A DNA stretch of 64,000 nt from Porphyridium purpureum (Eukaryota): positions 310,001 through 374,000 of the forward strand of contig VRMN01000010.1 of the NCBI GenBank assembly GCA_008690995.1. Reading direction: 5' to 3'. The notes under the pieces are model-generated. The model had not been told where the DNA came from. It made no database searches and was given only the letters and a program-made list of their open reading frames with translations. This document shows, one piece after another, positions 1-64,000 of the stretch (position 1 is its first letter; the number at the start of each line of letters is the position of its first letter). A program made the position numbers and the translations under genes.

Positions 1-99
1 CGACAACAACAACAAGACCATCATCAGCACCAAAATCAAGCGGAACAAGGATGGCATCAGCGCTGGCAACAAGAGATAGAGCAGCGGAACAGGCAGAAC

Positions 100-1503
100 G
101 TGATGACCGACCCAGGAAACTTGGATACCCTTTTACCTGCATGGATCATGAGCGAGTCTGCGCGAGATCATCCTCTTCCCGCCCGGGGTCCGTTGGATCC
201 GCAAGCACAGAACGGAACATTACCGTTTGCGCAGTTGAGTGACCATGCCAAGAAGCCAAAATTGCAGAACCCGCCCAAAAAAGTCAAAAAGAGCAGTCGG
301 CCAGGCGCTAGAATATCGGAAGATAATGATCCCGCACGTTCAGTGCTTGGAATACCCGGTGAAGGTGCGGCCAGGCTTCACGCCGATGCTTCCACTTCAG
401 CGCGCGATCAAAAGAGCATGGATAAGCAGCGGCAAAGGATCTCTAGTCATGTGCCAGGTCGTAAACTGTGCCCGGCGTGTACTGAGATATGTCCATCGGC
501 AGTGCGAACGTGCTCTAAATGCGCATACGAATTCCGGCCGCGCACCATAAAGAACGCACGAGCGCGATTGGGTAAGCGTGGGAAAAAGTTCTGTCCAAGC
601 TGTGGTGCAGAAAATGCCGCAGCTTCCTCGCTCTGCAAGGCCTGTGCACATGTCTTTCGAGTCAAGTTGGACGTAAGATCTGCAAAGGCAGCCAAATCCG
701 GGGCGAATGTAGCGGCAAGCAAGCCCGGGCTCAATGTCACGGCCTCAGCCGGTTCCAGTGCCGTCAATCACGACGAGGCGAATTCTCATAACCTCGAGGC
801 CGTTCTGTCGGAGCCGGAGCTTCACTTTGCGGCGATGCGACCCGAGTCGACCGGCCCGATCCATCTACCGACAATGGAAAAGTCAAAGCTGGTAGAAGAG
901 AAGACCAAGCGAAAAAAGTCGCCAGAAAAGGCGAAACCCCCTCTCAAGAAAGCTCGGCATCCACAGCTGCAGAAACGCAAGGACGCTGAGGTGATCGAAC
1001 GGACGTTTGCGATGACTGCCGGCGGCAAAGTGGAAAATACGGGTCCGAGCGCTGATGAGAGGCATCTACCCGAGTGTGAAGGTGCGAGTGTTGTGAGCAA
1101 CGCACTGCCGTATGTGTCAGAGCCTTTGTTCTTCCCTGAGCATTCGAAAAGGAGTAGTGTCAACACCAGTCCTCCTCATCTGCCCAATGGTATAGGTTTT
1201 GGCATTCCGTCCATTTCTGGAGAGCTTCTGAACGGCAGGGATACACTTTCGATCCTGCGCGATGCCCCCTTTGGAAGGCCTTGGGCGAATGGCGGACCAG
1301 GTGCGAGCCTCGACTTTGGGTTTGCGCAGCTGCCGTCGCAAAACGGACAACCCCATGTTGCGCCAAACTCAAATGCTGACGTCGGTGCTGGTCGTCTTGG
1401 GGCGGCGCCCTATTACCTTCCGCCCATCACAACGATGGGATCTGGGTATAGCGAAGCAAGCGGAAGCGACAAAGACGACGAACGGAACGAGAGGATTGCA
1501 TAG
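100..1503 (+). CDS. Zinc-ribbon protein (two CxxC...CxxC knuckles, UPF0547/double-zinc-ribbon-like) with low-complexity basic regions
   Basis: 467-aa ORF; KLCPACTEICPSAVRTCSKCAYEF and KFCPSCGAENAAASSLCKACAHVF; Lys-rich NLS-like stretches. Confidence 0.7.
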   Translation: MMTDPGNLDTLLPAWIMSESARDHPLPARGPLDPQAQNGTLPFAQLSDHAKKPKLQNPPKKVKKSSRPGARISEDNDPARSVLGIPGEGAARLHADASTSARDQKSMDKQRQRISSHVPGRKLCPACTEICPSAVRTCSKCAYEFRPRTIKNARARLGKRGKKFCPSCGAENAAASSLCKACAHVFRVKLDVRSAKAAKSGANVAASKPGLNVTASAGSSAVNHDEANSHNLEAVLSEPELHFAAMRPESTGPIHLPTMEKSKLVEEKTKRKKSPEKAKPPLKKARHPQLQKRKDAEVIERTFAMTAGGKVENTGPSADERHLPECEGASVVSNALPYVSEPLFFPEHSKRSSVNTSPPHLPNGIGFGIPSISGELLNGRDTLSILRDAPFGRPWANGGPGASLDFGFAQLPSQNGQPHVAPNSNADVGAGRLGAAPYYLPPITTMGSGYSEASGSDKDDERNERIA

Positions 1504-1660
1504 AGCAAGCAAGCCAACCATGGCGGGCAGACAGGAGCGTCTGCCAATTCAGACTGAGCGTGATGTACTTTAGGTTCTAGTAAGCGCGAGACTTTTTCTG
1601 CCCATTTGGAGCGTAGCAGACTCTGAACTCGATGTCTGGCATGTTTCAACCCGAAAGGTC

Positions 1661-2434
1661 TCACTTGTTGTAACCAGAGCCCTTGCGGATTTCTGTGGCG
1701 CGGTATATCTGAGACAGTGGCAGGCAAGGGGATGGTAGCAAGTTAGTACGCTGCGCGCATCATAGGTCGCGATACGACAAGAGGGTCATGTTCTGTGCGC
1801 AACACCGAGAGGAAATTAAAAGCAAGACAAAGGGATGGGACCAAGGAAAGACGGAAACGAGAACTGAACGCACCTGTTCGCATATCAAAGCCCTCGCCAT
1901 CTTGTGTGTAAACGTCAACTCACTGAGGCTGAGAAAATGTTGCACGTACTTTCGCTTCGTGCGAGGCGCTGCGGCGTCTTGTTTGATGACGTAAGGCAAG
2001 CCGTCGGCGCCGCCGATGACAAAGGTGATGTGGCTGTTACCCAATTCTGCCCATTTATAGAAAAGTTCAGCAAACTGCGCAGACGAGCCTGGTGCATCCC
2101 CGCATTCGTCTAGCGCAACGACGTACCCGCGCTGCTTGTCGCCGTCCAGCCGCGCAACGAGCGTCTCGTTGTCCTTGATGTAGTCTGCTTTCAGATCCAC
2201 GGCATTGCTTCCGCGCATCCGTGTGGCGTGCTCAGCCACCGGCACCTCCGCCCACGCCTCCTTTGCGCTCTTCTTCCCCACCGTTAGCACCGACACGTGC
2301 ACAAGGCACCGAACGCCGCCGTGACTCGTTGTCCGTGAGGACGCCGTAACGTGCGCGCAGAAGCAGGACGCGCGACGGCAGAAGCTTCCAGAGAGGGTGC
2401 GACCCAAGACAGCGCTGAATGCCACATTGGCCAT
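1661..2434 (-). CDS. rlmH: RlmH-family SPOUT rRNA methyltransferase, two exons (2434-1874, 1708-1661), N-terminal organellar-type extension
   Basis: Motifs VSVLTVGK, VVALDECG, ITFVIGGADGLP, LSLSELTFTHKMARALICEQ. Splicing out 1873-1709 restores the family C-terminus EQIYRATEIRKGSGYNK*. The start at 2434 (MANVAFSA) is the first in-frame ATG. Confidence 0.9.
1709..1873 (-). other. Spliceosomal intron (165 nt, phase 0) in rlmH
   Basis: Donor CAG|GTGCGT, branch point TACTAAC (~1742-1748), pyrimidine tract, CTCAG| acceptor; removal restores the conserved EQIYRA motif. Confidence 0.9.
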
Positions 2435-2518
2435 GGCCGTGCTGAGATCAAACGTGTCGTTGCCGTTCGCGTTCTTCAACGTTGCCGTCAAAACGATTAC
2501 AAGCTTTACTGGGCTGCA

Positions 2519-3541
2519 TCACTTCTGCGAATGGGCTTGAGCCAGAGCGAGCTCTTCGTCGATCTGCGCGAGCCAAAGATTGGAGGTTGCGGAAGCATCG
2601 TTGGAGGTGAGAATGCGCTCTTTGCAGGCTTGAAGGCTGTTGACAAGCTGCGCTTGCGTCTCACGTAGCGATGCGTCGTCCGCAATGCGTCCTCTCGTTT
2701 CGCGAAGCGCCCATGCAACGTTCAATGCAGAAGACACCTGCAGAGACAGGCCGTTTTTCTGCAGAGCGGCTGCATGCCCCATGGCGCTGGCCATGAGCTC
2801 GACCACCCTTTCACAACAAGGCACCGGTTGATGTGGATCAGAGTCAGGCACCGAGTCTATATCTGTCTCGGAAGATATAGCCATCGATTCGCCTTCGGGT
2901 CGGACGTTTTCCCAGACGCACAGTGCCCATGTTGTGCACAGAAGCACGCGGTATTCAGTCATGGTGTCATTTGTCTCACCGTCGACCATCAAAGAATCGA
3001 GCATGTGCAACACGCGCTCGAACCGGCGCATGGCGTCCCGCCAAACACTGGAGGGTGCTCTGCCACTGGTCCACTCCGGGTGATATCGCGCCATGCACGA
3101 GAGTTCTGCGCACTTGAACTCGGCCACAACGGCTTCAAGCCATGGCCTCACGGACTGTTCCTGCTCTTCCAGGACCACGCACGCGCGCGCGTACCGTACG
3201 CACGCAGCTGCATAATTTTTGCCCAGCTTTTCATGCCTCGCTGCAGCTTGCAGCAAGTATTGCACAGCAGCGACCGGCTCCATCCCTCGAACATGCGCTT
3301 CCACGGTTGTCTCAACCTGCGCATTGAGCGCGGTGTCGCGCTCGACGCCGTGCACATCCGCTCCACAGCGCAGACAATCCCGCAGCCGTTCCGCGCACAT
3401 GTGGCAAAACGTGCAGCCGCATGGCGTCACACGAGACGCGTCGAACAGCATTGTCTTGCACAGCGGACACTCATACACACTCGACTGCGTGCCACCGCCA
3501 AAGCCCAGCGGGCACTGCGCCTGCGCGTCCTTCCTCGCCAT
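2519..3541 (-). CDS. NCA1-like RING-finger/helical-repeat protein (catalase chaperone family)
   Basis: From ATG 3541: CPLGFGG followed by CPLCKTMLFDASRVTPCGCTFCHMCAERLRDCLRCGADV...AHVR and YLLQAAARH..NYAAA. This resembles the plant NCA1 N-terminal pattern as recalled (CPFGY...CMLCQALL..SSRCVPC.HVFC..C...KDCPLCGADI). Confidence 0.7.
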   Translation of the reverse strand: MARKDAQAQCPLGFGGGTQSSVYECPLCKTMLFDASRVTPCGCTFCHMCAERLRDCLRCGADVHGVERDTALNAQVETTVEAHVRGMEPVAAVQYLLQAAARHEKLGKNYAAACVRYARACVVLEEQEQSVRPWLEAVVAEFKCAELSCMARYHPEWTSGRAPSSVWRDAMRRFERVLHMLDSLMVDGETNDTMTEYRVLLCTTWALCVWENVRPEGESMAISSETDIDSVPDSDPHQPVPCCERVVELMASAMGHAAALQKNGLSLQVSSALNVAWALRETRGRIADDASLRETQAQLVNSLQACKERILTSNDASATSNLWLAQIDEELALAQAHSQK

Positions 3542-3736
3542 GGCTCTCTTTGTAGCCAATGCGGTGATCAGACGTCTTTCCGAAGGCTGACGAACGCGCT
3601 CACGCGCGGCTGAACAAGTCGCCTCTGCGCTCTCTCGCTCTCCTGTGAGCAGCTCAAGGCTCAGTCGTCGGGCCTCTACAGCAGGGGAAAGGATTGGCGT
3701 TGGCGTGATGCGCAGACAGAGGCGGTGGTGGGTGGT

Positions 3737-4279
3737 ATGAAAGGTCTGTGGGGTCCCTTCTACGCGATACGCATCGGGCGGAACTCGTTTCGCGGCGTGC
3801 TGCTGAAAGAGGATGAGTACCAGTTGATGCTGAAGGGCGAAAAGAACCCGATCGCGAGCATAAAGACGAGGCTGACACAGGCGATTGACTTCTGCCGGAC
3901 GCCGAAAGGCGGCGGCTGCTTGACGTGGTATGCATTTCGACACGGCAAGAAGGGTGCGCGGGGGTTTGTCAAGACGAAGGAAAATCTCGAGATCATCAAG
4001 GAGCGCGTGGATGGACCAATGCTTGAGACACATCTCTTTGCGAACGCAACGCAGGCTATAGTGTTCTGTCAGCAGGCTGGAACATCCAGCAAAGACTGGA
4101 AGAAGTTTGGCAAGTCGATCAACTTTCTTTCACAGAACAAGGACCTTTCTGTTCCAATCATGTGGTCCGAGTTTTGGGTCAAAAATGCCGAGCGAGGCGC
4201 GATTCGCACCGGTCCGATTCCACTAAGCAATCCTTCGCTCATGGAAGCACTCGAGAAAGGCTGGGATTCGGAAGATTGA
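3737..4279 (+). CDS. Double-HBD family member 1 (module only, no evident presequence)
   Basis: GPFYAIRIGRNSFRGV...YAFRHGKKGARG...NATQAIVFCQQAGT..DW...GP. Confidence 0.8.
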   Translation: MKGLWGPFYAIRIGRNSFRGVLLKEDEYQLMLKGEKNPIASIKTRLTQAIDFCRTPKGGGCLTWYAFRHGKKGARGFVKTKENLEIIKERVDGPMLETHLFANATQAIVFCQQAGTSSKDWKKFGKSINFLSQNKDLSVPIMWSEFWVKNAERGAIRTGPIPLSNPSLMEALEKGWDSED

Positions 4280-4870
4280 GCGATACTTTCGCGCTCAGCT
4301 GAAGCTTGCAGCTCGCGCTTCGCACAGCAAAAAAACAAAAAGAGAAACAGAAAGAGAGTCAGAGTGGAAAGGTCGCATCGGGCACACGTACACGAGGAAG
4401 TATCGCACGCAACGCAAGTCATGCGCAGGACAGTCATGAAGCACAATGCGGCGTGAATTATTTTGCCGTCCGGTGTGTATCCGTCTTGCTTATGATTCGA
4501 AAAGCGGTCTTCAAGAAGTGCGTCATACGCAGGTAAGGCTATGGCGTGCAGCATACGCGTGCAGTCTTTCACCATAGCCTGTTGTCCTGTAGATCAAAGT
4601 CTCAGAAAGACTGCACTAGCGCTGATTTTAGGAAAATCACGAGACAAATCCAGGGTTAGATGCCAATATCGTCACTCGCTTCCTCCTTTGACACGTCCCC
4701 ATGCTCATACCGCGGCCACATGATCGACTCTGTCGTAGTTGGGTTAAATAAGGATTCTTTCTCAGCACGCCCTTGCCCTTGGCGTCCGTTCGCGACGATT
4801 GCAGTCTGTCTCAGGTGAAGCACGCGCGCGTGCGCGCGCAGCGGTAGCAGGCCTCCGAGCATGCGCGGAC

Positions 4871-6868
4871 ATGTTCCTCTTCCGCTCAGTGCAGCTCGCA
4901 CGAGCTAAACGCCTCGAGTCCCTCTGGGATGGAGCACCTTGGCCTCGGCCGGGCAGCGTCGAGGCCTCGAAGAAACGAGCTTTGAAGAAGTCTGGCAAGC
5001 GCGCAAAGCCTGGGAACGGCTCTGATCCAGGCCATGACGGGATCGCCGGGCCATTCTACGCAGTGCGGATTGGACCGGGCGGCTTCCGGGGCGTCATGCT
5101 CCGGAACGCAGAGTACCAGGCCCTGTTGAGTGTGGTGGTCCCGGCGAGAGGGAAAAAGATCGTGGAGCTGAGCGAAGCGCAGGAATATTACCGAGGCGGA
5201 GACAGGAGAGGAATTCCGCCCAACTTCTTTGCGTTTCGGTATGGGAAGGACGGCGCCAGAGGGGTTGTCGTGGGCCCAAGGCATTTGAGGCATATTCAGA
5301 AACGCGTGTCTTCGCCGAGTTTCCAGGTAGAGGAGTTTGATAACGCAACGCAAGCCATGATTTACTGCCAGCAGGCTGGCACGCCTCTTGAAGATTGGAA
5401 AGATGTCTGCGACTCACTGAAGTACCTGGCCAATAACCCCAGTCTGTACATTCCCAATTTGTGGGCAGACTTTTTGGTGCAGAAGACGTTGACAGGTCTC
5501 CTTCCGCGTGGCCCTCTCGTGCCTCCAGATTTGTCTATGGATCCAGCGTGTCCGTCCGGCGAGCTTCCGGGTTTCATGGATCCCATGTCTGCCAATGCGA
5601 AAGCATTTTGGTGTAGCCCGCCTCTGCCACCTCTCTACTACCCGAAAGTCAACAAGCTTGGGATGGTTTTGGACGAAACGAGGCTTGACCTCGATGCACA
5701 AAAGCGAGGCCCCTTCTACGCGATTCGCTGCGGTCGCGGCTGGTTTCGAGGCGTGGTCCTGAAGAAGGAGGACTACAAAGAACTGCTGCGAGGGGCCAAG
5801 GTTGCGAAGGGACGGAAAGAAGAAACACTGACTGAAGCCCTTGCTTTCTGCCGGAGGCGCAAGCCGCGTGGCAGCCTCACTTTTCATGCGTTCCGATATG
5901 GCAAAAATGGCGCCCGAGGTATCGTCCTTGCGCCGGATACCCTCGAGAAGATAGAGAGACGCGTGGGCTCGCCCTTCTTTCAGACGCAACGATTTCAAAC
6001 CGCAACGCAGGCAATCATCTTTTGTCAGCAAGCCGGTACCTCTTCTGTCGACTGGAGGAAACCCGGCAGAGCCATCCGTTATCTTGCGGACAATCCGAGT
6101 CTGGATGTGCCGAGTTTATGGTCTGACTTCCTAGTCAAGAGTTGGCGAAGACCCACTCTTTCGTGTGGCCCGCTGCCTGTTCACCGCACCGCTCCACCGG
6201 TACGCGCACATCCACCGGATTCTCATGTCGAGCAACAAACAAATGTAGCTGTTGCTGCAGACGCAGAGAGCATGGAAGAAGGGCAGCCACTTGCTCAGGC
6301 CCCGCTTCCGGGGACCGTTGATGAAAATCGAGCAACAGCCCGGTTGACGGACGTTGAGGCACGGGACTTTGCTGAGAAGCTCATGCCTTTAAAGGGCCCC
6401 TTTTATGTCATTCGGCGGGGACAGGGCTCGTTTCGAGGCGTGGTGCTGAGAAAGGACGAGTTCCGAGACATAATGGGAGGGCAAAGGGCTTCTATCGGAC
6501 GACGTATAGACTCGTTCCTCGACGCACTCGCAGAATGCCGAAATCCTAAAGGAGGTTGCCATTTATTCTTTGCCTTTCGATATGGCAAGGATGGCGCGCG
6601 CGGACTTGTCAAGACGAGAGAGAACCTGGAGATAGTGCTCGAGCAAGTATATTCTCCTTCGGTTCAGAAGAGGGTATTCCCAACTGCCACGCAAGCACTG
6701 GTCTTTTGCGAACAGGCCGGCACCAAGTACAAGGATTGGAAACGCCTGGGCAGGTCGGTCCGATTCTTCGTGCAGAATCCGCATCTCCGTACGCCGACTT
6801 TGTGGTCCCGCTACTTCATCAGAAGACCGGGACGAAGCCTTGTCATGACGGGTCCCTCCCTCATATAA
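4871..6868 (+). CDS. Double-HBD family member 2 (three tandem modules)
   Basis: Three complete GPFY..FRGV / FAFRYG..GARG / TQA..C.QAGT..DW units; start codon uncertain (first in-frame ATG 4871). Confidence 0.85.
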   Translation: MFLFRSVQLARAKRLESLWDGAPWPRPGSVEASKKRALKKSGKRAKPGNGSDPGHDGIAGPFYAVRIGPGGFRGVMLRNAEYQALLSVVVPARGKKIVELSEAQEYYRGGDRRGIPPNFFAFRYGKDGARGVVVGPRHLRHIQKRVSSPSFQVEEFDNATQAMIYCQQAGTPLEDWKDVCDSLKYLANNPSLYIPNLWADFLVQKTLTGLLPRGPLVPPDLSMDPACPSGELPGFMDPMSANAKAFWCSPPLPPLYYPKVNKLGMVLDETRLDLDAQKRGPFYAIRCGRGWFRGVVLKKEDYKELLRGAKVAKGRKEETLTEALAFCRRRKPRGSLTFHAFRYGKNGARGIVLAPDTLEKIERRVGSPFFQTQRFQTATQAIIFCQQAGTSSVDWRKPGRAIRYLADNPSLDVPSLWSDFLVKSWRRPTLSCGPLPVHRTAPPVRAHPPDSHVEQQTNVAVAADAESMEEGQPLAQAPLPGTVDENRATARLTDVEARDFAEKLMPLKGPFYVIRRGQGSFRGVVLRKDEFRDIMGGQRASIGRRIDSFLDALAECRNPKGGCHLFFAFRYGKDGARGLVKTRENLEIVLEQVYSPSVQKRVFPTATQALVFCEQAGTKYKDWKRLGRSVRFFVQNPHLRTPTLWSRYFIRRPGRSLVMTGPSLI

Positions 6869-7211
6869 ATAGAAACCGATTCTTCTTCCGGTGCACCAGC
6901 GCGCCGTGACTACAGTCCTTCGCAGGTGATCGCTGGCCGACGATGTCACTGTTCTGATCCTTGGCGAAGCGATTCCAATCCTCAGTCCTGCGAGCAGCAA
7001 AGGCACGCAGCCAAAATCGTGTCTTTCATCGAGGGCTGTTGCCTGCGCTGAACCATCATTCACGTGAGTAAAGGGAGAAGCTCCGGTTTTCTCGGGCATT
7101 GCGTAAAGCGCGGAGGCGAGAAGAGCGGTGGGCGCATGCGCAGGGTCCCCTCGTGTGCCGTACTCATTTCCTTCAATCATTCCTTGACGTTTGTTGTACG
7201 TGTGGCGGGCG

Positions 7212-8096
7212 ATGCTGGGGCGCTGTTTGGGCCGGGGACATTACTGGCACGTCGATGTCTTAAGGGGCGTGCTTGACACGCCGCACTGGATACATACGAG
7301 TGCCGTGACGCTGAATCAACCCAGAGTGCGGATCAAATTGAACCCGGATGATTTCCCCAAGCTGGAAAGGGAGAATGATAATCCGTATCATGAGCTGACG
7401 CTCGAAGAGAAACGTGCAAGGGTCCGTACAGAAGACTACGACTTGGGCAAGTTGAAGCTCGTCAACAAGTTTTATGCAATTCGGAAAGGCAAGCACTCGT
7501 TCCGAGGCGTGGTTTTCACGGCAAAGGAGTACGGCTCTTTGGTGCTCGGCATCAAAAATTTCAAAGGCGAACGCGTTGATCACGGTCTAGATAGAGCCAT
7601 CGACTATTGTATGTCCGAGAGGTTCAAGAACCAGAAGCGTTATCCCGCACCACAGTTTGACGCGTTCCGGTATGGCGTCAACGGCGCAAGAGGCATTGTT
7701 GTAAAACCAAACTGTTTTCAGCATGTGCTAGCGCGAGCCGTCTCGCCTCATACAGAGATCGAGTCGTTCCCCACTGCGACGCAAGCGCTGGTGTATTGCG
7801 TCCAGGCCGGCACGCCGTATACAGATTGGGAGGCGCTGGATAGCTCGCTTGTGTTTATGTCATACATGCATCTACAAACGCCAATCTTGTGGTCGAAGTA
7901 CCTGATCATGTACGCGAACAGCGAGCTACCAACCGGCCCGCTCTGTCACCCGGATCCGCCGACGGACAGTTCCACAGTTCAACGGCCCAAGAAAAAGCAG
8001 CCTGCTGTCCTCGAGATCCCGTTTGTGGGCCATGTGCCAGAAGGCTCTGACAGCTCGTCCGGAATTTTTCCGTTGGCCGACCAAGTCGAAGAGTAA
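7212..8096 (+). CDS. Double-HBD family member 3 (presequence + module)
   Basis: PHWIHTSAVTL presequence motif; FYAIRKGKHSFRGVV; FDAFRYGVNGARG; TQALVYCVQAGT..DW. Confidence 0.85.
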   Translation: MLGRCLGRGHYWHVDVLRGVLDTPHWIHTSAVTLNQPRVRIKLNPDDFPKLERENDNPYHELTLEEKRARVRTEDYDLGKLKLVNKFYAIRKGKHSFRGVVFTAKEYGSLVLGIKNFKGERVDHGLDRAIDYCMSERFKNQKRYPAPQFDAFRYGVNGARGIVVKPNCFQHVLARAVSPHTEIESFPTATQALVYCVQAGTPYTDWEALDSSLVFMSYMHLQTPILWSKYLIMYANSELPTGPLCHPDPPTDSSTVQRPKKKQPAVLEIPFVGHVPEGSDSSSGIFPLADQVEE

Positions 8097-8646
8097 TCGA
8101 GCCGAGGGATTTAGCGCGTCAGATATGGATCGGACCAGACATAGAAGTCTACTCAGCGCTCGGGCAAGCCATTGTATTCCTGTTCAATCGACCCGCAGTG
8201 CGCCTCAAGACGAGCCCCGCGCGCAAACGGTTTCTGACTCTTGGACATGAGCACTAGGCACGATGCTGCCGAGTATCAGGCTGATTCGCGTCTGCGCTTG
8301 TAATAATGCAGCACGAAGAGCAGTGGACAGCGTGGTTCAGTCAGCCTGTGACGCGCAGCACGCCATTGCTCAGCCGAGAGCGTCACCAAGCCCGGACCGA
8401 ACAAGGGACGCCGCGTGTGTACAATATTAAAGTAAATGCATCAAGCCGAGAGCTTTAGCTGGACGAAGAGCGGGTCTGGCATCGCGAGCGCGTGGCAGTG
8501 GTGTTGGATACCACGGCGGTGCGTCTCACTCACTTCGCATCACGCCGCTGCGCGATCTCACGGCGGCCATTTACCACGTCGAGAATCGGATCGCGGAGGC
8601 ACGAGGGTAATGCGGCGTGCGCGTTGTGCGGTGTGCGGCGCCGGTA

Positions 8647-11304
8647 ATGTTGAAAGGATGCATCGGATATGAGATATTCCGCCGCATCCGTGTTTCCCGC
8701 GAGGTGTTTGATGCGCCGCGATGGATCCATGCTAGCGCCGCGGCGCTCAAGAAGAAAAGATTCTGCAAAGCGCGTGCGGGTGGGTTGAAACCAGACAATC
8801 GTCACGAGGGCACGTTCTATGCGATCCGTGTTGGCCGCGACTTGTTCCGCGGCATCGTGTTGAGACACGATGATTACGTGAACTTGATGCGCGGCGCAAT
8901 GAGTGCTAAAGGTCAATCGTTCCGTTTGGCGTTTGACAAAGCCAAGGAGTATTGTATGTCCGGAAGGGGTGGCGGCGCGCAGCGTTTTTATGCGTTCCGG
9001 TACGGCCTTCATGGCGCACGAGGGATCGCGGTACGCAAGCCAGACTTTCAGCATGCCACGAAACGCGCCAATTCGCCTGCTCTCCAGAAGGAGGTGTTTG
9101 CGACCGCAACGCAAGCGATAGTGTATTGTGAACAGGCCGGTACTCCGTTGACAGACTCGAAAGATCTACGCGCATCACTGCGGTTTCTGACGCAAAACAG
9201 GAATCTGCGCGTGTCAAGTTTGTGGTCGCGATATCTGATCCACGGCGACATGAAGGGCCTTTCGCCCAGTGGCCCATTGTACCATCCAGAATCGCCCATC
9301 GCGGAGACCGAACGCCCAAGAGTTGTTGCAGAATCGGCTGCTCTTTCTCCAGCCGCTCTACCTGCTGAATCTACCACTGACACCGGCATAGGTGCCGCGA
9401 CGGTCGGTGATCCCATCAAGGTGCTGGCGCATGAAACCAGCGCAGTCGCGCGTGCGCTTGATCGTGAAGCGTTGGATGATGCTGTGAGGATATCGCAGTC
9501 TCTGCTTAGTTTCGTGGAAAAGCTGCACAAGCAAGTCTTGGATGCCCGGAACGTGAAAGAGCGAGCGGAAAGGCATCGAAAAACACTAGCAGAAATGGAG
9601 CTCATGGCAAAAGAACGCAGTCGATCCATCCTCGAAGCAACAGGAAATGTCGAAACAGCCCGTAACGCAGAGCGCATTGAGGCGTACATTCAAGGAGAAG
9701 CTTTGCCGCGCGATATGAAGGGCTTCACAGCCGTTGCAATGCTTCACTCAGTCCTTCACTTTAGCGAGAGAGACACGAAGCCGCCGATAGGTGTGGATGC
9801 AAGCCGTCTGTTCGTTTCAAGCGAAGCCGCTTCTATCGCGAGGAATTTCAGCATAGCTGGAAGCACGGACACCGCGAAGAAGACTGGCGATCGGGTTGAA
9901 CTTGAGGCGTTGTTGCTGGCTCTCAACTACTTCATTCTGAGGTATTTGGACACTGGCGAGGAAAGCGTGAAACGAATAGTGCTGAAAACGCGCAGCCGGT
10001 ACTGTCTTTCGCGGTGCAACACGTACTTGCCCAAGTGGCGAGCAAAGGGCTGGCGGATGAGCTACAAAGTGAAACATCAAGACCTTTGGGAGGTTTTCGA
10101 TACGCGACTTTTGATACTGCGGTCTGTTTGTGACGTCTCATTCGAGCTTGGAGCTTTTGATGAGCATGCGTTTCACCATTCCCCCACAGTGGGTGGCGGT
10201 GCAGACTTTGCAACGAGAAGTCTTTGGAGCAGCACATACCGCCAAAGTCTTTCGGAAGTTCTTGTCGATGGCTCATTCAGACTATCGCGGATGGGGCGGG
10301 ACAAGGCAAGGATTGGCGTGTATTTCGGGAGTGATTCGTCGTGTAATGTGGCCGCCGTGTGGCCCATCAGTCTTGTGAAACCCAGGACTTCAATGCAAGT
10401 CGAGGTTCTCGCGGCAATTTGCGGACTGGACCAAATTCTGCGCTACACGCTAGCCGGGTCGCGATCGGTACTGCCTTCGACAGAAGAGGTTGTACTTTAC
10501 ACGGACTTCAATACCACACCAAAATTGATCGCCCAGCTGGATGCGTTATGGGCTGATGACCTCGAAACGAACCCTGGGCATCTGTGGAAATGGACCATGG
10601 GACTTTCTGGTGGACAAAATGGCTTGTACCATTCGCAGAATGAGCTGGAAAATCATGCGAGAGGACTTGGTGAGCGGCCTGGCAGAACTGCGCCGCTTTT
10701 TGATTTGCTGACGCCCTTGTATCTTCGGGTACTTCTCGTGCGATGCTTGCGATGGTTGCAAGTGATGTGGGTACCCCGCGAGTCCAACAAGCATGCTCAT
10801 AAGCTAGCTGGCATTGCAAGTGAACTTACGTACAACCAGCAGAACCAGCGAGTCGTCGATGTTGTGGGCGCTCAGATACAGAACTCCCGTCGCATCGAGC
10901 TGGACCGCAATATCATTGCGTCGCTCCACTGCCATCCACGCCTCGCAGAGATGGTGGCACCCATGCCTGGCGTGGCGCAGGAGCTCGAGAATGCTGACGT
11001 AACAGCTGAGAGCACTGATGATGATGATGAGGATCCAAACGCTGGCTCAGACGGTAGTGCTACGGACCAGGACTTTTGGGTCGCTCCAAAGGAACCGGAA
11101 CCGGTGCTCACGGATTCTGACATGGACACGGATGCAGTGAACGAAGAGCGCGAGCCGTCGAATTCGACCATTGACCCTGATTTTCTGATGAAGGACACAT
11201 GGCAGGCGCGAACGGGTTCCGACATTGAGATGGATGACTCAGATTTGGACTCGGATAGGGACGACCACATGTACTACTTTGAGCACGCGTTTGACTCGGA
11301 CTAA
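8647..11304 (+). CDS. Double-HBD family member 4: presequence + module + helical linker + RNase H-like A + RNase H-like B + acidic tail
   Basis: RWIHASAAAL; module; A: AYIQG, ELEALLLAL, LKTRSRYC, KWRAKGW..VKHQDLW; B: VLVDGS, IGVYFGSDSSCNVA, VEVLAA, LYTDF, WVPRESNKHAHKLA. Confidence 0.88.
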   Translation: MLKGCIGYEIFRRIRVSREVFDAPRWIHASAAALKKKRFCKARAGGLKPDNRHEGTFYAIRVGRDLFRGIVLRHDDYVNLMRGAMSAKGQSFRLAFDKAKEYCMSGRGGGAQRFYAFRYGLHGARGIAVRKPDFQHATKRANSPALQKEVFATATQAIVYCEQAGTPLTDSKDLRASLRFLTQNRNLRVSSLWSRYLIHGDMKGLSPSGPLYHPESPIAETERPRVVAESAALSPAALPAESTTDTGIGAATVGDPIKVLAHETSAVARALDREALDDAVRISQSLLSFVEKLHKQVLDARNVKERAERHRKTLAEMELMAKERSRSILEATGNVETARNAERIEAYIQGEALPRDMKGFTAVAMLHSVLHFSERDTKPPIGVDASRLFVSSEAASIARNFSIAGSTDTAKKTGDRVELEALLLALNYFILRYLDTGEESVKRIVLKTRSRYCLSRCNTYLPKWRAKGWRMSYKVKHQDLWEVFDTRLLILRSVCDVSFELGAFDEHAFHHSPTVGGGADFATRSLWSSTYRQSLSEVLVDGSFRLSRMGRDKARIGVYFGSDSSCNVAAVWPISLVKPRTSMQVEVLAAICGLDQILRYTLAGSRSVLPSTEEVVLYTDFNTTPKLIAQLDALWADDLETNPGHLWKWTMGLSGGQNGLYHSQNELENHARGLGERPGRTAPLFDLLTPLYLRVLLVRCLRWLQVMWVPRESNKHAHKLAGIASELTYNQQNQRVVDVVGAQIQNSRRIELDRNIIASLHCHPRLAEMVAPMPGVAQELENADVTAESTDDDDEDPNAGSDGSATDQDFWVAPKEPEPVLTDSDMDTDAVNEEREPSNSTIDPDFLMKDTWQARTGSDIEMDDSDLDSDRDDHMYYFEHAFDSD

Positions 11305-11413
11305 ACGTAAATCTTTTTTGCCGGTAGGGTGCACCTCCCACGCAGCCGTGCGGGTCGTCTGCACGCCGCGCAAAGGGGAGCGCCGGACAGATCTACGGTC
11401 GGCGCTGCCGGCC

Positions 11414-14005
11414 ATGTTGAAATGCGCTGGCAGTAGATGTTTTCGTATTCTCCGCATCACGCGTGCGACCGCACGCCGAGGCATTCACAGCGGGCGCCCG
11501 GAATGGGAAGCGACGCCGGTGGCGCCGGCGTCCGGTCCTCCGCTGGACGGTCCGTTTTACGCGATAGTGAATGGACGTCACCAGTTCCGCGGCGTCGTGT
11601 TGCGCAAGATCGAGGCCGAAGAGCTGGTGAAACGGGATCCGATATCCATGATAGCAGGCCAGATGAGCCCGTTTGCGCACGCGATGCCGACCGAGACGCT
11701 CAAGGAGGCGATCGATTTCTGCTCAGGCGGACGGGGCGCAAATGAATTTTTTGCATTTCGTCACGGGTTGCGCGGTGCACGCGGCATTGTGGTGAAGCCA
11801 AGCGTCTTTTATCGAGTAAGCATGCGGGCGCGGGCGCGCTCGTTCGAGGTTAGAGTCTTTGACAACACGACCCAAGCTCTGATTTTCTGCGAGCAGGCGG
11901 GAACAATGGAGACTGACTGGGAGAGCATGGAGAAAGCCGTCTCCTTCCTGGCTAGAAATCCACAGCTGCATTCGCCCGCGCTGCTGGAGAAATTTGTGGT
12001 CAAGCGAAAGGATGCAAGTCTTCCAAGCGGTCCTCTTCCGATCACCAAAGAACAGATCGATTCCAATCATCAAGGCGCACAACGCTCAGTCGCCGAAAGT
12101 GTGGTCCGATTCCTGACCAGTCGTCCCGTAACCGCTATGGCTCACGAAGTTGTCAGTATTGCTGCGAAGCTTGACGTCCAGCGGCTCAATCAGATTTCCG
12201 ATAAGACACGCGATCTGCTCGGCCTGATGCAGAGGCTTCATGTGACTGCGGTGAGAGCTCTGGAAGCAAAGGCCAGAGAAGAAGATGAACGGCGGACAAG
12301 GGAGTGTGCGCGAAGAGCGCTCGAGGAAGCGTCAATCAAAGCCGATGAGTACCATGCCATACATGCCGAGGCCTACATCCATGGGATGGCTATCGACTGT
12401 TCCGCGACATCGTGCAATGCAGCTGCCGCGCTGTACCTGGTTCAGCACCTTTCTGGCAAGGATGGCATTCGCCCTGTCCACGTGCATGCAACTCGTCTTT
12501 TCGAATCCAGCGAGCACATGGAGCCATGGATGCAATCAAGTGACGACGTGAATCACTTGATACCAAATCGATCCAGCGATCTGCTAGAGGTCGAAGCGCT
12601 TTTATTGACGCTGAACTATTTTATCCTCCACTACCTGGACAATGGAACGTACAGGCTCGAACGTTTGACCTTGAGAACAAAGAGCAAGTACTGTGCGTCG
12701 CGATGCAATACGTACCTCCCAAAGTGGAGGGACAAGGGCTGGAAGATGAGTTACAAGGTGAAGCATCAGGAGCTCTGGCAAGCCGTCGATACTCGACTGC
12801 TGCTTTTGAAATCTCTTTGCGAGGTCACGATCGAGTGGACGTCTTCTGACGATCAACACTGGGATCAAGCGCCTTTTCGCCCTTCGACAAGTGATCTTCG
12901 ATTGCTTTCTGACTGGCTCTGTGAGCAAGACCCGCAAGAAGCTGGCAAAAGAGCGGAAGGCGCTTTGATCCCTGTAAGTGGCCTTGATTTTGCAACCAGA
13001 GGCGTCTGGAGCGATAGTCATACCCAATCCTTCGACTACGTGCATGTTGATGCCTCGCACACTCCAAAGGGACTGAACAGAGCCAAGGCAAGTTTAGGAG
13101 TGCATTTTGGAATCGCAGATTCGCGCAATGTTGCTGCTTTGTGTCCTTCGAACCTGACCGAAGTTGAAGGCTCGTACGGAGTGGAGCTTTTGGCTGCGGC
13201 TTGTGGTCTCGACCAAATTTTGCGCTTCACTTTGGCCGGCTCACCCCATGTGGAGCCAAAGCTAAACGCAGTGACACTGTTTTCTGACTTTCGCCCCTTC
13301 GCAGAGCAACTCGCTGAAATTGATGCTTGCTGGACCGAAGGTTTCGACCTGGCCAAGACAGGGATGTCTCCCTTGTCTGGTCGTTTCTCTGCTATTTGGA
13401 TAGTCATGTATGTGCGCATACTTCTAATACGATACTTTCGACCCTTGATCATCAAGTGGAAGCCCCGCGAGACCAATGAGGCCGCGCACGAGCTTGCGCT
13501 TGTCGGAAAAGATGAAGCATATGACTGCATCCACAACCAGCGCATCGTCAATACGGTGGGTGCGCACGTGCAAAGCACCGAGCATCATGCGCTGGACATG
13601 AAGCTTATTGCATTTCTGCTTCAGATACCAAAGGTCTTTGATGCGACGAGGGAGCATCTAGCCATGTACGGAAGCGAATTGATGACGAGCATGGACTCCT
13701 CGGCTCCATCCAATGACGACAGCGCGATCTTCGATTCTTATCGTCCAGCTCGCGGAAACGAAGCTCTAGCGGGTACTACCATGGACTCCGAAGAGCTTTT
13801 CCACGCTCATGCTCGGTCCGACGACGATGAGCCTGGGGCTGCATCCGACGCAGACTGGAAAGACGACTTCTACTCCTTTCCCGGAGAGACCGAGTCGGAT
13901 GAGTTCACGGACGAATACGGCATGGTGAATGATGAGTCGCCCGCGGATCCTCTAGATGACGATGCGTCCGACATGTGGAGCTATCTGGGCAGGTTCTACG
14001 AGTAG
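11414..14005 (+). CDS. Double-HBD family member 5: presequence + module + RNase H-like A + B + acidic tail
   Basis: RRGIHSG; module; A: AYIHG, EVEALLLTL, TKSKYC, KWRDKGW; B: VHVDAS, LGVHFGIADSRNVA, VELLAA, FSDF, WKPRETNEAAHELA. Confidence 0.88.
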   Translation: MLKCAGSRCFRILRITRATARRGIHSGRPEWEATPVAPASGPPLDGPFYAIVNGRHQFRGVVLRKIEAEELVKRDPISMIAGQMSPFAHAMPTETLKEAIDFCSGGRGANEFFAFRHGLRGARGIVVKPSVFYRVSMRARARSFEVRVFDNTTQALIFCEQAGTMETDWESMEKAVSFLARNPQLHSPALLEKFVVKRKDASLPSGPLPITKEQIDSNHQGAQRSVAESVVRFLTSRPVTAMAHEVVSIAAKLDVQRLNQISDKTRDLLGLMQRLHVTAVRALEAKAREEDERRTRECARRALEEASIKADEYHAIHAEAYIHGMAIDCSATSCNAAAALYLVQHLSGKDGIRPVHVHATRLFESSEHMEPWMQSSDDVNHLIPNRSSDLLEVEALLLTLNYFILHYLDNGTYRLERLTLRTKSKYCASRCNTYLPKWRDKGWKMSYKVKHQELWQAVDTRLLLLKSLCEVTIEWTSSDDQHWDQAPFRPSTSDLRLLSDWLCEQDPQEAGKRAEGALIPVSGLDFATRGVWSDSHTQSFDYVHVDASHTPKGLNRAKASLGVHFGIADSRNVAALCPSNLTEVEGSYGVELLAAACGLDQILRFTLAGSPHVEPKLNAVTLFSDFRPFAEQLAEIDACWTEGFDLAKTGMSPLSGRFSAIWIVMYVRILLIRYFRPLIIKWKPRETNEAAHELALVGKDEAYDCIHNQRIVNTVGAHVQSTEHHALDMKLIAFLLQIPKVFDATREHLAMYGSELMTSMDSSAPSNDDSAIFDSYRPARGNEALAGTTMDSEELFHAHARSDDDEPGAASDADWKDDFYSFPGETESDEFTDEYGMVNDESPADPLDDDASDMWSYLGRFYE

Positions 14006-14333
14006 TTTGTTCTGTACTTAGCACAGCGTGGATGCATGCATAAATTGTACGAAGTGTCTTGCACATCACTTGTTTCCACGTCCACCACATGCGTCTTGCC
14101 TTTGCTCTGTCCTCGGTTGGGGCGGTGAAAGACAAGTCACGGTCGCGTTGAGTCAAGCTTTTATGCGCATCGGCGCGCGAGGTTGGCACGGGCGTGGACG
14201 ACGCCTGTCTTCTTCCTGCCTTCAAGAACGCACGCACAACGCGCGCATCGAATGATTGCATCGTAGCGTGGCCCGGTGCACGCCAGGCTGCAGTCTAACG
14301 ACGGGGAAGCGACGCAGTCGACACAGCAACGAG

Positions 14334-16829
14334 ATGCGCAGACATGTGGCGGCGTGCCATTTCGTGGTGGGCCATGCCTCAGGCGTCCGCCGGTGGATAC
14401 ATGGAAGCGCGGTGACGGAGGGAAAGTATCGTCCTGTGCCAGCCAAAGGCACCAACAAGCTTGTGTGGGTGAAACGTGTGTACGGCGAAGGCCACAATCT
14501 GTTGGTGTGGGGGAACAAGTATGGTTTGCCGTTCGCGCCAGTCATCGACGATAATGTTGAAGACTGGCCAATGAACGGAAATGTGCTCATGTTTGGCCCG
14601 CTTTATGCGATATGGAACGGCCGAGACATGTTCCGAGGCATTGTATTCCGATCTTCCGAGTACAGGCGGTTGGTGGACGGTGTTCCTGGTGCCATGGGAC
14701 GACCAAAGGCGACCATCAGAGAAGCAATTTTGCTTTTCCAGACCGTGTGCGACTATCTGGGACATGTGCAGACTCCATTCTATGCTTTTCGGTGCGGTGT
14801 TGGCGGTACAAGAGGCTTTGCGTTCACTCCGCAGCTAGTCAACCGGGCCGATGCTCCCTCGCTACAGACACAAGAGTTCAGCAATGCGACCCAAGCTCTT
14901 GTGTACTGTGAGCAGGCCGGTACAAGCGGAACCGATTGGCTTAGCTTGGAACGATCGGTCCTGTATCTGATGAATAATCAAAGGCTAGACACTCCGACCA
15001 TGATGTCTCAATATTATGTTCATCAAGAAACGGGTGCTCTTCCCAGCGGACCACCAAGCTTAGCCGGTGATGTGAGCGAAGGGCAGCTTAGTTCAAGCGG
15101 AATAAGCGCAGAATCACGAGAAGATCCTGTGGAAGCCGAGGATCCCTTGGATTCGACCAGCGCAGAGCAGGAAGATCGATTGGATCTGACGGGGACTCTG
15201 AGAGTAGCTGATGACGTAGCTCTCTTTGCAAGCAAGCAGAGCGTCAAATTTTGGACAAAGGCGGGGCGCAAGTACAGAGAGCGTCAGATTAAGATTCTCG
15301 GCCAGCAAATTGGACTTGATAGAAACATTCCCGACCTCGCCCGACGACGATCTCGTCGGCTATTTGGAATGATACGCGCGTTGACTGAGGTTGGGGTCGA
15401 CACGTCTCAAGTGAAGCGATTAGAGTCTCGTGTACTGGAGCCGCAGCCCAGCCCGAGTATGGCAGGAGAGCATCCAGACACAGCACGAAAAAATGAACAC
15501 ATGGACGTTTACGTGCAGGGAATTGCCCGAGCGTATGTTAACAACACGTATATGCGAGACATTTTCAGCGTGGAGCCGCATAGCATGTACAATGCAATGG
15601 CCATTATTCAGCTCGTTTGCCATTCTAGGAATGCTGGAGAGCCGGCTACTTGCCCTGCTCCAGACACGACCCAGAATCTAGTTCACCAAAGTGCCGAGGA
15701 CACATTGTCAACTCACAAAGATGACGGCCACACTGCTTTGCATTTGCGCTCACAGGATGAATGCAACGACTCCTTCCGGACAAAGGTAGAGGCAAACAGA
15801 TACGAGGACGCGAGTCGTCTGTTCCGATCGCGCGACGTATTGCCCACTGTAGGGGAAGTGCTCTCCTCATCCAAGAAGCAGAAACTTTTTAATGACCTCT
15901 TGGAGCTGGAAGCGTTTGTTCTGGCGCTGAACTATTTATTATTGCGAGTCGTGAACAGCACGCAAGACTCGTTGAAGAGCATAACGCTGAAGACGCGCAG
16001 CAAGCTTTGCGTGTCTCGATGCACTCGGTGCCTTTCTGCATGGAGCAAGCAAGGGTGGTGCTCGGTTGACAACGTGAAATACAAGGATCTCTGGGAGGCG
16101 ATTGACTCACGATTGAATATTTTGCGAGGGCGTTGTGACGTGTCTATTGAAAGGGACAATCGACTTCCAGATGACCACCGAATGTGCAGCGCTTGTGAAG
16201 AGACGTTATCCACCGGGGAAAGCGCACCCAGAGGTCCCTTCTTTGCGATCTGGAACGGGCGCACTTCGTTCTTTGGAATTGTAATCAGAGCCTGGGAGAT
16301 GAGAGCATTGGGCCAAGGGGTTAAGTTCAAACGCAATCGAGGCGCCAAAGTCCAGTCAGAGAAGAGAATCATTGATGCGGTCAACGTATTGAGCGACAAG
16401 GTTGTGCATGAATCTGGTGAAGTGCCCTGCTTCTATGCTTTTCGAGATGGATTGATGGGAGCGCGTGGATACGCGATATGTCCCGCGGTTTCCAAGGCGA
16501 TTGCACTTCGCGTCGCAGCACCCTCTCTGGAGAAACGGTTGTTCCCGAACGCCACACAAGCCATGGTATTCTGCGAACTTGCCGAAACCAACATGCAGGA
16601 TTGGCACACGCTAGCAGACGCCGTGCTCTTTTTGGTACGTAACCCGCGTCTCAACTCTGTCTCGATGCACAACAAGTACTTTCTCCAGAACAAGAACCAG
16701 AACATTCCGAAAGGGCCCCTTCGCGGCGCGAGTAGAATGCCTGGCGGTGGTGAATCGGCTGCTCGGCATGACATCAAAAGGGCAGACGCGATGTCTGTCG
16801 TCTCGTCTCCACACACTCTAAATGTCTAG
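14334..16829 (+). CDS. Double-HBD family member 6: presequence + module + RNase H-like A + second module
   Basis: RRWIHGSAV; module at the N-terminus; VYVQG, ELEAFVLAL, TRSKLC, WSKQGW..VKYKDLW; second GPFFAIWNGR...TQAMVFCELAET..DW at the C-terminus. Confidence 0.85.
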   Translation: MRRHVAACHFVVGHASGVRRWIHGSAVTEGKYRPVPAKGTNKLVWVKRVYGEGHNLLVWGNKYGLPFAPVIDDNVEDWPMNGNVLMFGPLYAIWNGRDMFRGIVFRSSEYRRLVDGVPGAMGRPKATIREAILLFQTVCDYLGHVQTPFYAFRCGVGGTRGFAFTPQLVNRADAPSLQTQEFSNATQALVYCEQAGTSGTDWLSLERSVLYLMNNQRLDTPTMMSQYYVHQETGALPSGPPSLAGDVSEGQLSSSGISAESREDPVEAEDPLDSTSAEQEDRLDLTGTLRVADDVALFASKQSVKFWTKAGRKYRERQIKILGQQIGLDRNIPDLARRRSRRLFGMIRALTEVGVDTSQVKRLESRVLEPQPSPSMAGEHPDTARKNEHMDVYVQGIARAYVNNTYMRDIFSVEPHSMYNAMAIIQLVCHSRNAGEPATCPAPDTTQNLVHQSAEDTLSTHKDDGHTALHLRSQDECNDSFRTKVEANRYEDASRLFRSRDVLPTVGEVLSSSKKQKLFNDLLELEAFVLALNYLLLRVVNSTQDSLKSITLKTRSKLCVSRCTRCLSAWSKQGWCSVDNVKYKDLWEAIDSRLNILRGRCDVSIERDNRLPDDHRMCSACEETLSTGESAPRGPFFAIWNGRTSFFGIVIRAWEMRALGQGVKFKRNRGAKVQSEKRIIDAVNVLSDKVVHESGEVPCFYAFRDGLMGARGYAICPAVSKAIALRVAAPSLEKRLFPNATQAMVFCELAETNMQDWHTLADAVLFLVRNPRLNSVSMHNKYFLQNKNQNIPKGPLRGASRMPGGGESAARHDIKRADAMSVVSSPHTLNV

Positions 16830-16887
16830 TACTAGGTCTGACCTGTAAAATGTATAGCGGCGCGCTTGCGTCCACTGCACCTTGTCC

Positions 16888-19722
16888 ATGAGAGCAGACG
16901 CAGAAGGCGGACCACGAGTGAAAATAGGGGCGGGAAGGCTTCATGGAAGGATGCACGAGTGGCCGACACGGTGGCGATGGAAAGAATCATTCACTGGCTG
17001 CGCGCGTATGGTATCACAGAGTAAGAAGGTGAGAGAATCCTCCAGAGGTACTTATCGTCGGTTCGAAAGCGCACGGCAATATCATTCGACCGACGGGATT
17101 GGAAGCGAGCGGCAAGATCACTCGACCGATGGGATTGAAAGCGCGCGGCATTATCATTCGAGCTACGGGAATGAAAGCGAGCGGCGATATCGTGCGGCCG
17201 ACGAAATTGAAAACGAGCGGCAGTATTATTCGAATGACGAGTATGAAAAGCCGAGGAAAAGGCTTCCATACTGGTGGAAGATCGAAAAGCGCGCGAAGAT
17301 CGGTCTGGGACCGCGCGTGCAAAACGATGGAACCTCCACTTACGTTGAGGAACAGCTGAATGCGCGAGTGCTGCCTGGAATCGATCCTCTGAAAGGACCC
17401 TTCTACCTGATTCTGGAGGGCCGCGACTCGTTCCGAGGCATTGTGTTTCGCAAGTCCGACCACCTGGCATTCACGCTCAACACGCCGAACGCAGTGGCTC
17501 GGGGAAAGGCGACGCTGAAAGAAGCGACAGCATATTTCCGCACTATAATGGATTATTACGGACCGGCGGCGCCCCACTTCTTTGCTTTCCGGCACGGTGC
17601 AAGTGGTGCAAGAGGATTCGCTCAGAAGCCAGACATTTTCGCTCGCGCCGAAGCGCCAATGCTTCAAAGGCAAGTATTTGACAACGCGAGCCAGGCCCTC
17701 GTTTTCTGTGAGCAAGCTGGAACGGATGGCAACGACTGGCAAACGTTAGAAGACTCTGTGCTTTACATGGCGAGAAATGAACTTCTGCCAAGTGCCTTGT
17801 GGTCCCAATATCATATCTGGAGCGCAGAAATTGCGCTTGCGAGCGGTCCGCTACCTCTTCTAAACCACCCGAGCGTTTGCGTGAATGATCCAGCCCCGCT
17901 TCTTGAACAAATTGCTGCCTCGGCTGTCCGCGGGTCGCGCAGACTTTGGGAGCTTCGGGACTTGATGACATTGGCTGACGAAACAACCACTCATGCGAAA
18001 AGGGAAGACGTAGACACGATAGCTGAACGACTCGGCATTTCGTCGGCGTCGCCTACGTTGCTGGAGGTGATCCAGAGACTCCACCATGTTACTGTTGAAG
18101 GTTTGCACGCAAAATATCAGTTGTTGGTCGAGATGAAAAGGAAAAAGGTTCTGATGGACGAGCTGTCCTATGATGACTCGGAAGGTTTGAGATCGTTAGA
18201 GCGCGTCGTGCTTCGACGAGAGGCACAAAAGAAGGAGCTCATGGCCAATCCTGCGAAAGCACGACACGCCAAGCACATAGATGCGTGCGTGCAGGGCATT
18301 GCCATCGATTATCCAGAGAAAAAGTACACTGCGGCTGCAATGCTGCATATGCAACTCCATTTCGGCGACAGTGAAGGCTTTTCTGCCGAAAGTGTGGACA
18401 CAACTCGTCTGTTTCGATCCAAGGAGGTCGAATCTAGCACAGAATGGCCTCAATGCTGCAATGGCGACGTTGCACAACGGCCTGACGAGACAGTGTCAAG
18501 CAACATCATTCAGCTCGAAGCGCTTGTGCAGGCGCTGGACTATTTTATTTTACGCTATTTGGACTGCGGTGAGCAGTTCATTGAGTCCTTGACGCTGAAA
18601 ACCCCGAGCTCATACTGCGTCACGCGCTGCAAATCGAAGCTGTCTAAATGGAGGCAGAAGAAATGGCAATTGAGTGAAAAAGTGAAGAAGAAGGAGCTCT
18701 GGGAAGCGCTTGACAATCGCCTGCTGATTCTCAAAGGCATTTGTAAGGTCTCCATTGAACTGATGGCCCCTACGGACCACGTCTGGAACACTAGCAAACT
18801 TGAACAGTATTTGTCCGCAACGAAGATCAGGGCGACCACGACGCCCGCGATTGAGAAAGCCGTGGCTGAAGAGGCAAGCACGACAGGGACAGATTTGGGG
18901 CGCATTCCTGATGCCACTCCGAGTAGGGCAGATTTGACTCAGTGCCTTTCGGAGGGCGTAGATGCACACACAGCGAGCGTGTGGAGTGACATGAATCGCG
19001 GAATTTTTAATGAAGTTGAGATCAAGGGATTCTATGGGCGAACATGGTACGATGTCCGCGTCGGCGTGCATTTTGGTACTCACGATGTTCGAAACCTTGC
19101 GGGAATGTGGGTTTTCCGCAAGGCAGATAAATGGACTCCAAACCATGCCGAGCTGCTTGCTGCAGTGTGCTGCTTAGACCAGGTTATCCGCCACACGCTG
19201 GCCGGCTCGCCAACAGCGCTTCCTTGGAATGGCCAGCTCAAAGTGTGGACGGATTTCGATTACCTGCGGGATTCACTTGCTAAAGTGGACGAGGGTTGGA
19301 AGGAAGACTGCCGCGGCAATCCGGGTCAGCTCAAGGCACTGACAGGAACGGACGAGTTCCGCCGCAAATTTTCCAGTCTGTGGACGGCGCTGTACGCGCG
19401 CGTGCTGGTTCTCCGATGCTTGCGACCCATGGAATTTGTTTGGAAATCCAGCAAGCGAAATAAGGATGCTCATACGCTCGCGTCAAGAACGAAGATGATG
19501 CTTGAGTTGAATCAGAGAGTAGTCGAAACCGCTGTAACGCAGGTGTGCAGTCCTGACCGGCTTGCTCGCGACCGTAGCCTCATAGCGTCTTTACACAAGG
19601 TTCCCATTCTGTCGCCGATGTCACCGATCGAAATGCTCGAGTACGTGCGTCAATTGAAACCGGGAGATCACATCGGCGCGCTGGTGCACGAGTTGTTCAG
19701 GACCTCGCGCCCGCCGCAATAA
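16888..19722 (+). CDS. Double-HBD family member 7: 12-aa repeats + module + RNase H-like A + B
   Basis: Module; A: HIDACVQG, QLEALVQAL, TPSSYC, KWRQKKW; B: VEIKG, VGVHFGTHDVRNLA, AELLAA, WTDF, NKDAHTLA; start could be 16888, 16951 or 17008. Confidence 0.85.
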   Translation: MRADAEGGPRVKIGAGRLHGRMHEWPTRWRWKESFTGCARMVSQSKKVRESSRGTYRRFESARQYHSTDGIGSERQDHSTDGIESARHYHSSYGNESERRYRAADEIENERQYYSNDEYEKPRKRLPYWWKIEKRAKIGLGPRVQNDGTSTYVEEQLNARVLPGIDPLKGPFYLILEGRDSFRGIVFRKSDHLAFTLNTPNAVARGKATLKEATAYFRTIMDYYGPAAPHFFAFRHGASGARGFAQKPDIFARAEAPMLQRQVFDNASQALVFCEQAGTDGNDWQTLEDSVLYMARNELLPSALWSQYHIWSAEIALASGPLPLLNHPSVCVNDPAPLLEQIAASAVRGSRRLWELRDLMTLADETTTHAKREDVDTIAERLGISSASPTLLEVIQRLHHVTVEGLHAKYQLLVEMKRKKVLMDELSYDDSEGLRSLERVVLRREAQKKELMANPAKARHAKHIDACVQGIAIDYPEKKYTAAAMLHMQLHFGDSEGFSAESVDTTRLFRSKEVESSTEWPQCCNGDVAQRPDETVSSNIIQLEALVQALDYFILRYLDCGEQFIESLTLKTPSSYCVTRCKSKLSKWRQKKWQLSEKVKKKELWEALDNRLLILKGICKVSIELMAPTDHVWNTSKLEQYLSATKIRATTTPAIEKAVAEEASTTGTDLGRIPDATPSRADLTQCLSEGVDAHTASVWSDMNRGIFNEVEIKGFYGRTWYDVRVGVHFGTHDVRNLAGMWVFRKADKWTPNHAELLAAVCCLDQVIRHTLAGSPTALPWNGQLKVWTDFDYLRDSLAKVDEGWKEDCRGNPGQLKALTGTDEFRRKFSSLWTALYARVLVLRCLRPMEFVWKSSKRNKDAHTLASRTKMMLELNQRVVETAVTQVCSPDRLARDRSLIASLHKVPILSPMSPIEMLEYVRQLKPGDHIGALVHELFRTSRPPQ
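17065..17244 (+). repeat. Five degenerate 36-nt (12-aa) coding tandem repeats
   Basis: ESARQYHSTDGI / GSERQDHSTDGI / ESARHYHSSYGN / ESERRYRAADEI / ENERQYYSNDEY. Confidence 0.85.
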
Positions 19723-19831
19723 TCGTCGCCGGCATAGCTGCTCATCGTCAGGTCCGGATGCACTAAACTTCCAACACGCGGTCACACTGTGAACGCTCTT
19801 CGCTGTCTCTCCACATGGCGCCCCGTGTGCG

Positions 19832-20809
19832 ATGCGCATCTTTCTCATCGGCATTCGGGATCCCATGTCGTGTCGCTCTGTTGCCTTGGGAAGTGTCCAG
19901 GGCGGTCGACGTGGACGCACGTGGGCCGCACGCCTTCAGGGCGACTACCCGGACCGGGCATCCAAATGGATTCGTGCGGGCGCCGCGGCGCTCCTCCGAA
20001 ATACGTCGACCTCGCCTCACGCGCCCAGTTGGGATGAGGCGGATGGAGGGAACGGAACAGGGCCCGCTGCGGCCGATGCCACGGCGCAAGCTCCGGTCTT
20101 CGCGATCTGCGGCGGCCGCGACTCGTTTAGAGGCATTGTCATGACAGCGCCAGAATGTGAATCGCTCACCAGTGGGACGTCTGGAGCCGTTGTTGAAACA
20201 CGAAGCGACGTGAAGCAAGCCGCATTGTACCTGCGCGCAGCGGTAAACGCGGCGCAAGAATCGATGTTCTATGGCTTCCGGTACGGACTGAATGGATCGC
20301 GCGGATACACGATCTCACCGGATGTTTTCAAGGCGCTGCTTGAGCGCGTAAACGGGCCGGAAATTGAGAGAAAGGTTTTCAAGAACACGACACAAGCGCT
20401 GGTTTTCTGCGAGCAGGCCGGTACTACTGGAGAAGACTGGCACAAGTTGGAGACGGCGGCTCTGTACTTGCAGAGAAATCCCTTCCTCAGCACACCAAGC
20501 ATGATGGCTGCATACTTTGTTCCGTCGCCGGATGCAGAGCTGTGGAGCGGGCCCTCTGTTGGAATTCTCCACACACAGACCGAAGCAGCTCGACTTCATG
20601 AGCCGGACTCTTTGCATGCCCCCCCGACAATCAATGACTCAATCGTCTCATCTCTGGCGCGCGATATTGTTCGCGACCTGGACGATGCCTCGCTCCATCA
20701 CGCGGTCGGAGTGTCCAGAAAGCTGTATGACATCGCGAGCAAGGTGCATGCTGTCATCTTAGAAGCCCGAGACGCCAAGCGGAGCGAACGAGGGACGGAC
20801 CAAACCTGA
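19832..20809 (+). CDS. Double-HBD family member 8 (module + helical linker, ends before RNase H)
   Basis: KWIRAGAAAL; PVFAICGGRDSFRG; FYGFRYGLNGSRG; TQALVFCEQAGT; linker LARDIVRDLDDASL...LEARDAK matches the linker of RNase H-bearing members. Confidence 0.82.
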   Translation: MRIFLIGIRDPMSCRSVALGSVQGGRRGRTWAARLQGDYPDRASKWIRAGAAALLRNTSTSPHAPSWDEADGGNGTGPAAADATAQAPVFAICGGRDSFRGIVMTAPECESLTSGTSGAVVETRSDVKQAALYLRAAVNAAQESMFYGFRYGLNGSRGYTISPDVFKALLERVNGPEIERKVFKNTTQALVFCEQAGTTGEDWHKLETAALYLQRNPFLSTPSMMAAYFVPSPDAELWSGPSVGILHTQTEAARLHEPDSLHAPPTINDSIVSSLARDIVRDLDDASLHHAVGVSRKLYDIASKVHAVILEARDAKRSERGTDQT

Positions 20810-21302
20810 AACCCTTGTAAACCAGGTCAAATCGGCGTGGAAGAGACTGTGGAGTACGCAATATTGACTTTGTTTTCTGAGGCGTCCTTTATTGATACGG
20901 GAATTTCGTGACTCTCAGCAAAAGCGAGTGATATTGGACAAACAATTCACGCATCTCAGCACAATTGCCAGGACCTGCAAAAAGAAACATTAATCATCGT
21001 ACCTCTCCAGCCGAGAATTGGTCGCAGCGGGAGCAATCCTGCGTGACATTTCGTGCGATCAGCCAAACTGACGCGACGCTGAACCGTGTAAAGAATAGAC
21101 ATCGAGGCTTGTTCGGATTCGCACTCACATGCTTTACGCGACTGCTCGTCGCCTTCCACGCCAAGCTGCTCCGAGTACGTACCCCAAGGCCTCTTGAGAA
21201 ACGTCGGGTCTCGGGGTCTGGCATATAAGCGCAAAGTCAAAATAAGGGGCCGATCTAGCTGAACACGTGCGTGTTGTGTCTCTCAGTGTTCGTCCGCCAC
21301 CC

Positions 21303-22025
21303 ATGCAGGCGAGGCAGCGAAACGTGGTAGCTTCACTTTATCGCGCGCTCAACTCGGCGCGATGGATTCACGCGTGTGGCATGGTGCCCAAAATGGATTT
21401 CTTTCCTGACCCGAAGCGAAAGAAGCAGCCCATGACCCACGCGAAAAGCGATGCGGAGGCTGATGGGCCAGATGGCGCACAGGATGGCAAGAGCCCAGAG
21501 TTTCCGGATCCATTCTACGTGATCTGGAATGGCGAGGACGCGTTCCGTGGCATCATCTATCGTCGGTACGCGGAGTACGTGGCGTTGGGCGGCACATTGA
21601 GCCTCAGATACATTCGGCATTCGAAGATGATAACGTGGGACGGCGCGTTTGCCTTCTTGCGGTACAAGTATGTGCATCACGGCAAAGGAGAGAATCTGCG
21701 GTTCTTTGCGTTTCGCAACGGCAAGAATGGCACGCGGGGCTACACGGTCTCAATGCACATCTTTCGGGCCGCGCTGAGACAGGCTGACGCTCCGCAGCTG
21801 GAAAAAAGAGCGTTTAGAACCACGACGCAAGCGCTTGTGTTTTGCCAGCAGGCCGGAACTGAAGGCACAGACTGGCAAACGCTGGAAGGCTCTGTCCGCT
21901 TCATGGCGAAACATCCGGCGTTCTGTACACCGAAGCTCGTGAGCGAGTTTCTAATCAGAGCAACCGTCCGGGACAGCGCCGACGACGCGACACGGCGTCA
22001 AGTTACGCGGACTGCACGTGTATGA
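21303..22025 (+). CDS. Double-HBD family member 9
   Basis: ARWIHACG; PFYVIWNGEDAFRG; FFAFRNGKNGTRG; TQALVFCQQAGT..DW. Confidence 0.82.
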   Translation: MQARQRNVVASLYRALNSARWIHACGMVPKMDFFPDPKRKKQPMTHAKSDAEADGPDGAQDGKSPEFPDPFYVIWNGEDAFRGIIYRRYAEYVALGGTLSLRYIRHSKMITWDGAFAFLRYKYVHHGKGENLRFFAFRNGKNGTRGYTVSMHIFRAALRQADAPQLEKRAFRTTTQALVFCQQAGTEGTDWQTLEGSVRFMAKHPAFCTPKLVSEFLIRATVRDSADDATRRQVTRTARV

Positions 22026-22658
22026 AGGATATTCGAGGACCGCATATAGCGCGGATTTACTGAGCATGCCCCTTGTTGCTGATCCGAGAAGCAAACCCAC
22101 AGGCCAACGAGCGGCAGGGACCGACCGCGGACACTCGGAAGATGTCGGGACTGCCGTATATTGCCATGTGGAGCACCAGAGTTTCGACAGTCTGTGCGGA
22201 TCATTTACACTTGCAGCCGGCCTGCTGCCCCGACTGTCAAGGTCGTCTTGATTCCGTAAACAAGGTGGGAACGGGAGGCGTGTAGGCTGTCGCTCGGCCT
22301 CTCAAAAGACCGTAAAGTCAACGGGTTTCTGCATCGGCAGCGCGTGCGCCACGCCAGCTGGTGCCGAAGACCGAAGATGGTGTCTGTACTGGTCTACTGA
22401 GCGTCCGCAGCACGGACTGCAGCGCCTGGCCGATCCCCTCCATACATGTCGCTTATGTACACGGAGCAGAAATAAACGTTGTGGCATGTCGTTTGTCACT
22501 TGTTCCATGCGTGCCTGTCGTTGCGCGTCTGTGCATCGAGTCAACGTGCGCGCTACGGCATCAAGCACACGCGCGCGCATATGCACATTGCCCGACCTTT
22601 GTGAGTGACGAACGTGGATGCGGCTCGCTGTGGCGGGTCGCCAGCCGCAAACGATTTC

Positions 22659-23729
22659 ATGCGCCATCCGGTGACTGGGCGGCGAGCCATGCGCTCGCTG
22701 GCGAGATGTATCCTGGGCGAGGTGGCTGGTGGCACCTGGCTGGTCGCCACACGGTCGATTCATGCCAGCCCGGCGGCGCTGAAGAAGCCAAAGGGACGCG
22801 GCATCCATGTGGACTTTCAAGCAGATGTGTGGCCGGCGCGCGGCCCGCCCACCGACGGTGCCAGCAATCTTTCGCGCGGGCATGGCGACCAACACTTTGC
22901 GCATAGTGTTCGCGGCCCCTTTTACGCCTTTCGGCACGGACGCGATGACTTCCGTGGCGTGGTTTTGACCTTCAAGGACTTCGAGTCGCTGAGCAAGGGG
23001 GTGAGACGGCCCGACGCACGAAGGGTCGACACATTGGATGTGGCAGTCGCCTTGCTTTCGGAGAATATCGTGAAGCGTCGCTTCTTGGCATTTCGTCACG
23101 GACTGAATGGTGCTCGTGGCATCTTCTTCCATGACCAGCACGCAATGTTGTTGTTGTCAGACTACGAAGCGCCAAAAATGGAAAAGTACCGATTCAATAA
23201 TATGACACAGGCGCTGGTCTTCTGTGAGCAGGCAGAAAGTGGCGCGAAAGATTGGCAAACGCTCGAGAATTCCATCCGCTTTCTGGCCAGGTACCCCGCG
23301 CTGCGCATTCCGAGCATGAATTTTCATTACGTCGTCCGGAGCCCCAGGAAACCCGCGCCATGCGTTCCTTACCTACCCGGTCGAGGACTACGAAAAAGCA
23401 ACGCCCGCGATATGGTGCTGGCGCGTGCTGAATCCGAATTCGTGCGCGCCGCAAAGGATCTTCCACCCGGACAATGGCTGATTGACGTGTTCGAACATGC
23501 CGCCCCGACTCTGGCAGAATGTGACTGCGGCAAGAGGCTCGACCGCGAGCACCGCAAAATGTGGAAGGCAAAACATGATCTCCAGCGATCCAACGCAGGC
23601 GGCTCGGCTGGAAACAGTATGGACGCTGCATTCGACACGCAGTCAGATAGTGACTGGGACTTTCCAATGAACCCTGAGGAGTCGGACTCTGGCGGGGACT
23701 CAGGAAGCCCATACCCGTGCAGCGACTGA
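22659..23729 (+). CDS. Double-HBD family member 10
   Basis: RSIHASPAALKK; GPFYAFRHGRDDFRGVV; FLAFRHGLNGARG; NMTQALVFCEQAE..DW; start 22659 or 22689. Confidence 0.85.
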   Translation: MRHPVTGRRAMRSLARCILGEVAGGTWLVATRSIHASPAALKKPKGRGIHVDFQADVWPARGPPTDGASNLSRGHGDQHFAHSVRGPFYAFRHGRDDFRGVVLTFKDFESLSKGVRRPDARRVDTLDVAVALLSENIVKRRFLAFRHGLNGARGIFFHDQHAMLLLSDYEAPKMEKYRFNNMTQALVFCEQAESGAKDWQTLENSIRFLARYPALRIPSMNFHYVVRSPRKPAPCVPYLPGRGLRKSNARDMVLARAESEFVRAAKDLPPGQWLIDVFEHAAPTLAECDCGKRLDREHRKMWKAKHDLQRSNAGGSAGNSMDAAFDTQSDSDWDFPMNPEESDSGGDSGSPYPCSD

Positions 23730-23926
23730 TATGCTCGCTCTGTGAAAGCATTTAACCTGCGACATGAAACAAATTCGCATCAAGCAGCGACCGGAGCAGC
23801 TGAGCTCGATGCGTTAAAGCATGGACAACTACAGAGCCATCGCATCATAACGCAGATGCAGGTATGAAGTGAATCTGGAACACGCTCTTCTGCCGATACA
23901 TCTGTCGCTCTTCGCTCTTCGCTCTT

Positions 23927-23945
23927 CTCTCTCTCTCTCTCTCTC
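23927..23945. repeat. (CT)n microsatellite
   Basis: ctctctctctctctctctc. Confidence 0.8.
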
Positions 23946-24243
23946 AGAGCTTGAGCGACACCCAGAACAGACAAGAGCCGAGAATGCCATTACGCCACGC
24001 ATTACACTTCTAATAAAACAGGGTCGTTTACATATAAACATGACACATGGATGCACGGGAGGACAGACATGGCTGCATTTTTCGCGTTTTGGATTTTTTT
24101 TTTTTTGGGTGTGAACGGGTTGAAGGAGCGAGACGGAAGACGACGCGCCTGTCGCAACTGAGCGCCACGGCGGTGAAGAACGGAGGAGTCCGGAAGCGCG
24201 TACGCGCTGTGCCACCGTCGATTGCGCGTAATTGGTGTGGGTC

Positions 24244-25515
24244 ATGGAGGTTTTGTCGCAGGCGCGGAAGCGTCGTCCAGCTGGCGAGGAGGAGGAGGAC
24301 AACGACGCGGAACGTGCGTTGCGGCATGAGCTGCTCGAGGCAAGCGGTGCTCAAGTGGAAGCGAGGAAGAAGTACAAGCGCGTAGCAGAGGTAGATGTTC
24401 GTGTGGATGGACGTGAGCACGCGCGGAGTGTGTTTGCAGATGTGTCGCGGATAGAGGACGCGGGCAGGGACAGACTGGATGATGAATGTCTGTCTGTGGC
24501 TGGACAGTGTGCCGTTCCCGCCGCGGGTGTACGAAATGCACCGGACGCTGCGGGCCTTCGCGTGGAGCTCTCAAAAGAAGCGTTGCACGCTGAAGCGTTC
24601 GCGGGTAGTGGCGTCGACGTGCAGGTGCAATCAGGACACAGGGTGTGGCGTCCGAACCAGATCGAAACGAACGAGCAGGCACCGTCTGCTGTGCTTCTGG
24701 ACACTGCGCGCACACAAGAGGCGCTGGTCTCTGATGCAGTGGTTCCACGTGAAGAGGCTACGAATGAAAAGTTTTCGAACGCACAGACCCACAGCGCTGA
24801 CGCGTGCCGACAAAGACAGAACGAAGTGCAGTTTGACGCCAACTCTGCTTCGAGACCAGCTAGAACTCGTAAGAAGAGCGACACCAAACACCGCCTGCAA
24901 GCAAACCAGCATGAGGAAATCCTGACTAATGCTGCGCTGAAAGCGCTTCGTGCCGGCTCCCAGCCTGTCGCGGTTTCTATCCAGGAATCTTGGAGCGAAA
25001 GCAACGAAGCTTCGGAATCTCGCACCCAGCCAAAGACAGCAGCAGCCCTGCGCAAACGAAAGTCGCGCGCCAAGCTTATGGAAATGCGCGGTATTGAAGC
25101 TATGCGTCGCCAGGAAGCGGAGCAGCGCCGATCTCTGCGAGCGCGGCAAGGAGCAGAAGGTCGCGCACGTGCAGCGGCTGACAAGCGAAACAGGCGGGCT
25201 CAGCAAATGGCTGAGCGTGGTGCAGAGGTAGTGCGCCGGGACGAAGCCAGCAGAAGACGAGCATATCGCGCGAGACAAGACGCGGAGGCTCGGGCCGCCG
25301 AAACTGTACGCAAGCGGGAGTCGCGCGCTAAAAAAGTGTCTGCGTTTGGCCTTGATGCGGTCCGCCGCGAGGAAGCATTGAAGCGCCAGGCACGGCGGCT
25401 GCGACAAGTAGAAGTGCATGGTTTAGAGGCTTTTCGCCGCGCCCAGGCGGAGCAGAAGAAGGCGCAGCGAGCGCGAAAGAAGGAAGAGCAGACCCCGGAA
25501 AGACCTCCGCCATGA
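24244..25515 (+). CDS. Unknown protein with C-terminal Arg/Ala/Glu-rich helical repeats (not a family member)
   Basis: ORF of ~423 aa from ATG 24244; repeats KRxxRAxxxxxxGxExxRRxEAxxRRxxRARQ. Confidence 0.6.
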   Translation: MEVLSQARKRRPAGEEEEDNDAERALRHELLEASGAQVEARKKYKRVAEVDVRVDGREHARSVFADVSRIEDAGRDRLDDECLSVAGQCAVPAAGVRNAPDAAGLRVELSKEALHAEAFAGSGVDVQVQSGHRVWRPNQIETNEQAPSAVLLDTARTQEALVSDAVVPREEATNEKFSNAQTHSADACRQRQNEVQFDANSASRPARTRKKSDTKHRLQANQHEEILTNAALKALRAGSQPVAVSIQESWSESNEASESRTQPKTAAALRKRKSRAKLMEMRGIEAMRRQEAEQRRSLRARQGAEGRARAAADKRNRRAQQMAERGAEVVRRDEASRRRAYRARQDAEARAAETVRKRESRAKKVSAFGLDAVRREEALKRQARRLRQVEVHGLEAFRRAQAEQKKAQRARKKEEQTPERPPP

Positions 25516-25782
25516 GGAGAGACAGATTTCATTCTCACAAGATACAACAGCACGTTTCGCACATTGTCAAGGCTTCCGGATCTGGCCGATACGCGCTTAT
25601 GATGATGCTCTCGATCTGGAGAGCGCCGCCGACGCCTGAGAAATAAATTTCCGCCCGGGACGTCGTCTGACCTTCCCGCTGTACTGACTCGCTGTGGGTT
25701 CCACGGCTTTCGCCAGCTCTGCGCGTGTACGCGTCTTGCCGCGCTGAGAGGGAGCCCTGCACGTGAGCAGGCGATAAGTGCA

Positions 25783-26472
25783 ATGCTTGCGCGTTGGTAT
25801 TGGCCATTGCTGGTCCGGAAGCACATCGCTGACACGCCGCGCTGGATTCGCGCGCATGCCACTTCACACGGAAAGCGCGAGATTGAACAAGCCGGTCCTC
25901 TCGATGTTGGCGTTGAAGTGTGGCCCGCACAGCCGCAGGATTCGGTGCCGTGTGCGAGCGCGTCGGGTTGGGGCGATGAGGACGACCTGCTCGGGCCGTT
26001 CTTCGCCATCCGGCGCGGTGTGGACAAATTCCGCGGTGTGGTGGTAAGGGAAGGCGAATTCAGATGCTTGCTTCGCCGAGACTCGGAGAATTATGGAAGA
26101 ACGACCAAAACACTCAAGCAGGCGATAGGTTTCTGCCTTGCACCAGGCACGCGAGCAGATCGGTACAGGGAGCCTGCGCACTACATTGGCTTCCGGGGCG
26201 GCGCGGATGGAGCGCGTGGAGTCATCGTCTCCGGCAATGTGGCGAAAGGCGTGTTGGAGCGTGTCAGTGCTCCCACGCTGCAGAAGCTGGCGTTCAGCAA
26301 CATGACACAGGCGCTTCTCTTTTGCGAGCAGGCCGACACGCGAGGCACAGAATGGCAAGGCCTGACCAGTTCGGTGCGCTTTCTGGCCAGGAATCCACGT
26401 CTCAGCACACCACGACTGATAGACCACTTTCTCATTCGAAGCGTGCACGCCCGTTTTCCGCAGGATCCTTAA
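25783..26472 (+). CDS. Double-HBD family member 11
   Basis: PRWIRAHAT; GPFFAIRRGVDKFRGVV; YIGFRGGADGARG; NMTQALLFCEQADT..EW. Confidence 0.85.
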   Translation: MLARWYWPLLVRKHIADTPRWIRAHATSHGKREIEQAGPLDVGVEVWPAQPQDSVPCASASGWGDEDDLLGPFFAIRRGVDKFRGVVVREGEFRCLLRRDSENYGRTTKTLKQAIGFCLAPGTRADRYREPAHYIGFRGGADGARGVIVSGNVAKGVLERVSAPTLQKLAFSNMTQALLFCEQADTRGTEWQGLTSSVRFLARNPRLSTPRLIDHFLIRSVHARFPQDP

Positions 26473-26736
26473 TCCTCGGCGTGTTGTGCGGAAACAACTC
26501 ATCACCACGGATACGAAGCGCGCGCGCGCGCCAGTTCTAGTCCACCCATGGCCTACGTCACGCACGGCGCCATGCAAACGAATGCTGTCTCGCTGCCAAT
26601 CTTTGTGGCTGATGATCAAGCTTGGAGCGAAAGACGCGACCAGAGCAGCAGAGGAGCGAGGCGACCGAGCAAGCGCGTTCTCCGTTGTATGTGGAATGGT
26701 GAGTCTGATAATCGGCGTAGCGTGACGTCGACGTAG

Positions 26737-27282
26737 ATGGTTAGCGCCTGCAGTATGAGCTTGTGGTGCGTGCGGCGCCAGTGGCTTGGAACGGTGGTCG
26801 GCGCTGTCGGTCAGACTGGTGCGTGCCGATGGATGCGCACGAGTGTATTGGTCATGAAGGACAGGTCCTCCGGTCCCACGCCTTTGGATCTATTCAGGAA
26901 GCACTTTGTGGACAAGACCGTGGACGATCTGCAGGAGAGGGCAAACCGCGCGAAGGCGAGTGCCGAAGCCGTGAGGTTGAGACGAGCGAGGAAGAGTGCC
27001 GAAGCCGCCAGGCCGAGCACGAATGAGGAGGATGGAAGGAAGAGGAGGTTGAACGTGGCTGCGGCTGAGGCGCTGGACGAGGATGCAGACGAGGAAGACC
27101 AGGTGACTTTTGAACAGCCAGAATACGACAAGAGGCCGATTCAGCCGAACTTTTTCCCTGAGCTCGACCCGAAAAACCAGCCGCGACGGCGCCGCGGGGA
27201 GTACTGGGAACCGCGACGAGGCCGCGATGGCGACGAGGACTACACTGATTGTTGTGAATTCGACCTGCGAGATCTCAAGTAG
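26737..27282 (+). CDS. Presequence-bearing small protein, N-terminally related to the next gene but lacking the HBD module
   Basis: RWMRTSVLVMKD...PLDLFRKHFVDKTVDD versus RWMHSSVMVMKG...PLNRWAQRYIDHRMDE in the 27447 gene. Confidence 0.6.
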   Translation: MVSACSMSLWCVRRQWLGTVVGAVGQTGACRWMRTSVLVMKDRSSGPTPLDLFRKHFVDKTVDDLQERANRAKASAEAVRLRRARKSAEAARPSTNEEDGRKRRLNVAAAEALDEDADEEDQVTFEQPEYDKRPIQPNFFPELDPKNQPRRRRGEYWEPRRGRDGDEDYTDCCEFDLRDLK

Positions 27283-27446
27283 CGGCGTTGATGCGGACGT
27301 GTCCCGGTTATAATCGTTGTGAAGAAGCCGCGTCTAGCCTTCATCTCAATAAATCTGAAGTGATATTACGTGCGAGCACCAACAAGGTTGCGTCGTGACC
27401 GGCGCATTCGAGCGCTTGCGCGTTGGCAGCAAGATCCCGCGGCGGC

Positions 27447-28772
27447 ATGTGCTGGCGGGCGGCGACCAGGTCATGGCGATGTGTTTTGTTTCGTGCCAGG
27501 CGTCAGAGCCCCACAGCGAGTGCGAGCGTGGCTGGCGCGACGGCACGTTGGATGCATTCGAGCGTCATGGTGATGAAGGGCGACGAGATTGATGAAAGAC
27601 CTCTGAATCGGTGGGCGCAAAGATACATTGACCACAGGATGGACGAAACGCTGCAAGTAATCGACAAGACTGGCAAGCTCGTGACCAAGGAAAAGCCGAA
27701 AAGGCCCAAGCGGGCGCCCAGGCAGAAGCCGGAGGAGATCAAGAATTGGGACGACATCGAAGGACCGTGGTACGCTATTCGCATCGGGAAAGACAGGTTC
27801 CGTGGGATCGTCTTTGAGCTGGAGGAGTTCAAAGAATTGACCGAAGGCGCGAGAAAATCGTTCGGGCGCAAGTATACCGAGCGGGATGACGACGTCATTT
27901 TAGACGCGCTCGACTTTGTCCGGCATTCGAACACTCGATACACTGAGAAGCAGAAGTGGATGAAAGCGACGCCGCTGTTTTTCGCCTTTCGACACGGCAA
28001 GAATGGTGCTAGAGGTCTCGTGCACAAGCACCAACTGTGGACTATTCTCGAGAAGCGCCCGGAGTTAAATACAAAAACGGTCGAGAAGCGAGCTTTCGAA
28101 AATTGCAATCAAGGGCTGCTCTTCTGTGAGCTTGCAGGAACCGAGAGCAAGGCCTGGACCACCCTCGAAAGATCGCTGCTCTACCTTGCGAAGAATCGGA
28201 GCGTTCACATGACTGAACTTCTCGATCACTACATGATCCGCGAAGAAGAAGATGAGTTACCAACCGGCCCGTTACCTGCCGAGACGCCGGAGCAAGGAGA
28301 AACGGCCAGTGAGAACGACGGTGTTGATACAATGAAGACAGGACACGAAGAGCGAAAAGACGGCGATCCGAAAGACGCGGAGCCTGTAGATCGCGAACGA
28401 AAAAAACGCAAGCCACAAGACCGGGAGCCGGAAGACGAGGAGCCAGAAGACGAGGAGATCAAGAATTTGGTGGTCGGCGGGCCTGTAGACATTCTGGACG
28501 AGAGCAGCTCGGAAGAGCGCCCCATGGGTGACGTGACGGACGATGAGGTAGATTTGCCCAATCCTAACATGCTTGACACAGCTGACGCTCGCAGTGACGA
28601 GGACGATGATGAAATTGATTCTGCGTTGGAGAAACTTATTGACGGTGTAGCACGAAATGCAATCGAGGACTGGCTGAAGGATTTGGAGCTGGACTCATGG
28701 CTAAAGGACGAGAATGTTGACGAAAGTGTCCCGAAAGGAATCGAGGTGCCTGAGAGCTCGAAGTCAAGCTAG
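27447..28772 (+). CDS. Double-HBD family member 12 (acidic tail)
   Basis: RWMHSSV; GPWYAIRIGKDRFRGIV; FFAFRHGKNGARG; NCNQGLLFCELAGT. Confidence 0.85.
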   Translation: MCWRAATRSWRCVLFRARRQSPTASASVAGATARWMHSSVMVMKGDEIDERPLNRWAQRYIDHRMDETLQVIDKTGKLVTKEKPKRPKRAPRQKPEEIKNWDDIEGPWYAIRIGKDRFRGIVFELEEFKELTEGARKSFGRKYTERDDDVILDALDFVRHSNTRYTEKQKWMKATPLFFAFRHGKNGARGLVHKHQLWTILEKRPELNTKTVEKRAFENCNQGLLFCELAGTESKAWTTLERSLLYLAKNRSVHMTELLDHYMIREEEDELPTGPLPAETPEQGETASENDGVDTMKTGHEERKDGDPKDAEPVDRERKKRKPQDREPEDEEPEDEEIKNLVVGGPVDILDESSSEERPMGDVTDDEVDLPNPNMLDTADARSDEDDDEIDSALEKLIDGVARNAIEDWLKDLELDSWLKDENVDESVPKGIEVPESSKSS

Positions 28773-29160
28773 CCAACCCTATATTTTCCGTGTTTTCGGT
28801 CCAAGAAGACACGCACAGGTTTGCAGTGTGAGCCGCGTGTTTCAGTGAACACGAACAGAATAGACGGAAAAGTCTTGGACTGCTGAAACGACGTCTTACC
28901 CAAGCGCAAACGCAAGAGCTGCACGTATCCTTTGCCATCGCGATGTGAATCGAGAACAGAGCGTGCGTACACAGTATTTGAGCGATAAAATTGACGATGC
29001 GGTTCTGCTTCGTGGCGGCGGGAGCGCGCCACTACATGCTTGCCACATCATGGTCTTGACCAACAAGCCACCACCAAAACCACCACCATGACAACTGCTA
29101 CCAGTGTCATCAGAGAAAAGGTAGGAAAACGAGCAGCAGCCGCGGCAAATGTTGTAAAGG

Positions 29161-30459
29161 ATGGCCAGGTTCGCGCCGCGCTGTGGCCCGTTCGGCGGCA
29201 CTATGTTCCGACGGCTCGCGGCCGTCGCTTTGACCCGCCCGGCCCCACAGAGGCTTGCATGCACGCTGCCGCCTGGATGGGTGCTGGATGAGAAAGAAAG
29301 GCGCATGAAATTCAAGCCGGATTATCAGTCGATTGCGGACGTGCCGTTGTGGCCGGCGCGATCCGAGAAGGACAAACTCAAGTCAGGTGGCTTCGATGAT
29401 CCGCTGCAGGGCCCCTTCTTCGCAATCCGGAAAGGGTTGGATGGATTTCGGGGCGTCGTGGCCAAGAAGGATGTGTGCGAATCGCTGACGAGACACGTGC
29501 CTAGTGCGGACATGAAGATGACGCAAACGCTGCGTCAAGCAATGGATTACGTGCAGAGTTTCCTGAAGAGAGCAACGCCGAACTTTTTCGCGTTCCGGTA
29601 CGGCATTGACGGCGCAAGAGGCTTTACGACGGATCGATACGTCTACTTGGACCTTGTAGAGCGCATCGAGCAGCCTCACTGCGACGCTGAATTTTTCGAG
29701 AAGTACCAGTTTAATAACATGACACAGGCCCTATTGTTCTGCGAACAAGCAGGAACCGAGAAGAAGCATTGGCAGACCTTGGAGCATTCCATTCGGTACT
29801 TTGCGAAGCATTCATCATTGGACATTGTCAACATGATGGATCGATACCTTGTCAGAGCTGGAGAGGACGACCTGAATTACGGCCCTGTCAAGCCGCCAGG
29901 ATCCACACTTTTCCTGGACGAGTTTAAGGCTGAAATGCGAGCCGAAGCCGAGGCTGCTGAACAGGAGATGCTTAGTAAGCTTCCGCCGTTGCCCGACTTG
30001 AACGCTGCCTTTGAGGAGCTCTCGCAAGTGATGAATGCGTCGGATGCTTCGGATGAAGAGCGCGAGCGTAAGCTTGATTCTTTTCTGGTAACTTATGTGC
30101 GCACGGCCTCTCGAAAAGTGCTCATGAAATCGCTCGAAGATCTCGACCAGCTTGCCGTGCATGCATGGGCCCGAAAGGTGATTGAAGAGGATGAAAAGTA
30201 CCAAAAGATGACTGAGAATGCAGAAAAGGAAGACGAGCAAGTCACGCAAGAAATCAACGCTCTTTCTGAACTGTTCGGAGCGCCGCAGGAATTCATTGAA
30301 GAACTGGGCGACGACGCGCCCGAAAAAAATCCAGAAAATTATGCAATCGAGCAAAGTCGAGTCATCGCTGCTCTTGAAGAATCTGAAGTGGCTAAAAAAG
30401 GACAGACGCGAAAAGAACCTATCGAGATCGTCGTAACTGGTCTACTCCATCCGCGGTGA
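29161..30459 (+). CDS. Double-HBD family member 13 (acidic helical tail)
   Basis: GPFFAIRKGLDGFRGVV; FFAFRYGIDGARG; NMTQALLFCEQAGT; Arg-rich N-terminus. Confidence 0.85.
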   Translation: MARFAPRCGPFGGTMFRRLAAVALTRPAPQRLACTLPPGWVLDEKERRMKFKPDYQSIADVPLWPARSEKDKLKSGGFDDPLQGPFFAIRKGLDGFRGVVAKKDVCESLTRHVPSADMKMTQTLRQAMDYVQSFLKRATPNFFAFRYGIDGARGFTTDRYVYLDLVERIEQPHCDAEFFEKYQFNNMTQALLFCEQAGTEKKHWQTLEHSIRYFAKHSSLDIVNMMDRYLVRAGEDDLNYGPVKPPGSTLFLDEFKAEMRAEAEAAEQEMLSKLPPLPDLNAAFEELSQVMNASDASDEERERKLDSFLVTYVRTASRKVLMKSLEDLDQLAVHAWARKVIEEDEKYQKMTENAEKEDEQVTQEINALSELFGAPQEFIEELGDDAPEKNPENYAIEQSRVIAALEESEVAKKGQTRKEPIEIVVTGLLHPR

Positions 30460-30623
30460 ATGTGAAGGCCAATAGTGCACCTCGTATTTTCCATGGTTGC
30501 ACCCATCACCAGCATTTGGGGTATCGTACTGACGCATGGAATCACTGCGCCGTGTATGGTGTACAACGACAACCTTGACCGCTTCTCTGGAAGGCTCGCT
30601 GCTTTACTCTTTCTCGGAGAGGG

Positions 30624-31361
30624 CTATTTGTGTGCCGGATGCGTCCCCGGCTCTTCCAGTGAGAGCGGTTCGCCGAGCGGAAGCGTGTGCGCACGGAGGA
30701 AGAGCCGCGTTGGAACAATGCCGGTGTCTTTTTCGCCTGGGCTCAGCACCACGTCATTTGCGCTGAGGAAAAAGGGAATGCCTTCTCTTATGCCGCGCTG
30801 CACGTCAACCCACACGGCCACCTTGCACTGCATACGTATGCCGCTTTTGACCTGGTCATTGCCAGGCAGCGCTGTCGCCATGTGGACGTGTCTTCGGGTC
30901 ATGCGCGAGAGCCCAACTTTGCGTATGTGCTCCCATGCCACCCGCGATGTTCCATGAACGGCCTCCTGAATGCCTGAATCTATCGTGAGACGTGTCAGCA
31001 TGGCGTCATCGTCCAGTCCCGACGCGAGCGTATGGCCCTGTGTGGCACGAATGTAAAGTGGCAGGTCTTGTGTACCTGTGTCGCTCGCTGCAGCTTTCCC
31101 ATCGCCAACCCGCAGCTCGAAGCGTCCCTTCTCATCTGCAGCCACAATTGCGCGGACATCCTCAACACTCACGCCCTTGAAGCGGCGCAGCCGCAGCACC
31201 TGCTCGAGCGGCACAAACCCATCGGGCGTAAGGCAGTGCGCGAGTCCCGCATCGATGACGCCATGACGCAGCAGCTGCGAGAGGTTCTTCGAAAGACGGA
31301 CGTGGTACCCCGGGCGCTTCGCGACCATGTCACTGCCTTGGGAACGCGCGATATCTCGCAT
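30624..31361 (-). CDS. TPT1: tRNA/RNA 2'-phosphotransferase (Tpt1/KptA)
   Basis: LSKNLSQLLRHG, DGFVPL, DEKGRFEL, IRATQGHT, VHGT, GLSRMTRRHVHMA, SGIR, FFLSANDVVLSPG. The catalytic Arg-His-Arg-Arg set appears present. Start 31361 or 31328. Confidence 0.93.
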   Translation of the reverse strand: MRDIARSQGSDMVAKRPGYHVRLSKNLSQLLRHGVIDAGLAHCLTPDGFVPLEQVLRLRRFKGVSVEDVRAIVAADEKGRFELRVGDGKAAASDTGTQDLPLYIRATQGHTLASGLDDDAMLTRLTIDSGIQEAVHGTSRVAWEHIRKVGLSRMTRRHVHMATALPGNDQVKSGIRMQCKVAVWVDVQRGIREGIPFFLSANDVVLSPGEKDTGIVPTRLFLRAHTLPLGEPLSLEEPGTHPAHK

Positions 31362-31397
31362 CACGGCTCTGTCGTCCGAGCTGGAGCACGTCAACAA

Positions 31398-32780
31398 ATG
31401 CTTGGCTGGTGGAGGTCGGCAGCACAGAGCGGCTGCCGTGAGCGCATGGGTGTGCAGATTGGTCGGCGCGCTGGAGCGGATGGAGTGCGGCGATCGATTC
31501 ATACCAGCGCAGTGGCGCTGCGGCGGGGAGCCAGCTTTGGATGTGGGTATGGCAGAGGCAACTACCCTCGAGGCGGTAATCCTTCTCCCGCGGTGAAAAG
31601 GGTGACGCAGTGGACTTCGTACGAGCGAGATGAGGATGCTTACGATGGGCCACTGCCCCTGCACGAGCTTCCCGTGTCAAATGTGATTGTCGAGCCGGAC
31701 CCTGAAGGCCCCTTCTTCGCCATTCAAAGCGGGCGAGATGCGTATCGAGGCGTCGTCTTGTCCGAATCTGAGTACAAGGCACTTACGCTCAATGTGGAAG
31801 ACTCGCACGGCAAGGCGTTCCCGCGCATGAAGGACGCGATCCGGTTCGCGTTGAGACATGATGAGAAAAAGTACCAGTACCATGGCCGCTTCCTGGCCTT
31901 TCGACACGGCCTATACGGCGCTCGCGGATACTTGTTCTTGGATCGCGCCTACACGAATATTTTGCCGCGCATCCAGAGTCCCGACATTGAGATGTACCGA
32001 TTCGATAACACCACGCAGGCGCTTCTCTTCTGTGAGCAGGCAGGAACTCCAGATACCGATTGGCACACTCTGGCATCTGCTATTCGGTGGATGGCCAAAT
32101 ACCCGAGTCTTCGTGCACCGCACCTGATGTGGAAGTACCTGATGAGGCACGGAAAGCGCCGTGAGCGCATTCCTAGTGGGCCCTTGGCTGATGGATCTTT
32201 CCCAGAAAGGCCTCAAGAGGACGACGCTTCCGATGAAACTCCGCAGAATAACAGTGCAAACGAATCCGTGCATAAACCTGCGGCGGTAAATCCATGGGAT
32301 GTTGAGATTGACACCAGTTTGGACGACCTGGTGGAGTGCGTTGCACGAAACCAAATGTCGCTCAAGGAGTTGAGCTACAAAACAGCCAAACAAGTACACG
32401 CCTTGCTGCAGAAGCGCGAGCCAACCTTTAAGCTAAGAAGAGAGTCGCTGACGCGTGAGGCGGAGTATGCAAGAGAAGCGGATCGTGAGCGATTGGATCT
32501 GTGGGAAGAAGAACGTCTTGCAAGAGTGAACGAAAAATTAGAACGAAAGCGGCGGATGGAAGCCTGGCGAAAGCTTGCCTCGGAGGGTCGTCTGCCGCGG
32601 AAGCTCAACCCGTACCGGCCTGCACCTCGCAGGCGCGTCGTGCGAAAGTTGGCAAATGAGCGCAGCTCAAAAGAAAGCAGTACGATTCGAGTCGACGACG
32701 CGATTGCGCGCAACACCTTGAACTTGGTGCTGAGCATGCGAAGTACGCTATCAAGCTTGCGAGAAAGCACGGAAGGTTAG
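31398..32780 (+). CDS. Double-HBD family member 14 (basic coiled-coil tail)
   Basis: MLGWWRSAA...RRSIHTSAVALRR; GPFFAIQSGRDAYRGVV; FLAFRHGLYGARG; TQALLFCEQAGT..DW. Confidence 0.85.
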   Translation: MLGWWRSAAQSGCRERMGVQIGRRAGADGVRRSIHTSAVALRRGASFGCGYGRGNYPRGGNPSPAVKRVTQWTSYERDEDAYDGPLPLHELPVSNVIVEPDPEGPFFAIQSGRDAYRGVVLSESEYKALTLNVEDSHGKAFPRMKDAIRFALRHDEKKYQYHGRFLAFRHGLYGARGYLFLDRAYTNILPRIQSPDIEMYRFDNTTQALLFCEQAGTPDTDWHTLASAIRWMAKYPSLRAPHLMWKYLMRHGKRRERIPSGPLADGSFPERPQEDDASDETPQNNSANESVHKPAAVNPWDVEIDTSLDDLVECVARNQMSLKELSYKTAKQVHALLQKREPTFKLRRESLTREAEYAREADRERLDLWEEERLARVNEKLERKRRMEAWRKLASEGRLPRKLNPYRPAPRRRVVRKLANERSSKESSTIRVDDAIARNTLNLVLSMRSTLSSLRESTEG

Positions 32781-33882
32781 AGTTTGCCACACTTCATGGG
32801 ACCGAGCCGCCAATTGTTCTGCCTTTTGATTCCGGTTGGATTTGTTCGCCGTTCTACCTCCTTGCAACGGGCCACTGCGTCATGCACGACACGAGCCTTT
32901 GAGAGGTGAGATCTGGTATTCAGGAAGCCCAGGAGACCTTTTGCGCGTGAACACAGTTATGCAGACTGGCAATATCTTGTTTCTTGTCCGAAAGGCGATA
33001 TCGCTGGGCTCCCGCTCTTGGGATCCAAATGTCAGCGCTCACCCGGTCTCTCTAGAAATTTTCGGTTCGCCGGGTGTGTCTCGCATCTTTGCCGCAGCTA
33101 AAAAGCGAAAAGGGCTCGATGGATTATTTGGCGACTTGCTTTTTCGGCCGGCGCATGAACGCGTTTCCCTGACAGTAATGCCGCTCGGCAAGTTGACGAC
33201 TGCCCGGAAGCGGTTGCCCAGGCCACCACAGTGTGCGAGTTGCGAAATGGTCTTGCGAGGATGTGTGAAATCAAAGTGGGTCCGAATGGACGGTGATCAT
33301 GTCATTTGACATTGAAGAGCGACGGGTTTGCTTGCATCGCTTGTGGAACGAGTTACTAGATACAACTCTTTTTTTCCCCGGAGTTCGGCGGCAAAAGACC
33401 CGTTGAAGGTCCCTTTCTCGGATTTCGATGGCTCCGAGCTACAATCCTTGACGAACATCTTTTCGTGGTCAAGTATGGCCGGAGCTTCGCCGCCGCGATG
33501 AGCGATGACGCGCCTCATAAAATGCCGAACCTAGCTCATTCACAACACAAGCCGCCTTTCCATCCGTCATCCAGTCTATCATAAAAATTCTGGAGCGTCA
33601 TTCCGAGAGCAGATGCAGGCTTTGGCGCGGCTCCTCGTGCGTCTCTTGACTTCGCACACGAGGACTTCTCCGTGTAGTTATGCCTTGCGCACACCACGAC
33701 AGTGTCCAGGCGATTTCGTCGTCGTTCCGCTCTCGACCACAGTCTCCTCTTAGGACCCGGTAGCGGATGCGCGCTTCATTCCAACCGAGCCGCCAACCTT
33801 GTGGCACGACGCGAACACGGCGTGAGAGTGTCGAGCAGGCACAACGCCCTGAGGCTTGCGCGGAGACAGACACGCAGGCAGA

Positions 33883-34824
33883 ATGTCTGGATGGAGGCTT
33901 GCGCGGTTGCTTCCTGTCGCGCCACGCGCCGCTCATGCGGTGGAGATTCGTGGGGTGGGATGGCAAGAAAACGTAGCTCATGCGCGCCGATGGATTCATG
34001 CGAGCGCCGTCGCGACGAAGAAGAAGGGAGGGAGCAGGAGGGCGCGGAATGAGAGGAAGCCGAGCAGGGATCTGCCTATTGCAGGCGCGCAAAAGTGGCC
34101 GTGGAATGGTTATCGAGGCATGCAGGATCCCGACCTGGAAGACTCCGAGGCTTCCATCACGCTCAGGGGCCCGTTCCGAGCCATTCGGAGAGGCCGGTTT
34201 GCGTTTCGCGGCATTGTGCTCGATGAGGAAGAGTTTATGACGCTCGCGGGCGGCATAGAGAGACCAGAAGCCGAGAGATTCCACAGCCTCAAGGACGCCA
34301 TTCAGTTCTGTTCCTTGTACACGGAAAAGTCAGTCCGACGATTCTTTGCGTTTCGTCATGGCCTGGACGGCGCACGCGGGCTTTCGGTGGACAAAAAGAT
34401 CTTTCAGGCGCTGATTCAGCGATTCGACTCGCCGACTTGCGAAAAGCTAGAATTCTCAAACATGGTACAACCATTAGTCTTCTGCTTGCAAGCCGGAACG
34501 TACGGTACGGATTGGCACACGCTGGAAGACTCGGTGATTTACATTGCCAAAGAGCGTCTCAAGACCCCGGCCCTGGTCTGCAAGTTTTCGTTCTGGTCCG
34601 CCGAGGCTCCACTGCGGACTGGCTCCAACGAGGTGGCTAGTGCGCCGCCCATGCTGGCCAAGGTGCTTGAATCAGAGCCTTTGGCGAGCTCACATTCCCA
34701 TGCCGAGATCGGTTTCGACACGTCAGACAGCACCGCTCAAACTGCTTCAATACACGCCGACGGCGAAAGGAATAAGGACTCACGCATGCAAAGCACCAGC
34801 GAAGGCGAGCGCGCCGAGGATTAA
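33883..34824 (+). CDS. Double-HBD family member 15
   Basis: RRWIHASAVATKK; GPFRAIRRGRFAFRGIV; FFAFRHGLDGARG; NMVQPLVFCLQAGT..DW. Confidence 0.85.
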   Translation: MSGWRLARLLPVAPRAAHAVEIRGVGWQENVAHARRWIHASAVATKKKGGSRRARNERKPSRDLPIAGAQKWPWNGYRGMQDPDLEDSEASITLRGPFRAIRRGRFAFRGIVLDEEEFMTLAGGIERPEAERFHSLKDAIQFCSLYTEKSVRRFFAFRHGLDGARGLSVDKKIFQALIQRFDSPTCEKLEFSNMVQPLVFCLQAGTYGTDWHTLEDSVIYIAKERLKTPALVCKFSFWSAEAPLRTGSNEVASAPPMLAKVLESEPLASSHSHAEIGFDTSDSTAQTASIHADGERNKDSRMQSTSEGERAED

Positions 34825-35418
34825 AAGGAAAGGCGAATGTCGCTTGGATGCGGAAGTACTCGAACGGAATGAATTTGCAGCGGATGCGCCACCGACGATC
34901 GAATCATCTGACGCGAAACAGCAGGATGCATTCTGATGAGGCCCTGTATTGTTCAATCTCTGTGCGATCTTTTGGTCTGCTCTTAGCGGTCCTCGCGCGC
35001 ACGATATGGGAACGCCGATTCAACATGACGCGCCATACACCGTGATGCACAGGCACATACACAGACGCACGCACGTGCGCACGCGTTAATTTACCCATGG
35101 AGGCACCAGAGAATGCCGACATTGGCGACGCGGAAGAAGGCTGTAGACACACGCCTACACTCATGCGAGAGCTCGTGTCGCCATAGACATGTCTCCGAGG
35201 CTTTCTGTGTTGCACGGCATCCATCTTGGTCAGCATTTAGTCCATGTAGCTGCGAACAGCCTTGCCAGTACAAGTAAAGCGTCAGAGTTCATCGTTACAT
35301 GCGCGCTGGCTCTTGCCGAGCAGTCTGAGCCAGTGGAGACAGCCGCCGTGCGGTCGAGCTGCCGCCGAGCTGGCTCGCTCGTCGTTGGACGGGAAGACAT
35401 TCATGTGCGCGAAAAAGG

Positions 35419-36183
35419 ATGTCTTGCTGGTTGAGTTGGTCACGACAGAGAGTGACGGGAGTGTCTTTATGCCGCGCAAGAGGAACGGTTGCCGACGCAC
35501 TTGCGCGGTGCTTCTTTGGCGCGCGCGGATGTTTTCATACGAGTGCAGCAGCGTTGAAGACGAAGGACGATAATACTGAACGCCGTCCTCCGGTTGGACA
35601 AACGGGCGCAAGGATTTGGCCCCCACACGACCCGCGTCGTGTGCATCCGGGTGTTCTGGCCGGCGAGTTGAAAGGTCCGTTCTACGCGATCAAGCACGGG
35701 CGAGATAAGATGCGGGGTGTGGTGATAAACAGGGACGACTACATTGCTCTGACAAAAGGAGTGTCAGAATGGAAAGCGCGCAAGACGGAGACAGTGGAAG
35801 AGGCTGCCGCGGAGTTTAATTCTAGCTCAATCAAGCGGCGCTTCTTTGCATTCCGTCATGGCGCGAAAGGCTCCCGTGGGCTCTTGATTCGAGAAGAGGC
35901 CATCAGACATCTCGTGCCGCGCGTTCGAGCCCCGACGCTCGACATGGGACAGTTCAACAATATCACGCAGGCGCTCGTGTTCTGCGAGCAAGCAGGAACG
36001 AATGAAACTCACTGGCAGACGCTAGAAGGCGCGCTCCTTTTTCTGTTGAAGAATCCGGACATGCGCGTCACTGCGTTGATCTCCAAATTCTTGCTCAAGA
36101 CCGGATACTCCCCGCTTCCGCGCGGCCCGTTTCCCGCTGATGCAAGTGATCCGCCGGAGGCAGAGGAGAAACCGTGTAGCTAG
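35419..36183 (+). CDS. Double-HBD family member 16
   Basis: RGCFHTSAAALK; GPFYAIKHGRDKMRGVV; FFAFRHGAKGSRG; NITQALVFCEQAGT. Confidence 0.87.
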   Translation: MSCWLSWSRQRVTGVSLCRARGTVADALARCFFGARGCFHTSAAALKTKDDNTERRPPVGQTGARIWPPHDPRRVHPGVLAGELKGPFYAIKHGRDKMRGVVINRDDYIALTKGVSEWKARKTETVEEAAAEFNSSSIKRRFFAFRHGAKGSRGLLIREEAIRHLVPRVRAPTLDMGQFNNITQALVFCEQAGTNETHWQTLEGALLFLLKNPDMRVTALISKFLLKTGYSPLPRGPFPADASDPPEAEEKPCS

Positions 36184-36666
36184 CCTGTTCGTCCGGGCCT
36201 TCGTTGTGTACACGACACCCACCGACGACGATGATAGAGGCGTTCCAACAAGCTGCTGCTCCTTACGACGAGCGCGCAAGCGCATCCCAACTGGCTGCTT
36301 TGCTGGGCACTCAAGCATGCGCTTGTCCTGCCATGCGAGGCATTTGATTCGCCGTGGCGCAGTTCAGCAGATGCTGCTGCGCAGAAAAACCGCATTCAGT
36401 CGGCGTGCCTAATCGTTCGACTGACCATAAAGCTGCTGTTTGTCCGCGGACAGAGGATCTAGCCGTGCGGAAACGCCTGAGAGACACTGCGCCGTCATGC
36501 CCTACGCCGTAGCGTAAACGTATGAAGGTAGGCTACCGCATCGCCTTGCATGTCGACCCCATAATCGCGGAAACTCGTTGCCGCGGGCGGTCGTGTACTT
36601 TCCGAGGTTGCGCGATCGCGAACCCTCGAAGGCCGTTGGGCCGTCCCAGTCGCCTCCCCGCAGTGA

Positions 36667-37698
36667 ATGATGTGTTGGTGGCGAACGAGCGGACAGCGTA
36701 TTCGCAACGCGTACTTTGCGGCACTCCAGGCGCGACTAGACACAGCACCGGCTCGAGCGATCCACGCGAGCGCTGCGACGCTGAGAATCAGAAAACACAG
36801 AAAGAAAGGTTTCCAGAAGGGTGGCGGCTTCAATCTGGGCGCGACGGTTTGGTCGGCATATGCGCCAAGTCCTTCGACCAGCCCGGGCGACGAAGAGCCC
36901 GAAGGTCCGTTCTACGCCATTCGCGTGGGGCGGGAAAAGTTTCGCGGCGTGGTGCTGAGAAGTGTGGTGTACGATGCGTTTGTGAAAGACGTGAAAGGGG
37001 TCGAGGCAAAATCGATAGAGACGCTAGAAGAAGCCGTCGCATTCTGCGCCCGGTCAAGTTTAGAGAAACGCGACAAGGCGTGTTCTCGTTTCTTTGCGTT
37101 TAGATATGGCCTGGATGGCGCGCGTCTCATCTCAACCTCGGAAACGGTGTTCAGAAGTATGTTGAAGCGATTCCGCGCACCCGCGCGCGAACTCGCAGAG
37201 TTTAGCAACATGACGCAAGCTCTGGTATTTTGCGAACAGGCCGGCACACTTGCCACAGACTGGCAAACACTCGCGGGCTCGGTCCGATTTGTCGCACGAA
37301 ACCCGAGTCTGGATCAACGCGACATGGAGCGCTTTTATCGAACGCAGTGCACCCGCGGGTCATTACCAACCGGCCCTTGGCCGATGGCACATGACTTGCT
37401 GAAAGCCGTGCGAGCCCAAGCACATGCCCCTATTCGGCCCGGTTTTGTCGGCGGCGAACACAAGCACATTTGGGAGAGTGGCGCTTCATCTGTCAGGCGC
37501 GGGGAAGAAGCAGGCGGAGAGAGCAGTGCAGATCCCGCATGTAGCGGTGAGTCCAAAGTGACCTGCGAACTGGGAAGCGCTCCGAAATCGTCACTCACCG
37601 ACGTTGAGCGTGTGATGCTTGCCGGCCCAGCAAAGAATGCAAAGTGTGGAGATCGGAAGACGCTCGCGCAAGACAACCGTTGCTCTCACAGGTCGTGA
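36667..37698 (+). CDS. Double-HBD family member 17
   Basis: RAIHASAATLR; GPFYAIRVGREKFRGVV; FFAFRYGLDGAR; NMTQALVFCEQAGT..DW. Confidence 0.87.
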   Translation: MMCWWRTSGQRIRNAYFAALQARLDTAPARAIHASAATLRIRKHRKKGFQKGGGFNLGATVWSAYAPSPSTSPGDEEPEGPFYAIRVGREKFRGVVLRSVVYDAFVKDVKGVEAKSIETLEEAVAFCARSSLEKRDKACSRFFAFRYGLDGARLISTSETVFRSMLKRFRAPARELAEFSNMTQALVFCEQAGTLATDWQTLAGSVRFVARNPSLDQRDMERFYRTQCTRGSLPTGPWPMAHDLLKAVRAQAHAPIRPGFVGGEHKHIWESGASSVRRGEEAGGESSADPACSGESKVTCELGSAPKSSLTDVERVMLAGPAKNAKCGDRKTLAQDNRCSHRS

Positions 37699-38204
37699 TC
37701 TAGGATGCTACTTCTTCGAGTTTTGCCTGGCATCAGCAAGTAGACGCAGGCCCTTGGCCTGTTTCCTAGTGTAGAAAGGTCCTCTGAGATCCACGTGGTG
37801 TCCATCGTATTGTTCGAAGTCCTTTTGGCAGGCGCACGCATCTCGCCATTGGTGGTGCAAATACCGAGTAGAGTCTCTGTGTCGGCGCAGCTTCACATGG
37901 CTGCGCGATTCGCGATGAGGATGGCGAACCGCTTGTCACGTGTATCAGACCCGGCCTTTTGTCCCCAACGCTGCCACTCACGCAATCAATAAAACGCGCA
38001 CAAGGAGTCACGCGCAAATGCACGCGCGAAGAAGAAGAGCGTCCGTGCCTGTGGAAGTGACGATTCGCACTTTGCCGCACGCGAGCTTTGCGTGGCTGCT
38101 GGGTGACCCACGCGTGCGATGCAACTCCGCCGTCGGCGGAAAACTGGACCAGCTTCGTCCGGGGTGAGGATTGTATCGCCCGTCATTGGCGTCGGGACGG
38201 GAAA

Positions 38205-39524
38205 ATGTGTCGATGGCTGTTACCGCTGAAGCGAATGCATGTCGAGTTCGGGACACGTCAGCTTCATGCGAGCGCGGCGTCAGCGAGGATAAAGATCACC
38301 TATGGGAAACAGAAACGTACCGCGGATCCGAAGGGTGGGAAAAGTCCTGCAAAGGTTGGTTCAAAGCGTCCTGCAGCTGTGAACGCTGCGGACAAGGCGA
38401 AGAAAACGACCCGCAAGAAGAAGAACGCTGGGTTTGATTTTGAGCTGAAGGAGTGGCCCGCATTCGGCGAACCGTCGGATAAGCAACCTGTTGCAGAAGA
38501 CAATCTAGAAGGTCCCTTTTACGCCGTGCGTGGGGGCCGGGACTCGTTCCGAGGCGTGGTGCTCAATGTTCTGGATTACAAGGCTTTGGTAGACGATATC
38601 ACATATGCAGAAGGGCGCTCAAAAAAGACGCTGGCCGAAGCGATTGATTGGAGCCTAAAATCCAGGCAGAACAGGAGCACGTGCTCGCAGTTCTTTGCGT
38701 TCCGCAATGGACTCGACGGCGCGCGCGGAATTACAGTGGCCTCTTTGGTTTTAAAAGGGGCGTTGTCGCGCGTGTCCTCGCCATCCCTGGAGAAATTTCG
38801 CTTCTGCAATATGACGCAGGCGCTTGTCTTTTGCCAGCAGGCCGGAACGAGCAACACAGATTGGCACACGTTGGAAGGCTCCGTCCGGTACCTGGCGAAA
38901 CATCCAAATGTATTCACACAGGACTTGGTGGCCGAGTTTGTTGTTCGAAAGGTCCAAGCTGCATTGAGAAAAGGCCGTTTGGACACGCTTCAAAAGCCGT
39001 TCTTCGCGGTACGCGGAGGTGTCGATTCGTTTCGAGGCATTGTTCTGCACAAGAAGCACTACGTGGCCTTGATGGAAATGGCAAGGCGCGCTGAAGGACG
39101 TTCCGTGTCAACGCTCGAGAAAGCAATGGAATTTTGCCTGGCTACGGAGCCGAATGAAAAAGCATGCACGCGCTTCTTTGCCTTCCGCAACGGACTGCAA
39201 GGTGCTCGCGGTATAGCGCTTGACAAGCAAGAGCTCAAGAGTCTGGTCGCGCGTGTCAGAACACCATGGCTTGAAATTTTCAAATTCAACAACATGACGC
39301 AGGCGCTCGTCTTTTGCGAACAAGCCGCAATCAAGGACTCTGACTGGAGCAGCCTGGAGGACTCTGTCCGATACTTGTCCCGACGTCCGAGTCGAAGCAC
39401 GCTTACCTTGATCGCAGAGTTTGTCGTCCGCAAGAATGATGCGCGTCTTGTGAGCCGCCACTTGCTTCTTGGTGGCGAAGCCTTGAGTGCGTTGTCGTCC
39501 GCAAGAATGATGCGCGTCTTGTGA
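38205..39524 (+). CDS. Double-HBD family member 18 (two tandem modules)
   Basis: RQLHASAAS; two closely similar PF[YF]AVRGG.DSFRG / FFAFRNGL.GARG / NMTQALVFC.QA units. Confidence 0.87.
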   Translation: MCRWLLPLKRMHVEFGTRQLHASAASARIKITYGKQKRTADPKGGKSPAKVGSKRPAAVNAADKAKKTTRKKKNAGFDFELKEWPAFGEPSDKQPVAEDNLEGPFYAVRGGRDSFRGVVLNVLDYKALVDDITYAEGRSKKTLAEAIDWSLKSRQNRSTCSQFFAFRNGLDGARGITVASLVLKGALSRVSSPSLEKFRFCNMTQALVFCQQAGTSNTDWHTLEGSVRYLAKHPNVFTQDLVAEFVVRKVQAALRKGRLDTLQKPFFAVRGGVDSFRGIVLHKKHYVALMEMARRAEGRSVSTLEKAMEFCLATEPNEKACTRFFAFRNGLQGARGIALDKQELKSLVARVRTPWLEIFKFNNMTQALVFCEQAAIKDSDWSSLEDSVRYLSRRPSRSTLTLIAEFVVRKNDARLVSRHLLLGGEALSALSSARMMRVL

Positions 39525-39554
39525 GCCGCCACTTGCTTCTTGGTGGCGAAGCCT
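39421..39554 (+). repeat. Perfect 63-bp direct repeat (39421-39483 and 39492-39554)
   Basis: ttgtcgtccgcaagaatgatgcgcgtcttgtgagccgccacttgcttcttggtggcgaagcct twice, 8-nt spacer. Confidence 0.92.
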
Positions 39555-39899
39555 GACAGTGCGTGTGGTCATCCATCGCATGCTGTTGTCGCGTCGCGGG
39601 GCCCACGACACGCGAAACCCGTTTGCCTAAGAAGCTGGGCAACAAACACTTCGGCTCGCAGAAGCCCAATTGCACTTCCTTCGCACGGCTACTACCTCAT
39701 GGCGCACTGTCATGGGACGTGCGGGCTCATCCCGCAAGCGCGTAGCGTCGCCTGCTTCTCGTACAAACTTCAAGACAATAAAGCCACAGCAGGCGCAAGT
39801 GACCAGCCCGGAAAAGCTCCAGGCAAGAACCACGGCGCGAGTGTCATTTGCGAGGACCGCAGCGTTCGATCGGACGTGGAGGGAATGGTCTGATGGAGA

Positions 39900-40610
39900 A
39901 TGATGTCTAGGTTGAGCTCGTTTGCAATCCTTTCGAGCCGCGCGTATGCGCGCCTAGGGGCCGGACGCTCGTTGCACACGAGCGACACGGTGCGCGGGTC
40001 GATGTTCGAACCGAGCCATTTCCCGCCGTCGCCGGAGGAGCTAGAAGCCAGGAAAAAGCCGAAGAAGCCGCGGCGCGACCCGTCGCACTTTCCGATCATT
40101 GCGGGCGCGCAGATGTGGCCAGACAGGCAAATGTCGGACTCGTTTTGGCCAACAGTGGATGAAGGCACGGATCATGAGGAGATCAAAGGTCCGTTCGCCG
40201 CAATTCAAATTGGCGCCGACTGCTTTCGTGGCGTAGTGATGAGCTGGGAAGAGGCGCGCGAGCTCACTGCTGGGTGCAATCGATCGTTTAAGCGTCCGAA
40301 GGACACCTTGAAAGAAGCAATGGAATTTTGCCTGGCTCCTCACAGTCGAGCGTGCACGCACTTTTTCGCCTTTCGGTATGGCTGTGGAGGTGCCCGAGGA
40401 TTCACGACCACGCAGAAACTGCTACACCGCTCAGTTGTGCGAATCAAGTCACCATATATCGAGAAGAAGCAGTTCAACAACACGACGCAGGCGCTGATCT
40501 TTTGCGAGCAGGCCGGAACCGATGACACAGATTGGCACACGCTGGAACGCTCCATCCGGTACTTGGTGCGAAACCCGGACCCGCCGACGCTAGAAATGGT
40601 GCGCAAATAA
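39900..40610 (+). CDS. Double-HBD family member 19 (probable premature stop at 40608; homology continues to 40724)
   Basis: RSLHTSD; GPFAAIQIGADCFRGVV; FFAFRYGCGGARG; TQALIFCEQAGT..DW; after TAA the frame reads LIYHPFQKIRPGPLP. Confidence 0.82.
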   Translation: MMSRLSSFAILSSRAYARLGAGRSLHTSDTVRGSMFEPSHFPPSPEELEARKKPKKPRRDPSHFPIIAGAQMWPDRQMSDSFWPTVDEGTDHEEIKGPFAAIQIGADCFRGVVMSWEEARELTAGCNRSFKRPKDTLKEAMEFCLAPHSRACTHFFAFRYGCGGARGFTTTQKLLHRSVVRIKSPYIEKKQFNNTTQALIFCEQAGTDDTDWHTLERSIRYLVRNPDPPTLEMVRK

Positions 40611-41106
40611 TTGATCTATCATCCGTTCCAAAAGATTCGCCCAGGTCCCTTGCCAGCAGGAGGCGAGATTAGTCAGAATCCACTCGATTACGGCACGGAT
40701 TGGAAGAATGGACATGATAACTGATTGACACGGCAGCCCTGAGCCCATCGCTCGCGAACACCATGTCCATGGCCGCCTGCAATTCGTCTCCCTGACGGCA
40801 TTTGGTCCCGGTTTCTGCTTTCGTGTCTGACGGAAGTTTGTTAGGTGTGCGTGTGAGAGATGCGATACAGGTAGACGACGTGTAAACTTGACCCTTAATC
40901 CTTCGCGCTTACGCGCTGCCGGAATTATCGCAGAGCATACTGCAGACCCTCAGAAACTCAGGGTGCCCGTCTCGACACAAGGCCTCGGCCGAGCTTGTGG
41001 CAGGCATTGGCGACACGCGACACAAAGTGGGTACCACAGCACCGGCGGCAAGCAAGGAATGTCGCGCGTCTGACACCTTGCGGTTGTAGTACGTCGTAGA
41101 GCAGGC

Positions 41107-42216
41107 ATGGCGGCGTGTCTTGCGCTACGAGCATGCGTCGATGCCGTCGCGCGGGAAACGCGCGCACTGGGTTGTGTAGCAAGAATGCACCCAGGTGGTT
41201 CGTGGCGACGACAGATTCATTCCAGCGGCTTGGCGTGCAAGAAGATCAACCCGCACGGGAAGTTCGTGTACCAGATCAGACAAGACACGCCATATTGGCC
41301 TCCGCGCATCGAAGGCTTCGAGCCGGTGGATAGCTCGGCGCAGGACGACGGGCCGTTGCCACGAGAACTCCCGGAAAAATTTTACGGGGTTCGGGTCGGG
41401 CGTAGTGGTTTTCGCGGCATTGTGTTGAGGTACATGGAGATGCAGGAGCTGATCCTCAAAGTGCCGCGAGCGCAGCATCGCTCGGAGAAGTCAATTCAGG
41501 CCGCGATCAATTACGTCTTGGCATATGTTCGCAAGGCCTCAAATGTGTTTTTCGCCTTTCGATACGGCCGGGACGGCGCGCGAGGGATCGCGACAAAACA
41601 CTACATTTTCGATGGCATCTTGCCGCGCATTGAAAAGCCCACACTCGAAGCGTTTCAGTTTAACAACGCAACGCAAGCGCTGGTATTCTGCCAGCAGGCG
41701 GGTTCCGTCGACACGCACTGGCAAACCATGGCGAGCTCCGTTCGGTTCCTAGCGAATAATTTGAACCTGAACGTTCCAGAAAGGTATCACCGGCTTTGGG
41801 TCAACGCGGTAGATGCTGACTTTGAGAGCGGACCAGTTCCAAGTGCTTCTCTTAAGGCTGCGAAGCCATCGCCTCCGCCTGTAAAGTACTTGCGGGTGCT
41901 CTCGCCGCCAGAGGAGCGCGAGCGCTTGAGAGCTCGTCGTAGGGCCTTCTTGGTTCTGAAAGATGCCATGGAAGGAGGCGAGCCACTGGAAGCCCCGAGG
42001 TTCACAGATCCGAGCGTTCTGACTGATCGCCTTTTGCCTCGAGAATTGGCGCCAGCATCTGCGGTCGGCGGAACTAGCGGTTATTTAGACAGTGACCCGG
42101 TTGATCCTGCCGCAGGGACGGTACAAAGAAAGGAGCAGGTATCGCGCTCCGTCGAGCGGAAGGTTCAACGTTTAAGAGAAGTCAAACTGCAGACTCCGAC
42201 TCCAGACCCCGACTGA
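41107..42216 (+). CDS. Double-HBD family member 20
   Basis: RRQIHSSG; FYGVRVGRSGFRGIV; FFAFRYGRDGARG; NATQALVFCQQAGS. Confidence 0.87.
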   Translation: MAACLALRACVDAVARETRALGCVARMHPGGSWRRQIHSSGLACKKINPHGKFVYQIRQDTPYWPPRIEGFEPVDSSAQDDGPLPRELPEKFYGVRVGRSGFRGIVLRYMEMQELILKVPRAQHRSEKSIQAAINYVLAYVRKASNVFFAFRYGRDGARGIATKHYIFDGILPRIEKPTLEAFQFNNATQALVFCQQAGSVDTHWQTMASSVRFLANNLNLNVPERYHRLWVNAVDADFESGPVPSASLKAAKPSPPPVKYLRVLSPPEERERLRARRRAFLVLKDAMEGGEPLEAPRFTDPSVLTDRLLPRELAPASAVGGTSGYLDSDPVDPAAGTVQRKEQVSRSVERKVQRLREVKLQTPTPDPD

Positions 42217-43872
42217 CCCCGACCGAGCAGATACGTAGGATGCGAAGTCTCAATGCGAGCTGAATTGCTGCTGCTAGGACAACTTTCAGACCGCACCTCG
42301 AAGTCGCCGCTACAATCTGACGTGGCTTCCTGTGCAGAATTGTTGCAGGCTTGCCACCGGCCGATTGATTTAGATCAAAACGTTGCGACGTTTGGACTTG
42401 CGAGGCAGCAGTGCGAGAAGCGAGGTTTTGCTCTAAAGTAAGATGTTACGAAGCGGCGTGGTGAGGACGTTCTGTCAATGATATGCGATATTGGATCCAA
42501 TTGCCGCGGCCCACGTCTGAAGGTTTGCTCCATTTCCTATGGCATTACAGACCTTCTTTCCGGGGTTTTTGGCTGCCATTTAAAGGATGACGCGTGCACG
42601 CGTCGTACGCTAAACATTCGAAAGGGGTATCACCAAGTATAAGCACAAGCACTCGAGTGGTTACAAAGGAAGAGCCGAATTGCATGCAACTTTGTCGCCT
42701 CACAAACTCTCACACGCGCGCACGTGCACGAGCGCAGACGGAAGCAACGATCACGGAAAAATGTTATTAGCCAAACTTCACCGCAATGCCTGTGATACAC
42801 AGTCTCGGTCCATGCCCTTTTTCACAGAGATAACCAGGCTCGCGTGTTGGCATGGCGACCGTCACGTGAGTGAGCGATTAAACGTGTAGTGTAAACCAGA
42901 CGCTTCTATGGCATTCCGTTTTCCTGTGTCCGCTGCAACGCTTTTTGCCAATTACTGTAGGATGAAATAACCGTGAACAAGACCTTCACCTCATGGCGGG
43001 CAGGAACGCATCGATACACAAACAACTGGTTTTGATGCCATCTCACCAACAAGCCAAGACAACGTTACGCGTGCAACGTGTCACACAAAGCCGCTCAGTC
43101 CTGAGAAGACACATCAGGTCATTTTTCTGGACATTTCACGCTGACAATTCATACCTCTGCGACACGCCAAAAACTGATTCTATGCGAATTTCATCATGCG
43201 CGACAAGACCTTATTGATTGCTGGTTGGGCTCATTCTTTCATTTTGTGGGCCCATTGCGAGGTGTCGTTGCGATAATTCCGGGATGTCTCGCCGAGCATA
43301 TCGTCTAGCAGCGTCCGAGGGAACCAGCTGATTGCCGACCGTCAAGTCTTGTGCCCCGCCATTGGTCCTGTGAAGACTAGCTCACATATTCCATCACGCA
43401 GGTTTGGATCCAACTGCACAAGCTTAGCTGACGATCGTTTGCTCTTCTTTTCTGCTTTATCCTGCGTTCCAACACGGCACAGCTGCATCCAGCTCGCGCG
43501 GCGTCGCGCCATTCTTATTCCATACCCATCACGCCGTGCGTATCCGCTGGTTCCGACGCGCGCCTTCTTCAAGCACCGCGTTTTTCTCTGACAGGCACAC
43601 ACAAGCCAGACAAAGTCGACTATCTGCGTCTGTAGCGTAGGGCGCAGACACATTCGGCAGCATGAGTGGAACAAAGATGAGTCGACGGCAGCCTTTAACT
43701 GCGGCACGGGTGACAGCAGCGGCAACGGCGGCGTCGGCGGCGGGGCGGCAGTTGCGCTTGACAACCACCGCTCAAAGTGTCGCGTGCCGTGCTTTCCAAA
43801 TTTTCCGCGGCGGGTGTACAGCGCAAGATTTTCATATGGTACAGTGATAGGTGTACAGCTTATGAAGTGTAC

Positions 43873-43920
43873 ACAACTCGACAACTCGACAACTCGACTT
43901 ATCGACTTATCGACTTATCG
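43873..43920. repeat. 8-bp tandem repeat (ACAACTCG)x3 (ACTTATCG)x3
   Basis: Read directly from the sequence. Confidence 0.85.
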
Positions 43921-44014
43921 GTTCCGCTTTTTGAACGTTTGAACGGCGCGACGCATTGGTGGACGCGAGCGACAGAAGAGGAAGCAAGAGAATGAAGGAG
44001 CCTTTCTGCTGCTC

Positions 44015-44037
44015 TGTGTGTGTGTGTGTGTGTGTGT
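44015..44037. repeat. (TG)n microsatellite
   Basis: tgtgtgtgtgtgtgtgtgtgtgt. Confidence 0.8.
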
Positions 44038-44083
44038 TTGAGTGTTTGGATATGTCTCTAGACGCAGACATGCAACTCGGCGC

Positions 44084-44274
44084 AGAGTGTATTGCAATTG
44101 AGGTCCTTCGCGCAGGCCGCGCGACAGTGCCAAGTGGAAAAGATATTAGTGTGGTATGTCTGTGTGTGTTGGCCGAGGCATGACGTTCAGCTTAGAGTGT
44201 TTGGTCATTGAGGTCCCGCGCGCGGGCTGCGCGGCAGTGCCAGGTGGAATAGGTATCTTTGTGCTATCTGTGTG
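44084..44274. repeat. Imperfect ~80-bp direct repeat, period ~110 bp
   Basis: agagtgt...attgaggtcc..cgcgc.ggc.gcgcg.cagtgcca.gtggaa.ag.tat...tctgtgtg at 44084 and 44194. Confidence 0.7.
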
Positions 44275-45657
44275 ATGCGTCGAGGTTTTGCGGGTTCGCG
44301 GGGAATATCGGCAGGGAAGCGGAGAGTTATCTTCAAGCACGATGATGGTTCCTCACGCGCGAAGCAAAGGTAAATAACTTGTGTGTGGATTAGTGGCCGC
44401 AGTAAAATGGGCACGCAAAGTGCGAGCGCAGCGATGCAATCGAGTACGGTCTGGGTTCATGTGAGATGGCGTGCGTTCTGCATGCAGAATGCGGATTCAG
44501 GCGACAAGTACGGGCCAATTGCAAACGATTGAAAGGATTCAAATCAGTACATACGCCGAAGACTGTGACCTGCGCGACGCTTCTAGAGATGATGCAGTTT
44601 CACCGTTCTCAAGGACACGGTGCTGCAGTTCGCATAGAGGTTATCAGGAATAGAGTGTGCGCGGCAGAGTCGCTTCACGTGCGGCCATGGATTCCTTTCA
44701 CAACTCGGGCGTTTGTAGCTATCCCAAGTGCACAGCAAAGCGCCATGCTCACTGGCCGGATCTTGTGTGCAGCGAAAAATGAAGCTCCAATTGTGGACGT
44801 CATCGTCAGAGGAGCCGCTTTAGAAGGTGACACAAGGAATCCAAGCAGCTAAGTGATCCGCGCAGAAGGTTGGAGGGTTCTTGTTGTTTATCTCCCAGGC
44901 AGTGGATCAGCAATGCTCTGAAAGCTTAAGGCCCGAGCGTGCACCTTTCATTCACAAGTGACGCATCAATAATCACGGATTTCACAAGGCAATCCGACAT
45001 TGGATTCCTGCTGGTTACGCGCAAGGCGGAAGCTCATTCGATACGTGCTTCTTCACATCCCACCCAACCGGCTACAAGCATTCTTTTTCCGGACACCAGA
45101 GCCGTTTGCGTCTACTGCGTGTGACAAGCGCGGTTTCGCGGTTTCGAGCTGCTGTTTGCTTTACCCACGCCGGCTCCAATTGCTGGTGGATGAGTGGTAG
45201 AGTGCCTCTGAGGAATGCTACCCCATCTGCAAATGAGGCTGAGCTATCCACGATGCAGCATCAGAATGGAAGAGATAGGAAACGAGGCCTTGCAAATGCT
45301 CAGCAACACGTTTTGCCAGAGCGCTGTGCTTCTCCTGCGCAGTTTTTGTGATAAAGCCCACCCGAAATTTGGCCCGACAAAGCCTGCAGGACACAAACCT
45401 TGCTACTGCGTGCATCCGGGGCCATGCTCATGCGCGATCTACGTGCGGCACGTCGCACTGACCGACGTTCTCTTGAAGGTCGGTCTCAGATTAGATTACG
45501 TACAAGAGTAGAGCTACGCGATCTTTGTCCTTCGTCATCCGGGACAGCTGCCTTCTCTGGGAACGCACCAGCCACGAACCGAAGCCGACGCCTTCGCGCT
45601 TGACAACGACGGTTTCTCGCTCCTCCGTGAGCTGCCCAAGAAGTTCTCAAAGAGCGC

Positions 45658-47250
45658 ATGGCATTCAAGTCGGCACGGGCCTGGGCGCGCGCGCTCGTCG
45701 ATTGGCGTGAGGCATGTCCGGGCCGACTTGGTGCCCGCAACAGCCGGCGGAGCTTCTCGACTTGTTCCTCAAGTGGTGCGTGGTGGCACCTTGGTGAAAG
45801 GCCCTGGTATGTCGAAGGGAAAGAACGCGACTGGCGGCTGCGATGGCGTACCGAAGCGTCGTATGTGTTTCATGTGATTCGGCGGTTGCAGACAAGTTAT
45901 AAAGGCCCTCCAAAAGACGATTTGATGAACCCTGAACCGTGCACCTTTGTGGACGACAGGCCGCCAATAGACAAATGGCACAAGTACACCGGCGCTGAGG
46001 TCCCAGCTGTCGAAGGCGCTGTCAAGTGGCCGCATGTGAGCACTGATGGTCAAGTTGCAGGGTCACCGGACGCGCTTATTGGCCCATTCTACGCGATCCG
46101 GAAGGGGAAGGATAAGTTTCGGGGCGTGGTCTTGTCCAAGGAGGAGCATACAGAGCTGATGCAGGATGTCAAATTATCGTATGGGCGCAGGTTTCGGACG
46201 CTTCCGGAGGCCATGGCGTTCTGCTTGCAGCATAGCTTGAATTCTTCTCATCGCTTTTTCGCCTTTCGGCATGGCTGTAAAGGAGCTCGCGGGCTGGCAC
46301 GTTCCAAAAAGGTTTTCGTGCAGGTGCTGCCGCGAGTCTCTTCACGCCACATTGAGAAAATGGAGTTCAGCAACATGACGCAGGCGCTCGTCTTTTGTGA
46401 ACAAGCGGGGACTTCAGACACGGAATGGGAGACACTCGAAGGTTCGATAAGGTTTCTTGGCAAAAATCAATTCCACGACGTGGACACGCTCAGTCTGATA
46501 TCAAAGTTCATGATCCGGAATGCCGAACGTGATCTACCCCCAACATGCCCAATCCAAGAGAAGAAAATTCGACCTTTTGGCTTTCTGAATGCGGTCAAAT
46601 GGCCGCACAAGCGTCTCGATGAGGCGGACGAAACCGACAGCTCTACCGATCCCAAAGGTCCATTCTTTGTGGTCCAGCTCGGGCGCGAAAAGTTTCGTGG
46701 CATAGTCCTAAAGGCCACAGAGTATGTGAACTTGATACGCGCTGTGAGGGCTTCCAGTGGAAGCAAGGAGCCCAGGTTCTCTGTAGCTCTCGTCAAGTGC
46801 ATGAATCCAGTACGGACACCAACAAAGCGTGGAGACCACTCTTGGTACATTTTTCTAGCGTTTAGGTATGGGTTGGATGGTGCGCGAGGCATTTTACGAA
46901 CACGGAAGGCCTTCAAAACCGTTATTCTTCGAGTCGAAGCGCGTGGACTCGAAAAGGCAGAGTTCGACAATATGACACAAGCGCTTCTCTTTTGTGAGCA
47001 GGCGGGAACTTTGAACACCGACTGGCAGACGCTGCGCAGCGCGGTCTGCTTTCTGGAGAAAAATCCAGAGGTCGATACGCCGACCATGATTCAAAAATAC
47101 GTCATCAAGAATACAGAAATTGCTATTCCGAGCGGACCAGCTCCGCTCAAGATGAAGGGAAAGGCTCGCAAATTTGATCGAAAGAAAGCTATTCGAAAGA
47201 AGAACGAAGCTTTACAAAGAGAAAGCTCAAAGGTGGCCTTAAGTACGTAA
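45658..47250 (+). CDS. Double-HBD family member 21 (two modules)
   Basis: RRSFSTCSS presequence; two AVKWPH...GPF[YF]...FRG / F[FL]AFR.G..GARG / NMTQAL.FCEQAGT units. Confidence 0.87.
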   Translation: MAFKSARAWARALVDWREACPGRLGARNSRRSFSTCSSSGAWWHLGERPWYVEGKERDWRLRWRTEASYVFHVIRRLQTSYKGPPKDDLMNPEPCTFVDDRPPIDKWHKYTGAEVPAVEGAVKWPHVSTDGQVAGSPDALIGPFYAIRKGKDKFRGVVLSKEEHTELMQDVKLSYGRRFRTLPEAMAFCLQHSLNSSHRFFAFRHGCKGARGLARSKKVFVQVLPRVSSRHIEKMEFSNMTQALVFCEQAGTSDTEWETLEGSIRFLGKNQFHDVDTLSLISKFMIRNAERDLPPTCPIQEKKIRPFGFLNAVKWPHKRLDEADETDSSTDPKGPFFVVQLGREKFRGIVLKATEYVNLIRAVRASSGSKEPRFSVALVKCMNPVRTPTKRGDHSWYIFLAFRYGLDGARGILRTRKAFKTVILRVEARGLEKAEFDNMTQALLFCEQAGTLNTDWQTLRSAVCFLEKNPEVDTPTMIQKYVIKNTEIAIPSGPAPLKMKGKARKFDRKKAIRKKNEALQRESSKVALST

Positions 47251-48247
47251 AATGCGAAGACATGGTGCTTTCTGTCGTGGCCATCTCGCAAGAGAAAGGC
47301 GTGAAGGACTTGCTTACGAGACGGATATTGTAAATAGCTAGGAGCCAGCTGTGCGACGCGCTGGACTCCAAGGAAGGGTTCCTGCTAGCCGAGGCCCTCG
47401 AGCGAGACCTCGTTCCGGACTACGCACGTTAGGATCTTCCGAACGAGTTTGAATCAGAGAACGGAGCCATGTGATACACAAATCAAAACAGACGTGACCA
47501 TTTTCACAAAAAACAACAATGACAAAAGAAAAAGGACGATCTCGCAGCGTCAGCGGGCGAATGCCAGTCGCCGTTACCGACCAGAGTATCGCGTGACCGG
47601 CACTGCTTCCTGTGTGCAGGTGCATGTTGACATACATGCTTGGCAGAACGCAAGCAGCCAGACACACACTCCTCGTGAGCCGTCTCCGAGCGTGATCGTG
47701 AGTCACAGGCTTTCTACGCAAGTGGTATACGTTCAGGTCCCAAGATCATCTCGTGTCCTTCGTTTTGGGGAAAAAGTACCGTTCGGCCTTGTCGGACTCT
47801 CGAGCTGGCGACTAGCTAGCAGCGCGGCAAGCGAAGCCACGTCCGGCAGACTCCAAAAGACGCGAATGCGTAGCTGACCAACCATCGGGAGCTCAGGACG
47901 CAAGACAACTTAGCAATTAGCGTCAATGGGGACCGCGAAAGACCTGCCTGGCTAACTTTGCATTCTCACGCTCGACCAATTGGGTAAAGGCTCTGTAGTT
48001 CGGGTCTTCGCCACTGTCACAGCGAGACGAGCTAGCTCGTCCGCGTTGGCCCCCTCGAAGCCATTATCTTACACTTGAGTGCTCAGCACACGGGTTCTCC
48101 GCCAACGGCATTCATCCCTGTACCCGCGGCGAGGCCTGCCCTTGAACAGGACGCCGCCGCTCCCAAAGCCATCGCAACTCCGACGGCAAGCGACGACTGC
48201 AGCTTTCGTCCAGAAAAGAACAAAAGGCAACAAGCCGACAGGCCACC

Positions 48248-50845
48248 ATGGAGAGCCGGTCGACAGATTTCGCGTGCACGCAGAGAACAACGCAAGGTGG
48301 GCTTAGCGCATCGGATGCCGGCGAGTTGGGCGCCGTGTTCCAGGCAGCAATCAACATTGAGGAGATCGCGCGATGGCCTGATGAAGATGTGAAGTTCCTT
48401 GGACTAAACACCGAGCGGGTGGACGATGGACGCGCGCCTGCATTCAAGGCGCAGTTTATGGCTGGGCTGAGAGAGAAGGATAGTCATGCTCACGCAATCA
48501 TCGAGGCGGCGCTCAAAAACCATCAGGTGCGTCTTGGCATTGATTTGGAGGCGGCTTATGGGCATACTTGGTTCTACATTCACGTAACAGGTGTCTCGGA
48601 CGCCTCTCTGATCAAGCTCGCTCACGCCTATGGCTTTCCTCGAGGCTTCTGCTTCGTGTCTGTGGACGAGCCGAGTCACGTTGTTGGCAGTGTCGGCTTT
48701 CTGCCCAAGTTTTCAAATGACGAACGCCAGTCAGCGATCGATGCAAATTCTTTCAGGCACGTCACGCGGCTCGAATTTGCGGAGAAGATGTCTGGCTCAC
48801 TTGGTATGCTCGCTGCAATCGAGGTCAACCACATTGCATATCTTTTCTTCTCAGCTAAGAACTCATGCGGCAAATATAGCCGCGAGTTTGCGCGTCTCTT
48901 TTCTGAATGGACTAGGACGCAAAGTGTTTCCCTGCCGAAATTGTGGTCGGCGCTCTTCGAGGAAAACCTGAAGGTCTGCTTCGAGGTCTGTTACAAGTCA
49001 GGCAGCTTTGGCTACCACGGAGCACGGTACAAAACTGAGTTCCCTGTTGCTATTGCAATCGGCAACCCGACTCCACGGGGCGAGACGCTCTTCGCGTGGC
49101 GAACGGCCCAAGAAGCGCAGGCATTTTTCGTCGAGCACAACTTGGCATGCGGTCCGCGCTTTGTGATCGAGGACAAAGAGGCCATTGTGCCGTTTATGCT
49201 GCGTCTCAACGCAGCGCGCGACATGATCGATGCAGTGCAACTGATGCATCTGATCCAGGAATCAAAGGCAGTGCGGGTCATCCCTGGTACGATTGATCAT
49301 GTGCAGTTGACGACCGTTCTCGAGGGACTCGTGCTGTGGATATTCGAGGATGCCAAAGCAAGAATTGTGAAGTTCAAATTCCCAAACTACACCATCATGA
49401 CAATGCTGCTGCGACCACTACTCACGACTGAAAAGCTCGACAAGGCGCCGACCGTACTTCCTGCGGTCTCCCTGGAAGGAGCTGTGCTAGTTCAAGTTTC
49501 GATGGCGATCAACAATTTTGTGGATCGATGGGTCGTTGATCCTAGCAAGCGCGACCATTTCCGCAGCATGGCAGTGCATATTTTGGAGTTTGTCGCTCAA
49601 ATGTCGCCGGAGACGACGATTGACGCCACCAACTACCTCGACCTCGTTGAGCCGCAAAAGCAGGACTTTCAGGACGCCCCAAAGAAGGTAAAATTGGACA
49701 AATATCTTGGCCAGCATGCGAATCTTCTACTTGTCGTTGGCCCGGTAGGTGCAGGCAAGTCAACGCTCCGCAAGTGGCTCCAGAAGGAATTTGGTCTGCC
49801 CGGGCAAGGATTCGACGAGTGCGAGGAGAATTTTCACCCGCGGTCATTCAAAAATACAAAGCTGTGGGGTACGATTGCCTACCTAATTGCTTGTGGGCAG
49901 ACCCCAGTCATTGAGAACGGTGGTGGAGCGTTCATCGGTGACAACGACGCAGAAGCTACTTTTGAACAGGCACTTTCCCGGCATCTTCTCGAGCCCGTGC
50001 GTTTCCAGCCGATCATTCTCATTCCAGACGAACTTCGTCAAGCGTTGGCGGACAACGAAGAACTCGACGCAGTCCTTCATGCCTTTCAGGAACGGACTGA
50101 GCAAGTCGTCAAGATGCGTCGCGATCAGTTGGGCATGTACCAGACCATGGACGACGAGACACTGAGAGAGACATTCTACGGCGCGAATGGCGTCACCACT
50201 CGAAACTTTGCTTCAATGGTTAGAATGGTCAGGCTTGCGCGACAGTCACAATGGCAGGTGATTGGCTATAAACGTGCAGACAAAGGGCAGTTTGGCCTGT
50301 CGGAGCCTCCACGTATCGCTCCGCATCGACCGCTCCGTGCAACGCCGATTACATACGGCTGGAACCTGTCGTACGTTGTAGAAGAGATGCCTGCCCCGAT
50401 ACGTAGCAAGAAAGATCAGGACTGTGACGCCCTTCCGCAGTGTCCTATTATGGTGACCAAGAATGTGCACGCCACAATGGGCTACAACGTTGACCGCGTG
50501 CCAGATGACATCGAACGGCCACAGTTTCCGGACGACCAAATTCCGGCTGTCTGCGTGACTTTCACAATCAAAGGTGGGCAGAGGCGTGGCGGGACGGGTG
50601 AGATCATTGTTCTCCCAGAATCGTTTCCTCGTCGCAGAGACGGCATCACGCCGCACTGCACGTGCTTCACCCCGATCGCCGCGTCGCGCTCTGGTCGCAT
50701 CCTGGAGCTGGATCCTGTAAACCCGCAGCTCGACCCCGAGGCAGATGCAGACCTACTCGGCATTTCGTTTGCAGAGACTCGACGGCCAATAACGCTCACA
50801 CTCGGTGATCTCTACGCCTACTGTCTTGCTCAAAACCTCCCGTAA
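48248..50845 (+). CDS. Trifunctional RNA ligase: adenylyltransferase + polynucleotide kinase + 2H cyclic phosphodiesterase (Trl1/plant RNL-type tRNA ligase-like)
   Basis: Motif I EKMSGSL, Ia SAKNS, III CFEVC...GYHG, IV DH....VLEGLVL, V IVKFK; P-loop VGPVGAGKST followed by GFDE; two HxT motifs (VHAT, PHCT) at the C-terminus. Confidence 0.8.
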   Translation: MESRSTDFACTQRTTQGGLSASDAGELGAVFQAAINIEEIARWPDEDVKFLGLNTERVDDGRAPAFKAQFMAGLREKDSHAHAIIEAALKNHQVRLGIDLEAAYGHTWFYIHVTGVSDASLIKLAHAYGFPRGFCFVSVDEPSHVVGSVGFLPKFSNDERQSAIDANSFRHVTRLEFAEKMSGSLGMLAAIEVNHIAYLFFSAKNSCGKYSREFARLFSEWTRTQSVSLPKLWSALFEENLKVCFEVCYKSGSFGYHGARYKTEFPVAIAIGNPTPRGETLFAWRTAQEAQAFFVEHNLACGPRFVIEDKEAIVPFMLRLNAARDMIDAVQLMHLIQESKAVRVIPGTIDHVQLTTVLEGLVLWIFEDAKARIVKFKFPNYTIMTMLLRPLLTTEKLDKAPTVLPAVSLEGAVLVQVSMAINNFVDRWVVDPSKRDHFRSMAVHILEFVAQMSPETTIDATNYLDLVEPQKQDFQDAPKKVKLDKYLGQHANLLLVVGPVGAGKSTLRKWLQKEFGLPGQGFDECEENFHPRSFKNTKLWGTIAYLIACGQTPVIENGGGAFIGDNDAEATFEQALSRHLLEPVRFQPIILIPDELRQALADNEELDAVLHAFQERTEQVVKMRRDQLGMYQTMDDETLRETFYGANGVTTRNFASMVRMVRLARQSQWQVIGYKRADKGQFGLSEPPRIAPHRPLRATPITYGWNLSYVVEEMPAPIRSKKDQDCDALPQCPIMVTKNVHATMGYNVDRVPDDIERPQFPDDQIPAVCVTFTIKGGQRRGGTGEIIVLPESFPRRRDGITPHCTCFTPIAASRSGRILELDPVNPQLDPEADADLLGISFAETRRPITLTLGDLYAYCLAQNLP

Positions 50846-51355
50846 GCAGGTCGAGTCGCGGATCGCATCTCGCTCAATCATTGCGCCCTCTCACGCTTCG
50901 ACGAACTGCGCTTGGTCGTCTGCCGTCCGACGGACTGCTTCGGTTGAAAGCCATGTTTCTGTTTGGTTTCTCTCTGATGAGGATGCGCAGTAATGTAGGT
51001 AAATGCTGAACTCAGCAATTCGAAAACCATGAGACTTTCTTCCTCAACTTTGCTCCCCCTTTCACCTTTTTTTTTTTTTTTTATGCACGAGGCCTAGGAC
51101 GACACGTCGAGCCGCCTCGTGTTGTGTGGATGCACGTGGCGGGCGAGTGAGAACGAGAGAATGATGCAAGAACAGTGCACGAGATTCATCTAGAATCTGC
51201 GCAAATGCAACACCGATGTGCTGCTAGAAGCTCTCTTCTCAGGAGTATTCTTGTGGATGAAAGGCTTGCATCGTCTCTGCTTTACATTGGAGGTAAATTG
51301 ATACCAATTCCGAGTTGGGACTCACAAGTGACTCGGCTGCGAGTCGCAGGGAAGA

Positions 51356-52066
51356 ATGCTTTTGCGGCTGGCACGACATCGTTTCTTGACGCATCGGTCA
51401 CTCCACGACATCCGCGTCGCGGTCGCGACTGGAGTATCGGCGTTGACCCCGGCTGGGTACGTCCACACGTGCGCAGTGGCGCCGAAGGCAAAGACGCTCG
51501 AAGCGGAAGACGACGACGGACCGCGCGTGGGCCCTGGCGGCGCTGTGAAGTGGTCGCATTTGGCTCCTGAAGGAGTGGAAGATGACGACGAGGACGAGCT
51601 GCCTGGCCCGTTCTACGCGATTCGGCATGGGCGTGACAAGTTCCGCGGCGTCGTTGTGCGACCGAAGGAGCATATTGCTCTCATCCAGGGAGTGAAGGAT
51701 TCGTACGGACGCAAGGAAGAGACGCTGGAAAAGGCCATCCGCTCTTATCAGCATCACAGTGACCAATCGTGGCGACGATTCTTCGCCTTCCGGCTCGGCG
51801 GCGCTGAAGGTGTGTCAAGAGGCATTGTCGTGACGCAGCCGACTTGGAAGCTGATAGCAAAGCGCGTAGAGTCGCGGACGCTCGAAAAGGTAGAGTTCAA
51901 CAACATGACTCAAGCGCTGGTGTTCTGCGAACAGGCCGGGACACCGGGCACCGACTGGCACACCCTGGAACGCGCGATCCGGTTTCTAGCGAGGAAACCC
52001 GAGTTGAGTACTCCCGACATGATGGACAAGTACATCATGCGGATTTCCGACTTGTGCCTGTTCTAG
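51356..52066 (+). CDS. Double-HBD family member 22
   Basis: MLLRLARHRF...GYVHTCAVA; GPFYAIRHGRDKFRGVV; FFAFRLGGAEGVSRG; NMTQALVFCEQAGT..DW. Confidence 0.87.
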   Translation: MLLRLARHRFLTHRSLHDIRVAVATGVSALTPAGYVHTCAVAPKAKTLEAEDDDGPRVGPGGAVKWSHLAPEGVEDDDEDELPGPFYAIRHGRDKFRGVVVRPKEHIALIQGVKDSYGRKEETLEKAIRSYQHHSDQSWRRFFAFRLGGAEGVSRGIVVTQPTWKLIAKRVESRTLEKVEFNNMTQALVFCEQAGTPGTDWHTLERAIRFLARKPELSTPDMMDKYIMRISDLCLF

Positions 52067-52296
52067 CGCTGCCGCGCCCAGCCTTTCATCGTTCGCTTCT
52101 GTCCGGAACCCAGTAAACACCTTTGTAGCGCGCTCAACGTTGACCTTCCGACCCGTCTTCAACTCTGACGACGAACGCGCGAGAGACTAGAGTGGGACGT
52201 CCCTGGCGACGACCGAGTTTGGGTGTCGACGGAACCAGCGATCCAACGATTTCGGAGAAAGAAGAACGCGGTGAAGCTCCTCGCGCCTGAGCGAGC

Positions 52297-54735
52297 ATGA
52301 CCCGATGGCCAGTCGGATCGAGATGGATACAGCGACCCATCATCATGACACACCGCGCGGTGCACGCAATCGCGTTGCCGAGTGGCTGGCTGCGAGGCAT
52401 GCACTCTTGTGCATTGGCTCTGAAACGAGCGACAAATGGAGCCGTACAGGAGGAAGGGCAAACGCCACATCAGCACATGGATTGGGCCTCTGAATTCGGA
52501 CGCGCCGTGGATGAGGATGGCAAGTCGTCCTCAAGCAGCGACACGGACACGGAGCTGACGACAGGCGGCTCGTCGACCAGGCTGAACAGCAGGCGTGATG
52601 AAGACACCGACGGTTTCCACGGCGAGCAGACAGATGGCCAGCTTGCAGGCAAGAATGTTGAAACAATTGGCGATGATACATCGCATGTAGCCGATGGCGA
52701 TGGCGACGTTGACACGAATACGTTGGCGGCGGGTCCGTTCTATGCCATTCGGTATGGGCGCAACTCATTTCGAGGCGTCGTAAAGGACGTCAACGTTTTT
52801 CTCGAATTGATCCGAGGAGAGAGAAAAACAAGGGTGAAGGCTGGGCTGCAGCCGTCGCTGGAAAGGGCGATGGAGTTCTGTCTCATGGGTCGTCCTGATG
52901 CACCATTGGGGAGTTCTTTTTTCGCGTTTCGCTATGGGAAGAAAGGCGCGCGAGGAATCACAATCACCGAGCGCATGTTTAAAACGATTCTCCCTCGCAT
53001 CGAAGCGCCATCGCTGGAAGTATTTCGGTTCAATAACACAATGCAACCGCTTGTTTTCTGCGAGCAGGCAGGAACCTCGCAAACGGATTGGAAGTCACTG
53101 CGAGCATCGATCTTATTTCTGGCAAAGCCCGAGCCCAAGGTTCCCATTCCCAAATTGCTGTACAAGTACGTGATTAAGAAAGAAACCACCCAACTGCAGA
53201 AAGGACCACCCAATCCTGCTGGTCCCAAGCCTGCGGATACAGAGCATCAGCCTACTACTACGGAAGACACGGCGACCAGCGCGACATCGGCAAATATCGG
53301 CCTTGAAGATGAATCTTTTGTCGAGGCCGTGAATGCATTGGTGGGTGACGTGAGGCAGTTTGCCCAAAGGCTCGATGCCGAAGCGTTGGATCATGTGCTC
53401 GAGATTGTAGGAAAACTGCGCGGCACTGTTGGTGACTTCACAGCTGTCGCGGAACAAGCACTGGAAAAAAGACTGCAGCTCGCAGATGCAAATGTCAGAG
53501 CGCCTATTCCCGTGCACGAGGAAAGTCCGCTAGACCGTGGCTCAGTCGACTCGGACAAGCTTGTGCATGTTGAAAGCCCAAAACCCCTGCTCGTAAGCAG
53601 TGCGAAGCACATTGATGCTTATATTGAAGGCTCTTATGTCGAGTATCCCGACGCGGAGCACAATGCGGTCGCAAAGCTTCGTGTCGCGTATCATTTTGGC
53701 GACATGAGTTCGTCAATCCAGTATCATGTCGGTGAGAAAGCTTTTCGTCTGTTCCAGTCGAGCGACGATGTGCAGACCACTGAGGATCTCGTGGAGCTCG
53801 AAGCACTCGTGCAAGCTCTGAATTATTTCATCGTGCGCTTTTTCGACACTCCCGAGGAGCATGCAATGAAGAGTATGACCTTGAAATCGCGCAGCATGTA
53901 TTGCATTTCCCGGTGCAATGAATTCATTCCAAGGTGGCGACAAGATCGCTGGCGTTTGACGGCTGCTATGCAACATATGGCGCTCTGGTCAGCTTTTGAT
54001 GCCCGGCTGATGTTCGTGGAAGCTTTTTCAACTGTGAAATTTGAGTTGTGGGTCGATGGCGAGCCTGAAACTGACATCAAATCATCGTCTGGGCGTGCAG
54101 CAGGTCCTCGAGTAGGACCTGCCAGCCTTCATGCGTCATCGGGCGGTCAAGGAATGGAACACGAAATGAAAGTGAGTCTTGAGGACGACAACTCGAGCTT
54201 GAGAAGAGCTTGGAGCGTGGGACAACCTGGGCATATTGACAAGGTGCTTGTGGACACAAGGTTCGACGAACACGGGAGGCTAATGGTCCGAGTGTTTTTC
54301 GGTGACGGCGATCCTCGCAACGTTTGCGCGACGTGTTCACTACTACTGTCAGAAGCTTGGAATAAGCGCAAAGCCAGCATGTTCGCGTTAGCGTGCGGCT
54401 TGGACCAAATCTTGCGTCACACATTGGTCAGTTCTCACTCGGCTTTTGCAAAGCAGAGCGATGTGGTCGTCTGTGCGAAGGGTTTGAAAGCTGAAGACGT
54501 AGAATCACATTTGAGAGAGCTATCAACGAGCTTCCCTGCTTTGCGTGTAGCCCTGTCTCTTCGCCTAAGGCTGCTGAAGAAGTTGCGAGGTATCGAGGTG
54601 CTCGAGTTTACAGACCAAGAGAGCGAAATAACAATATCGAACGTGCAGAACGAACGCGTGGTGAGCACGATCCTGTCACAGCTGCGGAGCAGCAAAAGAC
54701 TCGAACTTGACCGTAAGATCCTCGTTGCCATGTAA
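52297..54735 (+). CDS. Double-HBD family member 23: presequence + module + RNase H-like A + degenerate B
   Basis: RGMHSCALALK; module; A: HIDAYIEG, ELEALVQAL, SRSMYC, RWRQDRW; B: VLVDTR, VFFGDGDPRNV, ACGLDQILRHTL. Confidence 0.85.
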   Translation: MTRWPVGSRWIQRPIIMTHRAVHAIALPSGWLRGMHSCALALKRATNGAVQEEGQTPHQHMDWASEFGRAVDEDGKSSSSSDTDTELTTGGSSTRLNSRRDEDTDGFHGEQTDGQLAGKNVETIGDDTSHVADGDGDVDTNTLAAGPFYAIRYGRNSFRGVVKDVNVFLELIRGERKTRVKAGLQPSLERAMEFCLMGRPDAPLGSSFFAFRYGKKGARGITITERMFKTILPRIEAPSLEVFRFNNTMQPLVFCEQAGTSQTDWKSLRASILFLAKPEPKVPIPKLLYKYVIKKETTQLQKGPPNPAGPKPADTEHQPTTTEDTATSATSANIGLEDESFVEAVNALVGDVRQFAQRLDAEALDHVLEIVGKLRGTVGDFTAVAEQALEKRLQLADANVRAPIPVHEESPLDRGSVDSDKLVHVESPKPLLVSSAKHIDAYIEGSYVEYPDAEHNAVAKLRVAYHFGDMSSSIQYHVGEKAFRLFQSSDDVQTTEDLVELEALVQALNYFIVRFFDTPEEHAMKSMTLKSRSMYCISRCNEFIPRWRQDRWRLTAAMQHMALWSAFDARLMFVEAFSTVKFELWVDGEPETDIKSSSGRAAGPRVGPASLHASSGGQGMEHEMKVSLEDDNSSLRRAWSVGQPGHIDKVLVDTRFDEHGRLMVRVFFGDGDPRNVCATCSLLLSEAWNKRKASMFALACGLDQILRHTLVSSHSAFAKQSDVVVCAKGLKAEDVESHLRELSTSFPALRVALSLRLRLLKKLRGIEVLEFTDQESEITISNVQNERVVSTILSQLRSSKRLELDRKILVAM

Positions 54736-54863
54736 TCTAGGTGCGCGCGCTGTGTGGAAACCGAGCTTCATCCGTAGTCCACCACGACGGAACAAGACGG
54801 GTTCCCTGAGCTCATGACAATCATTCGAGCATCATAAAGTAAAAACCGCGCGACTTGCTGGAG

Positions 54864-57605
54864 ATGGTCGCGTGGCCCACGAGACACCGATGCACACACT
54901 TTGTTACGCGCCACGTGGTAGAGGCCGGCGGCAAGCCGGCGAGCGGCGTTGAAAAGCAGCGAGCTTTGCACAGCTGCGCGGTTTCGCGGAATGGGAACAG
55001 AGGCCAGCGTCAAAGCGACGCGGAAACAGCGGCTTTCCGCGGTGAAAGGAATAGAAGTGAGCCAAAGCTTGCCGCGGAGCGCACCTCGCCATCCGGGCCG
55101 CCAAGCAAACTGGTCGGTCCGTTTTACGCGATTCGGAATGGTCTCGATTCTTTTCGAGGTGTAGTAATGAGACAAAGTGAGTTTCATGAGCTCAGTGCCA
55201 ACGCGCCCAACGCAGAAACACGAATCGAGCCAGCGCTGGCGCAGGCCATGGAGTATTGTCTTGCGCCAAGTGACAAGGCGCCGGCGACATTTTTCGCATT
55301 CCGCCACGGATTGGACGCTGCACGTGGGATCATGCTTTCGTACGACATCGTCAGACGAGTCCTGCCTCGCGTCCAGACGCCGACGATTGAAAGGTTACAG
55401 TTCTGCAACATGGTGCAACCGTTGGTGTTTTGCCACCAGGCCGACACTGGCGGCACTGACTGGCACTCTCTCGAAGGATCTCTTGGATATTTGGCGCGCC
55501 ATCCGAGTTTGAGCGTTCCTGTGCTGATGTCACAGTTCGTGGTTTGCCAAAGAGATGGCGGCGCTCTCAGTGATTTATTGAAAGAAGACGTGCGACGTCC
55601 TCAATTTTTTGCCTTTCGTCGTGGCTTCTTTGGTGCGCGAGGAGTCGCGATCTCGAAGGAGGTGTTTCAAGGCATCTTGCCCCGGATCAAGTCGCCAACG
55701 CTGGAAACCGCGCGTTTCAACAACCTGGTGCAGCCCTTGGTCTTCTGCGACCAGGCTGCAACCACCAAAACGGATTGGCACACATGGGAGAGGTCTCTTC
55801 GCTGCTTGTCGAGAGACTCGAACCCGGCGATCTTTCGCGATCTGATGTCTGAATATATGGTCAAGCACCCAGAAGTTCAACTTGCAAAGGGTCCGGAGCG
55901 CGCGGAGAGCGAACCAGAAGTAGACGCGCCGTGTGGGCGACGTATGGTGACTGATTCCTTGGCGTCTGCTGTGTACCGCAGGCACGATGCAGCGGACCAG
56001 TATCTGGAATCCACACCTTTGGATCCCAAAGCAGACATAGAACTTATCCGCGTGATGCAAGAGGTAGCTCTGAACCAAGGGCGCGGTGATCGTACGGCGC
56101 CGCATGTCAAGCGCATAGATGCCTACGTGCGAGGGTCCTCGGTTGTCCGGTCCGATGACGCGAACGGGATCGCAATGCTGCTTCTAGATTATCATGTGGA
56201 CGATGAAAAGGGATCCGTCATGCATGCGGGTGCTCGGCGTCTATTTCATTCGACACATGCTTCGTGCCTGGAAAAGGAGTCAAAAGACTCGCAGCGATCG
56301 CCACCGCAAGAGTTTTTGGAGCTCGAAGCGCTCGTGCTAGCCCTGAACTTTTTCATATTGCGCCACCTTGACACAGAAGGGCAGAGCGTCGAGAGATTGA
56401 CGCTCAAGACGCAAAGCTCCTACTGCGTTTCCTGCTGCAATGCATTTCTCCCTAAATGGAGGGAGAAAGATGGACGCATACGTCCTGGTGTCATACCGCG
56501 TCGCCCCAAGACGGGAAAGTCCAAAGCAAAGCGGATCCCGCAGCAAAATATAAAGCAGTGGCGACGGCAGATGAGATCCAAGCGGCGGAAGAGAAGGTTG
56601 GCCGTGTTGAGGCAAATGAGGGATGCCGAAGCACGGTCGAACCCTCTACAAAGACTCTGGGAGGCCATTGACACACGCCTTATGATTTTGAGAGCCTTTT
56701 GCCAGGTGTCTATTGAGCAGTGGGATCCGCGACTAGGCGGCCTAGACCAACGAGCCTTCAGTCTTTCCGGGAAAGGGATGGAGCAGCACGGAATTGCTCT
56801 GTGTGATGACCATGCGAACTCAAAAGCCCGAGAAGGAATCCCCTTCCGTATCGAAGGTTATGATGATGACGTAGATAAGGTTACAAGGAGCCGTTGGAGC
56901 GATTGGAATCCGAACATTGGCAGCATCGATCAGGTACTCGTTGATGCTTGTTATGAACCCAAGCGCGGAAGATCGACAGTAGCCGCGTATGTGGGCGAAA
57001 GGGATACGCGCAACGTTGCCGGCATCTGGACGCTGGACCGCGACTTGGGCCCCCGGGATGAAATTGGATGGGGTTTGCAGCATGCTGAGATGCTTGCCAT
57101 CGTGTGCGGGTTGGACCAGATCCTTCGAAGCACGTTAAGTGGCGCTCGCTGCACCGACTCACAGTTGCGTGGTGCGTTGCTATTGAGTAACTTGACTCAG
57201 GTGCGAGACGGCCTGGAGAATCTGGAAGCTCGCTGGGTCATTGACCTGCGTGAAAATCCAGGTGCCTTGAGAAAAGTCAAGCGCTCTCCGCAATTTGCTG
57301 GAAAGTTTCGCAGTCTGTGGATTGCCATATTTGCGCGCGTACTCCTCATCCGATGCTTCCGACGCGTGCGAGTAGGTTTTCGGGCGCGCGAGAACTTGAT
57401 CCAGGCCACACGACTCGTTGTGTCGACAACCAATGCTGCGCTGGCGTCAAATCAGGGGGTCATTGATGCGCAACTTGAACAGCTCGGGAGTAGGACGCGG
57501 TTAGCGCTGGACTGTGAGCTGATTGCTTCGCTCCACAATGTACACAAACTTCCGGGCTCGCCGCTTCGGTCCGACAACTTCTTCGTGGGCAATAAACACA
57601 AATAG
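54864..57605 (+). CDS. Double-HBD family member 24: presequence + 1.5 modules + RNase H-like A (basic insertion) + B
   Basis: RALHSCAV; full module, then a second FFAFRRG..GARG...QPLVFCDQA..DW half; A: RIDAYVRG, ELEALVLAL, TQSSYC; B: VLVDAC, YVGERDTRNVA, AEMLAI. Confidence 0.85.
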   Translation: MVAWPTRHRCTHFVTRHVVEAGGKPASGVEKQRALHSCAVSRNGNRGQRQSDAETAAFRGERNRSEPKLAAERTSPSGPPSKLVGPFYAIRNGLDSFRGVVMRQSEFHELSANAPNAETRIEPALAQAMEYCLAPSDKAPATFFAFRHGLDAARGIMLSYDIVRRVLPRVQTPTIERLQFCNMVQPLVFCHQADTGGTDWHSLEGSLGYLARHPSLSVPVLMSQFVVCQRDGGALSDLLKEDVRRPQFFAFRRGFFGARGVAISKEVFQGILPRIKSPTLETARFNNLVQPLVFCDQAATTKTDWHTWERSLRCLSRDSNPAIFRDLMSEYMVKHPEVQLAKGPERAESEPEVDAPCGRRMVTDSLASAVYRRHDAADQYLESTPLDPKADIELIRVMQEVALNQGRGDRTAPHVKRIDAYVRGSSVVRSDDANGIAMLLLDYHVDDEKGSVMHAGARRLFHSTHASCLEKESKDSQRSPPQEFLELEALVLALNFFILRHLDTEGQSVERLTLKTQSSYCVSCCNAFLPKWREKDGRIRPGVIPRRPKTGKSKAKRIPQQNIKQWRRQMRSKRRKRRLAVLRQMRDAEARSNPLQRLWEAIDTRLMILRAFCQVSIEQWDPRLGGLDQRAFSLSGKGMEQHGIALCDDHANSKAREGIPFRIEGYDDDVDKVTRSRWSDWNPNIGSIDQVLVDACYEPKRGRSTVAAYVGERDTRNVAGIWTLDRDLGPRDEIGWGLQHAEMLAIVCGLDQILRSTLSGARCTDSQLRGALLLSNLTQVRDGLENLEARWVIDLRENPGALRKVKRSPQFAGKFRSLWIAIFARVLLIRCFRRVRVGFRARENLIQATRLVVSTTNAALASNQGVIDAQLEQLGSRTRLALDCELIASLHNVHKLPGSPLRSDNFFVGNKHK

Positions 57606-57705
57606 ACGTCGAGAGCGACAGGCAAGCGGAATTCGAACAGCAGCAGCGCACGCGCACTGGCGCCATTGCGCGGGACGTTCGCGTTCGCGGACGCGTTGGA
57701 AAGGC

Positions 57706-60700
57706 ATGCTGGCGCCCGGACGCGGCGCTGGTGTGCGCGGCGCTGGCTTGGCGGGTGATCGAGGAGTGTCCATTAACTTGCGGCGGTTGTATAAGACACA
57801 CATCCAGCCGCACGTTTTCGAGCTGCGCACAGAGCTGGCTCGACTGACGCAGCTCCGCATCACGCTCGTGGTCATATCGGTTCTACTAGTGGGGTGGATT
57901 TTGAGTGCTGTGTTTTCACGCGCGCCGGGACTCAACCACACAGTGCGTTCTGACCTCGATCCAAGCAGCAGCAGCAGCAGCAGCGGCAGCAGCAGCAGCA
58001 GCAGCAAAGGCAGCAGCAAAGGCAATGGCGAAAGCATCCGACAAGGGAACGAAAGGGAAGCCTCTCATCGCGCTGATATCCTGGCCGGTCGTGTAGATGT
58101 GCTTGTCGATGTGTCCAAACATGGAAGCGGGCTTTATCGCCAAGACGATGGACGCCTGCAGGCGAACTCAGAGAAGCAGACTGCAGACAAGGATACGCAC
58201 GCGCAAAAAGGGAGAGCCACCGGCATGGACAGTGACAAGCGCGGAAAAAGACCGGCGTACATGAAGAATGCAAATGGTGGCCCGCGATTAGACGAGATCG
58301 ATGATTATGACTTATGGACCATTGCGCATGCTTCGTCCTCCGCATCAAGCGCGGCGGCTTCTTCCAAAAAAGTGGTAGCCTTGGTCGAGCTGCGAAACGT
58401 GCGTCACATGCTTCCCTTCTGGATGTCTGCGCTCGCGATGATTACCGACGCGGTAGTGGCCTTGGACGATGTATCGACGGACGGAACGGTCGAATGGCTG
58501 CTTGAAAACGGTGCTGCATTCGGCATAGAGCGTATTATAGCCAAACGCGAGCCCTGGGTGCTGCGCGAGGAGCTGCGTGATCGCAATTTGTTGCTTCACG
58601 AAGGGCGCCTAGCTCAGGGCTCGCATTTTATTCTGTTAGACTATGATGAAGTTGTGTCATATCCGTGCGCAAAGGACAACATTTTCTTGTCCGTGGTCAA
58701 GGAGCTAAACCCGGGTGAGTTTTTGATTTTGCCTTGGGTGGAACTGTGGCGAACGTCAAGGACGGCTCGCGTCAAGGCCCGTGGCGATGCGCCAGAGTCC
58801 AATTTTCTCAATCGGAAGCAGATTGTTGTGTTCGCAGACATTCCAGGTACCATGTACACCGCAGAAAACACCATGGCGCACACATTCCAGGGCTCAAATG
58901 CGAGTGACCAGCGTACGGGATCGATCCACGTCAGGCGGTGCCCCACATCGATTTGCAACACAGAGCGCTCCGGCATGCATTCGTTTCCCAGTACCGGAAC
59001 GCATGGCCTAGCCAAACCAAAGGCTACTAAAGTGAAGAGCAAGGATGATATTGAGCTGTTTCGCTTAGGCGAGAAAGAGCCCGCGGTGTTTACGCCATCT
59101 TGTGTACTCATCGAAATGCGCTTTATGAGCCTCGAGAACGTCTTGCTCAAGTCAGCATGGTATGAGCTCTTGGAAAAGTACATGGGCAATGCGCGAAGTA
59201 ATACAGCGCACGGAAAAATGATGGACACAGTGCACTTTGCCACGGGCAGCCGTGTGAGCGCACCCGTATACTTGGCGGCGTTTGCCGGTGACCAACTTTT
59301 GCACCCGTACCCAGGCTTCCACGAGGAGCTGTACAAGAACGTTGAGCTGTGGAGAGCCCACGAGTTGTACAATTGGGCATCCTCGTGGGCGGCCCTGTCC
59401 CGATCGAAAACGCCGACTTTGGCATCCAGTGGGTCGGACAAATCAACTACGATGGACCAAACTGAACAGCGCGAGCCACAGGAGCCCGACCAAAGCGCAG
59501 CAACGCCGACTAGCAGCGAAGTATTTTCATTCTTTAGCGGCGGTTCTTCGGTCGTTGACATGATTGACTGGCCGCGGCTTCAAACACATTTACTTCTTGA
59601 GGCTCCCTTCTGGGTGGAGTATAAGCAGAAGACCGAAGAAGCTCTGGGTGCGCGCACGTCAACTAAATTTGTGCCGCGCCACTTTAATGTCCCTCACGGG
59701 CTGCGTGGCGTGCCGCTTCACAAGCTCATTATTGTTGAGAGTCAGGATACTACTGGGAACTTATGGGCAGCCGAGCTGGCGCAGATCCTTTATATCTTGT
59801 CGCTGACGAACCCGAACGCGATGGTGGTCGTCCTGGATGAGGACGACGAGATTGCGCCCGACCATCAGCTCGGCAAAATGATTCATGAGCATGCGGACTG
59901 CGAAGCGTGGTTGAACAGCACTCAGGCGGCGCTGTCGTTTGAAGACCGACGCTTTCGGTACGAACAGCTCATCACGCAGAGAATTCAGGACCGTCGAAAC
60001 GCGCTAGCGACCAACTCTGAGCTCGAGTTGAAGGCGTCGTCACTAGGCAGCAGCGACGCAAGCGGTGGTAATCGTGCATCGGTTTTGAAGAATGACACCG
60101 AGATTGAGAGCAGCACAGCGAATGCGCAACACATAATTGTTATTGATGTTCGTCCAGGGGCGCTCTGTGAGGTGTTAGACGTTGCATACGAGGCGTTCCG
60201 GGACGTGGATATCAAAGTGGTGAAATTGACGCACGGGCCCTCTTCGATCAAGATGTCTTGCAGAGGAAACAGAGAAGATACGAACGCAGCGCCCGCCGGG
60301 TTCGCATCGACCATGCAGTGTTCGAACAGTCTTGCTCGGAGCATTATGGCGTACCCGGCATCTTCGGACCACATTCGACTGGTGAGTGCAACAACTGATT
60401 CATTATTGAGCTTGTTGTCGACCGCCTCGCTCGTGCACATAATCAACGCGACAGTTCTTCCGCCGCTTTGGAGCAGTCTAAGCGAAGTGCACGCCCAGTT
60501 TGAACATTTGCAGGACGCCAACTTGGTCTTTGAGCTAGATTGCAGCGTGTGTGACCGATGGTCCGAACTGCAGGGCCAATTAAGCATCGCAGAGGCATGG
60601 CTTCGCGTTCTGAGGATCTTGGAATGCGTTCACTTGGCGATTCATGAGGCGTATCCGGACGGCGCCGTACCCAGCACTGAATGGAGAGCGGATCAAGAGC

Positions 60701-61722
60701 GCGGCGTGCTTCAGTCGAGAAATGCGAAACGACAAGTACCATCATACCCGCATCTGGCGCGACTCATCTTCAGCCTCAACGTAGGCCGCTCCGGCTCCAA
60801 GTACTTGAGCGGCTTGCTTGGCTCGGTTCAAAACCCAGTGCTTTCCGAGCATGAGGTCGCGTGTCCGAATCGGCTCTGTACGTCTGGCGGTGCGCTTGGC
60901 ATGCAGACGAAGCTGCTGAACGAGTCATTCGGGGAGCGGTCGAGAATCAAACTGCCACTCATCCGCGCGGGGCTGCTTGCCCTGGTTGGCCGCGCGGCAA
61001 AGCTCGAGTCGTGTCTTTCTTCAAACGAAGTCGTTGAAATTTCGTACTGCGAGCTAAGCCATTGCCAGAAACGATGCTACCTGCGTGATGCCGTGTACTC
61101 GGAGACAAATCCGAACTTTAAGAGCTGGTTTTATGACGTGGTCTTTGAGCACTTTGCTCGAAGCGGTCTTGGTTACCAAGTGCAGGTGATCACGCTGCGG
61201 AAGTATATTCCTGCTGTAGTCAAGAGTCTGTATGAAACGGGTTTCTTCACCCAGCGTCGTGGATATACATGGATGGAGACGGCCAATTCGGTGAATGCGC
61301 TGCTTGCGCCGATTGCGCCCGAGGAAAGGCTGGGCCCTGTGGAGAAAATCATTTCGTACGTGCTGAACGCCGAGCTTGTCTTTTCGCATCTGCAGCAGAC
61401 ATACGTTGCACCGCAATTCGCCGTCGAGTTTATGGAGTACCGCTCCGAGTACATCTACTCTGTACCCGGAGCGCTGGAACTGCTCGAAGTGCTGCGCCTG
61501 CAGCGAGGCGCCCACACGCTCCAGCTTGCCGGCAAGATCGTGGACAAGTATGTCGCGAGTGCAGAAGATGTCAAGAAAGTGTACAAACCCATCTCGCTGT
61601 ACGAGGTCGAGCAAAGCGTGTTTGACTACTTCAGCAAATGCGCTCAACTCAACATATCCATTGCGCAGACGGACTTTCCGAACATGGCGCCATTCCCTCG
61701 ATTCGAATACCACCAGTACTAA
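57706..61722 (+). CDS. Type II membrane protein: GT2-like glycosyltransferase + C-terminal sulfotransferase-like domain
   Basis: TM LRITLVVISVLLVGWILSAVF, Ser-rich stem; GT-A motifs LRNVRHMLP, VALDDVSTDGT, RNLLL, FILLDYDE; PAPS-loop-like SLNVGRSGSKYL...SEHE and VITLRK...VVKSL; start uncertain (57538 or 57706). Confidence 0.72.
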   Translation: MLAPGRGAGVRGAGLAGDRGVSINLRRLYKTHIQPHVFELRTELARLTQLRITLVVISVLLVGWILSAVFSRAPGLNHTVRSDLDPSSSSSSSGSSSSSSKGSSKGNGESIRQGNEREASHRADILAGRVDVLVDVSKHGSGLYRQDDGRLQANSEKQTADKDTHAQKGRATGMDSDKRGKRPAYMKNANGGPRLDEIDDYDLWTIAHASSSASSAAASSKKVVALVELRNVRHMLPFWMSALAMITDAVVALDDVSTDGTVEWLLENGAAFGIERIIAKREPWVLREELRDRNLLLHEGRLAQGSHFILLDYDEVVSYPCAKDNIFLSVVKELNPGEFLILPWVELWRTSRTARVKARGDAPESNFLNRKQIVVFADIPGTMYTAENTMAHTFQGSNASDQRTGSIHVRRCPTSICNTERSGMHSFPSTGTHGLAKPKATKVKSKDDIELFRLGEKEPAVFTPSCVLIEMRFMSLENVLLKSAWYELLEKYMGNARSNTAHGKMMDTVHFATGSRVSAPVYLAAFAGDQLLHPYPGFHEELYKNVELWRAHELYNWASSWAALSRSKTPTLASSGSDKSTTMDQTEQREPQEPDQSAATPTSSEVFSFFSGGSSVVDMIDWPRLQTHLLLEAPFWVEYKQKTEEALGARTSTKFVPRHFNVPHGLRGVPLHKLIIVESQDTTGNLWAAELAQILYILSLTNPNAMVVVLDEDDEIAPDHQLGKMIHEHADCEAWLNSTQAALSFEDRRFRYEQLITQRIQDRRNALATNSELELKASSLGSSDASGGNRASVLKNDTEIESSTANAQHIIVIDVRPGALCEVLDVAYEAFRDVDIKVVKLTHGPSSIKMSCRGNREDTNAAPAGFASTMQCSNSLARSIMAYPASSDHIRLVSATTDSLLSLLSTASLVHIINATVLPPLWSSLSEVHAQFEHLQDANLVFELDCSVCDRWSELQGQLSIAEAWLRVLRILECVHLAIHEAYPDGAVPSTEWRADQERGVLQSRNAKRQVPSYPHLARLIFSLNVGRSGSKYLSGLLGSVQNPVLSEHEVACPNRLCTSGGALGMQTKLLNESFGERSRIKLPLIRAGLLALVGRAAKLESCLSSNEVVEISYCELSHCQKRCYLRDAVYSETNPNFKSWFYDVVFEHFARSGLGYQVQVITLRKYIPAVVKSLYETGFFTQRRGYTWMETANSVNALLAPIAPEERLGPVEKIISYVLNAELVFSHLQQTYVAPQFAVEFMEYRSEYIYSVPGALELLEVLRLQRGAHTLQLAGKIVDKYVASAEDVKKVYKPISLYEVEQSVFDYFSKCAQLNISIAQTDFPNMAPFPRFEYHQY
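57965..58018 (+). repeat. (AGC)n coding repeat (poly-Ser stem)
   Basis: agcagcagc... encodes SSSSSSSGSSSSSS. Confidence 0.8.
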
Positions 61723-62574
61723 CTCTGTCGAATAACGCAAAACGCGATCTCTTCCTCGTGACAATGACTGAAACCAGAATTTTGACGAACGAAAGGACAC
61801 CATCATGGTGTTACCGGCTCGTTGCCCGTCATCAAGCCGCTCTTTTCTTGCCTTCCAGCTCTCCCGCAGACTCTTTGTCTGTCCGCTGCATTCCATTCGG
61901 TGCCCGTCTGCTGCATGCCCGCCATGTCCGGATGTTCGCGCGTGAGAGAGAGTGAGAGAGAAAATGCGCGCGTGCCAAAATGCGCACGTGCCCGTTCGTT
62001 TTGGCCCTTGGTCCTCAGGTCTCGGCCGATGAAACCAACGCGCTCAACAGGCGCTGTCGAAATCGTGCGTGCCTATTCGACTATGTCAACGCAGCAGCAT
62101 GTCCATCTCTGCGCGTGTGCCCTTTGGATTTGGGACGCGGTGAAGATGCGGCATGTGAGCCGCAGTCGTGATGCGGAGGAGGACGGACTGGGAATGCGGC
62201 GCGGCGACTCGCGCGGGGCTCCGTTTGCGCGGCAGTGCAGACAGTCACTTTCAGCGAAAGATGCAACGGTGAGTGCGTGGAAAGCGTGCAGAAGCCGGGG
62301 AGAGAGGCAACACACAACGAAAGGACGGCATGGCGAAGCGTGGCGTCCATGGTTTGAGATGCAAGAGGCAAGGCCACCCTTCAAAGATGTGAACGGACGT
62401 ATGGTCCGTGTATATAACATGCAGCGGGCGATGGGTGCAAGGATGCAGTGGCTTTGATCAGATGCTAAGCGTCAGGTGAGTTGAGGTATAGGAGAGAACC
62501 GCGAGGCCGACTGGAAGCGGACTTCAGTAGTGCAGACGGGAACCCTGAAGACTCGAAAAAGTGCTGAGAATTCT

Positions 62575-63711
62575 ATGATGATGAGGCTCGTGGCTTGCGG
62601 CGTGGCCGTACTGATGGCTTTGTTCTGCATGTGCAGCGCAATGCCCACGAAAACTGATCTTCCGTTGGATATAATGGGCCACGTGGGTTCGATTTGGGAT
62701 TACCCGATTGAGCGCTTCGTGACACTCAAGGAGCTTGGCGACGGGCAGCCGCTCAACGGCCCGTGCGAGGATGTGGAGTTCTCACGTGAACACTTTGCGC
62801 AGTTCCTCGAGCTCGAGGTCGAGAGCTCTTTCTCGAGCGCGCCGGACGATGAGATTAAGGATTTGGTGGCCCACACTGTGATGAAGTTCTGGAAGAGGAC
62901 GGCCATGAATGAGACGCACGTTTGCATCTCAACCAAGCAAATGCAGTCTTACTTCAACCAGCATAGCTTGGAAGGGCGCGAAATGCGCCGCATTGCGACG
63001 GGTGCGAAGACGCCGGCCATGCGCTTTGTTCAGCACATGAAAGAGCAGAAGGACAAAATGATGCTGGAAGAGAACACGACAATGCGCGGGACCGGAGGCT
63101 TGCCCCTCAAGCCGGCATACAATCCAATCTGGCATGAATGGGGCACAACTACGCGCGCTAACGACGTTTGGAAGTGCCAGTCGATGTTCATGTCATACCC
63201 GACTGTGGTGGTGGAGCGCGCCAGCAAGTACGATACACGCTACCCGCACTACTATGAAAAAGGTGACTCGATCTGGGCAGTGCCGCCCAAGTATTGCAAA
63301 CCGTCAGCTTTGTACGGGAGCCGCGAGTGCAAGGTGATCATGAATAACGGCTTTATCCTGCGCTCGATCCCCGGTATCTCGTGCCCTTGGTTCCGGCAGG
63401 CATTCAGCGACTTGGGGTGCCACAGCACCGGATGCGACATGGAGCTGATTTTCAGGCACATGTGCACGTACATTGATGAGTACGGGGTAATCTTCGACTC
63501 GTATGCAGACTCGTTCTGCTACTCCAGCCCAATGAGCCATATCCAGCCGTTCCAGACGCGCAATGCATGCTTCACAGGCTACCAGGTATACTATCTGCTT
63601 GACAACTTGATCTTTGGGTCGTACGAGCAGAACAAGTTTTGGTATGACAACCTGGGCTTCTTCGGTAACATGCTGTCGTTCTACACCCCGTACGAGAGGC
63701 ACTGCGAATAA
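62575..63711 (+). CDS. Putative secreted Cys/Tyr-rich protein of unknown function
   Basis: Signal peptide MRLVACGVAVLMALFCMCSA; strong GC3 codon bias; multiple Cys in the C-terminal half. Confidence 0.7.
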   Translation: MMMRLVACGVAVLMALFCMCSAMPTKTDLPLDIMGHVGSIWDYPIERFVTLKELGDGQPLNGPCEDVEFSREHFAQFLELEVESSFSSAPDDEIKDLVAHTVMKFWKRTAMNETHVCISTKQMQSYFNQHSLEGREMRRIATGAKTPAMRFVQHMKEQKDKMMLEENTTMRGTGGLPLKPAYNPIWHEWGTTTRANDVWKCQSMFMSYPTVVVERASKYDTRYPHYYEKGDSIWAVPPKYCKPSALYGSRECKVIMNNGFILRSIPGISCPWFRQAFSDLGCHSTGCDMELIFRHMCTYIDEYGVIFDSYADSFCYSSPMSHIQPFQTRNACFTGYQVYYLLDNLIFGSYEQNKFWYDNLGFFGNMLSFYTPYERHCE

Positions 63712-64000
63712 GCAGACAAGCTTGGATCGCGTTTCATGACGATGAAAGTCGGCCAGCCTTTGTGCGATTCGGCGACATGGCCGATCACGTTTTCCCCAAT
63801 TTTCTTTTTCTCTTCTTTTCTTTCGCAGTTGTCCATGAGCTCGGGTTGACTGGCTTGTAGTCTTGGAGCCAGACAAACTAAGACAACAAGTGATAGCATG
63901 CGTACCGAGTTTCAAGTAAATTTGTTTTCTGGAAAATGCAGCTTGGTTCGCGTCGGACATGATTCTGCTTCTGCACTCAAAGTTGATTGGGACACATTCT

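What the first reader, a model, noticed from the sequence alone, without database searches (positions are those of the whole stretch)
3737..57605. 54-kb co-oriented array of 24 paralogs built on a tandem RNase H1 hybrid-binding-domain (HBD) module
Seen: 24 + strand genes (about 29 full modules plus one half) share GPFYAIRxGRDxFRGVV-helix-EAxxFC / FFAFRxGxxGARG-helix-FxNxTQALVFCEQAGT-DW. Copies are strongly diverged yet almost all ORFs are intact. Knowledge: the RNase H1 N-terminal HBD (Cauli_VI, L9-N-like fold) has the pattern FYAVRxGRxxG[IV]...F.T..EA..F, binds RNA:DNA hybrids/dsRNA, and occurs twice in budding-yeast Rnh1; RNase H1 is usually single- or low-copy. Inference: each module is an HBD pair plus a family-specific C-terminal cap, and the family descends from an RNase H1 gene that expanded massively, mostly dropping the nuclease. 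I know of no described eukaryotic family of stand-alone HBD proteins expanded like this.
Basis: partly seen in the sequence, partly recalled or inferred. Interest (0 to 1): 0.92.

Follow-up and report, generated by a model that had tools for sequence, protein, structure and literature searches.

The report
Red alga's RNase H1-derived gene array
A single-celled red alga has multiplied an RNase H1-like gene (normally one enzyme that removes RNA paired with DNA) into 24 neighbouring, mostly nuclease-less copies, about half with a predicted mitochondrial import signal, which likely act as RNA-binding helpers for its exceptionally intron-rich mitochondrial genome.

Summary
Real, and richer than reported. 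24 + strand genes carry 29 full modules and one half. Named database proteins place the array in Porphyridium purpureum. The module folds confidently (pLDDT 94) into two RNase H1 hybrid-binding-domain (HBD) units plus a helical cap; unit 1 overlays the human HBD at 0.7 A. New here: (1) six genes keep RNase H-like domains, five as a tandem pair, first copy dead, second with an intact D-E-D triad in two genes; (2) 13 of 24 N-termini carry a mitochondrial-type cleavage motif R-x-hydrophobic-H-x-S/C, 0 of 48 off-frame controls; (3) the HBD residues that select DNA (W43, F58) are almost wholly lost. Copies are under purifying selection and probably transcribed. The capped module was found only in this species among 1.84 billion proteins. 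This alga's mitochondrial DNA has 46 introns but 14 intron-encoded proteins. Best reading: nuclear-encoded mitochondrial RNA-binding cofactors made from RNase H1; function untested.

The parts
3737..4279 (+). Gene 1, 180 aa: one module (3752-4219), no presequence
4871..6868 (+). Gene 2, 665 aa: three modules (5048-5515, 5708-6172, 6392-6856); FVE85_3592 is a variant model
7212..8096 (+). Gene 3, 294 aa: module 7464-7943; HWIHTS in N-terminus (loose motif)
8647..11304 (+). Gene 4, 885 aa: RWIHAS motif, module 8809-9279, helical linker, dead RNase H-like domain A (~9670-10190), RNase H-like domain B (~10250-10930) with D541/E586/D620 and His at the fourth site, acidic tail
11414..14005 (+). Gene 5, 863 aa from the Met used by NCBI (frame open from 11234): RGIHSG, module 11549-12037, domain A (12362-12967), domain B (12977-13630) with D-E-D and His
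14334..16829 (+). Gene 6, 831 aa: RWIHGS, module 14595-15053, dead domain A (~15500-16160), second module 16233-16721; no domain B
16888..19722 (+). Gene 7, 944 aa: module 17392-17853, domains A (18271-18945) and B (18952-19605); B lacks the first Asp (Lys)
19832..20809 (+). Gene 8, 325 aa: module 20090-20557, keeps part of the linker (20669-20788) but no RNase H domain
21303..22025 (+). Gene 9, 240 aa: RWIHAC, module 21507-21977
22659..23729 (+). Gene 10, 356 aa: RSIHAS, module 22914-23366
25783..26472 (+). Gene 11, 229 aa: module 25993-26469
26737..27282 (+). Module-less relic, 181 aa; N-terminus resembles that of gene 12 (32% over 56 aa, pairwise E 1e-5)
27447..28772 (+). Gene 12, 441 aa: RWMHSS, module 27759-28274, acidic tail
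29161..30459 (+). Gene 13, 432 aa: module 29407-29889, helical acidic tail
31398..32780 (+). Gene 14 (Met used by NCBI FVE85_3607; frame open from 31032): RSIHTS, module 31704-32186; 5' end overlaps the - strand Tpt1 gene
33883..34824 (+). Gene 15, 313 aa: RWIHAS, module 34168-34626
35419..36183 (+). Gene 16, 254 aa: GCFHTS (loose motif), module 35671-36132
36667..37698 (+). Gene 17, 343 aa: RAIHAS, module 36901-37380 (Pfam Cauli_VI E 0.085)
38205..39524 (+). Gene 18, 439 aa: RQLHAS, two modules (38508-38981, 38994-39461)
39900..40610 (+). Gene 19, 236 aa: RSLHTS, module 40185-40607 ending inside the cap; only unit that keeps W43
41107..42216 (+). Gene 20, 369 aa: RQIHSS, module 41374-41838 (Pfam Cauli_VI E 0.006, below cut-off)
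45658..47250 (+). Gene 21, 530 aa: RSFSTC, two modules (46081-46551, folded here; 46654-47142)
51356..52066 (+). Gene 22, 236 aa: module 51605-52048; RNA-like contigs of two studies span just this gene
52297..54735 (+). Gene 23, 812 aa: RGMHSC, module 52732-53208, domains A (53605-54162) and degenerate B (54187-54732)
54864..57605 (+). Gene 24, 913 aa: RALHSC, module 55116-55565, half module 55593-55895, domains A (56109-56846) and B (56871-57545; D, E, then Asn)

Best explanation
The array is a species-restricted tandem expansion of an RNase H1-derived gene whose products are predicted to be imported into mitochondria and likely act as non-cutting binders of structured RNA that help process the alga's intron-laden mitochondrial transcripts. 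Steps: (1, shown by profile and fold comparison) the ancestor was an algal-type RNase H1 with two HBDs; it gained a helical cap and a duplicated catalytic domain. (2, shown) It multiplied in place; 18 of 24 copies lost the RNase H domains, the first RNase H copy lost its catalytic aspartates in all six carriers, and two genes keep a possibly active second copy. (3, predicted from motif) An N-terminal presequence is cleaved at an R-10-type site after import. (4, inferred) With W43 and F58 gone but Y29/F, R32, R/K59 and a net positive charge mostly kept, the module would bind RNA helices rather than select RNA:DNA hybrids. (5, inferred, untested) Different paralogs would serve different introns or transcripts, supplying cofactors for the many introns that encode no protein of their own.
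For: Fold and homology. RNase H domains: HHalign 97% for both, VIA Z 12.0 for domain A. Catalytic residues. Five-residue hairpin loop in 26 of 29 first and 28 of 29 second units, 18 of 18 pattern-matched red-algal-clade HBDs, but 14 of 158 other HBDs. Motif R-x-[ILFMV]-H-x-[SC] in the first 45 aa of 13 of 24 genes (12 of 24 with the first Met), 0 of 24 in each other frame, 0 in 14,337 internal residues; published R-10 consensus RX(F/L/I)XX(T/S/G) (PMC11626719, passages) in 14 of 24 N-termini against 33 of 211 internal windows. Purifying selection: pS > pN in 406 of 406 pairs, median dN/dS 0.27 in the 209 unsaturated pairs; listed variants in modules 8 silent to 1 replacement. Module net charge positive in 25 of 29. 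Mitochondrial genome 132 kb, 46 introns, 14 intron-encoded proteins, no nuclear homologues of those proteins found by the authors (PMC8742464).
Against: No binding, localisation or splicing data. 11 of 24 genes lack the strict motif, gene 1 has no room for a presequence, and three of the four outlying family proteins inspected lack it. Arg-richness is not diagnostic: off-frame and upstream controls are nearly as Arg-rich (4.0-4.4 vs 4.6 per 30), so targeting rests on one motif inherited from one ancestor. No targeting predictor was available. The plastid is as intron-rich (43 introns), so the intron link does not single out mitochondria. Whether P. aerugineum (9 introns) lacks the family could not be tested. 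Loss of W43/F58 fits loss of all nucleic-acid binding equally well. Module versus non-module variant ratio is only p 0.06.
Confidence: 0.42

Rival explanations
1. Subfunctionalised mitochondrial RNase H1 system: the proteins still recognise RNA:DNA hybrids and manage R-loops and replication primers on the repeat-rich mitochondrial DNA, genes 4 and 5 cutting, the rest acting as hybrid-binding adaptors.
For: Ancestral function of RNase H1; D-E-D triad kept in domain B of genes 4 and 5; no canonical P. purpureum RNase H1 among the 120 listed of 161 hits to a red-algal-type RNase H1, so these genes may be the species' RNase H1; 23-kb repeat-rich intergenic region in the mitogenome.
Against: DNA-selecting residues W43 and F58 (PMC9603397, passages) kept in 1 and 0 of 58 units against 22 of 22 and 21 of 22 in canonical algal HBDs; domain B lacks the G-H-x-G loop and has His at the fourth acidic site; 24+ paralogs are hard to justify for a sequence-blind job.
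Confidence: 0.22
2. Host defence against mobile group II introns: dead or partial RNase H1 copies bind the intron RNA:cDNA intermediate and block the RNA removal that retrohoming needs, and diversify in an arms race with invading introns.
For: RNase H1 is needed for retrohoming in E. coli (PMC3636086, passages); recent intron invasion and self-proliferation in this mitogenome (PMC8742464 abstract); tandem, fast-diverging, species-restricted clusters are typical of conflict genes (general knowledge); positions W43 and the RNA-loop are among the most variable columns.
Against: Needs hybrid binding, which the residue loss questions; no sign of positive selection was tested or seen (synonymous sites saturated in 197 of 406 pairs); the introns did spread.
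Confidence: 0.12
3. The module has become a protein-interaction or structural domain (for example a mitoribosome, RNA-granule or assembly factor) and no longer reads nucleic acid through the HBD surface.
For: Invariant residues are mostly glycines, buried aromatics and cap contacts; the binding-face columns are variable; 4 of 29 modules have net charge 0 or below; the fold also occurs in ribosomal protein L9 (title of 1qhk); the mitogenome of P. purpureum lists no ribosomal protein genes.
Against: R63 invariant, R70 invariant, R85 26 of 29, R36 17 of 29; median net charge +8.
Confidence: 0.14
4. Transposon- or retrovirus-derived debris, or a neutral duplication with little function.
For: Top Foldseek row for the two-domain model is foamy-virus reverse transcriptase, which also holds tandem RNase H folds; one relic gene lacks the module.
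Against: No reverse transcriptase, integrase or transposase family on 33 window proteins scanned; no inverted repeats of 30 bp or more, repeats confined to coding motifs; both domains match cellular RNase H1 motifs; open frames despite 39% identity; purifying selection.
Confidence: 0.04

Closest known systems
Two-HBD RNase H1 of red seaweeds (Chondrus crispus CDF35226.1; Eucheuma denticulatum EukProt P005949) and the related five-residue-loop RNase H1 of chlorarachniophytes
   Same: Two tandem HBDs ahead of an RNase H1 domain; same two-residue-longer hairpin loop.
   Different: Those are ordinary enzymes with W43, F/Y58, K59 and D-E-D-D intact; here a helical cap is fused to the HBD pair, the catalytic domain is duplicated or absent, and there are at least 27 capped paralogs.
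Human RNase H1 HBD (PDB 3bsu) and yeast Rnh1 N-terminal domain (1qhk); Pfam PF01693 Cauli_VI
   Same: Fold of unit 1: rmsd 0.7 A over 48 residues, Z 9.5; only three PDB sequence hits to the module profile, all HBDs (E 0.016-0.52).
   Different: Below Pfam's cut-off in all 24 proteins; aromatic DNA-reading patch lost.
Nucleus-encoded organellar RNA factors expanded in tandem: Chlamydomonas NCL OPR-RAP cluster, plant PPR, PORR (WTF9), CRM (mCSF1) splicing cofactors
   Same: Species-specific tandem expansion of organelle-targeted nucleic-acid-binding proteins (NCL tandem duplication: PMC13126933 passage); ORF-less organellar introns rely on nuclear cofactors (PMC3927076 passage).
   Different: Different fold altogether (no helical repeats); function here is untested; analogy only.
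Maize RNC1, a catalytically dead RNase III-domain protein used for chloroplast group II intron splicing (recalled; not found in passages of three papers searched)
   Same: A duplex-RNA nuclease turned into a non-cutting organellar RNA binder with tandem dead domains.
   Different: RNase III family, single gene, plastid; here RNase H1, a large array, predicted mitochondrial.
Retroviral reverse transcriptase connection plus RNase H domains (foamy virus 7o0g)
   Same: Dead RNase H fold followed by a live one.
   Different: No polymerase domain; sequence motifs are those of cellular RNase H1.

Membership tests
RNase H1 HBD / Cauli_VI (PF01693) | Three-strand, two-helix fold | tested here: met
   AF2 pLDDT 94, order E-E-H-E-H twice; unit 1 to 3bsu rmsd 0.7 A, Z 9.5. 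Unit 2 rests on the model's element order and HHalign 76%/98%.
RNase H1 HBD / Cauli_VI (PF01693) | Pfam gathering score 21 bits | tested here: not met
   Best 17.2 and 13.5 bits in 2 of 24 proteins.
RNase H1 HBD / Cauli_VI (PF01693) | DNA-reading aromatic groove W43 and F58 | tested here: not met
   W43 in 1 of 29 first and 0 of 29 second units; Phe/Tyr58 in 0 of 58 (His in 2); canonical algal HBDs 22 of 22 and 21 of 22.
RNase H1 HBD / Cauli_VI (PF01693) | Y29 and basic residue at 59/60 for phosphate contacts | tested here: inconclusive
   Unit 1: Y29 20 of 29 (F 7), K/R59 21 of 29; unit 2: Y29 5 of 29, K/R59 7 of 29.
RNase H1 HBD / Cauli_VI (PF01693) | Binds RNA:DNA hybrid in preference to dsRNA | not testable with these tools
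   Needs a binding assay.
Active RNase H1 | RNase H fold | tested here: met
   Six genes; HHalign 97% for A and B; A: VIA Z 12.0, rmsd 3.5 over 132; B modelled at lower confidence.
Active RNase H1 | D-E-D-D carboxylates, domain A | tested here: not met
   First Asp 0 of 6 (Q,H,Q,Q,E,R), Glu 5 of 6, second Asp 0 of 6, last helix absent.
Active RNase H1 | D-E-D-D carboxylates, domain B | tested here: inconclusive
   D-E-D in 2 of 5 (genes 4, 5), fourth site His; G-H-x-G loop missing. That E. coli D134H stays active is recalled; search found no paper.
Mitochondrial matrix precursors | R-10-type processing motif near the N-terminus | tested here: met
   Strict motif 13 of 24; consensus 14 of 24 vs 33 of 211 internal windows.
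Mitochondrial matrix precursors | Basic, acid-poor N-terminus | tested here: inconclusive
   Net +3.75, 1.4 acidic per 30 vs internal 0 and 3.8, but off-frame and upstream controls give +2.0 to +2.5 and 2.3-2.5.
Mitochondrial matrix precursors | Import shown by GFP or proteomics | not testable with these tools
   None available; six accessions absent from two supplementary files of PMC13126933, which covers alpha-solenoid candidates only.
Group II intron splicing cofactors | Binds intron RNA; loss impairs splicing | not testable with these tools
   Inferred from context only.
Retroelement | Reverse transcriptase, integrase or terminal repeats | tested here: not met
   None in Pfam scan of 33 window proteins or repeat scan.

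The most novel reading that the evidence does not exclude
Porphyridium purpureum answered a mass invasion of its mitochondrial genome by group II introns by turning RNase H1, the very host enzyme those introns need in order to spread, into a new ~30-member family of intron-specific RNA chaperones or inhibitors: a third, non-helical-repeat solution to organellar RNA control beside PPR and OPR proteins, with specificity set by the variable face of a fused double HBD.
Probability: 0.3. Interest if true: 0.88.

Novelty: new variant of a known kind. Interest (0 to 1): 0.66.

Why it matters
RNase H1 is normally a single housekeeping gene. A 24-gene array of capped double-HBD proteins, some with a dead-plus-live nuclease pair, is an undescribed architecture in the sources searched. 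If the proteins are mitochondrial RNA factors, they explain how an alga with 46 mitochondrial introns and only 14 intron-encoded proteins splices them, show host-intron coevolution written into the nuclear genome, and give 29 natural variants of the HBD (a widely used R-loop probe) for learning how that fold switches between hybrid and RNA recognition. The alga is transformable (PMC6110788, search listing), so the idea is directly testable.

Tried and rejected
No whole genome was held, so genome-wide copy number and the presence of a canonical RNase H1 in P. purpureum rest on protein searches only. A metagenome scan with the module pattern gave 144 pattern matches and no relative. Rfam: 0 matches in the window. 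Foldseek gave no E <= 0.001 row for the module; VIA listed no row for unit 2 or the cap alone, which says nothing about their folds since no separate model could be made. ESM Atlas hits for the module were Cauli_VI clusters at 0.85-0.86 with low recognition, a lead only. Profile scores of domains A and B against 104 canonical catalytic domains did not single out red seaweeds: A scored best on chlorarachniophyte-type and unnamed protist enzymes (41.7 bits vs 23.5 for Chondrus), B scored lower on the 8 red-clade rows than on the rest; the donor lineage is therefore only 'five-residue-loop algal/protist RNase H1'. The module tree is poorly resolved (4 of 29 inner branches starred); position-matched groups have support 89-90 only. 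dS is saturated in 197 of 406 pairs, so positive selection could not be tested. N-terminal Arg-richness was rejected as evidence after frame controls. Four RNA runs of other labelled organisms or samples held next to none of the words, which is no proof of absence. Literature searches found no description of the family: Porphyridium + RNase H, 13 of 13 listed; HBD/tandem/paralogs/mitochondrial targeting/RNase H1, 8 of 8; Cauli_VI, 4 of 5; P. purpureum + tandem/expansion/maturase, 15 of 16; judged from listings and abstracts' starts. The original HBD structure paper and the NCL cluster paper were not held; bioRxiv supplements were not visible and could bear on novelty. No complex prediction was run: the open question is RNA binding, which that tool does not score.


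Full report
Observation. Six-frame motif and HMM scans confirm 29 full modules (162-208 bits) and one half module in 24 + strand ORFs from 3737 to 57605; residue-shuffled frames give at most 4.8 bits. Identity between modules averages 39%. Four genes without the module and a 3.4-kb gap interrupt the array. Named records place the proteins in Porphyridium purpureum on one 768,875-bp contig, all annotated as hypothetical.

The module. AlphaFold2 on the 29-row alignment gives pLDDT 94, pTM 0.89, with strand-strand-helix-strand-helix twice and two further helices. Residues 1-50 overlay the human RNase H1 HBD (3bsu) at 0.7 A, Z 9.5; the next unrelated row has Z 2.5. The profile's only three PDB sequence hits are HBDs. 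Profile-profile comparison gives 99% for unit 1 and 76% for unit 2 against 22 algal HBDs, 98% between the units, and at most 3.8% for 30 column shuffles. Unit 2 is thus a likely but diverged HBD; no structure search row covers it alone. Pfam's cut-off is not reached in any of the 24 proteins.

Binding face. In human HBD, W43 and F58 form the groove for the DNA strand, Y29, R57 and K60 touch DNA phosphates and loop 51-55 reads RNA 2'-OH groups (PMC9603397, passages). Canonical algal HBDs keep W43 in 22 of 22 and Phe/Tyr58 in 21 of 22; the family keeps W43 in 1 of 58 units and Phe/Tyr58 in none, while unit 1 keeps Y/F29 in 27 of 29 and K/R59 in 21 of 29, and 25 of 29 modules are net positive. 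The numbering is carried over by alignment. Inference: hybrid selectivity is probably lost; general RNA-helix binding may remain, or binding may be gone.

RNase H domains. Six genes carry an RNase H-like domain A after a helical linker and five a second domain B. Both match 104 canonical RNase H1 catalytic domains at 97%. The two-domain model is of mixed confidence (pLDDT 62); domain A matches RNase H structures at Z up to 12.0, domain B only weakly. Domain A lacks the first and second aspartate in 6 of 6. Domain B keeps D-E-D in genes 4 and 5, with His at the fourth site and no G-H-x-G loop; the other three are defective. Gene 8 keeps a piece of the linker (13.5 bits, shuffles 5.3), which suggests loss of the nuclease part by truncation.

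Distribution and origin. HMMER over 1.84 billion representatives returned 42 proteins at E <= 0.001. The 28 best (E 5e-26 or better) are window proteins or their variant models, three capped paralogs further along the same contig (FVE85_3674-3676), and a 1063-aa protein with many HBDs plus domain A and part of B (FVE85_9155, with near-identical FVE85_5030, on other contigs). The remaining 14 match only HBD-sized stretches, one being a spurious repeat protein; the best are two-HBD RNase H1 enzymes of the clade that holds Chondrus and Eucheuma. A five-residue hairpin loop is shared by the family (26 of 29 and 28 of 29), that clade (18 of 18 units matching the pattern, of 22) and 14 of 158 other HBDs, among them chlorarachniophytes; 144 have three residues. 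The donor is an algal/protist-type RNase H1; catalytic-domain scores do not narrow it further. No canonical P. purpureum RNase H1 was among the 120 listed of 161 hits; that is weak, as the search is word-based. Whether other Porphyridiales proteomes are in the library was not checked. Neighbouring modules are more alike (Spearman -0.25 on non-independent pairs) and the tree groups them by position with modest support, as expected from local duplication.

Selection and expression. Codon positions 1, 2, 3 are 54, 60 and 35% identical; pS exceeds pN in 406 of 406 pairs; median dN/dS is 0.27 in 209 unsaturated pairs. Of the 80 variant rows shown (40 of 119, 40 of 91) I took the 38 in or beside family ORFs; 37 fell inside: 8 silent to 1 replacement in modules, 14 to 14 outside; p 2e-4 against an assumed 27% silent expectation, p 0.06 module versus outside. 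Twenty runs from 8 studies hold most of a 9.9-kb stretch, 2 on record as RNA. Seven of eight runs laid drop in depth in the non-coding gap; the flat one (X1) has 73-81 across it. Contigs of two studies start and stop within 7 bases of each other around gene 22 where X1 runs through. All are contigs, so this is a weak hint of transcription, not a measure.

Targeting. R-x-[ILFMV]-H-x-[SC] lies in the first 45 residues of 13 of 24 genes (12 with the first Met; two starts were taken from NCBI models), against 0 of 24 in each other frame, 0 in 14,337 internal residues and 14 other hits in about 128,000 six-frame positions. It fits the published R-10 processing consensus (PMC11626719, passages), met by 14 of 24 N-termini and 33 of 211 internal windows. 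FVE85_3676 has RGLHVS; 3674, 3675 and 9155 have no motif. Arg-richness alone is uninformative. Serine is not enriched (6.6 vs 7.3%), which argues against plastid transit peptides by recalled rules. The motif descends from one ancestor, but it persists amid otherwise unalignable N-termini. Targeting is predicted, not shown.

Context. The P. purpureum mitogenome is 132 kb with 46 introns and 14 intron-encoded proteins; P. aerugineum has 9 and 5 (PMC8742464, abstract, section 5 and passages). The plastid has 43 introns. ORF-less organellar introns depend on other cofactors (PMC3927076, passages); RNase H1 is required for retrohoming in E. coli (PMC3636086, passages; PMC3073962, one passage). Tandem species-specific organellar factors are known in Chlamydomonas, and P. 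purpureum has a 7-member organelle-targeted family with a reverse-transcriptase domain (PMC13126933, passages). PMC4166229 (passages) lists only RNase HII for red-algal organelles. PMC8393795 and PMC8995046 (passages) added nothing on this family.

Verdict. A genuine, selected, apparently species-restricted family derived from RNase H1. Origin and anatomy are well supported (about 0.9); mitochondrial location for a majority is likely (about 0.7); a role as RNA cofactors for mitochondrial introns or transcripts is the best single mechanism (0.42), ahead of hybrid/R-loop management (0.22), a protein-scaffold role (0.14), anti-retrohoming defence (0.12) and debris (0.04). It works like organellar RNA trans-factors by inference but belongs to none of their families; it is an HBD/RNase H1 descendant that fails the hybrid-reading and (mostly) catalytic tests. 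No description was found in four literature searches. Earlier scan notes hold nothing on this genome or sequence; two fungal RNase H clusters are unrelated analogues, unchecked.

Noticed in passing
window 30624-31502 (-) and 48248-50845 (+): Two of the four non-family genes inside the array look like the heal-and-seal RNA splicing/repair pair: a Tpt1/KptA RNA 2'-phosphotransferase (Pfam E 5e-48) and an 865-aa protein with T4-Rnl1-type ligase (E 0.001, below cut-off), P-loop kinase and two H-x-T motifs, read by eye as Trl1-like (label recalled). Co-location with RNase H1-derived genes may be chance; PDB and NCBIfam searches added nothing.
   Followed up: partly
proteins FVE85_9155 and FVE85_5030 (P0022, P0043), other contigs: Near-identical 1063-aa relatives with many uncapped HBDs, domain A and a domain B cut after its Glu; no presequence motif; may represent an early offshoot or a recent segmental duplicate.
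   Followed up: partly
FVE85_3674-3676 (P0018, P0027, P0028), same contig outside the window: Second mini-cluster of three capped paralogs, forming their own clade (support 100/99), with a long insertion in unit 1 and a shared C-terminal HPDRD-like end.
   Followed up: partly
window 39421-39554: Exact 63-bp repeat at 71-bp spacing at the end of gene 18; three of four runs laid skip the 71 bases, so it is an allele or an assembly artefact that changes the gene's C-terminus.
   Followed up: partly
window 24244-25515 (+): 423-aa Arg/Ala/Glu-rich ORF inside the array with no Pfam or NCBIfam match.
   Followed up: no
window 1760-2434 (-), 2519-4033 (-), 103-1503 (+): Left flank: RlmH-type SPOUT methyltransferase (E 8e-18), RING-finger protein whose long ORF overlaps gene 1 on the other strand, and a zinc-ribbon protein.
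   Followed up: no
window 57538-61722 (+): 1394-aa protein with a weak glycosyltransferase family 2 match (E 5e-4); loose contig ends at 57724 in three runs suggest a splice or different 5' end.
   Followed up: no
window 43860-44050: Short tandem heptamer repeats and a TG run in the non-coding gap; length differs in run X1.
   Followed up: no
window 53699: Three RNA-like runs show the same loose contig end inside gene 23, not seen in X1; unexplained (assembly join or a spliced form).
   Followed up: no
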